NCBI GenBank assembly: GCA_001643675.2
Contig: LSRY02000013.1
Coordinates: forward strand, 620,001 to 684,000
Reading direction: 5' to 3'
Length of the DNA stretch: 64,000 bases
From: Monocercomonoides exilis PA203
Lineage: Eukaryota > Protista > Preaxostyla
Shown: piece by piece, positions 1 through 64,000 of the stretch
Layout: each line of letters begins with the position of its first letter
How positions within the stretch are numbered: position 1 is the stretch's first letter
The notes under the pieces: generated by a model
What the model was told of the DNA's origin: nothing
What the model saw: only the letters and a program-made list of their open reading frames with translations
Database searches by the model: none
Position numbers and translations under genes: made by a program

Positions 1-257
1 AGAATGTCCAAAATGAAAATTTGAAGTTAAATTCTATCATTCATAAATTGAAAAATGTTCTGAACTTTTTCCAATTTTTTTCAATTGAAATATATTGTCA
101 CACCAAATAAAATACAGAAATAATTAAAAAGATGAAAAAAACTTTGAATGCGATAAATGGAACAAAATTCATAAAGGATTATAATTTGTCTTATGGTGAA
201 ACTTCGATCACGTTAAACCATTGTTTAATAAAGAAACAAATCTTTTCAATATCAAAT

Positions 258-3200
258 ATGTTTTTTTGGGCTTTTTTGCATGTTTGCTTCAATTTTTTAG
301 CGTGCGAAAGCTACGTGGGATTGGATTTTGGATCCCGGAATGTAGTCGCAGGGATGATTGGAGGAAAATTTAATAATGAAATTGTTCAATTTCAAAACGG
401 ACTCCGATACATTCCTTCTTATGTGACTTTGGACGGAAAAAGGAGATACTCTGGTACAGAATCATACGGAAAAGTATGTGTGTCTTGTTCGTTGCATTAG
501 AATACAAATTTTGACTTAACTCATTGAAGTTTATCAAATCATCAAATCGTACTTTTGTGGATATTATTAACACAGTTGGGAAAAACGAATTACCAAATAC
601 CTTGAAATTCCCTTTCCAAGGGGCGAAGTTCCATAGAAATCAATCAACTGATCGGTTCACATTTCTTGATTTCCAAAATTCAGTGTATTTATTCCCTGAA
701 GAAATTGCAGCAACATTGATTCATCATATCGAACGAGAAGTTGAGATTGCTTCAGGAGTGGAAGCTTATAATTATGTAATTGCGATCCCTCCTTCTTTTA
801 CTCAAGCACAACGCGAGGCTTTACTTGATGCAGCAGAAATTGCTCACGTTAACATAATTGCGCTATTAGAAAGCAACGCAGCATCTGCATTATGGTTTGG
901 AGCAGAAAGCCATCGAACACTTCCTTATTCGCCAATTTTGCCTTCTCAAAAAACACCAACAAATCATCTTCGGACAGAAACGAAACAAAATCAGGGAAAA
1001 GAACCAGAGGCAGAACAAGCGCAAAAGCAGCAGCACCCGCAGACATCAACAGAAAAGTTAGCAACAAAAATTACATCAACAGAAAAACTGAGCGGAACAC
1101 AGTCAATTCTAAAGAAAGCCTTATCAAAATTTGGACTTTCCAAGCCGAAACAACAAGAGCCCCAATCAAAAAAATGGACGACTCATTTTACTTCATCTGA
1201 CGAGGATTCAAATGTGGCTGCTGGTTCCCATGCTGACAGATCATCTTTGAAGAAGCAGCAAAAGAAAATGCTCGACGGAAACACTATTTTTGAGCATGGC
1301 GACAGGCCATCTGTATATCCTCCGTCTCAATCGAAGTATCCAGACGAGGTGCGTCCGGTGTTTTTTGTGGATGTTGGCGCAAAACAAACAACTTTTTCAT
1401 TTGTGGAGTTCCGATTCGAGCAGAAGGAAGTTGTTAAGATGGTAAAAAGCTCAGCGCCAAAAGAGCAGTCTGAGAATAGCACAGCTGCTGGAGATGAAAC
1501 AGATTCCAAAGCGGACAATTCAACAAGCAAAGGAGAAAGCAGTAAGACGGAAGAAAGAAAAGTGGAAGAGCGGTCCGTGGTTCGCAGCTACGGCATGATG
1601 GACATGCGGCACGTGAAGACATACGACATGTTGGGCGGATTTCGCTTTGACGAGCCGCTTCTTAATGACGCTGTGAAGCAGCTGTGCTATGTGCTCCATC
1701 ACAAACAGTACGAGCAGACTGCAAATGGTACAAGCAGCCAGAATGGAGAAAATGAAGAGGAAGAAGACGAAGACGAAGAAATGTGCAGCTCTCCCTCTGC
1801 GCTTTTGAAGGAAGTCAAAGAGCGAAGGAAGCTGGAGGCCGCGCGGGCACAGAGAAAGAAGAAGGGAACCGGACCGAAGAAGCTGCGCTATGGCTATCGG
1901 ATGGACGACTTCGATGTGAGCGACGAGGTGAAGACGCCTGAAGAGCGTTTGGCTGAGCTGCATGAGGACGAAGACAGGGAAAAGGAGATCGAGAAAAAGC
2001 TCAGAGAAAAATGCGGGGCGAGAAAGAAGAAGGACGGTAAAGTCATCAAGCAAGGCTTTGCCACACACAAATGGTACAAGGAACCCTTGTGCGATGAGGT
2101 GATGGAGAATGACGGAGTGCTCATTCGCCTCCGAAGAGAAGTGGAAAAGGGGAAGGAGATGCTGAGCGTGTCCCCAGTACATGAAGTTATTATCGACGAT
2201 CCAATGAGAGGCGTTGAGACATTGACACTGGTTCTCAACAGAAGCGTGTTTGAATATGAGACAGCACATCTTGTGCGACGCGTAAAGCGGCTGGCTGAGA
2301 TGTTTGTGGGAGAAGTGAAAGGGATAATGCCAAGGCTGAATGTGAGTACAGTGCCACTTGTGCTTAACGGAGGAGGCACCAGAATTCCCGCTGTGCAAGC
2401 AGCACTGGCCGACGCGTTTCAGAGACAGAAGAGCGAAAATGGCTCGATCGATGAGAACGAGCTGTTCAGCGTGAAGAAGATGAATCTGGACGAGTCGCCT
2501 GCGCTTGGTGCCACAATCTATTCACATCTCGACAGGCCTTTCTTCCGCGGGCAGCAGAACAACGGAAGAGCGAGGCAGAGCGAGTTGCTCCCAGGAAGCT
2601 TGGAGGCTGGCGGAGCGATGAAGCTTTTGAGGCGTTCGCCACGCTCTGTCATGGCGAATGTGGAAGTTGTGTGGAATGAGAAGGACGAGGAACTGTTCCC
2701 AACAGGAGACATGAAAAATGAGACGAACGAGGCAAAGGTGAGTGAGGAAAAGAAAGCAGAAAATGAAAATTTGAGCAAAGAGAATTCAACAGCCTCTGAA
2801 AATGGAACGGAAACAGCGAAGGTATATAATTACCAATATGCAAACACTTCATCATGGACTCTCTTTGGAACAACTGAAGTTGTGCGCGTAGGAGAACCAT
2901 TTGGCACAATACAAAAAGTTGTTATTCCGCTCGGAAATATCACGCTTCTGAGTGCTGAAGAAGAGAAAACGAAACAGAAGAACATTCGCGCCTTGTGGCT
3001 AAAAATGAAAGCTGAGAAGGCGAAAGAAACGAATGCAGAGGGAAGCGAAAAAGAAGAAGGAGAAGAAGCTGAGATTCCACACTTCCTTCCATTCCCAACT
3101 TCAGTCAGAATGAACATCACATACAGCGACCCAACAACGATTCCAACGGGAGTGCCAACTCGTCTGATGGAAATCAAAATGACAGAGATGAAGAGAAAAG

Positions 3201-5272
3201 TGCAGGAAGATCTGTATTTTGCTGCAGAGTGGAGCGAAGAGAAGGCGAAGTGGAGTGAAAGTTATGAGGAAAAGATAGGCACAGAAAAGTCTCAGCAAAA
3301 CAGCAAAGTTGATCAGGATGCATCAAATGCTCCGATTCCACTTGGCTCCATTCTTTTGGACGCAGCAGTTGAGATTAGCTTCATGTTCGACAAAAGAGGA
3401 GTTCTTAATATTGTTGATACTCAGTTCTCGTTCGCCAATGTGTCCTCTTTGTATGAAAAGCTCGTCACAGAGGAAGCGATTGAGAAAGAAATGATTGGAA
3501 ACACAAAGAAATCTGAAGAAGCAAAGGAGACTCAGAACAAAGAAGACGCAAAAACGGAGCAAGACTCAGAAAAAGAAGAGAGCGAAGAGACAAAAGTTCG
3601 CAGAGAAAGAGTGCAGGCAAAGCGCCGAATGATGGAAGTTGAGTTCTTAACATCTCAACTGCGCGCGCTGCAGCGCACCCGCCCCAGTTTTGTGAGGCTT
3701 CTGAGGCATCCTGTGAAGTTTGCAATTGGCCAGGAAACAAGCACGACGAATGCAGAAGAATATCAGGAACTCCGCAACTTTTACAACATGACTGAGGCAG
3801 CAACACTTTTAGGTGCTGTTTCGTCTTTGTTCGAAAGCGAAAGCGCAAAATTAGGTGAGAAAGAAGACGAAATTAGCATTTTCGGCATCAACGCATCGAG
3901 CCCCTTGTTGAAAGCAGATATTCTTCCCTCTCACTTCGGAATGAACATTTCATGGATCAGAAATGCAGTCAGGAATCTTCAGAACCAGTCAAAGAATCCA
4001 TCTGCTCTCTCTCCTTTCTCTTCGATGTGCTTTTCACTCACCACATACGGCTGTGCGATGCCTCGTCTGTCTGTCCACCTGGGGATGCCTTCTATCACAC
4101 GCGGTGTTCCGACTGATTTGTACTGGAAGGAAGAAGCGTTTGGGAGGATCTATCAATCAGAGGAGATTGAGATGAACCTGAAAGAGGCAGAAGAGTCGTT
4201 CAGCATGTTGGAATCGTTCACATTTTCGATAAACGAGCTGATTGGGTCAGTGAAAGAGCAGATGAAAGCAGCGAGAAAAGAAATGAAGTCCATTTTGTCG
4301 ACAATTGCGGAGGCTGAAAAGAAAGACGAGCAATACGAAAAGGAGTGGAAGGAGAAATTCGAAGCGCTAAAGGATAAAATCTCGAAGAATGAGCAAACAG
4401 AAGAGGCAGCAAAAGACAAAGAAGAAGAAAATAAGAAGGAAGTACCAAAAGCTGAAGAAGCAGCAGCAAAAGAGCAAGAAGAAAAAGAAGAAGAAGAATT
4501 CGAGTCGACTTCTTCCATTGCGCATCGTGCGCGTTGCATAATGCGTGTATCAACCGAAAATGAGATAAAGCGCATTGAAGAGACAATCCAGCAGACATTG
4601 AAGTGGATTGAGAATATTCCAGGTACCGAACTTAATTTGACCGAGATCACTTCAAAAATCTCAACGCTACGGAATGCGAGCGAGGCTGTTTTGCGCAGAG
4701 CTGAGGAATTTTCGGAGCGCCCGCATGTTTTGAAGTTTGCGGAACAGCGGTTTATAGATGCCAAAAATCTGACAGATGCGATGAAAGAGAAGAACGATAC
4801 AGAAACAGCAGCGGTTATTGATGAAATAGTGAAGGATGTGAAGGAATGGCTGGCAGAACTGAAGGAAAGGCAGAGCAACTTGACGGAAAAGGAAGAGCCG
4901 ATACTTCTTGTGGATGATGTAGTGAATGCAATAAAGAAGATGGACCAGGAGATTGACGGCACATTGAAGGAGTTCATGAGGAGCAAGCAGAGAGAGGAGA
5001 GAAAGAAGAGAGAGCAACTGTTGAAGAAACTGAAGGAAAAGAATCAGAAGCAGGATGAGGCTAAGAGTGAGAATGCGAATGGGAAAGGAGAAGAAGGAGA
5101 GAAAGACAAAGCACAAACACAGCAAAATAATAGTGAAACAATAAAAGAAGAAATTAAAGCTACAGAATCAGAAAATAAAAGTGCAAGTGCTTCAAATGAA
5201 GAGGAAAAGAAGAATAACAAAGAAGAGAATGTAGAGAAACAACAAGGCCAGCAAAAACCAGTTGAATTGTAA
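258..5272 (+). CDS. ER-lumenal Hsp70-superfamily chaperone (Grp170/HYOU1-like), ~1652 aa; exons 258-473 and 530-5272
   Basis: ATG at 258 begins a hydrophobic signal-like peptide followed by GLDFGS (Hsp70 phosphate-1 motif). A phase-0 intron GTATGT...AAG (474-529) joins it to ORF 524..5272. That ORF carries IAIPPSFTQAQREALLDAA, FFVDVGA, LGGFRFD, VLNGGGTRIPAVQ and MNLDESPALGA. The C-terminal PVEL resembles an xDEL/xxEL retrieval signal. Confidence 0.85.
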
Positions 5273-5590
5273 ACAAACAACAAATTGAAAAAAATCAAGA
5301 AGAAATTAAGCGGTATTCTCATTCATTAAAAAGTCATTTGATTTCCCTCATGAATATTTTGCTTTTCTGCAAATGAAGTCTGATTTGAAGTTAGATTTTC
5401 CAAACCATTCACAAAAGGATAACAAAAGTTGTTCATTATTTACAATTTATTATATTTTATTTTTTTAATTAACTTGCGTATTTCTTTTGGTATAAACATA
5501 AAATTCTTCTTCGAATGAGTGATAACAATTTTTTCTCATTTCTTTTTGAAACTTTAAAGTGAATGGGATTGATATGAACGTCTCAATGAA

Positions 5591-5597
<7 letters not shown>

Positions 5598-5648
<51 letters not shown>
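5598..5648 (+). repeat. 51-nt poly(A) run
   Basis: Direct read; AATAAA lies at 5589-5594. Confidence 0.95.
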
Positions 5649-5649
<1 letters not shown>

Positions 5650-6043
5650 CATATTGGTTAAGAGTGTCCAAAGGATAAAGGAGTTAACGATTGCTTTGGG
5701 AATAACAGAAAAACAAATAATGAATTGAAGAAGAAACTGGAAAAAAACCATTGACGTGGAAATACATAACAAACTCACGTAAAACAAAATCTTAATCACA
5801 TCAAACATGTTAAGTTTTCAGTTCCAAAATCGGAATCACTGGCTCAAAAACATGGAGAATTAATAAACTATTTTTAATTTGTTTGATGTTATTTGATTGA
5901 ACAAATAAAAACTTGCAATACAGCAAATCTTCGAGCGCAAATGGCAGGTTTGCTTCAAGTTAATGATTATAAGATTCGTTGATGTGTATTTTAAGATCAA
6001 ATTTCGCTAAAACTTAAATTTGTTTTCGACTCTATTTTCCTCA

Positions 6044-7186
6044 ATGGAAATAGAACAAGAACCTGTGAGATTGACTGACAGAGACGGAGAGTGAAAGGAA
6101 TTTGATCTTTCACATAAACCATCATGAGTGGAAAACATGATTGAAGAGATTACGAGAAGCCAAGCATGGCCAATGCAGTCCGGATCTACGGGAATATTGC
6201 CAATGAGAAAAGTGAAGAGGGAACAACTGAAGAAAAGAAGCAGATCAAGATCGAGCGAGTCGGAGTCGGAGGCAGATTTTATTGAAGTGATCGCGAGAAG
6301 GATGCAAGGACAGCGTGAGAAAGTACTTCGCACACTTAGTCAAATGAAGTAATTGAAAGACGAAGAGGACAGCGACTGGGATTCAGGAGAGCTGGGAGTG
6401 CTGGAAGAGAAAGAAGGAATAGAAGACTTTATAAGAATTTTTCCCAGGGAGTGGTTGACACCTCGGAGACAAGCGAGTTAGTTGAGGAAGTTCATTGAGT
6501 TCTGAAAGGTGGGATCTTTACGAATGAATGAGGACATACTGAATACGTCCATTCCAGAGAGCGAGAAGGAATTTTTCACTGGACACACGGACACAAGCTG
6601 GAACGCGCAAGCCAGGACATCCATTACAACAAAGGGGAAAAGAGACTTACCAGAAGCGATCCGAGCAATCGAACTCTTCCAGCATGCTCTAGAATCGGGC
6701 TTTGAAGCAGCGAAAGTTATTGCAGCACTAACAGTGAAGGAATTGGAGAAGGCGCACCTCATGGAAGAGGAGAAGGAACGACTGAGAGGATTGTTTTGCG
6801 CCTATGCGCTTGTTGCTGAATGTATCAATAGAATAAATTTACAGAAAGTTATTCCCTAATCGAGCTGGGAGAGCGCGAAAGGCTTTTTAGAAGGAGGAAT
6901 GACCAAGGATGTTTCAGAGAATCTTCGAAAGTTGGTTAAGAGCATCAATTCTTTTTCAAGCAGAGGGAAATGCAGCAGGATACTGTGCATCTCCCGACTC
7001 CACAACAGGTTTTGTGCCCACAACAGCCAGAGGGGGACCCCCGAGAAGATGCAGTTCGGGAAGGAGCACCTAGGGATTCGTATACAGACAGCTCCAGAGA
7101 AGGGGATATGGAAGGAGCTTCATAGACTTCAGGGGAAAGAAGAGAATGCTTCAGTTCCAAGCATTGCATGTCCCAACCATCGCTAG
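6044..7186 (+). pseudogene. DIRS gag-like ORF1 with several premature stops
   Basis: ATG 6044 and ORF pieces 6128, 6509 and 6899 share one frame, interrupted only by isolated stops. It lies directly 5' of, and in frame with, pol. Confidence 0.6.
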
Positions 7187-7276
7187 GACGCCAGTCCCAG
7201 TCACTGGACCATTGCCCCCAGCTCCCCCAAGGACCCAAGGAGGGACAGCTATGGAACCAGCAATCGGAGCCAACAA

Positions 7277-9730
7277 GTGGTCGCAAAAGTAGAGAGGCAG
7301 AAAGGAAAGAGAGTAGAGAGATCCGCGCTTTTCCGCGAGACCGAGAGAGGAGAGAGAGAAACAAATTACAGCGAGATGAATACATGTCGAGAAACCGTAG
7401 CTCTGAGCAAGACGCAATCAAGGATGGAAATACAGATTCAACAAGCGAACACCAAAGGGACCCTGAGCTCGTCAGACCAAAGAGAGGAGAGAGAACGAGA
7501 AATCACAGCGGATTTGACGATAGAGATACCGAGAGAAGATGTGCGACACGAGGCAACGAAGACAGAAGGTTACTCCGCATATCCCCGAGTGACGGGACAG
7601 AAGAGCGAGAGGGAGAACGGGAAGATAGTTTGGAGAGCTTCTGGGATTGTTATCGAGTCCCCATTTGGGAGCGCACTGGAGGTGAGCTCGAAGACAGCTA
7701 CTGCAGATATTCTCGAAGGGAAAGAGATTGCACAGATGCAGTCTGGCCACAAGACGCCAGAAATGAAAAGGGGTATAGCAATTGGACCACTGAGAGAACA
7801 TCTTCCTGGGAGACAAGTGAACAGGCTGAGCGAGTGGAAGAAGATTGGGGGAGACAAACTAGTGAGCCGTTGTATAAGAGCTCGATGGAGAAGTCCCCAA
7901 TCCCCAATCTCACTCGAGGAGAGAAAACACAGACAAGAATTTCGAGGGACAATGGAAATGACGAACAATTATTTATCCCTTTTGGAGGAGGAATTGAAGG
8001 AAGGGGTGGTGAAGCCCATACAGGAGTCTGAGGTGAAGTGGTTCAATCCGACATTTATGGTCCGGAAGAAGAACGGAAAGTGGAGGAAGATTCTGGATTG
8101 CAGTATTCAAAACGAGGAAGTGCTAGGAAAACACTTCAAGATGGATTCCCAGGAGACAGTGGTGGAACTCCTGGAGGAGAACGATTGGATGATTACGCTC
8201 GACATATCGAGTGCTTATCAACATGTCAAAGTGGACGAGCAATTCAGTCCCTATCTGTGCTTCAGCTTTCAAAGTCACTGTTACGCTTACGTGGGGATGT
8301 CATTTGGGGCAAAGGACGCGCCCAGAGTATTCACGAAGATAATGAGACGGGCAGCGTCATATATCAGAGAGCAGTGGAAAGTGAAATCAGTAATATTCCT
8401 GGACGACATTCTCCGAATGCACCCAGACAGGGAAGTTTTGAGATCGTTCTCACAGGAGATAGCCCAGTTCCTGAGAAATCTTGGCTGGATACTGTCGGAA
8501 GAGTAACTGAAGTTGGAACCCGCAAGGAGCGTGGAGTTTCTGGGATGGAGTTGGAATTCAGAGAAGATGGAAGTGACGCTCCAAAAAAGGAAGAGAGTGC
8601 TGCTCCTGGAGGATGTGCGAAAATGGATAGCACATGCAAAGAAGAGGAGGAGACAAAAGACGAGGGACTTAGCAGCACTCCTCGGGAGGCTGAATTGCGT
8701 GCGACTGCAACACCCACCAGCGAGCTTGTGGATGAAACGCATGCAATACGTACTGAGGCAGGCAATAGCCCGCGGGGGCTGGAAGGGAACGGTGATCGTC
8801 AACCCAATGATGTTGGGAGAATAAACACATTGGAGGAAGATCCTGCTAGAGAACAGACCGAGGTGTCAGAGGAGAAGAAGAAGGCCAGCAGAGTTAATAA
8901 CAGACGTGTCTGAGCTTGGATGGGGTGCAGTGTTAACAATACCGAAAGAGAACAAAGAGGAGAAGGTTTATGTCCACGGAAGTTGGACCCTCCAGGAGAG
9001 TGCGTTAGCAATAAACGAGAAGGAGTCCAGAGCAGTGCTGAGTACACTAAAGAGAAAGGGAGCATGGATGCAACAGTAACAGAAGATAGATCATATTCGT
9101 CTGAGGACAGACAACATGTCCACGAGATGGACAATACAGAAGAAGAGAGGAGCGCCATCGCTCATCCCAACACTGAGAGCATTGGAGAAGAAACTGAACA
9201 GTCTGGACATGACAATACAGACGGAACACCTCCCAGGAGAGCAGAACTCGGAAGCAGATGCACTCAGCCGGATGGCGAAAAAGCCGGACTATGCACTGAG
9301 GGGGGAGAAAGTCGCAGAGATATTACAAACAATCGCACCGAGAATACTTGATTCAATTTCAGAACCGATTGCTCCAGTGCACTGCGGAAGAACTTGGAGA
9401 CTATCCTCCGTGAGAAGGAAGAGAGAGAGAGGAACACCAGAAGACGACATAGTGCTTGTCCACCCGTTCCTGAGAAACATTGGACGAACCTTGAAAGAGA
9501 AGATGAAGGAAGCCCAGAGGGAACTAACGATTCTGATTCTGCCAGCCTGGAAGGGGCAGACCTGGACCCCGTTACTGCAGCCTGGGCCTTCGATAAGGAC
9601 ACTGGGGACCTTTCAGGAGTGCACGATATCGGGAGCGAGGATGATAAGGGAAGGCTGGAAATTACCCCCAGGAGAGGTAATAAGCGTTATACTGGTGAGG
9701 AGAATGTTAAGGGAAGGGACCTCTTCTTAA
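7277..9730 (+). pseudogene. DIRS pol: reverse transcriptase, RNase H and methyltransferase-like domain; 3 internal stops
   Basis: RT motifs: FMVRKKNGKWRKILD, LDISSAYQHV, MSFGAKDAPRVFTK, IFLDD, VEFLG. RNase H motifs: TDVSELGWG, INEKE, TDN, HLPGEQNSEADALSR. MT-like segment: LVHPF...LILPAWKGQTW. ORFs 7277, 8513 and 9116 are the same frame, separated by TAA stops. Confidence 0.9.
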
Positions 9731-11157
9731 CATGGGGAGAACACGTTGGAGCAAAAGACATAGCAGCAGCAATACTTGGAAGTCAGAAGAGCGAAAGAGA
9801 TACGTGGAGAGCGCTGCGAAGATTCAAGCAATTCCTTGATAGAGAGAGCATGGATGACACTGACCCTCTCACAAACAAAGATGCCAAATGGATTATGGCA
9901 GAGTTCACCGAAACACTCTCGAATACGAACCTGTCTGGGGGAGTGATTCATCAGACAGTAAGGAAAGTACTGGAGTCCATCAACCTTTTTGGAGAAACCA
10001 AGATCGATCGAATGGACATGGAAATATTTCAAAAGACTTATGTGGGAGAGAAGTCAAGAAGGGGCAAACAGAACAAGAAGATGTGGGATCTCACAATTAT
10101 CACGAAATGGGCTGAAGCCACTCACGATATGAAAGACCCACAGACCCTCCAAAGGAGGGCTCTCATCCTGACCATGATATTCGGTGCGTTAAGGCCAGCA
10201 GAACTGGAAAGAATGAGAAGAGAGACAACGATACTTAAAGAGGATTTAGTCCAGACACAAGTACAAACAAAGACATCAGGGGGAGAGACTGTTAAGGTTA
10301 TTATAAATAAACATCCAAACCCACGTATCGATGCGGTTGTTGCGCTCCAACGTTGGATGGATTATACAAAGACAACTTTCAAAGACGAACATATGTGGTT
10401 CGATACCAGGGAGAGTCAACCTGCAAATTTGCAGAGGATCATTGAAGAATTAGTGGCTGTCCTGAGAGAGAACGGAATACCAGACACATTTACCGCGTAC
10501 TCGATAAGACACGCTGTGATAACACATTTGGCAAGACAACAAGCTGCAGATTGAAAAGCAATCAATGCGTACGCGAGATGGGCTCCGGGCTCTAGAGTAG
10601 CCCAGGAGTATTACACCGTGCAACCAGTTCAGGGCACGAGATGGATCCTGGAGACAATCGGCGGCCCAGTACCCCTGGCAGAGAAGGGAGGAAAGTCGGA
10701 GAAGGACAGCAAAGGAAAAGAAATTTCAAATGAGAATACAGAATCTGAAACAAAGGAGTATCCCGAAGAAACAACACTATCAAGGGGAGAGGCGGAGACG
10801 AGCAAGATAAAGAGGTCGAAGAGACGAGTATCAATTCGAGAGAAGAGTCCGCACCATGAGAACGATATAGCACAACTCCCCAAAGGTGATGAGATATCCC
10901 CCATAATTCCCCGCAGCATTATGCAGCTGACGGAGGGCAGACAACCTGCCTTGCAGAAGAAGCTTGAAGCCGATCGGAGGAAACGCGGAGAGAGAAGCAT
11001 AGGACAAATTGTCAGATCCGCTCAAGTGCAGAAGACACGATCGAGAGCACCCCGAAAACATTCCAAAAGAGGGAGGGAGTTGAGACAGGGGCCGCACCTT
11101 CATCCGCAGTCCCTCTTCTCATCCGCCGCAAGAGAGTGTGCTAGGCAGGAGGGTTGA
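9394..11157 (+). pseudogene. DIRS tyrosine recombinase with an internal TGA at 10552-10554
   Basis: GALRPAEL (catalytic R), TKT (K), YSIRHA (HxxR equivalent), and after the stop ARWAPGSRVAQEYY (W and catalytic Y). Confidence 0.88.
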
Positions 11158-11194
11158 AGATCAGAAGAGGAAAGAGAATGAGGGTTTTCAGAAC

Positions 11195-11289
11195 TCATTA
11201 TTGAGGAGCAAACATGCTTTTTGATTTCAAAGATTCGCTTTATTGTGAATTGATAGAACGCAGTGAGACAGGATTTGCTCCGAAATAAT
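11195..11289. repeat. Internal complementary region (ICR) of the DIRS element
   Basis: 11251-11289 is the reverse complement of 11903-11941 (36/39 identical). 11195-11250 is a diverged reverse complement of ~5911-5966. Confidence 0.8.
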
Positions 11290-12707
11290 ACTGATGCGGA
11301 TGGAGAGACTCAGAGCGGCCGGGTGCGAGAATGGGAAAGAGATTGGGAGGAAGATGACAAGAAAAAGGGAGAGATATCAGAGGAGAGAAGAAAAGAGGAA
11401 CCGCCCAGAAAGATTTTGCGCACCTATAACCTGTGTTGAGAAACATGGAATGAATAAAGAATTTTTAGAGTGATCCCACTCCTTTGATTGTTACCGAACA
11501 AGTTTTAAAGAGAAGAGTCAGACTGGCTCACACAGTGCGTGGTGGGTGGATTTGCTCTGCTGGATCAGCAGAAGAGCGGGAGGCAGAGTCCTGCATAAGC
11601 AGTTTTCTTTTCCACGCCTCGCGGAAGCGAGAGTTGTTTTTCTTTCTGCTCCTTGATTATATTCGTCTCACCGGATCCCTGCACTGACTGCAGGAGAGAG
11701 CTCCGAGGGGCAACATCCCCTACCCTCTGGTCTTCGTGACCATTGCAAAAGGCGAAGTCGGTGGTGAAGTGAAGCGGACAATGCATTATCTCATTTAACA
11801 ATTTTTAATGTTATAGTTAATATTTTTATCTCTCCCTTTTTTTACGTCATTTGGGAGGGAGAAATTTTCACTCAAACCACCCATAAATCGTGATATATAC
11901 TCATTATTTCGGAGCATAACCTGTCTCTCTGCGTTCTATCAAAAAAGAATGAGAGTTTCAAACAGAATTTCTTCTTCTTCTTTTGCATTTTGAATTTATA
12001 TTAAAAAGGAAATATTGGAGAACGAATGGGAAATGGCAAATGAAGAATTTTCTATTGAATGCAACAACTATTTGCATCAATACCATGGATTCGTTTGCTT
12101 CATCTTTTCAATTCATTTTCAGAAAGCCAAAATGAAAGGTTTTATATTTGATTGAATGCGTTGCATTTGTATTGGGCTTGAGATAAATAGCGGATTTGGA
12201 AGAATGGATTTTGTTGAATAATAATTTAAGGAGAAATGGATGAAACAAGTATCCTAATGCGAGAAGAAGAGAGAAAGGGAATGAAGAGAAAAACGAAGGA
12301 AACAATGTGGAAGAGAAGAATAAAGAGAAATGAAATATTGAACAAAAATGAGAAGAATGTGAAGATCGATTAATCATGATTAACTTTGTTCTGTCATTTA
12401 CATTCTGAATTGGATGATAGGATTAGCTTCTTTTTCAGCCATGTTTGCAATTGTTGTATTTGAAATTTATAAAGTTGACATCTACATTCATCAACAAACA
12501 AGTCTCCTAAAATGACTTTGCATTCTTCTCAAGAGTTTTCATATCTTATTTCGCCTCTTTCTTCTCGAATTCATTGAAAATACAGAGAAAAAGAAAAAGC
12601 AAAGGAAATTTGAAGTTTCAAGAAAAAATAACAGAACAATTAATTTTTCATGAAAAAATGAGTCTTTTTTTGAAGATATGATACAAAAATTCATTCAATG
12701 ACTATTA

Positions 12708-13729
12708 CACCAAAAATTATTCAAAATCGAAAAACTTTCAACCAAAGTCGAAAAACTTTCAAACGAAATCGAAAATTATTATTCAAAGTCGGAAAACTTT
12801 CATTCAAAGTCGAAAACTTTCATTCGAAGTCGAAAAAGTTTCAATCAAAGTCGAAAATTTTCATTCAAAGTCGAAAAAGTTTCAAACGAAATCGAAAAAC
12901 TTTCAATCGAAATCGAAAAACTTTCAATCGAAATCGAAAAACTTTCAAGCAAAGTCGAAAGTTCGAAATTTTTCAAAATTTCAAAGAGTTGACAAAATTC
13001 AATAAAAGTCAAAAAACATTTTTATTTTTTGAAATATCAATGATATTTGTTATTTTAATGATTTTTCATCTTTTTTCCGATGTTTTTCTTTGCCTTCTTT
13101 TGTCCAATTACAAAAATTTTTAAATATGAAAGATATAATGACATATTTTTATAATATTTCAATTGAAATGCACTGCTTTTCAAAAGATTAGAAAAAAATT
13201 TTTATTCATATTTTTTCACAATTTATGAAGAATGATGAACTCAAAATTGGATTTCATATTTCGAGTTTTTCATATCAAAATATTCATTTAATATGGAAGG
13301 AAACAAATGTTTAAAAATTTGTCTAGAGTTCATTAAAGAGTTTATTTTGATTCTAACTCCTCATATTTTGCAGAAATCAACAACACACACATTGCTGATA
13401 ATATTCACAAAAACAAAAGAACAAAGATCCTCTTCAATTGAATTTTCTATATTAATCGTTCATTTTTTTGTCAAGGTTTCGATTTCGGTTGAAAGTTTTT
13501 CGATTTCGATTGAAAGTTTTTCGATTTCGTTTGAAACTTTTTCGACTTTGAATGAAAATTTTCGACTTTGATTGAAACTTTTTCGACTTCGAATGAAAGT
13601 TTTCGACTTTGAATGAAAGTTTTCCGACTTTGAATAATAATTTTCGATTTCGTTTGAAAGTTTTTAGACTTTGGTTGAAAGTTTTTCGATTTTGATTGAA
13701 AGTTTTTCGACTTTGAATTATTTTTGGTG
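12708..13729. mobile_element. Non-autonomous foldback-like DNA element with ~260-bp TIRs made of ~20-21-bp tandem units
   Basis: Begins CACCAAAAA and ends TTTTTGGTG. The left array (TCAAAGTCGAAAAACTTTCA-like, ~12721-12970) is mirrored by the right array (~13475-13718). Flanks are TATTA and TATTG. No transposase ORF inside. Confidence 0.75.
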
Positions 13730-14619
13730 TATTGATGGAGATAAAAAAAAGTCAGGATTTTTTTTGATTATTTATTTTTTGAAAAAGAAGAAAAAAAAAA
13801 AAACAAAAAAATAAATTCTTCAATTTATTTTTTGTAATTTTGCGAAATGATGAAAATTGATTTTTTTTATGTTATCACATGTGTTGGTGTTGGCATTGTT
13901 GGATTTCGCCTCAATATTTTTTGGAAAAGACGTCTCTGGAACTGTTTTTCAGAAGATTCAGATTTGAATCGTTGATTGAGATATGGCTGAATGTTACAGA
14001 TTAACATGTTAATGGATTTGATGAAAGCCACATGAACTGCACCATTGGAAATTGCATAACTAATACTATTTCTGGACATGCGAACTTCATTTAGATGCAT
14101 TCTGAAACAAATACCGAACAAAAAAGTGTAGATTGTCAAGCCTTTTCTTTCGCAGTTTTGCTATAAGTTATTTATCAACAGCAGTTCAAATAGGATTTGA
14201 TGCGTCATGTCTGTTTTTTTTTAAAGTTTCAGCTTGCACATTGACCATCAAACGCTTTGTTCTTTTGTATTCTTCAATGCACTTGAACAATCGCGGATCA
14301 AGGCTGGTTGAGATCGCCGGAGCAGAAGAAATGGTACTAAATCAACTGTTCATATCTTCAGGAAGCTCACTCTCTTCAAAAACATCGATTCACATTGAGA
14401 TGATTTATATTTGAAATCAATAATTATTTTGGAATATGTAACCCGAGCAAAGATCATCTCAAATATTTCGTTGTTTACACATTTTGTCCAATAAAAGTTT
14501 CATTTAAGCATTTTGAATTTGTTTTTTATAGGATTGAAATAATAATTGTGAATGTGCATGTTACTTATTACAAAAGAAAGAGATAGACGCAAATGCATGG
14601 GAACAAGGTTAAGCAAATG

Positions 14620-15450
14620 AAGGTTGAGTTATTGTTCTTTGAGCATCTCCCTTCTCAAGTGCTCGTCTTGCTGTCTGTGCTGCATGCTACGCCTTCCGCT
14701 CGCATGCAACGAACCCCACGGCCCTCGCGATGAGATGCCCGGACAGCTGGAACAGAACACCGCACTTCCCCTCAAAGTCAAACGTGATGTTGTATTCCCG
14801 GCAGTTCGAAAAGAACTGCCCGTGCAGCACATGCGACAGCTCCTGTTGGTAGAACGGCTACACAATCACAAAGCTGCGTGTCGCCGCCGGAGAGAGACAG
14901 GCACACGCCTGTGCAGAGGCACAGGCTGAGCCACACGCCGCCTGAGGAGACACTCTCTCCACACCTGCCACCTGGCGCGGCGAGGCCGACCTGTGTGCTC
15001 CGCTCGAACATCCCTGAGTCCGAGCACAGGCAGAATGCGCAGAATCAGAGGACGGAGCACGCACATGCAAAGGAGCAGTGCAGGCGCGGAACGGAAGGAG
15101 GTAGTTTCCAGACGCGATCTCGATGCCCCCCCTGCAGCAGATACGACATCCACCGGAACGCCGACGACGCTGCCAGCGGGCCCACCGAAAGATCCACTGC
15201 ACACATCCGCAGCGACTCACACTCGTCCACAAACACACAATACGAAACACTAAACACCACAATCATCCTTTTCCTGTGAACATTCTTCCAGATCCCATTC
15301 ATAACGTCCCACAGATCTATCGACGGCACACTTTTGTGCAACACAACAATCCTAACAACAACAAACACATCCATCGTATTTCTCTGCTTGTCAAAATTTT
15401 TATGCAACAATGTTTCATTTGATACCAAATATCCGCTCCCACCCCATCCC
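14620..15450 (-). pseudogene. GC-rich degraded coding-like segment of unknown identity
   Basis: Abrupt GC-rich island with protein-like pieces (e.g. PFYQQELSHVLHGQFFSNCREYNITFDFEGKCGVLFQ) broken by stops and frameshifts. No motif recognised. Confidence 0.3.
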
Positions 15451-16620
15451 CTTCTCTTCTCTTCTCTTCTCTCTCCTCCCAAACGGCTGCTTTCAAATGA
15501 ATGTTGCAGGCATCATCACATTGGCTGCATCATCACTTCCACAATTTTCTTCTCCATAATCAGCTCCATAATCACCATCTTCCTCATCAGTTAATCTCAC
15601 CCGCTCTCAAGTGTTCTCACAAAAAAATCATCATTCATTCTGGCTGATTCAATTCTATCTTTAACTTTTCTTTGCCTTTCAAAAATTGAAAATGAAGTCA
15701 TACTCAGTTTTTTTGCTTTTCTCACTTTCACATAATTGAATGCCTTTTTTATATTGATCATGTTCCTTGTTTTTATGTTGATTTCAACTTATTGATTTTG
15801 ATAACAAGGAATAATGAAACCCTTCGTTTTATCAGTGAATCATCTCGCTGAATATTTTCTAGTTTGCTAAATGAAACGACTACATAAAAGTTAAGAAATT
15901 TGTCGAAAAATATAGAAAAGGATTGAGACTTATGATAACCATTAAATTCATTTTCTCTGTCAATTGTAATAATTAAAGGATTTTCAATGTTTTGTTTTTG
16001 AAAATAAAAGATAATAATCGAAAACATTTCAGTTTATTGTAAATATTTCAAATAATAAAATCCACTATTATTTTGTTTGGAAGCAAAGTTAACTTCGCAG
16101 AGATCGCACGATTCAGTCATGTGGTGCTAACAACATATCAACGAATTTGTTTAATTCATCATTTTTTGATGACTCGACTGATCTTTGTCAATCGACTGAT
16201 CTCGACAAAGATCTTTCGATAACCCGTTGAAATTTCAAAAAATCGATTAATAAAATATTTATTTGTTCGAATTGTGTGAAAATAAAATAAATTAATAATT
16301 TATAATTAATTGAATAAAAACAGAAAAACTTAATCTTGATTTGTTGTTTTTTCAATTATCAAAAATAATAATAATAATATTAATATTAATAATAATAATT
16401 CGATCATTTCATCCATAACTCATAAAGAAAAAAGATAAAACATCGCATTTTCGGCAAATACTTGCCAATGGAAATGCAAAACCCGATGGTGTGAAAGCTG
16501 ACATTTTTATGATTCTGTTTGAGTTTGACCTGTTCGCCAATTTCTTCAATCCAAACATGTGAACTTTCAACGTGAATGATAATAATGTTGCTGTTTTCTG
16601 GCTGCGATGTATTTTCAAAA

Positions 16621-18026
16621 ATGCAGGAGACGAACAACACAAAAAAATTCACAGGTTTTCAATTGCAGCTGCATTTGAATTTTTTATTTATTTTTCTTTT
16701 TTTTTTTCATCAAAGAAATGTTTTCTGAACTGGAGCATTGCACAGAGGAAGATCAAAAGCAGAAAATTGAAGAAATGAATGAAGTGATTGATGAAATGTA
16801 TGGAATAGAAATTCATTGGACTTTCACAAAAGATTTGTTCAACAAAATGAACGAAATGATTGAAGAAAGGAAAATACCTATGGAGAATGTCATTATACTG
16901 TTGAAGCATTTGGGATATAGAGCAGTTTTGATTGGATATATGTTCGGCCACCATTGCTTTTCTTCACTGAGCGAAAGATTAAAAAAGATGATAATCGAAG
17001 AAGATGAGAAAAAAGAAGAAAAGAATGAAAAGCTTTTGGTTTCCCTTTGTGAGTGTCATCTTTTGCTTGATAATGCATTACCTTCGAAGTTGACTTCAAT
17101 TTGCATGTCTTGCCTTCAAAAAGTTGCATCGAAGAAAGAGGAAAACGAGGATGTTCAAAAAGAAGTTGAAATGGCATTATTTGCTTTGAACAAAATTTAT
17201 TCATCAAACGTGTGTTTATTTAATATTTTTTTGACTGGTTTATTTTATTGTTATTTTTTGTTAGGGAAATGAAAAAGACTTGATTTTGAAAATTATCACA
17301 GAAATTATCAAATATCATCAAGAGCATCACAACCTGACTCAACTTGCCTATCAATCTGCTTGGATGTTTTTGATAAACCGATTACACCAAGATGAAAGCT
17401 TGGAAGAAGTGATTGTGAATGAGCTTCATTTTATAAGAGAGGAGGAAAGAGAGCTTGAAGATCTGTCAAAATGTGTTAATTGGAAGAAAAAAGAAGAAGA
17501 AAGAGCAAATGAAAAGAAAGAAGTGTTTATTATAAGGAGATGGATCCGAACGTTTAAGACTTTCCTTTTCTGCTGTCGATTGCAGAATGAAAAGTTTCTT
17601 GTTATTATTGAAAGCATTGTGCAGGCATATCGAGCAGCAAAGGATAATTACGGAGAAATTGGCAAAGAATGCGTTTGTTCATTGGGAGATGCAGTAAGAA
17701 ACGGAGCAGTTAAAATTGATGATTTGTTGAAAGGAGGAGCAGTTGATTCTGTTTTGAAGGAGATTCAACAAACAACAAATGAAAACTTAACCGCCTGTAT
17801 TTGTTTGGAATTCTATTTGAAGATTTCAGAAAGATTGAAAGGAAACTCAGATGATGAAATGGAAGAAGAGAAAAGAAAAGAGATGAAGAGGAAAATGCAA
17901 GAAGTCATTGAAGAAGAAGGATACGAAGATACCATCACAAGCTTTTATGAAAAATTTGATTTTCTTAGCAGACACTATTGTGATAGATTATCATTGAATA
18001 TTTCAGATTATTTTGTATTCGTTTGA
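16621..18026 (+). CDS. Uncharacterised alpha-helical (possibly ARM/HEAT-like) protein of a lineage-specific family; exons 16621-16654, 16716-17209, 17265-18026
   Basis: GT-AG introns 16655-16715 and 17210-17264 join MQETNNTKKFT-E-MFSELEHC... and ORF 17280..18026 in frame. The sequence is E/K/L-rich. Confidence 0.75.
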
Positions 18027-18198
18027 ATCAAAAGTGCTTTTTCTATTTCAAACTTTTCGGAAATTGTTTTTGTTCAGTCAGAAAAAGAAAGGAAACAGAA
18101 GAAGAAGAAGAAGAAGAAGAGAGGAGGAAATTGACAGACAGTCGGAAAGCGTCTTTTTCAGCGGTTTGAGCTATATCAATTCATTCTACATCTATCTT

Positions 18199-18199
18199 C

Positions 18200-18273
<74 letters not shown>

Positions 18274-18357
18274 CTTCTTCTTCTTCTTCTTCTTCTTCTT
18301 CTTCTTCTTCTTCTTCTTCTTCTTCTTCTTCTTCTTCTTCTTCTTCTTCTTCTTCTT
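18199..18357 (+). repeat. Compound microsatellite (CAA)15(CTT)38
   Basis: Direct read. It is followed by degenerate CTT/CGT repeats to ~18480 and preceded by (AGA)n at ~18097-18120. Confidence 0.95.
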
Positions 18358-21300
18358 CATTTATTTTGTTTTCTTCGTCTTCTTCTTCACCTTCTTTTTC
18401 TTCTTCGTCTTCTTCGTCTTCGTCTTTTTCATTGTCCTTCTCGTCGTCATTTTCTTCCTCTTCCTCCTCCTTATCCTTCTTCTCTCCATCAGTTCTCCTT
18501 TTATTCGAAATAATTTCCGTTAAAGCCAACTTCTTTTATTGTCATCATCTTCTATTTTTTCTATCGTCTCACCGATGTCAGAGGCAATACAAATCGTGTA
18601 ATTGCTCTTCTGCTGTCTCTTCAACACCAACAGCCACATACATCATTTGCAAAGTATGCGTTTTGTGCTCGTTTTGTGCTCGTTTTGGATGGCATTGACG
18701 AAGCTGCGAACAATTTGAGAAGAACATTTGGAAATAAACAGGAGCGCGTCTTCATCAAAAGAGCAGAGAATGCAAATGGCTGAAGGCAGAGCAGAAGAAC
18801 AGTAGCTGACTATTACGTTAATCAAGGCAAATGGAAGCGAAGTTTGTGTGTCTTCTCAGTCGGACTGAGATATAACAAGAAATGGAACAGTCTTTCTCTT
18901 CCTCAACGATAACTGGAAATTCACCCGTTTTGGAAGGAATCGGGGCAATCATTTTGTGAAAGCCATGTATGAAGATGCGTTTGAGGTAAATTCTGTTGAG
19001 CTGCTGAATGAAGATGTGTAAGAAGAGGGGGAAACAGTAATTGGAGCCATTGAGAGTTTTGGAGATGGTGCACATGAATAACAGGAAAAAAAATTCAGCT
19101 TTCATAAAGTTTTGTGAGTCATGCGATTGATGAGATGCTCGGCATCGAGGAAGAAGATGATTATGATGAGAAGGAAGGCTGTTGGAGGGAGAGAAGCAAT
19201 TTGGTTTGTTCATTGGACGAGGGGCAGCTTCAATCTCAGCAAGGCCAAGGTATTGTTTGGTCTCTATCAGCCAGACGAATCATTAGAGACTTTTTTAACA
19301 TGGATAAAGGCCAAAAGGAAACATCACTTTTTTTTATTAATATTTTGGAAAGAAAGAAGAAGACTTACTGTTTGAGATGAATAACTGAAGGGAAGCAAAA
19401 GAGAAGAAGGATTGAGACATTCATTGTTTGAAGGCTGGTGCGCATGGACTTCATTCGAATGGGATGCAGCATCGATTTTGCCAGGTGAAGCAACAGATTG
19501 GAGAATATCATTTGCCATTGACAACACCAATGATGCAAATGGAGATATTTTATGGAGGAAAAGAAAGAGTCAATGTTATTATTATTGAAAGGAGAAAGAA
19601 AGGAAACACAAAAATTTAAGATGATGCTAAGGAGCATTAAAGCGGGTGAGAAGACAAAGGGAAGAAAAAAGTGAATAAAAAGTGCATATTCAGCTGAATC
19701 GACAGGAAAACGTTGTGAAAATTCTTCACTCGAAGATATCACCTTCATTAGCATTATTCCATCTGATAGCGCACCAGTTGCATCAGAAATGTTTTGATGG
19801 TCAATGAATGTTTCATGCCATGCACAATATGTTTTATATACAGCGCTGTTAATTTTGGCGATTCTTTTTTTGCTGAATATTCTGCTGGAAATACAGCTGA
19901 CTTCTTCTCATTTGGCTCAACTTCCCTACGAGCCACTCCAACAGAGAGAGTTTTTTATTCACAATATCTGCTCATCTTCTTCTTCATATTTTATTGCTAA
20001 CAGCCGTATTTGGCAATCTTCTCCTGCATCGTCTTCGTCTTCTTCCTTCTTTGGGATACGAAATGAGCGAAGATTGAGTGAGTCTGTCAAAATCCACTCT
20101 TTTTGAGCATTGCTCGATTAGACATCGCTTTTGGAGATTCTTTTTTTGGAAATCATTTCTAACATTCACGTCAACACAGATGAATGAAACAAGGAGAAGA
20201 TGGCAAAAGAATGAAAATAATTACACAGAGAAGACAAGAAAGTCAGTCCAACAGAAATGAGAGACAAATCACTTTCACAGAAATGGATCTGGCACTTTCT
20301 TTTCATTATTTATTTTGAGATTCATCGACGCGTTCTGACAGAACAACCATTTGATTTGCGATTCAATTTGTAGGGCATTAGAAGCTGAAGGCAGATATTG
20401 AATATCAGATGGCATTTATTTCATTGAAACCTTCTCCGTTCTTCATTGGTTATTCAATAAACTCTCTCACTCACTGATTTTTTCTTCAACATTTCTTCCA
20501 TCTGCCAATTCTGCTGCTGATTTCTCGTTCAATGTTCATCTCTCTTGAAGCTCATCTCTTTCGATCAAAATCATCATTGTTCATCTTCTTCATCAACATT
20601 TTTCTAAAACACATTTTATATCAAATTTTTCACGGCAAATCTTAAACAAACATGAAACACTCCACAACTGATATTTCTTTAACTCTTCATATGAAGGAAT
20701 TCTATGTGAGAAAGCAGTCGTTGCATTGAATTCTGATAAATTAGCAATAGTTTAATCATCATATTTGTCTTCTTCTTCTTTGTCGTCTTCTTCGTATTTA
20801 TTGTTGTTCATCTCACTTTATATTAGATTGAAGATTGAATTTTTGATGAATTTGAGCAGTTCAATCGTCAGAGCCACTTAACCAAGTCGAAAATTATTTT
20901 TCATTTTTTCCTTCGCCCCAGCAAACCAATCATTTAAAAATACTCGATTTTTGTTTTTTGCTTGCAATCTTGATTGTGAAATGTCTTTTTGAGATATTCG
21001 TTTTCTTTCATTTTATCTTCATCATCTTCAAAACTGACTTTGATGGAACACAAAAAATACATTTATTTCAGATTCGTTCAACCACTGCCAGTTCCAACAT
21101 CGGGTTTCTCCTTCAACATCAATTTGGAAACGCAAAAAGAAATATTAATTCCATCGCGGAATTTCAGCTGAAATTATGAAAATAAAAGAGATTCTGTATT
21201 AATCCGAGAAAAGGCGATCGGCTTGAGCTCAACAAAAAAGGAGATTAATTCTGGCTTTTTCATTTCAAAGCTGAAGTTTGCACCGAAAACAGAAAGAGCA

Positions 21301-21489
21301 AGGTTGAAAAAGATTTCTTTGAACAAACAGTTGCAGGAATGGTTTTCGAGATATTTCACAAGGTCGCATGCCTTCAAAAAGTCTCAGAAAACGAAACGAT
21401 GAGGGAAACATATTTATTCGAAAATTCATTTTTGAAGAGAATTTCTATGAAACAGGGGAATAAACCTCCGACAAGCAATGTTGATTTAA

Positions 21490-22285
21490 TCAAATGCACA
21501 TATGAGATGCTTTCTTCTTTTTTTTGTGTTTCATATCTTCAATTTTCTTCGACTCTGCCGTAAGCTCACTAATTTTCTTGAAAGTCGGTTCATGCAATAA
21601 TATCAGCTTTATTATTAGCATCTTCTTTAGAAGCCCTGCCGTATTGTGCACGCTCTTGTGGAAAGTCTTTGCGAACTCGCGTTGTATTTCTTTGATGTCA
21701 AGCTTTCCATCATCATGCTTATAACTAGCAATATTCCCTTCAAGAAATACGAACAAATCGACATTCCAAACACCGAATGCTTCTGTTCTGTCATGTCCAA
21801 CAACCGAGTTGTCTTTCTGAGTGATGCTTCTCATGAAGGCAAACAAAGGCTCTTTCACAGAAGCGACAAATGATTCGCACACAAAATACAGATCTCTTCC
21901 GACACAGGCCTTGTTGGCTGAAAACACGATATTGGTGATGGAAAAGGTTGTGGATGACACTTCTGAATCATCCTTGTACTCGATCATGAGAGCTCCGCCT
22001 CTTCCTCCAGAACTTGTATCCTCGCTCACAGAGCAGGTGGAGAAATTGGTGTCACTCACAGAAAATGTGTTGGCAGGGGCAGATGAGGCGAATGAGATGC
22101 ACCCGCCATTGGTGGCAGTCTGTTGGCTCAATTGTTCTGAGTTGATGTTGGAGATGGTGCAGTTGGTGAGGGAGAGGGAGAGGGCAGGGGAGGCTGCAGA
22201 GGAGAGAACACAGCTAGCGTGGGAGGCTGTGGAGGTTATGTGAGTGATGTTGGAGGAGTTGAGGGTGAGAAGGAGGAAGATAAAA
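21490..22285 (-). pseudogene. Fragment of the giant beta-helix surface-protein family
   Basis: NGGCISF...CSVSEDTSSGGRGGALMI...FSANKACVGRDLYFVC...VDLFVFL matches the second half of the repeat module in the two giant ORFs. No signal peptide or TM/kinase tail. The last ~70 codons look unrelated. Confidence 0.65.
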
Positions 22286-22815
22286 AAACGACTAAATGCT
22301 TATGGAGGAGAAGAAAATGCAAAATCTTTTTGTGTAGGAGGAGTAATTTCTGATGAATTGAAAATAGAAATTAGTTTGTTGAAAGAAGAAATATTTCAAT
22401 AATTCTTTTTTCAAAAATCATTCACATTGAGTAGAGTAATTCGTTCTGAACTTGAGTGAAAAAGAGTGTATTTTTATCGAATAAACCACATTATCAGAAA
22501 CTTCATTGGACAATTACAGTGCTATCCCGAAATTGAAATAAACGCTTTTCCCCCATTTTTCTCCAGATATAAAACTGACTCAATTGCAAGAATGAACACT
22601 GAAATCCATTATTTAAAACTTTAATTTTCTATTATATGTTTATTTATGGATTATATTGATATTGCAATTAAAAATAAAAACAGAAAATTTCTATTATCGC
22701 TGTTTTTTGCTTCCACAAAGTTCTGATTATACTTTCTGAATTGTTTGATTTTTTTTTCAACCAGTTATGGTTTTTTCAACCAAATTTCTCCCATAATGTG
22801 CTTTTTCATAAATCC

Positions 22816-25800
22816 ATGTTATTTATTTTTCTTTCTGTTTTGTACTTCTTAATTGAAATTACACAATGCGAAACACATGAAAACAGGCAAAGCACAACAA
22901 CACTTGGCAGATACGAAAAAACTTCATCGTTTTGCATTTCTGTTGGATGCTCGAGAATTTCTGAAGAAAGTCAATCAACATCTGATGAAAGCGCTGAGAG
23001 AAGAATGGTGGCTTTCCCAACCGAAATAAATACGAGAGAGGTGTTTTGCCACACTTTAGTTGTTTCGTCGATTGCATCTTGCAATTCGTCCATCAGTTGC
23101 TTGAATATTCATTTCCATTCAGTTGGAGGAAGAGAGATTGCATCCTTATTTGGTCAATCAACGTTTTTTGTCAGAAGTTGCCTGTTCTCTTCGCCAAAGC
23201 TATCAACTGATGCTTTCATTCATTCCAGATGTGGATCCATTCGCCTGCTCAATTTGTCTTTGGTTCGATCTCGATCGAATGGCCTTTTTCCTTCATTGGT
23301 TTCATTTCATCCGGAAGATGCACTTCAGGATTATCAAAGCAGACTCGAAATAGCAGACTCGACATTTTCTTCTTTTTCGTTGTGCGATTCAAAACCATTT
23401 GTCCAATCTTCCATTTTGAGCTTCATTTCGATTCAATCCAGTTCCTTCCAGAACATATCCCAACAACATCCCGAGAGAGGCACAAATGACAAAATTTGTG
23501 CATTTTTCTCATTATCGTCCAGCATTGTTTCATCTGTATCCAACCCAACAGAAGGCTGTATTTCACCAAAAGTTTCAGATGGGCAGCTAAATCTTTTTAA
23601 TTCGACATTTTTGAGGTGCTCCAAAACAATTGGTTCAAAAATAAATCACACAGGCTCAGAGAACACACTTGTGGACAATTGCTTGTATGAAAACACCAGC
23701 GGTTCGTTCATAACTCATAATTCAATTGGATCTGCGATTGTCAAAAATACAGATTTCAGAAATTCAACAAATTCTCGATGTATCTATGAAAAGCAAAGTT
23801 GTAAAATGCAATCAATCAACAATACCTTCAATTCAATCAGCTCAACTGGCTACGCATCATGCATCGCGCCTTGTGAAGGAACAGGACCTTTAACTATCCA
23901 GAATAATAACATGACAAATTGCACAGCACTCTGGGGAGGGGGTTGTTGCCACATTCATTCAGGTTTTTCCAATAAAGATCTCATATCAGATTGCTTTTTT
24001 TGCGATTGTTTTACCACCAGTACATATAGTGTATGCAACGGAGGTGGAGCAATTTGGAATGGAGAAGGAGCAAGAGTGTCATATTCCAATGTTATTTTCG
24101 AGAACTGCTGTGCAAATGCAACTGTTGGTGGTGCTATCTGTTTTGATTCAAGAGAAATGACTTTGACACATTACAGTTCACTTTCTTTTTGCTTGTTTGT
24201 TGATTGTAATGCCAACGGTGATGGAAAAGATATCTATGTTAAAAATCCATGGCAAAATGTGTTGAAAGAAAGCCAATTCAAGAATTGCTTGACAAATAGC
24301 TTTTCCTCCACAAATCGTCTTGTTTTTGAAGTTGGAGGTGATAAAAGCGTTTGGATGGAGAAAATTGAAATATTCGTTGACACTTCTGGAAGAGATGTCG
24401 CATTGTGTGGATGGAAGAATTCTCCCTGTTTGACAGTGTGCAACTCTGTCAGTGGTGCTGCTTTAACAAGAAAAGATCGTCCAGCTCATATCAACATTAA
24501 TGCTGGAGCTTATGTGGAGCAGTCACTTTTTGTTGACTCAAAATATCTTTCGTTTGAGGGCTCAACCAATTTTGGAACAAAGTTAAGTGGCAGTTCCTCA
24601 AGCAGCAACGCTCTTTTCCAAATATCATCGGGATATGCTTTCCTGACAGGATTGGCCATCATCAGGAACTCTTCTGCATCCGCATCTCTGCCATTATTCT
24701 CCATTTCCTCCGCTTCTGGAGAGCTTGTGATTGTCTCATGCAAAATATCTGCCGAGTCATCTCAAATATTCCCATTTGCAACAGCATTTGCATCCATTTC
24801 CACTGGCCACTTGATCATGTCAAAAACAACTGTCGAGTCCATGATGTTTTCTGATGTGTCTGCTCTCCGCATTGAGTCATCGACACTGCATTGCTTCTCT
24901 TTTGAGAATACCACTTTCAGAGGCATCACGAGAAATGAAGGAAGCGGATCAGTTTTTGATGTGACTTTGACTTCTGGAGACGAACTGAATTTGGATGAGC
25001 TGGAATTCGAAAGGTGCATGTGCAACAAAGGGAATGGCGGATCTATCAATTGCATCATTGATGCTGGCGGGAAAGTGACAATCGGCTCCACAAAAAGAAT
25101 TGCATTGGAGGAATGCACAGTGCCACAAGATATCATCAACAAAGGGAAAGGAGGTGGAATGCATTTGAAGTTGACCGGACTCTCATCAAACTTTGCAATA
25201 CGCGATGTGATGTTTGGCGGATGCAAAGCTTGGATGGGAGACAGCTTGTTTGTTGATGCAATTTCGTTGAACTCTTCAATAACAAGAATCTCATTGAACT
25301 TTTCACTATCAGGGATGAGCGACGATGATCTGATGGGCTTTGAAGAGCAGTGCAGAACAGATCCTGTTCCACTTCTTGCATATCTTCAGACATTCTCTGG
25401 AACAGCCCTTGTCGGGGGATCAAAAAACAGAGATTTCTCTGGTTGTGGCACAGCCAACTATCCCTGTGGAAGCATTGGATATGCTGCAGCACTTCGCTTT
25501 TCCAATGACAAAAGATACATCACACTGAACCAGAACTTTGAATGGACTGAATCCCTGACATTTAATGTCAATGCATGGGAGGTGAAAAGTCCCACAAGAG
25601 GCAGAGAAATCAAAGTGTTGAGCGAAGGAACAAATGCGTCTGAAGGAATGGTCGCTGTTGAGATTGCAACCTCCCTTTCGAATCTGAGTTTTTCAGCATC
25701 CTCACTGCTTGGACAGCATTCTTGTTTTCTTTTGTGCCAGCGTGAGGAGCTTGCGATGACTGATTGCTCGCTGAAATGTGCATCAAGTGGAAACACAGAA

Positions 25801-28800
25801 TTTGGTTTTGGGTTCATAAAGATAAGTGGCGGGAGCCTGCTTTTGAACCGGTTTTCCACAGCTTCACAAGTGATATTTTGTTCTGCTTCGTTGATCACAT
25901 TGGATGGATCTGGAGGGTTGAGCTGTGATGAATGCAATATGAGCAGCATCAAGAGGATGTCTGGAAATGGAGGGTGCATTTCGGTTGAGAAGAACAATTT
26001 GTTGGCAAGCAACAGAAACAGGGAGATTGCAATCGATGGATGCTGTTTCAGTGATTGCTGTGTTTGTGAGGAAGGAGGAGAAGGAGGAGGAGTGAGTGCC
26101 TGGCTGGGAGAGAATGATGTTCTGATTGTGAATGGCTCGACTTGCTTTCAGGAATGTTGTGCACCAAGAGATGAAGGATCTGGCGGAAAAGGAGGCGGAA
26201 TGTGCATTTGCTGTGATGTGGCATCTTCTTCTTTTGAAATATGGAATGAAGTTGTATTTTCAAAGGAAATGCAGAACAATGCTGAATATGGAAAGGATGT
26301 GTTTGTCTGGTGCGGGAGTGGGATTTTGCTTTCCCAAATGATCAATTCGTCTTCAATTGGATTTTTTGATTCAACGAAACTGCCAACAGACGCGTTGCTT
26401 CTGAGCGGGAGTGAAAATGGAAGTGCTTCTCCAGTCATTCCTCTGCATGTGTATCTTTGCATTCTTCAATCACAAATTATCACTGACAGCAACAATGGAG
26501 CTGATCACACACACTGCGGGTTTCCCTCTTTTGGCTGCTTCTCAATAGATTACTGCATTGAAAATCGAATAAACAGCTCGTTAAACAGCATCAATGTCGT
26601 TTCAAGTTCAACAATTCAACATGAAATAGCGATCTCTTCCACATCAGTGAATGTCTATTCAGGAACGCTTGTGCCTGTTTCGGTCAGAGACACAGGCAGA
26701 GCCACACAGGATGGATTTGTGATATGCTCCTCTCCTCTTTCCCTTTCAAATCTGTCACTGAATGTGCAAAGGCAGTTTGCAGCTGCAAGAAAAGCCTTTC
26801 TTTTCTCTTCATCGTTGCTTTCCATCTCCAACTGTTGTGTGGAATTCTCTTCAGAAACTACGAATGATCCTGTTTCCTTCAATGTGATTTTTGTTGAAAG
26901 TGGGAATCTTCTGATCAGTGGATTCAAAATGGAAAAGGCAACAACATTCACAGCTTCGCCGATCTTTGCAGACAATCACAATTCAATAGAGATTGAGAAC
27001 AGCAGCTTGACTGGAATGAGGAGGATAAATGGAGACGGTGGATGCTTATACCTCAATGAGGCAAATGGCGATGGGAAAAGCATCACAATCCAAAGATGCA
27101 ACTTCACTGGTTCATGTGATGAGGGGAATGGAATTCGAGGCGGAGGAATCATGGCGAATGTTGGGAGCGGAAATGCACTTTGCGTGAAAAACACATCTTT
27201 CGAGAACTGCATGGTGCCTTCAGAAGATCGCGAATCAGTGGGAAATGGATTGGGAGGTGCGATGTATCTTTGTTTGCACGAAAGCATCAGAAGCCTCGCC
27301 TTCGATAATATCTCATTCAGTGGCTGCAATGCTTGGAAAGGAAAGCAGCTGTTTGTTGATGGAGAAGATCTGAGCCAGATTGCAAGCGATTGGTTGCAGT
27401 GCTTCAAAACAGAGACTATCTTGGCTGAAGATATGATGGGCTTTGAGAGAAGCACAACAAATAAAGAATTCCACATCCCAATTGTGCTGTATTTCCGAGC
27501 ATTCGAAGAGCCTTGCTTCGTTGGCGGAGCAGAAGAAAACGGCTTTGATCACACAGGATGTGGTTTTTCTGATTATCCATGCGAAACACTTCAGTATGGC
27601 TGCTTGTTCAGATTTGGGAATTCAAAGGCACATTTGACACTCAAAGATCATTTCTGCTTTGTGAATTCAATTGTTTTGAGTTCGCAAGAGATGGACATTG
27701 AAGCAGAGGCAAACGGAACACTGATAAATATTCTGCCTGATGGAGCAGGAGAAGGCGAAGGACTTGTCGAAACGAGAAATGTTGTGAACTTCAGCGGAAT
27801 TTCATTCAATGTTTCTGCAGCATTCATGGAAGTCAATAGAAAATGCCTGTTTCTCTGCACTGGCTCTGCCCTTTCACTGATTGATTGTTCTGTGAACACG
27901 CAATCGAAGAAGATTGACTTTGGATATGTGATTGTGAAAGGAGGCGATCTGCATATTCTGAGGGGGGTGTTGAACGAAATAGAACTGCTGGGAGCACCAG
28001 TGGTTGAATTGAGCGGGGAGACCAGCCGATGCACCCTTGAAGATGTGGAGTGGAACAACCTGAAAACAGGATCAGTCGCTGGGCTGATTGCTGCCAAGTC
28101 CTGCAGCCATGTTGAGATGAAAAACTCGAATGTGTCTGGCCCAGCACAGTTTGGCAATCACGGGGTCTTCTTTGTTGAGGAATCTTCGAGCGCAACACTG
28201 GAAAAGAGCAACTTCACCCTTTTGACGAGAAACGAAGGAAATGGAGCAGTAATTGAGGGAAGAGTCGGAGGTGGAAAGTCTTTGAGTGTGAATTCTTGTT
28301 CATTCACAGCAATCAGCTGCTTGGCGAGTGGCTCGAAAGGCGGAAGCATCATCACAAGTGTGTCTGCCAACGGGGAGCTGCTGTTCAACAACAACACAGT
28401 TGAAGAGAGCAAAGTGAAGAAAGCGGATGGTCTGGGCGGAGGGATGCACATCGAGTTTTTGAGCAGCGAGGTTGGATACTCGATGAAGAACAACAAATTC
28501 CTGAGCAACGATGCTTTGCTCGGATACGATGTGTATCTTGTGTGCCCCACTCCGCGCATGACAATCGACCGAAACAAGTGGACAGGATCAGCTGCAGAAG
28601 GCCAAGAAGAGAAAACAATGTGGGTGATCGATCCTTCGTTTCCAGAGGGATCAGACACGCTTCTGAAATACCTGTTTCCCAGACCTGACGAAATCATTTA
28701 TGTCAACACGCTCAATGGCCACACAGACGGCTGTGGCGCTGACGATTATCCTTGCAACGAGCTTTGGCTCGCTTCTGGGAAAATGACTGAGGACAAGCGC

Positions 28801-31800
28801 ATTCTGCAGATTATTTCTTCTTGTGAATTGAGGGGAGCAATAGAGAGAGATAACGATCCGATGACGATTGAAGGGAAAGGAGATGACGGGAGTCGACTGA
28901 TTGTGACAAAAGAGGGGCACTTGAAGATGACTGTTGGTACTGCACTCACAACGCTGACATTTTCGAAGATTGGATTTGAGCTGCCTCAAACATCAGATTT
29001 CGCTGAGCTTGTGGAAGTTGGCGTGGGCACAACATATTTTGTGGGGTGTTCATTCGGAAGCGCCAATCAGGAAGCACTTGCAGAGACAAGCATGCGAATA
29101 ATCACAGGAAGGGGAGGAAAGATCTCATTCGATGGAGTGATCATAAAGAACATGGTGTTTAATGCTGATTGCGGAATCTTTTTGAGCGGAGAAGCTGGTT
29201 GCACTTTTGACAGTGTGGAAGTCAGCAACATCCGATCAAGCGGAATTGGAATGCTTGTTGGAGAAGGCGGAACAGAGGTTTTGTTGAATGAATTGAGAAG
29301 CACAAACTGCTCATTTGGGAATGGCAGCTTTGCTGTGCTGAAGAAAGTGAAGATCCTGAACTGGAAGAATGGAACGAGCATGACAGACTGCACGAACGAA
29401 GGAGGGAACTGTGGATGTGGGCTTATTTCTGTTGAGGGAGAAAGCGATGTTCAGATCAACGGGACAAGCATCAGGCTGTGCTCGGCAAGCGAGGATCATG
29501 GAAGAGGAGGCGGATTGTATTTGGATATTTCAGATAATCCCCTGCTGAACATCAAACTGACAGAAATAACATTTGCAGACAATTGCGCCTTCGAAGGGAA
29601 AGACATGTTTGTTTTGAGCACAGATGTGAATGCATCTGCTGTGAGACAAAGGTTTGCGTTTCAGCTGCAGAACGAGAGAAACGAAAGCATTGTTAATCTG
29701 AAAGGCACAGATAATGTTTTGCTGAAAGGATCAGTTGTTGATCTTCTGCTATTCCTGATCCAAAGGAAGGAGAATGCAATCTTTGTTTCAAGGAGTGGAA
29801 TGGACATTTTGGGATGTGGAAGTGCAGAGTTCCCTTGCCAGACATTTTGGAGAGGATATGAAAACATCGATTTGGAAGCACATGATCGAGTAATGCGAAT
29901 TGATTCAAGGGGAAATATCAAAATTCATTACGATCTCTCATCGTTCAGGGTGATGTCCAACAAGGCAGATGAGAAGTGTGTGGTGCTGTTCGAGAATGCC
30001 ATGGAAGCAAACGAAGAGAAAAAATCAATTATTCAGAACTCGAAAGAATTGAAGTTGGAAATGATTCAGTTTACTCTTCCTTCTTCTTTCACAAACAACG
30101 AAAATATTCTTCTACACTCTGAATCAGACAATTCTTGCCTTTCGCTCAATGGATGCACCTTCAACAGAAACAGCGCATCAGACTTGGAGTTCTGCCTCAT
30201 TCATTCTGAAGCAGGTGACGTTCAGTTGCTGAATTGTGATTTCTCTTCGCTGTCTTTCTCGTCAACGCCTGTCCAGCTGAATTCTTCGTGTGAAATAATC
30301 GGATGCAATTTTTCGTCGATATCCGCAAAGTCGAGTCAGAAGGGAGGTGTAGTTTGTGTGGAGCTGTTGGGAGAAGCGACATTTTCGATGAGCCAGACAG
30401 AAACGGTTTGCTGTGGGTGCTCTGAAGAACAAGGGAGAGGAGGGTTTATATTTCTTGAATGCAAAGGAGCTTTGGCTGACAATCCTTTTGCTTTTGGGGA
30501 AAGTGTTTCCTTTGCTGGCCACAAGGCGCAGATAGGGAAAAACATGTTCATCTCGGCAGGCGATCTGAACAAAAGTGTGACACTCTCAACACTCTGCTTT
30601 GACTTCAGGAAAAGCAGAGAAGACGTGCTGCTGTTTTGTGGAAGAGATTTGGTATGGGAAGACACCACCCTGCTCCGTTTCTTGGAGACATACACAAGCC
30701 AAACAATATTTGTGAGCTCTGGTGGATACGATATTATGAGATGTGGAAGCGAAGAGGATCCGTGCAGGAGCATGTGGAAAGGGATGAGGCAGATGGACGA
30801 AGCCGCTCCTCAGAAGTGGATAAAAATAGCAGATGAGACAATTGTACAGGACTCGTTCGTTCTCTCCAACTATGTTATTGAGCATGACGAAACAGAAGAG
30901 CAAAGTCGAGGGAAGCTGATATTTGCAAACAAGACAGAAAGTGGAACTGACCCTGTCATTAACAATGAGGGAATATTGAAGCTCAACAGGATTGCGGTTG
31001 CACTGTCGGAAGGGTTTTGCAACGAACAGCTGTTTTCCATTGTTGGGAAAAGTGGACTGATTGAGATGAGCGATTGCTCGTTTGCAGCTGAGACTCGTGG
31101 AGATGCTCCAGCGAAGGTTGGCTTTTTGCTGATGGAAGGTGGAGTGCTGAATGTTTCGAAGCTGTCAGTTGAGAATGTGATGTCGGAGATGGGGGTGTTT
31201 GCGATCAGCAACAGATGCGATTGTGCAATGCAGCATCTTGTGGCATCGGGATGCACATTTTCTGGCGAAAGTTTTGTGAAAATAGTTTCTCGCTCATATC
31301 AAAAGGAGAATGCTGCTGACTGCTCTGTTTCCATCAAAGACTCCACATTCCAGCTGATCACTCGGAATGGCAACGGGCCTGCAATCATCAGCTCATCTGG
31401 CTGCGCCTCGGCGATATCAATCAGCGGATGCACTTTCGATTCGTGCAAGGCAGTTGGCTCTGAAAGAGGCGGAGGAGTCTTTGAGGAGCTTCAGAGTGGA
31501 GGAGCGCTATCAATGAGCAAGTCCTCGGTGATTCAGTGCGGATGCAGCAACTACAACGGAAAAGGAGGAGGGCTTTTCATCTGCACCAGTTTTGCAGGCG
31601 CCCTCTCATTCCTGTTTGAGAAGATGGCATTCAAAGGAAACAGCGCAAAAGTGGGGAATGATGTGTTTGTGGAGTGTGTTGACATCGAGAATCAGATCAA
31701 CGAGACACAGTTCTGCTTTGACTTGCGAGAAACTGCATACACGCGGTTGAACGCCATCTACGGCATCGACTCCACAAACCACCAGTGCGACACAAATCTG

Positions 31801-34716
31801 ATGGACTTCATCACAATCCACCAGGCAGACACCATCATCCTGTCATCCGCTCCATCCAGCAACGGGAAGAACGACAGGCAGTGCGGAACACTGAAGCTCC
31901 CGTGCCTGACAATCGGCTATGCACTCAGCCATTTGACAAACGATGTGGAAAGCAGACTTCTGGTGGATGGCGAGTCGTTTGCTGAAAAGGAGATGGATCT
32001 CGAAGATCTTTCAATCACATCTCGAAAGGAAGATCCCTCGAAACTCACCATATTCCCCGATATTCCTCACACAAGAGCCAGCATTATATCAACTGCAGGA
32101 TGCGTTTCTGTCTCGAAGATTGAGTTTTTCTTTGGCTCAGACTTTTCTTCAGCACACCACATTTTGCTCACAGCAGGTTCTGGAAGCCTGTCGTTGCTTG
32201 CATGCAGTTTTGCCCAATCACAAGAAGAAATCAGCGCTCAAGCGATTGAACTGACGCTCATCTCAATCGAAGATGGACAAGTCACAGCTTCACAGATAAA
32301 AATATGTCACATGCACTTTTCTGCTGAAGCGTCTATCCGAGTCGCTCATTTGGATGGCTGTGTGCTTCTCTCTGAAATGAAAGTGGATGATGTTGTTCTG
32401 AACAAAGGCACTTTCATTTTGATTGAAGGGGAGCAATCATTTTCTGAGCAGCCAAAGAGCGGAGGCGAAAGAAGTGTTGAACTCAAAGATGTGTCAGTTG
32501 ACAATGTTTCATCTGCACAGCAGGTGGAAGGAGTCATTGCTTGTTCATCGTTCAAGGGAGGGATTTATTTGGCGAATTGCTCTTATTCCAACGCCTCGTC
32601 GAAATCTGAGGCAGGAAGCATGATGACTTTTGTGGAATGCAGCAATGTGACATTATGTTGGAACGTGCTTCGAGGTGACTTGATTCATTCAGGAAAAAGT
32701 GAAAATGGCGGAGAAGCAGGCATTTGCCAATGGACAACCTCAGCTGTTTCGTTTGTCAACAGCAATGCAACCATGAAAGAAACCACAATCAAGAACTTTC
32801 CAAAAGGAGGTGTAACTGCAACGGGCGGACACTTGCTCATCGAGAAATGCGAATTCATGCGGAATGATCCGGGGATCGAAAAATACCCTTCAGCAAGAAG
32901 GAACATTGCGTGTGGAGGAAGCGGAAATGTCAATGTTGTGAGCCTGAAAGGAGGAGACGGGCAGGAAAAGAACGGATCGCTGTGGCTCTTGAACGAAGGA
33001 TGCACACTGAGCGGGATGGCTCAAGAAAGAAAATCTCCTCTGTTTGTTCCCATTTTGGAAAATGTGAAGATGGAAGACAAAGGAACAGAATTGAAAGTGA
33101 TATTCAAAGGGCAACTTCTTCTTCCATGCAACTTGTCGTTTCGAGTTGTAACAGCCATTCGTTCCGAGGCGTTGGTGGAGCAATACGAGTTCGAATGTGG
33201 AGGGTTTGTCTCAGAGAATGAAGCTTGGGGGATGATTCCTTCAAAATCAATTCGTGATGCTGAAGAGAAAGCAGAGGTGACTGTTTCAATATTGTTTGGA
33301 AAAAAGGATGCTCCATCAACAACTGATTCTTTCATTGTGAAGAATAAGAGTGAGTCTCAGACAAGTGGAGATGAAAGGATTGTTGAAGGAAAAAACAAAG
33401 AAAAATCAATATGGCCAATTGTGGTTGTTATTTTGGCTGTTGTTCTATTGATTGTTCTGATTGCTTCAATTGTTCTGGCTGTTCGATGGAGAAAGGCAAA
33501 GAATGAAGCAGAAGATCTGAGAGAGATTGTGAATGATAACATCAGAAAGGATCCGAAGGCATTCGAGATGGTGACGATGGAGATGTCGCCAGAAGAGCAG
33601 TGGAGGAGAGCAGAGAGGGAGGCTGAGAAGAAGGATGAAGAGAGGATGAAGAAGAGGGTATATGCGAAAAGCCTTCAGCATTCAGAATCGTCAGAGCATT
33701 TGCTGGCTGAGAGTGGATCGACTGAATACATTCTGGGAAAAGATTCAGACAAGATTCCTGAATGGGCATTGGAAAAGGTTGAGGAAGAAGATGACATATC
33801 GAGAAAGAGATCTCCTTCACCATCCACTTCATCCACTTCATCCACAGACACTTCAGACACTGAATCCACTTTTGTTCGAAGGGAGGATCTGTGCCCAACC
33901 ACTTCGTCAATGTCGAATCTGGTGGATGCGATGGCCTGCTCATCACCACATGAAAAGCTGATTGTGGATCTGAGGGATTCACTATTTATGTTGTTGCATG
34001 GAAGGAATAAGACAAAGGAAATGCCGATTGGTACTCTTCAAGAAAGGGAAGTCTCGGCTGCCCAAATCCTGTTCTGGGTGGCTAATCTCGCTCTCCACTC
34101 CTTTGATGAGATGGAAAATCCACTCCAATCGCTTGCCAATCTGAGCCCTCACATCGTATTATTCTCGGAGCACATGGTCATCTGCATTGTCATGCACTCA
34201 GACCTTTTATCAGATGACTCTGATTCATCATCGATCTCATCATCAACTGTTGTGACATCTGCCAGTGATGATGATGACAATGATGACTCCCTTCCCTCAT
34301 CGGCATTTGAGGATGAAGATAGCTTCAAAAAAGAGTGTCTGAGGTGGAAGGCACCAGAGCTGCTGATCAACAAGAACATGAAGGCAACAAAGAAGTCGGT
34401 GGTGTTCTCGATCGGGATGATGCTGTGGGAGTGCCTGACACTCCACATCCCGTTCGGGGAGTACGAGGCTGTGATTGCTGGAGACAAGATTGCAAAAGGA
34501 GAGGCTTTGAGCATGTGCGGAAATGCTGCAAGCTCATTCTCTTTGGTCGTCAGCGAATGCCTCTCCTTTCAGCCTTCCAACCGGCCTTCTCTTGTCTCCA
34601 TTTTGAGAGAGTTCTTTCAGAAGTTCCCCGAGTCAGCCAAGCTCCCCACAATGACTGACGCACTCTTCACAAACCAGCAATCTGCCATCAGCAGAAACAG
34701 CTGCTGCAGCTATTAG
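22816..34716 (+). CDS. Giant intronless type-I membrane protein (3966 aa): signal peptide, 8 Cys-containing beta-helix-like modules, TM helix, C-terminal pseudokinase
   Basis: First ATG at 22816 (MLFIFLSVLYFLIEITQC). Repeated GxD...CG....PC and GG(G/A)(I/M/L) motifs. TM IWPIVVVILAVVLLIVLIASIVLAV followed by RWRK. Kinase C-lobe motifs RWKAPELL and VFSIGMMLWECLT..PF, with no HRD or DFG. Confidence 0.85.
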   Translation: MLFIFLSVLYFLIEITQCETHENRQSTTTLGRYEKTSSFCISVGCSRISEESQSTSDESAERRMVAFPTEINTREVFCHTLVVSSIASCNSSISCLNIHFHSVGGREIASLFGQSTFFVRSCLFSSPKLSTDAFIHSRCGSIRLLNLSLVRSRSNGLFPSLVSFHPEDALQDYQSRLEIADSTFSSFSLCDSKPFVQSSILSFISIQSSSFQNISQQHPERGTNDKICAFFSLSSSIVSSVSNPTEGCISPKVSDGQLNLFNSTFLRCSKTIGSKINHTGSENTLVDNCLYENTSGSFITHNSIGSAIVKNTDFRNSTNSRCIYEKQSCKMQSINNTFNSISSTGYASCIAPCEGTGPLTIQNNNMTNCTALWGGGCCHIHSGFSNKDLISDCFFCDCFTTSTYSVCNGGGAIWNGEGARVSYSNVIFENCCANATVGGAICFDSREMTLTHYSSLSFCLFVDCNANGDGKDIYVKNPWQNVLKESQFKNCLTNSFSSTNRLVFEVGGDKSVWMEKIEIFVDTSGRDVALCGWKNSPCLTVCNSVSGAALTRKDRPAHININAGAYVEQSLFVDSKYLSFEGSTNFGTKLSGSSSSSNALFQISSGYAFLTGLAIIRNSSASASLPLFSISSASGELVIVSCKISAESSQIFPFATAFASISTGHLIMSKTTVESMMFSDVSALRIESSTLHCFSFENTTFRGITRNEGSGSVFDVTLTSGDELNLDELEFERCMCNKGNGGSINCIIDAGGKVTIGSTKRIALEECTVPQDIINKGKGGGMHLKLTGLSSNFAIRDVMFGGCKAWMGDSLFVDAISLNSSITRISLNFSLSGMSDDDLMGFEEQCRTDPVPLLAYLQTFSGTALVGGSKNRDFSGCGTANYPCGSIGYAAALRFSNDKRYITLNQNFEWTESLTFNVNAWEVKSPTRGREIKVLSEGTNASEGMVAVEIATSLSNLSFSASSLLGQHSCFLLCQREELAMTDCSLKCASSGNTEFGFGFIKISGGSLLLNRFSTASQVIFCSASLITLDGSGGLSCDECNMSSIKRMSGNGGCISVEKNNLLASNRNREIAIDGCCFSDCCVCEEGGEGGGVSAWLGENDVLIVNGSTCFQECCAPRDEGSGGKGGGMCICCDVASSSFEIWNEVVFSKEMQNNAEYGKDVFVWCGSGILLSQMINSSSIGFFDSTKLPTDALLLSGSENGSASPVIPLHVYLCILQSQIITDSNNGADHTHCGFPSFGCFSIDYCIENRINSSLNSINVVSSSTIQHEIAISSTSVNVYSGTLVPVSVRDTGRATQDGFVICSSPLSLSNLSLNVQRQFAAARKAFLFSSSLLSISNCCVEFSSETTNDPVSFNVIFVESGNLLISGFKMEKATTFTASPIFADNHNSIEIENSSLTGMRRINGDGGCLYLNEANGDGKSITIQRCNFTGSCDEGNGIRGGGIMANVGSGNALCVKNTSFENCMVPSEDRESVGNGLGGAMYLCLHESIRSLAFDNISFSGCNAWKGKQLFVDGEDLSQIASDWLQCFKTETILAEDMMGFERSTTNKEFHIPIVLYFRAFEEPCFVGGAEENGFDHTGCGFSDYPCETLQYGCLFRFGNSKAHLTLKDHFCFVNSIVLSSQEMDIEAEANGTLINILPDGAGEGEGLVETRNVVNFSGISFNVSAAFMEVNRKCLFLCTGSALSLIDCSVNTQSKKIDFGYVIVKGGDLHILRGVLNEIELLGAPVVELSGETSRCTLEDVEWNNLKTGSVAGLIAAKSCSHVEMKNSNVSGPAQFGNHGVFFVEESSSATLEKSNFTLLTRNEGNGAVIEGRVGGGKSLSVNSCSFTAISCLASGSKGGSIITSVSANGELLFNNNTVEESKVKKADGLGGGMHIEFLSSEVGYSMKNNKFLSNDALLGYDVYLVCPTPRMTIDRNKWTGSAAEGQEEKTMWVIDPSFPEGSDTLLKYLFPRPDEIIYVNTLNGHTDGCGADDYPCNELWLASGKMTEDKRILQIISSCELRGAIERDNDPMTIEGKGDDGSRLIVTKEGHLKMTVGTALTTLTFSKIGFELPQTSDFAELVEVGVGTTYFVGCSFGSANQEALAETSMRIITGRGGKISFDGVIIKNMVFNADCGIFLSGEAGCTFDSVEVSNIRSSGIGMLVGEGGTEVLLNELRSTNCSFGNGSFAVLKKVKILNWKNGTSMTDCTNEGGNCGCGLISVEGESDVQINGTSIRLCSASEDHGRGGGLYLDISDNPLLNIKLTEITFADNCAFEGKDMFVLSTDVNASAVRQRFAFQLQNERNESIVNLKGTDNVLLKGSVVDLLLFLIQRKENAIFVSRSGMDILGCGSAEFPCQTFWRGYENIDLEAHDRVMRIDSRGNIKIHYDLSSFRVMSNKADEKCVVLFENAMEANEEKKSIIQNSKELKLEMIQFTLPSSFTNNENILLHSESDNSCLSLNGCTFNRNSASDLEFCLIHSEAGDVQLLNCDFSSLSFSSTPVQLNSSCEIIGCNFSSISAKSSQKGGVVCVELLGEATFSMSQTETVCCGCSEEQGRGGFIFLECKGALADNPFAFGESVSFAGHKAQIGKNMFISAGDLNKSVTLSTLCFDFRKSREDVLLFCGRDLVWEDTTLLRFLETYTSQTIFVSSGGYDIMRCGSEEDPCRSMWKGMRQMDEAAPQKWIKIADETIVQDSFVLSNYVIEHDETEEQSRGKLIFANKTESGTDPVINNEGILKLNRIAVALSEGFCNEQLFSIVGKSGLIEMSDCSFAAETRGDAPAKVGFLLMEGGVLNVSKLSVENVMSEMGVFAISNRCDCAMQHLVASGCTFSGESFVKIVSRSYQKENAADCSVSIKDSTFQLITRNGNGPAIISSSGCASAISISGCTFDSCKAVGSERGGGVFEELQSGGALSMSKSSVIQCGCSNYNGKGGGLFICTSFAGALSFLFEKMAFKGNSAKVGNDVFVECVDIENQINETQFCFDLRETAYTRLNAIYGIDSTNHQCDTNLMDFITIHQADTIILSSAPSSNGKNDRQCGTLKLPCLTIGYALSHLTNDVESRLLVDGESFAEKEMDLEDLSITSRKEDPSKLTIFPDIPHTRASIISTAGCVSVSKIEFFFGSDFSSAHHILLTAGSGSLSLLACSFAQSQEEISAQAIELTLISIEDGQVTASQIKICHMHFSAEASIRVAHLDGCVLLSEMKVDDVVLNKGTFILIEGEQSFSEQPKSGGERSVELKDVSVDNVSSAQQVEGVIACSSFKGGIYLANCSYSNASSKSEAGSMMTFVECSNVTLCWNVLRGDLIHSGKSENGGEAGICQWTTSAVSFVNSNATMKETTIKNFPKGGVTATGGHLLIEKCEFMRNDPGIEKYPSARRNIACGGSGNVNVVSLKGGDGQEKNGSLWLLNEGCTLSGMAQERKSPLFVPILENVKMEDKGTELKVIFKGQLLLPCNLSFRVVTAIRSEALVEQYEFECGGFVSENEAWGMIPSKSIRDAEEKAEVTVSILFGKKDAPSTTDSFIVKNKSESQTSGDERIVEGKNKEKSIWPIVVVILAVVLLIVLIASIVLAVRWRKAKNEAEDLREIVNDNIRKDPKAFEMVTMEMSPEEQWRRAEREAEKKDEERMKKRVYAKSLQHSESSEHLLAESGSTEYILGKDSDKIPEWALEKVEEEDDISRKRSPSPSTSSTSSTDTSDTESTFVRREDLCPTTSSMSNLVDAMACSSPHEKLIVDLRDSLFMLLHGRNKTKEMPIGTLQEREVSAAQILFWVANLALHSFDEMENPLQSLANLSPHIVLFSEHMVICIVMHSDLLSDDSDSSSISSSTVVTSASDDDDNDDSLPSSAFEDEDSFKKECLRWKAPELLINKNMKATKKSVVFSIGMMLWECLTLHIPFGEYEAVIAGDKIAKGEALSMCGNAASSFSLVVSECLSFQPSNRPSLVSILREFFQKFPESAKLPTMTDALFTNQQSAISRNSCCSY

Positions 34717-37064
34717 TATTTGCTTCTCTCATCCAGTCACAAGCATCGCCATCGTTCCCAGCCCTCGTATTCATCTCTTAATCTCTCTCTTTTTTCTTTT
34801 TTGCTTTTGGTGAATAATTACAAGAAAGAATGAAATAAGCGCTGTCTATGGCCTCTGAAGGCTTTCTTTTCTTTTCTTTTCTTTTCTTTTCTTTTGTTTC
34901 TGTTGCCTCCAGACAGGGCTTGGCATTTGCCTGCCAGAGTCTGATGTTTGCGTTTTTCTGTGTTGTTTTTGCACTTCGCTCGAAAGTGATTTTTCACAAC
35001 CACTTCCCTTTTATTGCTTGTAAACCCACTTCAAAATGGAAAGACATCGAGGCAAATGATTTCTAAAATCCTTTGATCTTCCTCTGTGAATTGCCTTCTT
35101 TTCTGAAATGAATGCTCCTCAAAAAATAAATCCCAGCATCCTTGCTTTGGCTTGGCCAAGAAATCAAAATCAAAATCAAAAATGTGACATCGTTGGCACC
35201 TGCGCAAAAACCCAGAATGCACCTTTCTCAGCCTTGGCCATATTTCTAGAGCCATGCCAAGATGACTTTTTTTTATTCATTCAAAACATGAAATATAACA
35301 ATATAAAAATTGTTGAGATAAAAACAACAGCAAACGACGTGAAAGGAAATGGCACTCAAAGAAATGAGAGGCTTCAAATAAGTTCCATCAAAATGAAGAG
35401 AGAAACACTCTGGAATTTATTTTTTTCTTTAAAGCTCATTGCCTCATTCTTTCAAACTATTCGAGACAAAAGGCAAGAAGCTGAGTCATCATGTGCATTC
35501 TTGCAGCGATTGCACCCAGCAACTTGCATTCCCGTTCCATCCCAAAATAACTGCATTAACCAATGAAAAATTCCCAGCTCCATTTGCAAGGCGCAGATTC
35601 GCAGAGTATCCCCTTCCACTTTGTCATCCTTTTTGCGTTTCGGCGTTGATCACCAGCTTGGCACTTTCAGCCGAAGCATAAATATCTCTTCCCTTTGTAA
35701 ATAGAAGCGCGCTTTCGCTGCCGATGACACAAACAAAAATAAGGCACTCAAGCTTCAGCTTTCAATTAACTTGCGATGCTCCAGGGGAAAAATAAAATTA
35801 AAAAAAATGTAATTGTGAACCAATGGAACATTTGCTGGCCATTTATTGAACGCTCCAACTTGATCGGAATATCGCTTCTCTGCTTCCATTCGCAGCATCC
35901 CTTGTTTCCAGTTTGAAGAATCTGTTATCGCCACAGCTCCATGCCCTCCAATCAACACATGCACCTGCCATTTGGATGCATGTCCGTCAATAAAAGCGCT
36001 GGTTTTCCTTTTCCTCATATCCTTTTCCTTCCAGAATCTGTCTTTTAGGTGTAGCAAAGATACAAATACCGAAGCACGCAAAATTATTTGTCGGCAAGCG
36101 TATCATACAGTCAGTGTCAATTTCAGTTCTTGTTCGTTCAGCCATTTTCTTTGCTTTTCGCTGGCAAACATCCCTCGCATTTTCGCTTTCCACAAAATGT
36201 GACATGGCGCCTGCACGTTTTGGGGGAAAAAAAAAATAAAATAAAAAGGAAAAGTGCCAATAAAAGCAAACTGAGCTGAAGCCTCTTCAGCTGGCCATTT
36301 CCCAAACGATTTTTCTGCCAATATAGCTCTTATGGAATTTCTCAACAAAAAGTTCTAAAAAAGAAAAAAAGCTGTTCTTTTCAACAAAAACATCCCTTCC
36401 ATTCATAAAAATTCCAAACCTCTTTTTTTTCTTGCACCTACGATGCATTCAATATTTTTATGATCGGATCCTCAAACAGAAGCAAAGGCTAGATTCTTTT
36501 TCCATTTTTGGAAAATAAAAATAAGACATCGAAAAGAAAAGGCATTTCACGCTCGATATTGGACAATTCTAAAAGATTGCATGTCTTGAGATATGTTTTA
36601 TTGTTTTATTGCAAGCAATGTCTTTCTGTGCTGGCACCAGGCATTCCCTCGTTTTTTGAGTCATCGAAAAGAATCTCCACAAAAATGAGAGAAATGAAAT
36701 AAAAGAACATTATCATCTCCAATGAAAATAGCTTTTGCTCAGTGGCTTCTCGCAACGGTCGCTCATCGCAGAACAACCACAGTCCGGCACACAAATTGAT
36801 AGGAAAACAAAAATCATCTTCCAAATGACACGCTCTCTGCACAAATTGCAGACTTTGCTCAATGCTTAAATTCTATCAAATCCAGCAACATTGCACGTTC
36901 ATCCGTTTTTGTGCTGCCTAAGAGCAAATACACGCTTTTTGTTCTCAATTTTTGATTTTGAAGATATTATTATTCATTGATCATTTCGCTTCAAAATCTT
37001 TCAAACAAAGTGAACATATTTTTTAAAAAGAAGCACATATTCGAATGTATCTATTAATAATTGG
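33352..37064 (+). repeat. Left arm of a 3.7-kb inverted repeat
   Basis: Reverse complement of 38283-41992. The short ORFs in the track are mirrored with identical translations (e.g. 36606..36842 vs 38505..38741). Confidence 0.95.
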
Positions 37065-37213
37065 ACTGATATGATACAAAAGGAAAAACATTCAAACGAT
37101 TGAGAAATTTGATTTTTTAAAAAATGAAATCATTGAAAAAAATAAACTTTTTCAAGAGATGAATTCATAATTTTCTATATTAAAAATTTATTTTAAAATA
37201 TAATTTTTAACGG

Positions 37214-37249
37214 ACCAATTGATTTGACGCACTATTAAAATCAATTGGT
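37214..37249. promoter_or_regulatory. Perfect 12-bp inverted repeat with 12-nt spacer upstream of the Rab-like gene
   Basis: ACCAATTGATTT-N12-AAATCAATTGGT, ending 58 nt before the ATG. Function unknown. Confidence 0.35.
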
Positions 37250-37307
37250 GAAATTTTTCCAAAAATGATAATAAAAGATCTGAACATAATAAAAATGTTT
37301 CTTTTTG

Positions 37308-37925
37308 ATGAGCGAAACAGAAGAGGAATTGAAGATGTGGCTAAACGTAATCGGTAAGTATGGAGTAGGTGTCACTTCACTGATTCAAAAATACGTTGAT
37401 GGACACCTACACAATTCTAGAACTGGAATAGGTATTGATTTCAAATCAAAAAATGTTTCTGTTGATGATAAAAATGTTCAGGCGTATTTTATTGATGTGC
37501 CTTTCAATCATCTGACTTTGATTCCGAGAGTTTATTTTCGAGTGTCAGATGCTTGTGCACTTGTCTTCAGACTGTCATCGCGTGATTCTTTTGATAACTT
37601 GAAAGAGATGAAAAAACAGATAGACGACACACTGGCGAACTTATCGAATGATTGTCCACTTGTGCTTATTGGAAACGGAAGCGATCAGAGGGAGCATCGG
37701 GCTGTCAACCGATTTGAGGTGGAAGACTGGTGCAAAAAAGAGGGATTTTGTGGGTATTTTGAGACGTCAGCAGAAACAGGAGAGAATGTGGATGAGGCAT
37801 TCACGGAGCTGATACGGCTGGGCTTGAGCTACCACGAATCCAAAGACATTGAAGCAGAAGAGGATGTTACTGAGGAGCCGTCTGCCAAAAACGAGAAATC
37901 ATCATTCAAATGTTTTCTGATGTGA
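37308..37925 (+). CDS. Divergent Rab-like small GTPase (probable pseudo-GTPase), 205 aa, with CaaX
   Basis: GKYGVGVTS (P-loop), IGIDF (RabF1-like), YFR, LVLIGNGSD, FETSAETGENVDEAF, and C-terminal CFLM. Confidence 0.85.
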   Translation: MSETEEELKMWLNVIGKYGVGVTSLIQKYVDGHLHNSRTGIGIDFKSKNVSVDDKNVQAYFIDVPFNHLTLIPRVYFRVSDACALVFRLSSRDSFDNLKEMKKQIDDTLANLSNDCPLVLIGNGSDQREHRAVNRFEVEDWCKKEGFCGYFETSAETGENVDEAFTELIRLGLSYHESKDIEAEEDVTEEPSAKNEKSSFKCFLM

Positions 37926-38282
37926 AATAGAGGATTTCTAAATTAATATTGTATTTTTTATTTTTTATTTTTTATTTATTTTATTTCTTTTAGTTTCTTT
38001 TGGAATATCTTTTGGAATTTAATTTACCTTTCGAGTATTTTCAAGATGATTTTTGTATGAATGTATGTTTGAATGCTTTTCAATGATGAATTTTTCTGTT
38101 TCTTTTTTACAAATTCCAAAGGATTTTGTTTTGAAATTGCATTTGAGTTTTGGAAAATAAATTATTTTTTAAATAAGATGAACTGACAATTTTGTTTGTT
38201 TTACATGAACATTTGTTTATTTTCTTTTCCAGTATTTCGAATTTTTGAAGGTGTTTGAAAATTTATTTTGAATCAAATCGAA

Positions 38283-41200
38283 CCAATTATTAATTGATAC
38301 ATTCGAATATGTGCTTCTTTTTAAAAAATATGTTCACTTTGTTTGAAAGATTTTGAAGCGAAATGATCAATGAATAATAATATCTTCAAAATCAAAAATT
38401 GAGAACAAAAAGCGTGTATTTGCTCTTAGGCAGCACAAAAACGGATGAACGTGCAATGTTGCTGGATTTGATAGAATTTAAGCATTGAGCAAAGTCTGCA
38501 ATTTGTGCAGAGAGCGTGTCATTTGGAAGATGATTTTTGTTTTCCTATCAATTTGTGTGCCGGACTGTGGTTGTTCTGCGATGAGCGACCGTTGCGAGAA
38601 GCCACTGAGCAAAAGCTATTTTCATTGGAGATGATAATGTTCTTTTATTTCATTTCTCTCATTTTTGTGGAGATTCTTTTCGATGACTCAAAAAACGAGG
38701 GAATGCCTGGTGCCAGCACAGAAAGACATTGCTTGCAATAAAACAATAAAACATATCTCAAGACATGCAATCTTTTAGAATTGTCCAATATCGAGCGTGA
38801 AATGCCTTTTCTTTTCGATGTCTTATTTTTATTTTCCAAAAATGGAAAAAGAATCTAGCCTTTGCTTCTGTTTGAGGATCCGATCATAAAAATATTGAAT
38901 GCATCGTAGGTGCAAGAAAAAAAAAGAGGTTTGGAATTTTTATGAATGGAAGGGATGTTTTTGTTGAAAAGAACAGCTTTTTTCTTTTTTAGAACTTTTT
39001 GTTGAGAAATTCCATAAGAGCTATATTGGCAGAAAAATCGTTTGGGAAATGGCCAGCTGAAGAGGCTTCAGCTCAGTTTGCTTTTATTGGCACTTTTCCT
39101 TTTTATTTTATTTTTTTTTTCCCCCAAAACGTGCAGGCGCCATGTCACATTTTGTGGAAAGCGAAAATGCGAGGGATGTTTGCCAGCGAAAAGCAAAGAA
39201 AATGGCTGAACGAACAAGAACTGAAATTGACACTGACTGTATGATACGCTTGCCGACAAATAATTTTGCGTGCTTCGGTATTTGTATCTTTGCTACACCT
39301 AAAAGACAGATTCTGGAAGGAAAAGGATATGAGGAAAAGGAAAACCAGCGCTTTTATTGACGGACATGCATCCAAATGGCAGGTGCATGTGTTGATTGGA
39401 GGGCATGGAGCTGTGGCGATAACAGATTCTTCAAACTGGAAACAAGGGATGCTGCGAATGGAAGCAGAGAAGCGATATTCCGATCAAGTTGGAGCGTTCA
39501 ATAAATGGCCAGCAAATGTTCCATTGGTTCACAATTACATTTTTTTTAATTTTATTTTTCCCCTGGAGCATCGCAAGTTAATTGAAAGCTGAAGCTTGAG
39601 TGCCTTATTTTTGTTTGTGTCATCGGCAGCGAAAGCGCGCTTCTATTTACAAAGGGAAGAGATATTTATGCTTCGGCTGAAAGTGCCAAGCTGGTGATCA
39701 ACGCCGAAACGCAAAAAGGATGACAAAGTGGAAGGGGATACTCTGCGAATCTGCGCCTTGCAAATGGAGCTGGGAATTTTTCATTGGTTAATGCAGTTAT
39801 TTTGGGATGGAACGGGAATGCAAGTTGCTGGGTGCAATCGCTGCAAGAATGCACATGATGACTCAGCTTCTTGCCTTTTGTCTCGAATAGTTTGAAAGAA
39901 TGAGGCAATGAGCTTTAAAGAAAAAAATAAATTCCAGAGTGTTTCTCTCTTCATTTTGATGGAACTTATTTGAAGCCTCTCATTTCTTTGAGTGCCATTT
40001 CCTTTCACGTCGTTTGCTGTTGTTTTTATCTCAACAATTTTTATATTGTTATATTTCATGTTTTGAATGAATAAAAAAAAGTCATCTTGGCATGGCTCTA
40101 GAAATATGGCCAAGGCTGAGAAAGGTGCATTCTGGGTTTTTGCGCAGGTGCCAACGATGTCACATTTTTGATTTTGATTTTGATTTCTTGGCCAAGCCAA
40201 AGCAAGGATGCTGGGATTTATTTTTTGAGGAGCATTCATTTCAGAAAAGAAGGCAATTCACAGAGGAAGATCAAAGGATTTTAGAAATCATTTGCCTCGA
40301 TGTCTTTCCATTTTGAAGTGGGTTTACAAGCAATAAAAGGGAAGTGGTTGTGAAAAATCACTTTCGAGCGAAGTGCAAAAACAACACAGAAAAACGCAAA
40401 CATCAGACTCTGGCAGGCAAATGCCAAGCCCTGTCTGGAGGCAACAGAAACAAAAGAAAAGAAAAAGAAAAGAAAAAGAAAAGAAAAGCCTTCAGAGGCC
40501 ATAGACAGCGCTTATTTCATTCTTTCTTGTAATTATTCACCAAAAGCAAAAAAGAAAAAAGAGAGAGATTAAGAGATGAATACGAGGGCTGGGAACGATG
40601 GCGATGCTTGTGACTGGATGAGAGAAGCAAATACTAATAGCTGCAGCAGCTGTTTCTGCTGATGGCAGATTGCTGGTTTGTGAAGAGTGCGTCAGTCATT
40701 GTGGGGAGCTTGGCTGACTCGGGGAACTTCTGAAAGAACTCTCTCAAAATGGAGACAAGAGAAGGCCGGTTGGAAGGCTGAAAGGAGAGGCATTCGCTGA
40801 CGACCAAAGAGAATGAGCTTGCAGCATTTCCGCACATGCTCAAAGCCTCTCCTTTTGCAATCTTGTCTCCAGCAATCACAGCCTCGTACTCCCCGAACGG
40901 GATGTGGAGTGTCAGGCACTCCCACAGCATCATCCCGATCGAGAACACCACCGACTTCTTTGTTGCCTTCATGTTCTTGTTGATCAGCAGCTCTGGTGCC
41001 TTCCACCTCAGACACTCTTTTTTGAAGCTATCTTCATCCTCAAATGCCGATGAGGGAAGGGAGTCATCATTGTCATCATCATCACTGGCAGATGTCACAA
41101 CAGTTGATGATGAGATCGATGATGAATCAGAGTCATCTGATAAAAGGTCTGAGTGCATGACAATGCAGATGACCATGTGCTCCGAGAATAATACGATGTG

Positions 41201-41992
41201 AGGGCTCAGATTGGCAAGCGATTGGAGTGGATTTTCCATCTCATCAAAGGAGTGGAGAGCGAGATTAGCCACCCAGAACAGGATTTGGGCAGCCGAGACT
41301 TCCCTTTCTTGAAGAGTACCAATCGGCATTTCCTTTGTCTTATTCCTCCCATGAAGCATCATGAACAGCGAATCTCTCAGATCAACAATCAGCTTCTCAT
41401 GTGGAGTTGAACACGCCATGGCATCCACCAGATTGGACATGGAAGAGGTGGTTGGGCACAGATCTTCCCTTCGAACAAAAGTGGATTCAGTGTCTGAAGT
41501 GTCTGTAGTTGAAGTGGATGAAGTGGATGGTGATGGTGTTCTCTTCCTTATCTCTTCTTCTTCATCTTTCTCCAACATCCATTCAGGAATCTTATCTGAA
41601 TCCTTTCCCAAGATATATTCAGTTGATCCACTCTCAGCCAGCAAATGCTCTGACGATTCTGAATGCTGAAGGCTTTTCGCATATACTCTTTTCTTCATCC
41701 TCTCTTCATTCTTCTTCTCAGTCTCCCTCTCTGCTCTCCTCCACTGCTCTTCTGGCGACATCTCCATCGTCACCATCTCGAATGCCTTCGGATCCTTTCT
41801 GATGTTATCATTCACAATCTCTCTCAGATCTTCTGCTTCATTCTTTGCCTTTCTCCATCGAACAGCCAGAACAATTGAAGCAATCAGAACAATCAATAGA
41901 ACAACAGCCAAAATAACAACCACAATTGGCCATATTGATTTTTCTTTGTTTTTTCCTTCAACAATCCTTTCATCTCCACTTGTCTGAGACTC
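38283..41992 (-). repeat. Right arm of the 3.7-kb inverted repeat
   Basis: Mirror of 33352-37064. It differs by a 3-nt indel in a (CTTTT)n tract, a 6-nt coding indel and one diverged patch. Confidence 0.95.
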
Positions 41993-44900
41993 GCTCTTGT
42001 TCTTCAGAATAAAAGAATCAGTTGATGAAAAGGCCTTGCCTTTACCAAACAAAATACAGACAAAAACCTCTTCTTCTCTTGCAGCCGAATTTATAAGAGA
42101 CATGCTAATCTTTCCTTTCGCTTCATTTTCGGAATTGAAGTTGTCTTCAGAAAGCGGAAAAGTCTCTATTGAGCTGACATCATCTATCTTTGACACAATC
42201 TGGAAACTCAGATTGCATGGGATGAGGAGCCTTCCTTTGAAAGTCAGTTCAGCAGCATCTCCATTTTCTTTCACTTCTACAGCGCTCAGTGATGGGATAA
42301 AGAATTCAGATAGCCTTTCAGTTGGAATCCCCGTGAGCTCACATCCTTCATTCAAAATCCACAGTGATGTGTTTGGCAGTAGTCCATCTCCTCCCTTCAA
42401 GCTGTCGATCTCAAGCTTTCCGTTGTGTTCGCAGAGGATGTTTCTTCTGATTGAAGGGAATCTGGCGATTGATGGATCATTGCCCACAAACTCTCCTTTC
42501 ACAATTCGAACGCTTACTCCAGAAGCAGATAGACCGCCGTGTGATGCGTTGGAAAACAAGGTATCTGAGATGGAAGCGGTGCTTCTTTCAAGGCTCGCCA
42601 GCGAGCTGTTCCAGGAGCAAAGCTCGGATGATTGCGAATTTATGTTGTTTTCTTCTCTGTTTGAAAGATCTGTATTATCAAACAGGCACGAGCTGATGCA
42701 AATGTCAGTACATGATGTGAATGACACAAATCCACCTTTCATCGCAGATGAATGACTGTCCACAATGCTGCATTCTTTTAAAGAAACATTTTTGGCATTT
42801 GCGAACGAAATCAAAGGTGCCCCATAGTCTTTCTCGAAGCACCCATCGAAAGAGGTGTTGCATATCTCAAACATTCCATCATCGCATATGATGACACTTG
42901 CATAATAATCCATGCTCTTGAAAGAGCAAGATGTGACCTTGACATTTCCTGTGCAGCTGCTTATTGCAGACGATGCCAAGTGGAGTCCAGAAAAAGCACA
43001 CTCACTGAAATAGACATCTCCAGAAAGCACTGTGAATAAAGTGCAAGGAATGGAAAGCTGGGATTGGTCAGTTCTTGGAGATGTGAACGAGCACGATTCC
43101 ATCCTCAAACTGTCGGAGCTCATAAAGATGAAAGAAGAATGTGAGGCAAGAGCATTTCTTTCAAATACAAAGCTCAGACGAGACAAAATCACATGATTCT
43201 GAATTGTGATAAGAGACACGCCTGCCTGGGATATGCCTGCCTGAACTCGAATGGCTGCATCATTTCTTTTGAGAGACGTGAGGGTCATGTTGTCCAAAAT
43301 GCATTCTTCATCAACGACAGATTCACCATCAACAAGCATCATGCTTGTGATGTCGCTTGACAAGTGGAAGCAGGCATAACCAATCGAAAAGCATGGCATC
43401 TTGGCCGATCCGCATTGTCTCTCGTTTTTTCCGTTTTTGCCATCATCAGAAGACACGATGATGAGATCAGACTCATATATTGTGATGAAGTCCATCAAGT
43501 TTGTGTCGCTCATGTGATCTGTTGTGTCTGAGCCATAGATGGCGTTGATAGACGAATACACACCCTCTTTCAAGGAAAACCTGAACTGGGTTTCGTTGAT
43601 CTGTTTTGTGATGTTTTGGCACAGAATGAAGATGTCATTCCCAACGCCTGCTGTGTTTCCCGTGAAGAACATTTTCTGAAACAGAATGTCCAAAGTTCCC
43701 TCCACTTTTGTCGACACGTGGATGCCTCCTCCCCTCCCGCTCATTGAGCAGCTGCATCTTGTCATTGTTGTGTCACTTATTCTCAACTCACCCCCATCGT
43801 TCAGGAAGAACGACACTGCGCCACCCTTCATGCTCATTTCAGCCTTGCAGTCAACAAACTGTGATCTGCTTATCAAAACGACGAGGCTATTTTGGCCAGT
43901 GGAATGAATAGCGCTTCCGCCATTGTCGTTTCTTGTCACTGAAGAAAGGGCCGAATCTGTCACGTTAATCAATCCAATCCCATTTGCCGCATTTGTTGAA
44001 GACACACTTTCAAAAGCGCAGCCACGATCAATTGTGCACTGGGAAATCTTCACAGCGTGAAATTCACACACACACGCATCGTGCATCACGAACACACTTT
44101 TCCGCACCGATGAAGATTTCATCTCAAGATCATCGACACTGAGCTTTCCTCTCCCCATCAGCACAAACGAACAGTCTGCTTCTCTGTTATCTGCCGCATT
44201 GCTTTGAAAGGCACATCTTCTCAACAACAGCTCATCTCCTTCACTGAGGATCACACAATCAGCCGAGTTCTCAAAGTTTTTGCCAATGGACAGCATTATC
44301 GCGCATATGGACATCTCATTTCTGTTCAGCGCATATGCACCACTTGTTCCATTCATCTTTTTTGAAAAAACAATTTCGCTTTGACTATCTTCTTCTTTCA
44401 GAATTGAGGCAGAAGCCACTGCAAAACCTGAGAGATCATATTCATTATCCACATTTGCAACCCCTTCAATGAAGATTTGTTTGCCATCATCCGTGTGACT
44501 GAGGTGATTCACGCCAGTCCAGAATGATTCGCATGGATCATCTTCGCTTCCGCATCGCAGCACATCTGCACCACTGGAGGAAACAAAAATGGTATTATTT
44601 GCATATGGAATTAAAAATCTGAATAAATCGGTGTCAGTGAAAATATCATCACTCCCCACAAACACATTTGAATCGTTGATCAACCCAGAGTAGTTGAAAG
44701 AGAATGCCTGCGTTGTTATGGAGCTGTTCAAGCTTGCTGAAAGCACGAATATGTTCTTTCCAATCTTTGCAACATTCATCGAAAACACAGTGTTGTTGAA
44801 TAAAAATTGCTCTGTTGCATAAGCCTCTGTGCAGTCAATGAAGCAAGCCCCTCCATTCCCATTGTTCTGTGAGCATCCACTATTCGTCATGGAAACATCC

Positions 44901-47900
44901 TCCATGTGCAATCTTTCATGTGCATGAAGATTGATTTTCATAATCCCTCCGGCACAACTGTCTGGAGCTGATATATCGTTGAACGAACAAGAGCGAATAC
45001 TCATGGGTGAGGCAATGGCAAAAGGAGTCTCCGAAAAATGAAGACTCTGAACTGAACAGTTGCACAACTCCACATCTCCTCCTGTTGTTGAAAGAAGAGA
45101 AAACTGCAAAATCATATCGTGTGATGGTGAATACAGCTCAAAAGAGCAGCTTTGCAAAGAAACGTGCGAGACTGATATGGCATCTGAAGATGAAGAAATG
45201 AGACTTGCTTGATCTGGAACAAATGTTGTTGGGACAGAAAATATGATATGAAGAAACAAAAAGCCGCCTGAAGCATGAAATATGGGATTGCTGCCCGTTG
45301 TTTCGAGCGTTGGTTCAAACCTCAGGCGGCTCATTATCTCTGATGAACAAGACGAAATGTTCATTTTTGAGATATCAAAAGAATCTCTGACAGATGTATT
45401 TTTATCGATCAGCATGTTCTTTTCCTCGGAGCTACTGTCAATGTGCCAATATCCATGCCTGAAAGTCTGGCATGGAACAGCCTCGTCACCACAGCCCGCA
45501 ATGTCCGCGCCTTGGCGTGAAACGACAATTCTGTTTGAACTGAATGGCACCAAAAACAGAACAAGGTCCATTGTTCTCTCAGCAAAGGCTGTGAAGTCTG
45601 TTCCCTCGGCAAACACGAGTTTTGTGTTGTTTGAGTCGAACATTTTGAAGTTGAATCGTTCGTTTGTTATTGATTCGTTGAGGCTTTTGCATTCAACAAA
45701 AATGTCCCTGCCTTTGTGCGCTTTGTTGCCTCGAAATGTCAAAGATACAAATGAAAATGTGTTTGACGAATCGTTAAAAGCATGCAAGAATATTGCCCCT
45801 CCACGACTTCTTTCCTCATCAACCCAGCAGTTTTCAAACGAAACATTTTGAACAGTGAGACTGGACTTGCCTCCGATCTTGCAGTTTATCCCTCCACCTT
45901 CACTTATCAAGGTTTTGCATCTATCAAATGTCGAATTGAATATCTCCAGTCGAGATGCATTTGTGGCACATATTGCAACACCATTTGAAGCGCCACAATT
46001 TGTGACTGACGATCTGTTGAGAATCAAGGCAGCACCAATGCCACAACAAAACAATTCATCTCCGTCAATGTTAATATTTGCAACAACTGTCTGAGTCACA
46101 ACCACTGTTCCTCGATCAGCTTTGCATATTCCACAGTTCGATCCAAATTGAATGTTTTCTATTTTGAGATCATCAAACTGGATTGTACTTCCTTCCCCTC
46201 GGACAACCCACATATATGAATTTGTGCACTCTATTTCTGTATCTCCAAAAATGCATGAAACAATGCTCACACGGCCAACGCTTCCCACAATCACTTCTGA
46301 GTGTTCGCCTGGTGTCGATGGCACAAAAAACAGCAGGTTCTGGAGAGTGAGTGAAGTGGATGCTGGGCCAGACGAGAGCTGAATATGGCCTTGTGTTGCA
46401 ACATGCATTTCAGATTTATCATCACCTCCGCGGATTGTCAGCTTTTCTTCTTTTCGATCTATTTCTCCCAAGAGCCATGCTGAGTTCTGTATATGTAGGA
46501 TTGTTTTTGATGTGCCCAATTTTTCATATCCAAAGCCCAACTCCTTGCATGGATTGACTCCCGAGCCGCAACTTCCCATTTCATTCCCCAATGATTCGTC
46601 CACATAAATGATATCATCATCTGTTGGAAACAGAAAGCGCAAGAGTGTCATATTGATGCGAGCATCTGTGAAGTCAAACACCCACTTGTTCCTCTCTTCT
46701 TCACCTCTTTCAGCAGTTCCTGCCCACAGCAGCGGATCGACAATTGTGCTTGGCTTTGTGCAGTTGAGGAAGATGTCTTTTCCCCAGAGTGCATCATTGC
46801 CTTCAAGCACAACATTCTTCATTGAATATGCAACTTCCACACTTTCGAAAGTGATGAGCAATCCTCCTCCATCTCCATCAATTGCTGGAACTTTGCTTCG
46901 GCATACGCTGTTGTTGTCGAACAACAATTCTCCACCGCTCAACACTTTCACGTGCAAGCTCCCTCCTTGGGAGCCAGATGACGAGCAAACAATGTCATCA
47001 AAGATGCATCCATTGATCTGCATGCTATTTTCATTTCCCACAACACCCACCACAGAGCATCCACCATCAGTCGTTCTTTTCAGTCCGCTCATGTTGCATT
47101 CAAGAAGAGTTAGCCCACAAGCCTCTTCCACCAAAATGGTGCAATGGCTGGAATATGTGCTGTTGGCCGATGATAAATTCTGAAAGACTGGATGAGCACC
47201 ATGCTTTATCTCAACAAGTCCTCCTGCTTCTGTTCTTTTAACATTACTCATTGTCATTGCACTGACTGTGAAATTTGCTTCTTTTCCGGAGAATTCAAAG
47301 GCGCTGACTCCACTGAATTCTATCTCCGATAAACCAAACCCGTCAATTTCGATGGTGCAGTCAGTTGCCACAATAAGACTGTATTTGCACTGCAGCCCTG
47401 CAACTTTCATCTCCAAATCTACATCCTTGAATGAAAGGGTTGATTTGCTGCACAGAAAAAGACTGTTCAATGAACAAGGAGCGAAAAACGATGGGAGGAG
47501 AAATGTTAATATGGAAAATGCAACTGATGTTCTGATTTCGAAAAAACTGCTCACCTTGAGGTTTTCTTCAATTCCTTCGACTTTGACTTTTTCTCCTTTG
47601 CTCTCCACATCTATCTCATATGCTTTGTCCGAGAATATTACTGACTTGCTGAAAGAAAATGAGCTTTGCAAGCGAATTGCCGCCTTTTCTTCATTGAACC
47701 GATTATTCCCAGCATATGTTATTGTGCTGCACGGATACCAGTCAAACCCGCATAAAGGATAATCCACACCTCCAACACCGTTCACAAATGCTGGAGTGTT
47801 CCATTCTGCTTCAAACAAGGCGAGAGGGATTTCTATGGCTTCATCATTGCCATATCCACAAAAGTCATTCCATCTTTCTCTTTCAGTTGGCATATTCAGT

Positions 47901-50900
47901 GCAAACTGTTGCTTTCCCAGGTTGATTGAAAGAGCATCACCCTTCAAATAAATGTTGTTTCCAACAAATGCACTGCATTCGTTGAAAGACAAGTTTCCAA
48001 AGGCAAATCCGTAATTCTGCTTGCAGTCAAAGAACAGCCAACCTCCTTTCCCATCAGTTCTATTTTCTGCCTGACATCCATTTGTATTGCAATCAGTTAT
48101 TTCCAATTCTCCATCTGCTTCAAGCACCACTCTCATTGCTCCTCCTTTCATGCTCTGATCTGCAAAAATCTCACTGAAATTACACCCGGCTATCGAACAT
48201 CTACATCCCAGTGATGCGCCAAATAACGCTGAACTGTCTTTATCTTGATGAGTGATGTTGCTGAACGAGCAATTCTTCATTAGGATTTCTGCTGTTTCAG
48301 GTGCATTCATTGGTGGAACTATGTCAAATGAAAATAATGGCATTGCCAATCTGCAGTTTGTCACAGTCACAAACGCCAGATGGATTGATGATCCTTTTGT
48401 TTTGATTATAACATAATTGTTGGGCACTTCTGATTCATCTTCTATTTCTATTTGGCAGTTTGTAAGCGAGAGTACACCTTGGTCAGTCGATGAAGAAATC
48501 ACAACTTTGACTTCGTTGGAGATATGAGGATGAACAATTATCTTCAATTGTTCGAGTTGTGTGATGCCTTTGGATGAGATCATTGTTGTTCCACTTTCAA
48601 TTGCAGATGGCATTGTGAGAGATGCCTGCTGTTCTCTATCTGATTTCATCTTCACATTACTCAAATCGATCTCATGGATCACAAGAGACCCTGTCCTCAC
48701 AGTTATTACTCTTTTGTCGACAGTTTTGAAGCGAGAAAGAGCTTGATCTATTGAAGCGCATGGGTAGCACTCAAAGCCGCAGGCAATTGTGTCTGCCCCT
48801 TCCAACGAGGAAGCAAGTATTTCCGAGCCTATTGCCTGGAAAAGCAATATCAGCGGAATTGCATGTTCTGAATCGTTGCCATCAAACCCTCTCATGGAAT
48901 CGAGAGATATGTCTGCCATTGTTTTGGCAAATGGAAGGGTGCTGTCGGTGGCGCTTGCCTCCAAACTTGGGGATTTCATGAACAGATCGCTTCCGCATTT
49001 GGCAGCATTTGGCGAGCTTTGAGAAAAAGAAGGCTCAGAGACAACAAATTCGACATCTTGATGGTCGAACTCAAGAAATAATCCTCCTCCAAAACCCCCT
49101 TTCTTTTCGACAGATGCTTCACAGCCAGCAAATGCGCAGTTTGTGATCTCCAGATGATTGCTCGTTCCAATGCAGCAGCACACGCCTCCTCCGCATGCTT
49201 CGTCACTTTTTATTTTGCATTCTTCAAATGTGCATTTCTCAAAGCATTCGTGGCAAGTCAATGCAACTTCTGGCTTGTGCATGCTAATGGCACCTCCCTT
49301 GCCCAATGAGCATGTCACCCTCTTGAATGTGCAATTAGACACATTCACATTAGCAGTGCAACCAGAAATCTTCACAACAGATCCGTCTCTGATTTGAGAG
49401 TTTTCTATTATCGAGTCGTTCAACATGAAAGATTCACATGCATCTGTGACAAATATGGCATCCAGCGTGGATGTGCCATCAAAAGAGGTCGAGCGCATGA
49501 TGAGTTGATTTATCGACACCTGTCCTCCTCTTGCAGAAAGAAACGAAATGTTTGTCGATTCCTTTTTGATTGCAACCTCGCACTCTTTGACAATCAGCGA
49601 AGAAGACTTGCACACAATCAGTGCCTCTTTGAGGCCAATGCTCTTTGGCAGTGCAAATGCGAAGTTTGTTAGCGCCGACTTTGAGACTGTTTCAATCATC
49701 CCTGCTTGTTCACCGCTGAAATTGCAATCGTCCAAGCCAATCGTCACTTTGCCAACTCTTGACATTATTGTCCATTCGAAAGCATCAAGAAGCAATTCAG
49801 ATCTGAGGGAAAAGGGAGAATGAAGCTCAACAAAACGGTTGCTGTCTTTGAACCAAAGAGAGGCTGCAGACATAATTGATGAGCATGGGACCTCAAAATA
49901 CCCGCACCTGCTGAAATCTGCACTTTTCTCTCCACCAACATGTGCAAATACAGACATATTATCCCACAGATAGACCACAAGAGGGATGGACAATGTTTCT
50001 CCAGCTGTTGATCTCTCATATCCAGCATATCCATCAAGATCATTGCGTCCTGGCCCAAACTCAAGGGTTGTGGTGTTTATCAGTTTGTCCAGCTGCCAGG
50101 CATCGACAAATAGATTGTATCCCCGATCGGCTATGCATCCTTCAAACGCCAGCTGCTTCAAAAGAAAGTTGTCTGCATCTTTGTCAAGCTTTATGAGCAA
50201 TCCTCCTCCACAGCTTGGACTCACCAAAGAACCTATGGCCTGGCAGTTGTTCATCTTGACTGTCGCTCCTTTGTCAGATGCATTTCCTATTGAAAACGAT
50301 GATCCACGTTCCATGTGTATCTGCATCCCACCCCCGTTTCCTCTGAGGCACACGCAATCTGCAAAAGAAACATTTGACAAGCAAAACTCATTTCCATCCA
50401 AAAGTTGTGCTTCAAAAATTGCACCGTTTCCGCTTTGTCGAGTGATTGTGTTGAAAGTCACATCGCTCATTTTCAGATAATTTGGAGAGGAAAACGATAT
50501 CAGTTGCTTTTCGTTGCTGAATGTTGTGAAGCAAACAGAAGCAAGTTCTGCCAGACCCCCATTAACAATCATCAAAGGAGTTGAAAAAGTCGTTGCTGGG
50601 GATGCTTCTCCCTTTATTGTTGAAAATTGTATTGTCACTCGCCCACTCCCACTCATCATCAAGACAGATGATTGTGGATTCGAATTCGAAGAAGTGTGCA
50701 CCACAGTGAAATATGAAACAGACAAAATGCCAGATGACACTGAAAACAGTGCTTTTCCATCACCAACTGCATTGGAAGTCAGCGTTGATTCTTCGAATTC
50801 ACAGCCTCTCAAACTCACATTCATTTCATCAACAGGGATCGATCCGTGGATGTATGATCCTTCAGAAATCACTAACGGTTGTGAACTGACTCTTTTGCTA

Positions 50901-52531
50901 ATTCCCTTTTCGATTGTTCTGCAAGGCAAGCCTCCGAACCCACATTCACTTCGAGAATCGTTGCCAAACACAGATGACACGAACACAACTGGGATGGTTG
51001 ATGGAGGAGGTCCAAGCCAGTCACTGTGATCAACAGTATCAATCATCACTCGTATCGGACAACCACTCAGGGAGTAACTGTGAACGAAAGATTCATTTGT
51101 CACTTTTGTATTATAATAAGCTCCACCTGTTGAAATATCACAACCATAAGATGTATTTCCTATTGTGTTTTTTTCAAAGAAGCAAAAATCCAGCTTTGCA
51201 ATAATGCTTGAAATACTTTCACGTTCCCAAACAAAAGAAACTGCACCATGTACTGTAGACGAATTACATAAAATTATAAGACATTCTGATATTCTTAAGT
51301 TCTTAGAGGAAAAACAGATCCCCATTCCTGCTGTGTGATACGTAGCGACACAATTCATAATTGTGTTCATTTTGAATAAATGATCTCCGATGTCACTGCT
51401 AAAGAATAGTGCAGAATAAAATTGAGCATCGCATCTATCGAAGAAACAAGATGTTACAACTTCTAATGATGGTGAACGCAAGTTTAATCCTCCTGCTGCG
51501 TATCCAGAGGAACAATTTGTATAGTTACATTTATTTGAATAATGTGTTCCTGCACCTTCGTGGTTAACAGCTGCTCCATATACATAATAAGCGTTATTTG
51601 ATGCATTTATCATTTCGAATAAGCAAAATGAAACATTCAAAGTTGCATTTCCACCGATGTTCAATGCCAAGCCCATCCGATTTGAATCACTTATGTTTGA
51701 AAAATGGACTGAGTAGGCTATGACATCTCCTGAAGAATAGCTGTTGATGGAGCCGTTTGTCGGGAAGTGAGTTTCAGAAGAGTGGGAGAATGAAGTGTTC
51801 ATCATCATCATCAGATTTTGTGCTGGTGTGACAACAACTCCATATTGGGCATTGGGACATGAATAGAATTTTGAGTTCTGAATTAGGCACGAATTCCAAA
51901 TTGATGGGGTAGCATGTGATGTGAAGCGATGAGGAAGGGAGGGCGAGTGAGAAATGTTTGAAAAGCTGCATCCATCAGCAACAAAAAATGTGACATGGCC
52001 AGTTGCCAAAAATGAAGAAACATGAACATTTGTCAATGAATTGAAAGTGCAATCTTTGCATTGCAGCATGAATAACGAGCTTTCTTCACAATTCATTGTT
52101 AGAGGGTGTTGAATAACATGTGAGTGTGATGCTATTGAGAAATTAAATAACTCCACTGAGCCTCCCCAAGACGACACTTGTGAAGATATGTGGTCATTAT
52201 TTGATTGCACTCTGCACCTGTGCAAACACAAGTTGGATGCAAGTTTCAATTTGAAAGTGGAGGGAAATGAATTCTGACAGAAGGATGCGTCATTGATGAT
52301 GAGCGATGAATTTAACAGTGCAAATTGAGATTTCATGCAACATTCAGACTTTCCATGTGATTCTTGAATATTGATTGAATCTTGAAGAGACAGCAAATCA
52401 AAAATATGTGAATTTTGATGACAACAGGAAGGCATTGGACAAGATTTCGAAGATGAGAGGCATTCGACATTGGCAATAAGATTGAAAGAGAAAATAATGT
52501 AGCAAGAAACTGAAAACAAAGAAAATGTCAT
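40634..52531 (-). CDS. Giant intronless type-I membrane protein (3965 aa), paralog of 22816..34716
   Basis: Signal-like N-terminus and 8 GxD...CG....PC modules. TM segment identical to the paralog; pseudokinase tail near-identical. Confidence 0.85.
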   Translation of the reverse strand: MTFSLFSVSCYIIFSFNLIANVECLSSSKSCPMPSCCHQNSHIFDLLSLQDSINIQESHGKSECCMKSQFALLNSSLIINDASFCQNSFPSTFKLKLASNLCLHRCRVQSNNDHISSQVSSWGGSVELFNFSIASHSHVIQHPLTMNCEESSLFMLQCKDCTFNSLTNVHVSSFLATGHVTFFVADGCSFSNISHSPSLPHRFTSHATPSIWNSCLIQNSKFYSCPNAQYGVVVTPAQNLMMMMNTSFSHSSETHFPTNGSINSYSSGDVIAYSVHFSNISDSNRMGLALNIGGNATLNVSFCLFEMINASNNAYYVYGAAVNHEGAGTHYSNKCNYTNCSSGYAAGGLNLRSPSLEVVTSCFFDRCDAQFYSALFFSSDIGDHLFKMNTIMNCVATYHTAGMGICFSSKNLRISECLIILCNSSTVHGAVSFVWERESISSIIAKLDFCFFEKNTIGNTSYGCDISTGGAYYNTKVTNESFVHSYSLSGCPIRVMIDTVDHSDWLGPPPSTIPVVFVSSVFGNDSRSECGFGGLPCRTIEKGISKRVSSQPLVISEGSYIHGSIPVDEMNVSLRGCEFEESTLTSNAVGDGKALFSVSSGILSVSYFTVVHTSSNSNPQSSVLMMSGSGRVTIQFSTIKGEASPATTFSTPLMIVNGGLAELASVCFTTFSNEKQLISFSSPNYLKMSDVTFNTITRQSGNGAIFEAQLLDGNEFCLSNVSFADCVCLRGNGGGMQIHMERGSSFSIGNASDKGATVKMNNCQAIGSLVSPSCGGGLLIKLDKDADNFLLKQLAFEGCIADRGYNLFVDAWQLDKLINTTTLEFGPGRNDLDGYAGYERSTAGETLSIPLVVYLWDNMSVFAHVGGEKSADFSRCGYFEVPCSSIMSAASLWFKDSNRFVELHSPFSLRSELLLDAFEWTIMSRVGKVTIGLDDCNFSGEQAGMIETVSKSALTNFAFALPKSIGLKEALIVCKSSSLIVKECEVAIKKESTNISFLSARGGQVSINQLIMRSTSFDGTSTLDAIFVTDACESFMLNDSIIENSQIRDGSVVKISGCTANVNVSNCTFKRVTCSLGKGGAISMHKPEVALTCHECFEKCTFEECKIKSDEACGGGVCCCIGTSNHLEITNCAFAGCEASVEKKGGFGGGLFLEFDHQDVEFVVSEPSFSQSSPNAAKCGSDLFMKSPSLEASATDSTLPFAKTMADISLDSMRGFDGNDSEHAIPLILLFQAIGSEILASSLEGADTIACGFECYPCASIDQALSRFKTVDKRVITVRTGSLVIHEIDLSNVKMKSDREQQASLTMPSAIESGTTMISSKGITQLEQLKIIVHPHISNEVKVVISSSTDQGVLSLTNCQIEIEDESEVPNNYVIIKTKGSSIHLAFVTVTNCRLAMPLFSFDIVPPMNAPETAEILMKNCSFSNITHQDKDSSALFGASLGCRCSIAGCNFSEIFADQSMKGGAMRVVLEADGELEITDCNTNGCQAENRTDGKGGWLFFDCKQNYGFAFGNLSFNECSAFVGNNIYLKGDALSINLGKQQFALNMPTERERWNDFCGYGNDEAIEIPLALFEAEWNTPAFVNGVGGVDYPLCGFDWYPCSTITYAGNNRFNEEKAAIRLQSSFSFSKSVIFSDKAYEIDVESKGEKVKVEGIEENLKVSSFFEIRTSVAFSILTFLLPSFFAPCSLNSLFLCSKSTLSFKDVDLEMKVAGLQCKYSLIVATDCTIEIDGFGLSEIEFSGVSAFEFSGKEANFTVSAMTMSNVKRTEAGGLVEIKHGAHPVFQNLSSANSTYSSHCTILVEEACGLTLLECNMSGLKRTTDGGCSVVGVVGNENSMQINGCIFDDIVCSSSGSQGGSLHVKVLSGGELLFDNNSVCRSKVPAIDGDGGGLLITFESVEVAYSMKNVVLEGNDALWGKDIFLNCTKPSTIVDPLLWAGTAERGEEERNKWVFDFTDARINMTLLRFLFPTDDDIIYVDESLGNEMGSCGSGVNPCKELGFGYEKLGTSKTILHIQNSAWLLGEIDRKEEKLTIRGGDDKSEMHVATQGHIQLSSGPASTSLTLQNLLFFVPSTPGEHSEVIVGSVGRVSIVSCIFGDTEIECTNSYMWVVRGEGSTIQFDDLKIENIQFGSNCGICKADRGTVVVTQTVVANINIDGDELFCCGIGAALILNRSSVTNCGASNGVAICATNASRLEIFNSTFDRCKTLISEGGGINCKIGGKSSLTVQNVSFENCWVDEERSRGGAIFLHAFNDSSNTFSFVSLTFRGNKAHKGRDIFVECKSLNESITNERFNFKMFDSNNTKLVFAEGTDFTAFAERTMDLVLFLVPFSSNRIVVSRQGADIAGCGDEAVPCQTFRHGYWHIDSSSEEKNMLIDKNTSVRDSFDISKMNISSCSSEIMSRLRFEPTLETTGSNPIFHASGGFLFLHIIFSVPTTFVPDQASLISSSSDAISVSHVSLQSCSFELYSPSHDMILQFSLLSTTGGDVELCNCSVQSLHFSETPFAIASPMSIRSCSFNDISAPDSCAGGIMKINLHAHERLHMEDVSMTNSGCSQNNGNGGACFIDCTEAYATEQFLFNNTVFSMNVAKIGKNIFVLSASLNSSITTQAFSFNYSGLINDSNVFVGSDDIFTDTDLFRFLIPYANNTIFVSSSGADVLRCGSEDDPCESFWTGVNHLSHTDDGKQIFIEGVANVDNEYDLSGFAVASASILKEEDSQSEIVFSKKMNGTSGAYALNRNEMSICAIMLSIGKNFENSADCVILSEGDELLLRRCAFQSNAADNREADCSFVLMGRGKLSVDDLEMKSSSVRKSVFVMHDACVCEFHAVKISQCTIDRGCAFESVSSTNAANGIGLINVTDSALSSVTRNDNGGSAIHSTGQNSLVVLISRSQFVDCKAEMSMKGGAVSFFLNDGGELRISDTTMTRCSCSMSGRGGGIHVSTKVEGTLDILFQKMFFTGNTAGVGNDIFILCQNITKQINETQFRFSLKEGVYSSINAIYGSDTTDHMSDTNLMDFITIYESDLIIVSSDDGKNGKNERQCGSAKMPCFSIGYACFHLSSDITSMMLVDGESVVDEECILDNMTLTSLKRNDAAIRVQAGISQAGVSLITIQNHVILSRLSFVFERNALASHSSFIFMSSDSLRMESCSFTSPRTDQSQLSIPCTLFTVLSGDVYFSECAFSGLHLASSAISSCTGNVKVTSCSFKSMDYYASVIICDDGMFEICNTSFDGCFEKDYGAPLISFANAKNVSLKECSIVDSHSSAMKGGFVSFTSCTDICISSCLFDNTDLSNREENNINSQSSELCSWNSSLASLERSTASISDTLFSNASHGGLSASGVSVRIVKGEFVGNDPSIARFPSIRRNILCEHNGKLEIDSLKGGDGLLPNTSLWILNEGCELTGIPTERLSEFFIPSLSAVEVKENGDAAELTFKGRLLIPCNLSFQIVSKIDDVSSIETFPLSEDNFNSENEAKGKISMSLINSAAREEEVFVCILFGKGKAFSSTDSFILKNKSESQTSGDERIVEGKNKEKSIWPIVVVILAVVLLIVLIASIVLAVRWRKAKNEAEDLREIVNDNIRKDPKAFEMVTMEMSPEEQWRRAERETEKKNEERMKKRVYAKSLQHSESSEHLLAESGSTEYILGKDSDKIPEWMLEKDEEEEIRKRTPSPSTSSTSTTDTSDTESTFVRREDLCPTTSSMSNLVDAMACSTPHEKLIVDLRDSLFMMLHGRNKTKEMPIGTLQEREVSAAQILFWVANLALHSFDEMENPLQSLANLSPHIVLFSEHMVICIVMHSDLLSDDSDSSSISSSTVVTSASDDDDNDDSLPSSAFEDEDSFKKECLRWKAPELLINKNMKATKKSVVFSIGMMLWECLTLHIPFGEYEAVIAGDKIAKGEALSMCGNAASSFSLVVSECLSFQPSNRPSLVSILREFFQKFPESAKLPTMTDALFTNQQSAISRNSCCSY

Positions 52532-53270
52532 ATTTCGTTTTTAGACCTTAAGAACATAATGATGTGATGGTTTGATCAGATTTCATAATTGATCATTTTC
52601 AAATATTCAAAAAATTCAAAAGTTTTTTTTTCTCGGATTTTATAAACAATGAAATATTTCTCGATTATTTCTCAATTGGATGAATATATGGCTTGCACAT
52701 TTTGAAATCAGATTTATTAAAGAGTTTTGATCAAAAAATTGAAATAAAAGGAATTTCTGGAAATAGCTCAAAACACAAATTAATATTACAATGAAAATGA
52801 ATATATGAAATGAAATGATTAATACATTTGAAAATAATCAGATTTCAATAATGATGAATTTTTTCAGAAAAATCAGAAAATTTCATGTTTTTCGATAAAT
52901 AATTATATTAGAAGTTCAATTTTTCGTCATTTTCACAAATATTGACTGAATTATATTTTTTCATCATCAATAACTAACATTCTACCAAAAACCTATTTTT
53001 TCACAAAAAATTTATTTGAAAAATATATTCATTTTGATTCATTTTGAATAATTAGTTTTCTAAATTTGAATAATTCGTCCGACATTTCTTTTAAGTATAT
53101 TTTCTTTATTTAAATAGAAAATTGTGTCAAATGACATATTTGTCAATTTTTTGATAATTTATATGGAAGTTTTATTTGATGTTTGATTGTGCTCAACTTT
53201 GAAAATTAGAATTAACGTATTTTTTTTCTTTAAAAAAAACAACACATGTTCCAGTGATTTTAATAAACAT

Positions 53271-53514
53271 ATGGGTAATTCTTTTTGAAAAGTCACAAAT
53301 ATTTCATTTTCATTCGTATCAAATATTTCATATTTTGCTCAGATTTTTGTTGATATACACCAAACTTCACTAATATGGAATCTATTTCTGGATAATGCTA
53401 TTTCAAACATTCTTTTGAAGATTATTGAGTGGAAACAGAAATTTGAGCAAAACATGACATTGTTAATTTGTGTGAAAATTAAACATTTGTGACTTTTCAA
53501 AAAGAATTACCCAT
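53271..53514. mobile_element. MITE-like element with 42-bp TIRs
   Basis: ATGGGTAATTCTTTTTGAAAAGTCACAAATATTTCATTTTCA (53271-53312) matches the reverse complement of 53473-53514 at 40/42 positions. Non-coding interior. Confidence 0.65.
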
Positions 53515-54661
53515 GTTTTTGCAATAAGAAAAAAGAAAGGAATATTTAAGTTTTGTTATTCATATTAGTTAAATGAAATTAATATGTACAATAATTTTTG
53601 AGATCATATGATTTTTCAGAATTTTGATTCTTCAAAGGTTTTATTTCTAAGAAAAAGAATTATTCAATAAATTGAAAATCGTACGATTATTTGAACAAAT
53701 GAAAATGTTTGAGAATCTATTTGGGGGAAAATACGGACTTTCAAGCTTTTTTTGCACGAGGCATTGAAAAATTGTTTCGCTCATAACTTTGTTTCGCTTT
53801 CTCAGATTTCAAAATCCATTTGATTTTCATATCCGAAAACACGCATCGTTGAAATCAAAACATAAAGTTTTCCAACATTTCACAAATGTCAAAAAATGGA
53901 CTCATTTTTATTGTGTTTTTTGATCTCAAAAAGTCAATTAAAAAAACATTATTTTTCAATGAAAATGCCTGAAGTCAAATATATTGTCCCATTTCATTAA
54001 AAAAAAACTATCTTCGAAATAGGGAATGACTTTGTTGTGTTCATTTGTAATAATTATTTGGTAAGTTTTTCTGTTTCATTTTCAGTTGAAATAATAATTT
54101 TGTCTTTTTTATTAAAAATCAAATTCCAATTCCAAAACATTAATCGAAAGAATATTATTGCATTATCAAATATGAACAACCATATAAGAATCATTAAGTG
54201 AGCGAGAACAAGAATTTGATCAAAATAAGAATTTTTTATCATTTGGGTTATTCTTTTTGAAAACTCGCAAATGTTAAATATCTGTATCAAAAAAAATTCA
54301 ACCTTTTTTAATTTTTATTTATAGTTAAATCTTCTAAATTCTTTTTTATGAGCAAATTCCCCTATCTATTTTGTTTTTATGTTCTGATTAGCAAACCGAT
54401 GAACCTTGATGGATTTTTCATAAAAAATAAAGACATCAAGAAAAACTGAAAAAGTGATATTTTCGATCAAATAATCAAATATTTATTGAAAATAAAACAC
54501 ATAACATTTAAAGAGATAACATATATTTGCCCTGTGATAATTTGAGATGAGAAATGAATGAAAAAAGGATAAAAATGTTCCAACATTCGAAAATTCGGTT
54601 TAAAACGAATGCGATAATATTCGATGTGAGTGTTTCATGTTTCAACTGAAAAGCATGTGTC

Positions 54662-55018
54662 AATAATGGTGAACACTTTCAATAACTGCAGACAGTGGAG
54701 CAATCTCAACAACCATTGGTATGCGTATATAAACAATTAACCAAATAATTCCCTCATTGAATACAAACTTATATGACACACGAAAATAAAACGACTAATT
54801 TCATTGAATAAAGAAAGAAACATTTTCTTTTTTCGGAGAAACTCGGAGAATCATATTTCTTGGGTTTTTTCCAAAAAGAAAAAAATATTTTCGAAAAAAT
54901 TCACTGAGTTGGATAAGAAACAAAAATTATTCATATTTGTTCATTTTCACAGAAGGAATAATTGTGTCAATTGAAGAAATGAAGCTGTCAACGGTTGTTG
55001 AAAGTGTCCACCATTGTT
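54662..55018. mobile_element. Degenerate MITE-like element with ~34-bp inverted repeats
   Basis: AATAATGGTGAACACTTTCAATAACTGCAGACAG matches the reverse complement of 54985-55018 at 28/34 positions. Confidence 0.45.
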
Positions 55019-55334
55019 AACGCTGACAAAATTATTGTTTTTTTAACTTTATGTTTTTCATATGTTGCTATTTCACTCACTTTCATATTTCATCAGTCTT
55101 TCGAATAATTCAACTTTTTTATTGAATTACAATTATTTTCTTTTTTTTTCATCAATAACTTGTTCCAAATACGATTTGTTTCTTCATTCATTTCATAATT
55201 AAGTTATTCAAAATTGAGAATGACATATATATTGTTTAAAAAACAACAAAAAATTCAAAAATTCTATGTTGAACACTATTTTTGAAACAAAAAATCTCAT
55301 CGCATTTTTCTTTCTTGCCCATTATAAAATATTG

Positions 55335-58300
55335 ATGACAGAAGTATTTAAACAGATTGCATTTCCTGAAGCTGTAAAGGCAGTAGTTTGAATATATTCT
55401 TATCTATGCGTTAAACTTTTTTGAGTAGGAAAAAGAGCAGCTTTTTACTCCCGAAAAAATCCCTGCCCGTGATATTTTTCATCAATCTGAAGTTTAAATT
55501 TTTAATTAAAACTATTCCAACATTGTTTTATTTTTTGACATAAAATTTACAAGCCATATTATCTAAGTGATGATGGACTTTTTACTGGAATGATTTCATA
55601 CGATCTCTCAGAAACAAATTCGTACAGAAATGAGCATCGCCTTTTGAGATATATGGGTCCTAAAAATCACTACTTTGATTCATCTGGAAGCATAAAGATT
55701 GATCCTATCCCACTTATGTTGACACATATTAGAACTCCAGTATTTTCTCAATATGCCAATATGGGAAGGGAAAATAGTTCATTGGAGAACATAGAAACAG
55801 AAAGAAAAGAAATTAAAGGTTTAAAATCTCTTATCCTGTTAACGTAATGCATGTATTTCTTTTTTCAGAACTCGATCCAAAAGCGCCTGTTGTTAAAGAG
55901 AGTTTTAATCAAAATTCTTCAAGAACATCTGATCAAAGATCTTCATCACTTAAAACAGGAGGAATTAATTCTTCACCTTCATTTACTCTTCTTCTTGATA
56001 TAGGAGAAGTTTTATTTACCGAACATCAACTGGGAACATACGAACACATTTTAGCGCATCGTCTGATAGAGTTATTTATTGATCACTATAATGATCAGAG
56101 AATGGGGATTATAAATTACTACTCCTCAAGAATAAGCTCCTTAAGAAATGAATTTGAGAAATATCTTTTGGAGAATGGTTTGGTCACGGAAGAAGTATCG
56201 AGCAAAAAGAAAAAAGCAAAAAACAAGCTGATTGACTTTGGAAGTGTATCTGTTCAGATACGTGAAAGGATGCAGACCGTATTGGCAACGCTGAGGGAGA
56301 CCCGGCGGCTGAAAAGAGCGCAAGAGAGACGCGAGTGGGAGCGTGTGCAGCAGATCGGTGTGCACTGGGCGCAGATGCAGAAGGCGCGGCTGTTCCAGGG
56401 CTTCCCATCGACGTCTATTGCGGTGGAGATGAAGAGCGTGCCTGTTGACGAAGTTGAAGACAACGCGGTGTGGCAGGCAGAGCTGGAGGAGGCTGTGCAG
56501 GAGGCCGAGTGGGAGGCTGGGTTGGAAGACGGGCCGGCGGTCGACCGGTTCAGCCTGATGGAGGAGATGCGGCAGGAAAGGGCAGAAGACACGCTGCTCA
56601 GACAGATCGGAGAGCCGTTGATTGTTCCAGTCATCTCGTTTGTGTCTTATGACGAGGCACAGCGTGCTCTGCTGGTGCTGATGGAGGCAGAGCGGCAGCA
56701 GAAGGAGGCAGCAGGCCTGCTTCCACACGCCGAGGCTGTCGCAGCCGCTGCTGCAGCGCCTGGGCTTGTGCAGAAGAAGCGGAGCAGCTATGTGAAGAGT
56801 CTTTCTTCGGCAGGGAAGTTCTGCATTCGGCTGCTGATCAACGGACACGAGGTGTTCAGCTCACCCCGGATGCAGGCACAGCTGGGGCCGGCGGGGCTGG
56901 TGCTGCCTGTCGACGAGCACGTCTGCATCGACCTCCTCCGGTGGCCAAAGTCAACACGCATCCAGCTGATCAAACTGGGATCTTCCTCATCAACAACAGC
57001 AACATCATCTTCTTCTTCTTCTCCATCTTCAGTGTCTTCATCAGCATCTTCCTCTTCGTCTTCTTCCTCATCTTCCTCTTCTTCTGCCTCAACCCATTTT
57101 TCTTCACTGACCTACAAGGACACCGTCATTGCCTCTGCCTTCCTTGTGCTGCCAGGTGCAGAAGGAGCAGGCACAACCACCACGCCCATCCAGGAAGAGC
57201 TCTCCTTCTCCTCAAAGTCTGCCTACAAGCCCAGCTGGATCTCCTCCTCCTGTCTCAAACAGCTCGTCCAGCACGGCCAGAACGTGAAGGCGCTGCGGGC
57301 GGCGTCTGCAGCGACGATGCCGTCTCTCCCGCTGTTGGACGAGAAGACAGCGCCGATGTTGGATGTGGACTGCACAGCGCCCCGATTCGAGTCTGGCCTC
57401 ATCCGCTGCATCATCTCGTGGGAGAGAGGGAAGGAGCCGCCGCCGTCGATGGTGCCGGCAAAGAGGGCGGTGGGGAAGAAGGCGATTGGGCTGGTGAGAG
57501 AGGAGAGGAAGACACCAGGGACGGTGCTGCTGGAGATGGGGAGAGGAGGAGAAGGAGGGAGCGGACAAGGAGGCAGTTCAGAAAGTGACAGAAGTGGCAG
57601 CGGCAAGAGCACGAAGAATGAGCAGAACGAGTCAGCATCCAACGGGAGAGTGACAATCATGTGGGCATCAGAGCAGATGCAACAGCAACATCAGATACAA
57701 TATCTGCAGAAACAGGCACAAGAGGCCTCTCTGAATGCAGGACAGCAGCCAAGCCCAGTGCAGATGAGCACGTCTGATCGAGTCATTTCGTTCCAGCCGC
57801 CGTGGCGGAGTGCACCTTACCCGCCGATTTTGGATGTGTTTCCGCAGCCTTCGGATATTGTGCAGCAAAACACAGACCCTGTTCTGCAGGGGAAGATTAT
57901 CGTGCCAGCTGTACAGCAGACGGCTGATTTGAACTTTTTGCTTTCATTTGGGTATGGAATGGACTTCAACAGGAAGACAGTAGCATCGCTGAAACGGATG
58001 GGGCTGCTGAAGGAAGAAGAAGAGGGCGAAGGAGGAGAAGAAGAAGCAGAAAGGAGGAGAAAAGAGCCTAATGAGAAGGATATGAAGGCTATTTTGGAGC
58101 AGAAGAGGAAGAAAGCAGCAGAAAGGAGGAAAAGAGCAGTGGCACACACAACGTATTTTGCTGATGCGCTGGCAGAGCTCATCAAAAAGGAGCAGAAAGA
58201 AGGAATTGAAGAGGACAATGTGGAAGAAGAAGACGAAGGACAAGAAGGAGGCGCTCAAAAGAAGAAGAAGAAGAAGAAGAAGCAAAAGAAGAAAGGATTG

Positions 58301-61300
58301 GGGATGAGAATGGATGCTGATTATGTGAGTGATGAAGAGGACAATCAAGATGGAATGATGAATGAAGAAGCACAAGGCACCGCTGCAGGTGGCTCTGCAT
58401 CAGCTTCATCATCATCGTCCTCTTCGGCTCCTCCTCCACCACCTCCTCCAAAATCATCATCATCTTCTTCCTCCTCCTCTTCTTCTTTAACATCTTCCTC
58501 TTCCTCTCTTTTCATTCAGCCCATCCGGCCAGAGCAGATTCCGCTATCTGCCCAAGGCGCAGCTCTTCTGCGTGAGTACCAAAGGGCACCGATGGTCGAT
58601 CCAAACGACCCCCGTCTGCATTCTGTGCTGGACACGAACACAATCCCAATTGCGAGCTATGCACCAGAAAGAATGTATCAAGATGCATCACAGCAGAAGT
58701 TAGACAGCCCAATCGACAGATCGGACAGAGACAGTAGAGCAGGCAAAAGTGGAGAGGCAAAGGCAGCAGGGGGAGAAATGGCAGATGTGGATGAGATGCA
58801 GCCTGTCCCATCCATTCGTCTGTCTGCACCTTGCTTCTCTCTCAAAGATGATGACAAGGATGTCATGTTCCGCCCAACGAGGACACATCTTGAGGCGCCG
58901 ACTGTTGCACCTCCGCTTCTCTCTCTTGCAGGTGCCAGAGGAGCAAAGACAGACAAAGTGACTGGGAAGGAGATGGAGTCTGGGCTGTCTGCAGCAGCTC
59001 GCGAGGCGCTGAAGAAGAAGCAAGAGGCAGCAGCGATTGATTATGCACGGATACACCCGCTCATGCGACGAGAGGCAAAGCTGAAGGAGTTTGCGCAGAA
59101 TGCGAAGCTGGCGATGGATGCCGAGCGGGCGAACAGAAGGAAAGAAAGGGCAGGTTCTTCGTTCCGGGCGATTGTGAAGGAGTGGGATCTTGCGAGTGTG
59201 TTTGACGATGTCTACGAGGCCTTCACGCTGTTTGATGCGCGAAGACGGATCATCCCGAAACACCGTCTGGTTGGAGTGAAGAGGCAGACAGAAGCACAAC
59301 CAGAGAAGCTGCAGCTGTTTGTGCATGTCATCCAAGGCAGCGCCATCCCCACGCGAAGAGAGTCGATGGTGCCTGACATCGACCCAGCCACTTCCTCTGC
59401 CAGTCGATCTGCTCTGTCTGCCATTTCCCCTCCGCAGCTCCGCTCTTTCCAGACACTCGGCACACTCGCCAGGTCGATGGCTGTTGGAAGAGGCACAGAC
59501 TTCTCCATGCTTGGCCAGTCTGCTTCGGCTTCTTCTTCTTCATCTTCATCGTCTTCTTCTTCATTTATGATGAGAGAGGAGCCCATCATATCTTCGAATG
59601 TGATCATCGAGGCATCGTTTATGGGACAATACCGAATCACATCGCCTGTTCCAGGGCCAGATCCAACATGGAACGAGACAATGATCTTTGACTTTGGCAA
59701 GTTTGGAGAAGATTTGGAGGAGAAAGGAGAGAGAGAAAGAGAAGAAATGGAAAGAGAAGAAACTGCAGATCTTTCTGCAACCACAGCTTCTCTTTCATCT
59801 TCATCCTCTTTTTCATCATCCTCCTCCTCCTCTTCTTCCTCTTCCTCTTCTTCTCCATCATCATCAAACACTCCCAGCTGGATGCGTCCGAAGGCCAAAG
59901 GCACACCCTCCAAGCTGTCTGTTGTACTGTCGGGTGCGATGAGAGGAATGGAGCAGTTCCAAAATGAGGCAGAAGACACACAGCTGAAGCAGAAAGCAGC
60001 GCCTGTCGAGATCCGCCCGTACACCTCACGGGACGTCTCGCGGATGGACAACTCACTCCGGCTGGATGTGTTTGATGTGATTACAATGTCCACTGAACGC
60101 AACCCCCGCTCACCTGAGACTGTTTCTGTGCGGGTGGAGAAGAGGTGGCTGGGCGGTGTTTCATTTCCGATGTCGTCACTCCACTCGCATCAGTGCGACT
60201 TCAGAGGCACTTTCCCAATCACTGTGCCTTATTCGTCTGTCGCATACCGCTCCCTCTCAACAGCTGCCATTGCGTCAATGCGAGGGCATTCCTTTGGCTT
60301 CACCGCAGACGAGAGGCAGACAGCTGTGGAAGGATCGGCCTTCAACAGGACAGTCGAAGAAGGAACAGCAGTTCCACAGCCATCGCTTTCTGTGTATGTT
60401 TCCACTCGCCCTTTGCTTGCGCCGCTGAGCAGGCATCCTGCAGAGGAAGATCCAGAGCAGGTGAATGGAGAGACGAATGAGGAGGAGTGGATTGTGGATA
60501 AATTGAAGCAGTGGAAGAGGAAGTATCTGCATGACTGGCACAACTACTACAGAAATGTGGAGTTTATGGGGATGAACATGGAAGGAAATGACTGTCTGAT
60601 CACAAGATATATCCTTCCACAGAAGCCTCCTCCAGGTTTGATTGCTAAAATTCATTTTGTATTAATTTACCAACTTTAAATGCTAATTCGGTTCAATTGA
60701 ATCTTATAACATTATTTCCAAAATAAAAATCTTTAAATATTTCAATTTCATATTTTATTGTTTGCATATTCATTTTCACATTTCATTTGTTAGGTCTATC
60801 AAAACTGGAAGAAGTGTTTCGATATGTCAGCCTCATTCCATATGTTCCTGATTTGGATGTGCTTGGCGATCGATCGAATGTCTATTTGAGAACAAATGAG
60901 GTATTTAGCGTTAGTCCTTTTTGTTATCTATGCTTTCTTTTTTTGTAATATGTTTATCATTCTTGTATTTATTTATGCCAAATTTCTTTTCTCTTTCACT
61001 CTTTCTTTCACTTGTCATTTTTCTTTTTCTTAAAAAAAATGCAGTTTTTGAGCATTCTTTCAGGCGATGGAAGTGAACACTCGAATCTTTTGATCAATTA
61101 TTTCCTGTCTCTGAATGTGACAGCATTTCTTGTGTATGGCTGGGCGTTTCCAGAGGGAAAAACCAGTTGGGTGCTAACAACATCTGACGGTCCGTTGAGA
61201 CTGTGGAATGCAAGGTGCGATTAACTATATTACTATTATGATTACTTTCAATAATGATATCTATTTCAATCATTGTTATAATTCATTTCTTTTATTATTC

Positions 61301-62371
61301 ATTTGTAATTTTTCTTTTCCCTCATCATTTTTATTCCCCACCCAGCACTGGCAAAGTGTATCTCGTCACAGATCCACTATGCCCCCTTGAGCTTGTTGGG
61401 ATGGTGGCCAACCAAGACAACATCTGGCTCAACCGCAACAGCTCCGGAAAGCCCTTCGAAATGGAGTGGAACATCGAGCAGCCCAACGGCAAGTGGGAGC
61501 CTTTCTTCAAGCCGCCCCGCTTTCCCATGCCTGAGTCCCTGAAGGAGTCGCAGCAGCCGGCGGTGCTTGTCTACCAGCCGACGCCGCCGAACTACAGCAG
61601 AGACATCGAGTATGGCATAGAGCAGACGCTGTGGAAGGATTTGGAGGCAGAGGTGAATGCAAGACACAGGAGACTGATCAAGAACAGGCAGTGTGCGTCG
61701 CTTCTGAAGCCAATTTTGAGAAGGCTGGAGAAGGACAAGATGAGACACTACTTGGCGTTTCTGGAGGAGCAGCAGAGAGAAGCAGCACATCAGACGCAGC
61801 AGGGACAAGGGCAAGGACAATCACAACAGGGCAGCATACATCAGACTGTGCTGTGTGATCTGCAACTGCCACAGGACGGTGATATTCATGATGATGGAAC
61901 TGAGTTTGTGATTAGCTTTGCATGTTTTTTAGAATTGGAATAATTTTTTTAACAAAATTTATGAATGATGAATCGTTCTAATTATTAAATATTTTTTATT
62001 TTCATATTTATTTTTTAACAGGTTTACAGATGCCAAGCATCAAGAGTATCTTTCACAAGTTTTGGAGACTTATTACACACACGGGATGATCATCAATGTT
62101 CCTTGGACAGGCTTAGACGAAATTAAGGTTAGAATAAGTTTTTGATTCAATTTTCATAATTTCTCTTGCTTTTGAATGAATTTCACAAAAAATATTGCAA
62201 TGTTATAATTATATCTTATAATAGAAATTGGCTAAAAAAGCAGAAATATTTTCTGTCAGCTCTCCAAATGTTGAATTTGCACTGAGTGTGTATGTGTGTT
62301 CATACCCAAGCTATGTGATATCTGTCTGGATATATTTGATGGCTGTTATTCCAAAGAGAGGCAGATTCTGA
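55335..62371 (+). CDS. CC2D2A: Ciliary transition-zone protein CC2D2A/MKS6; exons 55335-55382, 55429-55491, 55554-55818, 55869-60635, 60794-60900, 61045-61214, 61346-61903, 62022-62127, 62225-62371
   Basis: All 8 GT-AG introns keep frame. Family-like blocks: PYYLSDDGLFTG...EHRLL, C2-like LFVHVIQG / GPDPTWNE / KRWLG, RYVSLIPY, FLSILSGDGSEHSNLLINYFL...PEGKTSWVLT, and C-terminal VEFALSVYVCSYPSYVISVWIY. The start exon is less certain. Confidence 0.88.
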
Positions 62372-62932
62372 GAGAAACATAATTCATTGAATTTTTTCAA
62401 TTATTAATGAGTATTTGGCATTTGTCATTCGATTTCTTGTGGCTCCGAGTCCATATCATCTGATCCATAAATATGATTCATTGAGGAAAAATTAGAAAAT
62501 GAAGGGGCGTTTTAATAACATCATTGAAGGATAAATTTGCCACAATTTCGATACTGATGAATTTATTTGCAATTCTTGAAAGAGGCTCCTTTTTCAAAAA
62601 ATTTATGAAATTATCAACCTCAAGATCGCCTCTTAAAATGCAAAGTAACTTGCGTTGCTTTATCCAATTATTTGCGATTTCTAGAAAGATGCATTATCTT
62701 ATTTGTTTCATCCGAGAGAGTAAATCGAAGTGTATTTTGCATATCTGTTCTATTTTAAAATTTATTACTCTCTCATTTTTTATTTTGTATCCTTTTTGTT
62801 GAAATAATGTACATTAGTTAGTTTGCATTTTATTTTTTTGAAAATGCTTTTTAAAAAACTGTGAATCAAAGCATGCATATAAATGAAATAACAAAAATTG
62901 AATGAATTTTTGGAAAAGATGTCACTCTTTTA

Positions 62933-64000
62933 ATGAAGGGACAGATCATAATAACATCCAAAAATGGTGTGAATTCTTTGAATATTCATATTTGTTCAAC
63001 GATATCTATTCTAATATTTTAATTATAATTGTTAGGGAGGAGAACAATCGTCAGGCAAGCCAACGACAACAACTAATGCCTCAACAATTATTTGGACAGA
63101 AGCTGGTCTGACGGACATTCCAAAAGAATCTCTAAAGTTTACAAAAGTGCAGACTATGAATCTTTCATCTAATTTGATAGCTTCGGTACCAGAACATATC
63201 CAGAAACTGAAAAATCTCACGTCACTAAACCTCGCAAATAATTGCATAACTGTCATTCCAAAGTACATTTCAGTTGCATCAAATATTAGATAGTATGAGC
63301 GTTTTGTTTTTCTATAAATTTATTATGAGCGTTGACTTTTTTTCTTTGAATATTTAAGTTTATCTTTATCGAATAACAAGATTCGCTTAATAAGTGAACA
63401 ACTTTGCTATTTACCTCATTTAGAGGTTTTAGATTTAAGTTATAATGAAATTGTTACTCTGCCTGGAAGAATTGGAGACCTAAGAAATTTGAAAGAATTA
63501 TATTTACACTTCAATCTCCTTGTTGATGTTCCTGATTCTTTTGGCGATCTACAACTTTCAAAGCTCACGCTTGATGAGAATCCTCCGCTTTCTCCTGCTC
63601 TTGCGCGATTGTGCGAAGGTGGGTGCGGAGATCAAGCCCGCTTCATCACTTCATTTGTTCGTTTTCGCAGAATCACACAACTGCCAGCTGGCTTTTCTGC
63701 ACAGCTTTCACCAGAGAAAGGCGTACCTTATTTCTACAACATTGACTCCAAAACTTCGTCTTGGATTGATCCGCGCTATTTCATGTTTCTGAACACTCTT
63801 TCGTTTTATGAGAGAAGGCTATTTTCATTTGCAGGGCAGCCTCCATCGATGATGATGCCATTAATTCCAATTTCACAGACTCCAACTTCTTCTTCTCCAA
63901 CATCACCAGCAACACTTGCTCTTCTTTCTTCTCCCTTCGGAACTGTCCCCCAGCCCTCGCTTGCTGTTGCTGCCGCAGCTGCTGTGGCTGCTGCCTCTGC
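62933..64000 (+). CDS. Leucine-rich-repeat protein with a WW domain (3' truncated by window end); exons 62933-62968, 63036-63292, 63359->64000
   Basis: LRRs: VQTMNLSSNLI, LTSLNLANNCI, YLSLSNNKI, LEVLDLSYNEI, LKELYLHFNLL. Then LPAGFSAQLSPEKGVPYFYNIDSKTSSWIDPR (WW-like). Absent from the ORF track because the gene is split by introns and runs off the window. Confidence 0.8.

Follow-up and report, generated by a model that had tools for sequence, protein, structure and literature searches.

Sex chromosomes of primates and mice carry large palindromes (P1–P8 of the human Y, and those of the X) in which long inverted arms flank a unique spacer, and three studies (PMC8327919, PMC3723533, PMC8981503) describe arm identity held far above that to related copies by arm-to-arm conversion, genes in both arms and spacer, GC-enriched arms, and spacer inversion as a by-product. 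A second precedent comes from Giardia, also a metamonad, in which VSP genes, combining a variable ectodomain with a conserved TM and tail, form tail-to-tail and head-to-head pairs of inverted, near-identical genes separated by other genes or pseudogenes; conversion has been suggested for these pairs (PMC7641422). The Hin/Gin invertases, the shufflons, and FLP of the 2-micron plasmid resemble the locus described here in having a segment between inverted repeats that could in principle be flipped.

Monocercomonoides exilis is the model eukaryote without mitochondria. Its assembly comprises 82.3 Mb in 101 contigs, and its largest gene family is that of the TKL kinases (PMC6759080, PMC8767320); 320 of its 332 kinases are TKL (PMC6759080), and unclassified repeats overlap the kinase family (PMC8767320). 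The words palindrome and inverted are absent from both genome papers (PMC6759080, PMC8767320). We analyzed a locus of its nuclear genome (contig 7, 642.8–672.5 kb; palindrome A) that shares with the sex-chromosome palindromes the inverted arms and unique spacer, the excess of arm identity through conversion, and the genes in arms and spacer; its arms may be GC-enriched as well. We consider it likely to be a gene-bearing palindrome kept alike by gene conversion, a by-product of the genome's recombination habits and one of four related palindromes. Its linkage to a Rab7L gene and its mosaic history are new; the gene family and the Rab7L clade, with its birth-and-death pattern (PMC6759080), have already been published.

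Layout of the locus and the giant gene family

Palindrome A is internal to contig 7 (1.86 Mb), with differing unique genes on either side. Its features are listed below by position in the 64-kb window, the whole stretch of DNA that was analyzed.

22816–34716, plus strand: left giant gene (ORF and translation; 3966 aa from the first ATG, intact, intronless)
33316–37081, no strand: left arm (BLASTN; last 467 codons of the left gene and 2365 bp of non-coding DNA)
33409–33483, plus strand: TM helix of the left gene (aa 3532–3556; a 25-residue hydrophobic run, then basic residues)
33616–34002, plus strand: mosaic patch in which the arms are unlike (sliding identities and allele sharing; mirror, 41340–41730)
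33949–34626, plus strand: kinase-like domain of the left gene, a predicted pseudokinase (mirror in the right gene, 40724–41401)
34717–37081, plus strand: non-coding block of the left arm, 3′ of the left-gene stop codon (mirror, 38266–40633)
37082–38265, no strand: spacer between the arms, unique, 1184 bp
37308–37925, plus strand: gene of a predicted Rab7L-clade pseudoGTPase (205 aa, intact, CaaX-like end)
38266–42028, no strand: right arm (BLASTN; reverse complement of the left arm)
40634–52531, minus strand: right giant gene (ORF and translation; 3965 aa, intact; architecture as in the left gene)
41861–41935: TM helix of the right gene, mirror of that in the left gene

The original prediction of two convergent, intronless giant genes of ~12 kb is borne out by these intact ORFs. 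The inverted arms that it proposed are real, with edges (33352/41992 and 37064/38283) that BLASTN moved by ~20–35 nt, and the spacer does hold one ORF of note, the Rab7L gene, within 1184 bp rather than the 1218 bp first given. The arms (3766 and 3763 nt) are 98.3% identical over 3770 columns (BLASTN, left vs. right), and 46 of the 66 differing columns fall within 33716–34002. From 34003 to 37051 the arms show no substitution and only five single-base indels, located in T-rich or low-complexity runs, and 34882–36363 is exactly identical in the two arms. The outer arm edge lies inside the genes, ~30 codons before the TM helix. The two tails share 452 of 467 residues, and the ectodomains, although colinear, are as strongly diverged as had been claimed (amino acid identity only 30%).

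The left giant protein has a signal-peptide-like N-terminus, nine beta-helix modules with boundaries set by a CG-x-PC cap motif, a TM helix, and a kinase-like tail. AF2 models module 8 as all-beta (pLDDT 88, pTM 0.89), and all 50 of its best PDB matches in Foldseek are beta-helices, with probabilities up to 1.0 but E only ~1e-3. As modeled, the ectodomain modules are right-handed parallel beta-helices (pectin-lyase fold). Their neighbors in the feature space of the atlas carry DUF1565, Chlam_PMP, and Beta_helix; in the Pfam search of the ectodomain no model exceeded its threshold. For the tail, Pfam returned PK_Tyr_Ser-Thr (1e-08, C-lobe only), and its AF2 model resembles the kinase domains of the insulin receptor, ILK, and MLKL (E ~1e-6 to 1e-7) and also that of FGFR3, with the N-lobe reduced to two strands. 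The HRD Asp, DFG, and the VAIK/Gly-loop were not found in the tail alignment; the catalytic-loop position reads L-S-P-H-I-V, and a Ser/Asp-rich insert takes the place of the activation segment. Judged by these residues, the tail is catalytically dead, i.e., the pseudokinase originally proposed.

At least 389 matches to the tail were found among the MONOS_* paralogues of M. exilis, with tail identity of 67–87% among the best 120 of the 389 (proteins of 2200–4200 aa) and of 70–93% to hundreds of MONOS_* proteins. The anticipated design of a variable ectodomain on a constant tail is thus supported, tail identity of ~70% across the family standing against 30% between the left and right ectodomains. 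Both giants belong to the M. exilis TKL family by their Pfam kinase match and their tail identity to MONOS_* proteins. The published papers count this family as kinases, whereas in the tail described here most of the N-lobe is gone and the catalytic residues are absent; pseudokinase receptors would be the better name. The giants are predicted to be type-I membrane proteins, and we infer a receptor role, adhesin-like or phagocytic. We considered and rejected diversifying selection on the ectodomain: when the left gene is compared with its closest paralogue, which is the right-hand gene of locus D, dN/dS is 0.28, and no stretch of 435 codons exceeds 0.38.

Related palindromes and homogenization of the arms

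The original prediction had left it to a genome-wide search whether the tail and block recur behind other giant genes and whether other convergent pairs have central genes, a block unique to one locus, with a single fixed spacer orientation, being taken as the mark of a one-off duplication. The tail CDS with its 2.36-kb block is present in exactly 13 copies, behind other giant genes as well and all on contig 7. Eight of these form four related palindromes (A, B, C, and D, with arms of 3.8, 8.8, >14, and 4.8 kb), and five are single copies. The block recurs in three further palindromes, which have the same central gene. The spacer is homologous to the centers of B, C, and D, in both orientations, with only ~50 bp common to the spacers of A, B, and C and the center of D; the axis of palindrome D is a fold-back element. 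The two halves of palindrome A are colinear with paralogous loci over 15–17 kb, the left half with D and the right half with C. The left gene is 94–98% identical to the right-hand gene of locus D across the ectodomain, and the nearest paralogues of the right gene are both genes of locus C (93–94% over 11–15 kb). Other convergent pairs were observed on contigs 22 and 32.

The assembly was built with Canu from ONT reads (SRR15678500–SRR15678502 in PMC8767320; N50 8.9 kb) and polished with Nanopolish and ten rounds of Pilon (M. exilis genome papers), and one may ask whether the inversion or the arm identity derives from fold-back nanopore reads or from short-read polishing over repeats. Some perfect identity could stem from such polishing, and the single-base indels in short A/T runs that separate the arms and break ORFs in palindromes B and D resemble residual errors; several of the sister-locus frameshifts may indeed be nanopore errors. 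However, we found no sign that polishing across repeats is the source of the arm identity. Eight public runs, in the form of short assembled contigs, were compared with the locus; the longest pieces on it measure 100–500 nt, and none spans an arm. Mismatch-free unitigs from two DNA runs (2016 and 2022) cross the junctions: a 440-nt contig of the 2016 run spans the left arm/spacer junction (36981–37420, zero mismatches), a 96-nt contig spans the right junction (38226–38321), and other contigs extend over the left outer boundary (33316). All 33 alternative letters listed are explained by paralogues, both 12-kb ORFs stay in frame across the outer arm boundaries, and each half of palindrome A is colinear with a different locus. 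An assembly or polishing artefact is consequently extremely unlikely.

In the four palindromes, partner arms are 98.2–100% identical, compared with at most 94% between loci, and partner arms are sisters in the tree with 100% support; the two arms of palindrome A do not group together in a tree built from the outer coding part. The inner arms of B (8.7 kb) and D (4.4 kb) are also free of substitutions. The left ectodomain is 94–98% identical to the right-hand gene of D while the corresponding arm is only ~90% identical (ectodomain dS = 0.12, tail dS = 0.36), which argues for arm-to-arm gene conversion. Furthermore, at 33616–33915 both palindrome B arms are matched at 100% by the left arm and at only 89% by the right arm, which points to an exchange of tails between loci; the right arm has alleles in common with locus C in the mosaic patch. 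As far as sequence comparison can tell, this shows that the arms were homogenized by arm-to-arm gene conversion together with an ectopic patch from the neighboring palindrome B, in agreement with the proposal that the tail and 3′ block recombine in evolutionary time. Conversion between the arms is probably still ongoing, although a few recent copying events would look alike.

A single recent inverted duplication, in which 3.8 kb of a gene end was copied and the arms have not recombined since, would likewise leave inner arms without substitutions and would also account for a boundary at the edge of homology. It fits less well with the near-identity of partner arms in all four related palindromes when the loci differ by 6–10%, and the outer 700 nt are mosaic, with one patch matching palindrome B in the left arm only, so that more than one event is needed. 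GC content is 34–40% in the non-coding arm (40% and 34% in the two parts of the block), against 20% in the non-coding spacer and 25–27% in ordinary intergenic DNA; this contrast is as expected from GC-biased conversion and may point to its long-term action, with the block's own 3′ UTR composition as a possible confounder. We regard a one-off duplication as unlikely.

Under the preferred reading, gene conversion within a recurrent palindrome, two diverged members of the largest gene family stand tail to tail, and their inverted last 1.4 kb of CDS and 2.36 kb of downstream DNA flank a 1.18-kb spacer. Non-reciprocal recombination between the arms would maintain their near-identity. It would end at the loss of homology, ~30 codons short of the TM helix, since ectodomains this divergent cannot pair; the arm boundary would coincide with the boundary between variable and constant protein because conversion ends with homology. 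Repeated segmental and inverted duplication would have produced the four palindromes and the 13 copies of the module, with palindrome D, to judge from this one related locus and its fold-back axis, as the likely starting form. Tails would also have been swapped between loci, as in the palindrome B patch. Homogenized signaling tails would be a side effect, and the Rab7L genes would have been carried along at duplication.

The spacer gene, the 3′ block, and inversion

The product of 37308–37925 matches Pfam Ras at 2.8e-28 and is closest to M. exilis Rab7L4 (77%), followed by Rab7L3 (51%), Rab7L2 (48%), and Rab7L1 (38%), with identity to other Rabs of at most 38%. Its P-loop Lys is replaced by Val, G3 reads D-V-P-F-N (DxxG and Gln replaced), G4 reads N-G-S-D (the Lys of NKxD replaced), and the C-terminus is a CaaX-like C-F-L-M and not CC/CxC. 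By its closest matches and its motifs it is a Rab7L-clade pseudoGTPase, and the early description of a central pseudo-GTPase stands in the form of a Rab-like protein with degenerate GTPase motifs. The protein is absent from the protein collection searched (best match there 77%). dN/dS is 0.46 between the A and D copies, the only pair used because in-frame stops in the B and C copies shift the codon alignment. The premature stops in B and C match the published birth-and-death pattern, which would result from Rab7L genes being duplicated as passengers of the palindromes and then decaying. A term search of both M. exilis genome papers found neither the linkage of Rab7L to the giant-gene 3′ module nor its duplication within palindromes; here, in addition to what was published on the clade, the copies are physically linked to that module and duplicated inside palindromes.

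A structure-based test lent weak support to binding between Rab7L and the tail, with a median score of 0.42 (runs 0.18, 0.42, and 0.60; best of three controls 0.00), partner pLDDT of at least 74, and at least 28% of contacts shared between runs. In this test, passes of up to 0.60 are more often wrong than right: just 5 of 78 solved complexes gave such a pass, and all four passing mismatches fall in this range. We consider it unlikely that Rab7L binds the dead-kinase tail, for example routing receptors or cargo through a lineage-specific endocytic or phagocytic path, with the palindromes keeping a co-adapted pair together while ectodomains diverge and ectopic tail exchange spreading the matched pair through the subfamily. 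If it did, the constant module would be a functional unit and not a passenger.

RNA unitigs without mismatch tile 34970–36186 of the left block, and RNA depth is near zero over 36400–37400; the RNA data are assembled contigs of metatranscriptomes, possibly with DNA. The first ~1.6 kb of the block, found in RNA libraries, is probably 3′ UTR, with the end of the giant transcripts predicted near 36350. Searches of the block for Rfam families (E up to 0.1) and for tRNAs found none, and a hidden gene was rejected, the ORFs of the block being broken in other copies except for one frame of 76 codons. An RNA joint between opposite strands (36351/38928) was considered as a hairpin RNA or an intron and rejected, because it equals a 67-nt skip within A-rich sequence and has no GT..AG ends; low complexity or a transcript end would account for it as an artefact.

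The original prediction also saw in the locus the best candidate for an undescribed system, in which crossover of the arms would turn the central Rab-like cassette around and exchange with other loci would reassort ectodomains. In its strong form this would be a programmed cassette, with the flip serving to regulate Rab7L and the reassortment being deliberate. Inverted arms of 3.8 kb do permit inversion through homologous crossover, the spacers of A and B have opposite orientations on the contig, and ectodomain and tail have discordant histories. We found, however, no recombinase gene in or beside the locus. Rab7L is all that the spacer encodes, and the window has a single recombinase domain, in the tyrosine-recombinase ORF of a DIRS-like retroelement (9394–10554), 23 kb away. 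Short recombination sites are absent too, the arms being made of normal gene sequence. A flipped Rab7L gene would still lie between identical 3.8-kb flanks, with no apparent change of promoter or context, which makes a programmed switch unlikely, and the near-zero RNA depth over 36400–37400 gives no sign of giant-gene read-through into the spacer. In primate palindromes, inversion of the spacer is described as a rare side effect of recombination between the arms (PMC3723533). The paralogues were dropped as a test of past flips: the two arms carry one and the same gene type in locus C, and each carries Rab7L in locus D, so that neither locus is informative. Taken together, a programmed invertible cassette is very unlikely.

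Comparison with known systems

Read as a palindrome maintained by conversion, palindrome A offers a concrete mechanism for part of the repeat content that overlaps the kinase family, a puzzle to annotators, and explains how one signaling tail is kept under very different ectodomains in the largest gene family. At least one gene model of the genome bypasses a stop codon through an invented intron, and this model, the sister-locus frameshifts, and the family name are points to flag for annotation.

The right-handed parallel beta-helix predicted for the ectodomain modules is also that of Chlamydia Pmp, DUF1565, and pectin-lyase-fold proteins; unlike Pmp-like proteins, each giant is a eukaryotic membrane protein of type I that chains nine such modules and ends in a pseudokinase tail. 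In contrast to Hin/Gin, the shufflons, and FLP, the locus has neither recombinase nor short sites, re-pairs no promoter with a gene, and has repeats that are kilobases of gene sequence. The Giardia VSP genes are not homologous to the giants, which lack a CXXC-rich ectodomain and a CRGKA tail; the translated giants have a cytoplasmic tail of 410 residues, its end unlike that of VSPs, in addition to the beta-helix modules, so that the likeness is in arrangement only. Whole genes are identical in Giardia muris (PMC7641422), whereas here identity is confined to the tail and downstream block, and the central gene is always of the Rab7L family. Compared with the sex-chromosome palindromes, whose arms run to tens to hundreds of kilobases, the arms here measure 4–14 kb and belong to a cluster of four related palindromes on an ordinary protist contig, and the boundary of palindrome A falls inside genes, giving two different ectodomains one common tail. 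Palindrome A thereby extends palindrome biology of the sex-chromosome type to an ordinary region of a protist chromosome, in parallel with the inverted surface-protein pairs of Giardia.

Structure and assembly of palindrome A

The original prediction described two convergent genes of ~12 kb sharing inverted arms, with highly diverged ectodomains and exactly one gene in the spacer, and each of these elements was recovered. The arms are 98.3% identical across 3770 columns (BLASTN), and the giant ectodomains are colinear and 30% identical. The arms were placed at the right locus, with edges shifted by ~20-35 nt relative to the BLASTN alignment.

Features of palindrome A (window positions)
22816-34716, + strand: left giant gene, ORF of 3966 aa from the first ATG
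40634-52531, - strand: right giant gene, ORF of 3965 aa
33316-37081 versus 42028-38266, inverted: arms, single BLASTN alignment of the left half against the reverse-complemented right half
37082-38265: spacer, 1184 bp left between the BLASTN arms
37308-37925: central gene, the single gene of the spacer

Differences between the arms are uneven: 46 of the 66 differing columns lie within 33716-34002 and a few at both edges, and from 34003 to 37051 the arms are separated by five single-base indels only, in T-rich or low-complexity runs, with no substitutions. The tails (TM/cytoplasmic ends) of the giant genes are identical at 452 of 467 positions. It is very unlikely that the palindrome is an artefact, or its arm identity a collapse in assembly or polishing. 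The locus sits inside a 1.86-Mb contig, both 12-kb reading frames run uninterrupted through the outer arm boundaries, and assembled short-read contigs (DNA runs of 2016 and 2022) span the left arm/spacer junction (36981-37420, 0 mismatches), the right junction (38226-38321) and the left outer boundary. Furthermore, the left half (gene, arm and central gene) is colinear with another locus over 16.8 kb, and the right half with a third locus over 15.3 kb. All 33 alternative letters listed in the DNA runs are present in at least one of ten other aligned copies, and thus do not point to collapsed arm differences.

Each arm contains a 2.36-kb non-coding block 3′ of the giant-gene stop codon, in which a check for genes found neither a conserved ORF nor a known RNA family. 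RNA contigs tile 34970-36186 with 0 mismatches and end before ~36400, so the block is probably a 1.6-kb 3′ UTR plus 0.7 kb of intergenic DNA.

Elsewhere in the window, tandem 9-nt (three-codon) repeats of similar sequence occur within ORFs at 18178-18496, 56952-57114 and 58368-58485. A 1582-aa ORF at 524-5272, whose N-terminal part matches only positions 89-181 of the Hsp70 profile, has as its predicted product an unusual partial Hsp70-like protein.

The giant protein family

At least 389 proteins, ranging from 2200 to 4200 aa, carry the tail (identity 67-87% across the 120 matches listed), and the paralogues retrieved with it are all named MONOS_*, Monocercomonoides exilis. These giants are the published TKL kinase family: the largest M. 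exilis gene family comprises 332 protein tyrosine kinases, 320 of them TKL (Karnkowska et al. 2019, PMC6759080). Unclassified repeats overlap TKL genes in the nanopore assembly of strain PA203 (Treitli et al. 2021, PMC8767320). The words "palindrome" and "inverted" are absent from both papers, and a literature search combining Monocercomonoides and palindrome found nothing relevant.

The N-terminus of each giant is a hydrophobic signal-like segment; nine modules come next (a Cys-Gly...Pro-Cys cap motif opens eight of the nine, at matching positions), followed by a 25-residue TM helix and a 410-residue cytoplasmic tail. The AlphaFold model of module 8 (pLDDT 88, input alignment of 16 modules) is all-beta; its best PDB matches, with E only about 1e-3, are all right-handed parallel beta-helices, including glucanases, epimerases, tailspikes and pectate lyases, and its protein-atlas neighbours carry DUF1565, Chlam_PMP and Beta_helix. 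The tail model (pLDDT above 90 in folded parts) matches the kinase domains of the insulin receptor, FGFR3, ILK and MLKL, and the Pfam match is confined to the kinase C-lobe. In the tail alignment, the HRD aspartate, DFG, Gly-loop and VAIK lysine are all absent, and the activation segment has given way to a Ser/Asp-rich insert. A kinase-like fold lacking catalytic motifs supports the description as a receptor with a pseudokinase tail, as originally predicted. Selection is purifying (dN/dS 0.28 in the ectodomain, 0.17 in the tail), and we infer that the giants act as receptors, adhesin-like or binding prey or glycans, with the tail as a scaffold.

Recurrence of the palindromes and exchange between arms

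The tail and block recur behind other giant genes, and the block is not unique to the locus: it has exactly 13 copies in the genome, which without exception lie at 120-850 kb of contig 7. Copies of the whole arm show 88-93% identity, and the coding tail taken alone turns up at ~80% across many contigs. Four palindromes account for eight of the 13 block copies, so that B, C and D supply the further convergent pairs with central genes that were sought.

Palindromes on contig 7
A: the window locus; arms 3.8 kb
B: 41 kb upstream of A; arms 8.8 kb, 99.9% identical; spacer 1167 bp
C: arms more than 14 kb, 99.4-99.9% identical; spacer 2.6 kb
D: 9.6 kb, continuous through the centre; a copy of the Rab7L gene on each arm

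The axis of D is a 360-bp fold-back element (a self-palindrome, contig 7 716605-716968), and a 4.6-kb DIRS-like retroelement (RT, RNase H, tyrosine recombinase) lies in only one C arm (contig 7 310879-315513).

Single-base indels split the giant genes of B and D-left (contig 7 598837, 601436 and 713138); they fall within tracts of 3-4 A, distinguish arms that are otherwise identical, and may be residual nanopore errors rather than marks of true pseudogenes. Convergent family-tail pairs at contig 32 695596-700080 and contig 22 981956-989440, 2.1 and 5.1 kb apart, are candidates for further tail-to-tail palindromes. A small palindrome in AT-rich intergenic DNA of the window (12721-12939 and 13477-13695; arms 219 nt, 99% complementary; spacer 537 nt) is probably a fold-back element, and similar self-palindromes occur at contig 7 700222-701369 (1.16 kb, 96%) and 503263-503620. 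An imperfect hairpin (window 53265-53520; 105-nt arms, 78% complementary; 46-nt loop) sits in an AT-rich intergenic stretch, downstream of where the right giant gene starts.

Partner arms are 98.2% (A), 100% (B), 99.6% (C) and 98.7% (D) identical, compared with at most 94% between loci, and they are sisters with full support in trees of both the inner coding part and the block. The left ectodomain is 94-98% identical to that of the D right gene, the corresponding arms only about 90% (dS 0.12 in the ectodomain, 0.36 in the tail); the right gene is 93-94% like the C genes, and its arm 91.5% like the C arms. Because arms are less alike across loci than the ectodomains linked to them, the arms of A were homogenised after the genes separated. 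Homogenisation is by non-reciprocal copying between the inverted arms, which stops at the point where divergence of the ectodomains prevents pairing; this accounts for the match between the arm edge and the variable/constant boundary of the proteins.

The outer 700 nt of the A arms are a mosaic. Both B arms match the left arm throughout 33616-33915 (100% identity; right arm, 89%); across 79 arm-differing columns, 60-63 of the left arm's alleles are those of B, and 43-44 of the right arm's are those of C. The A and B arms form a clade despite ectodomains unrelated at the DNA level, which, together with the B-identical patch, shows that sequence also passes between the tails of different loci. 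The proposed recombination platform of tail plus 3′ block is therefore supported, in evolutionary time, as regards arm-to-arm and inter-locus exchange, but not as a dedicated system. GC content (34-40% in non-coding arm DNA, 20% in the non-coding spacer, 25-27% in ordinary intergenic DNA) is as would be expected from GC-biased conversion, though a UTR function could contribute.

The central gene, spacer inversion and known systems

Best matches of the central gene are M. exilis Rab7L4 (77%), an unnamed model (70%), Rab7L3, Rab7L2 and Rab7L1, placing it among the very divergent Rab7-like paralogues, a published clade with birth-and-death evolution. Like most of the clade, it carries substitutions at the P-loop lysine, the G3 motif and the G4 lysine, in agreement with the predicted Rab-like pseudo-GTPase; the C-terminus is CaaX-like. 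Rab7L is present at the centres of all four palindromes, intact in A and D (dN/dS between these copies 0.46) and interrupted by an in-frame stop in the B and C copies. A public 176-aa model, "putative Ras family", fits the C copy (contig 7 297037-297654) except for a 29-residue gap over the stop, where the annotated intron is probably not real. Annotated Rab7L1 maps to contig 7 506946-507614 (100%), ~5 kb past the start of E, a single giant gene, and contig 7 holds most Rab7L copies found.

A link between Rab7L and the tail is possible but thinly supported: in a structure-based test the runs scored 0.18-0.60 (median 0.42) and the best of three controls 0.00, with contact agreement of at least 28% and a partner pLDDT of 74 or more, and passes at such scores are, by the test's own account, more often wrong than right. 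Hitch-hiking of Rab7L with a duplicating module is the simpler reading, and would account for the birth-and-death pattern of the clade.

Crossover between the arms had also been proposed to flip the central cassette. That A is such a switch is unlikely: its repeats are kilobases of gene sequence, a flipped Rab7L would still have identical flanks, RNA contigs show no read-through from the giant genes into the spacer, and neither the locus nor its immediate surroundings encode a recombinase, the sole one in the window belonging to a retroelement 23 kb away.

DIRS-like retroelement (window positions)
6945-11157: whole element, in several shifted frames
7277-8506: reverse transcriptase
9394-10554: tyrosine recombinase (Phage_integrase)

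The opposite contig orientation of the A and B spacers was set aside as evidence of flipping, since whole palindromes may be mutually inverted; C and D are symmetric, and thus uninformative on spacer orientation. In primate palindromes the spacer inverts rarely, as a side effect of recombination between arms (PMC3723533); occasional inversion by crossover is likewise to be expected in A, and again as a by-product.

Both gene families (giant TKL and Rab7L) are already published. What is new is their arrangement in palindromes, the signs of conversion both between partner arms and ectopically, the finding that the arm ends at a domain boundary, and the linkage to Rab7L; our literature search found no papers on any of these four points. 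Palindrome A is genuine and well preserved, and its type recurs in this genome; the reading first put forward, of an undescribed system, is not supported. In kind it stands close to the palindromes of sex chromosomes and the inverted VSP pairs of Giardia (PMC7641422).
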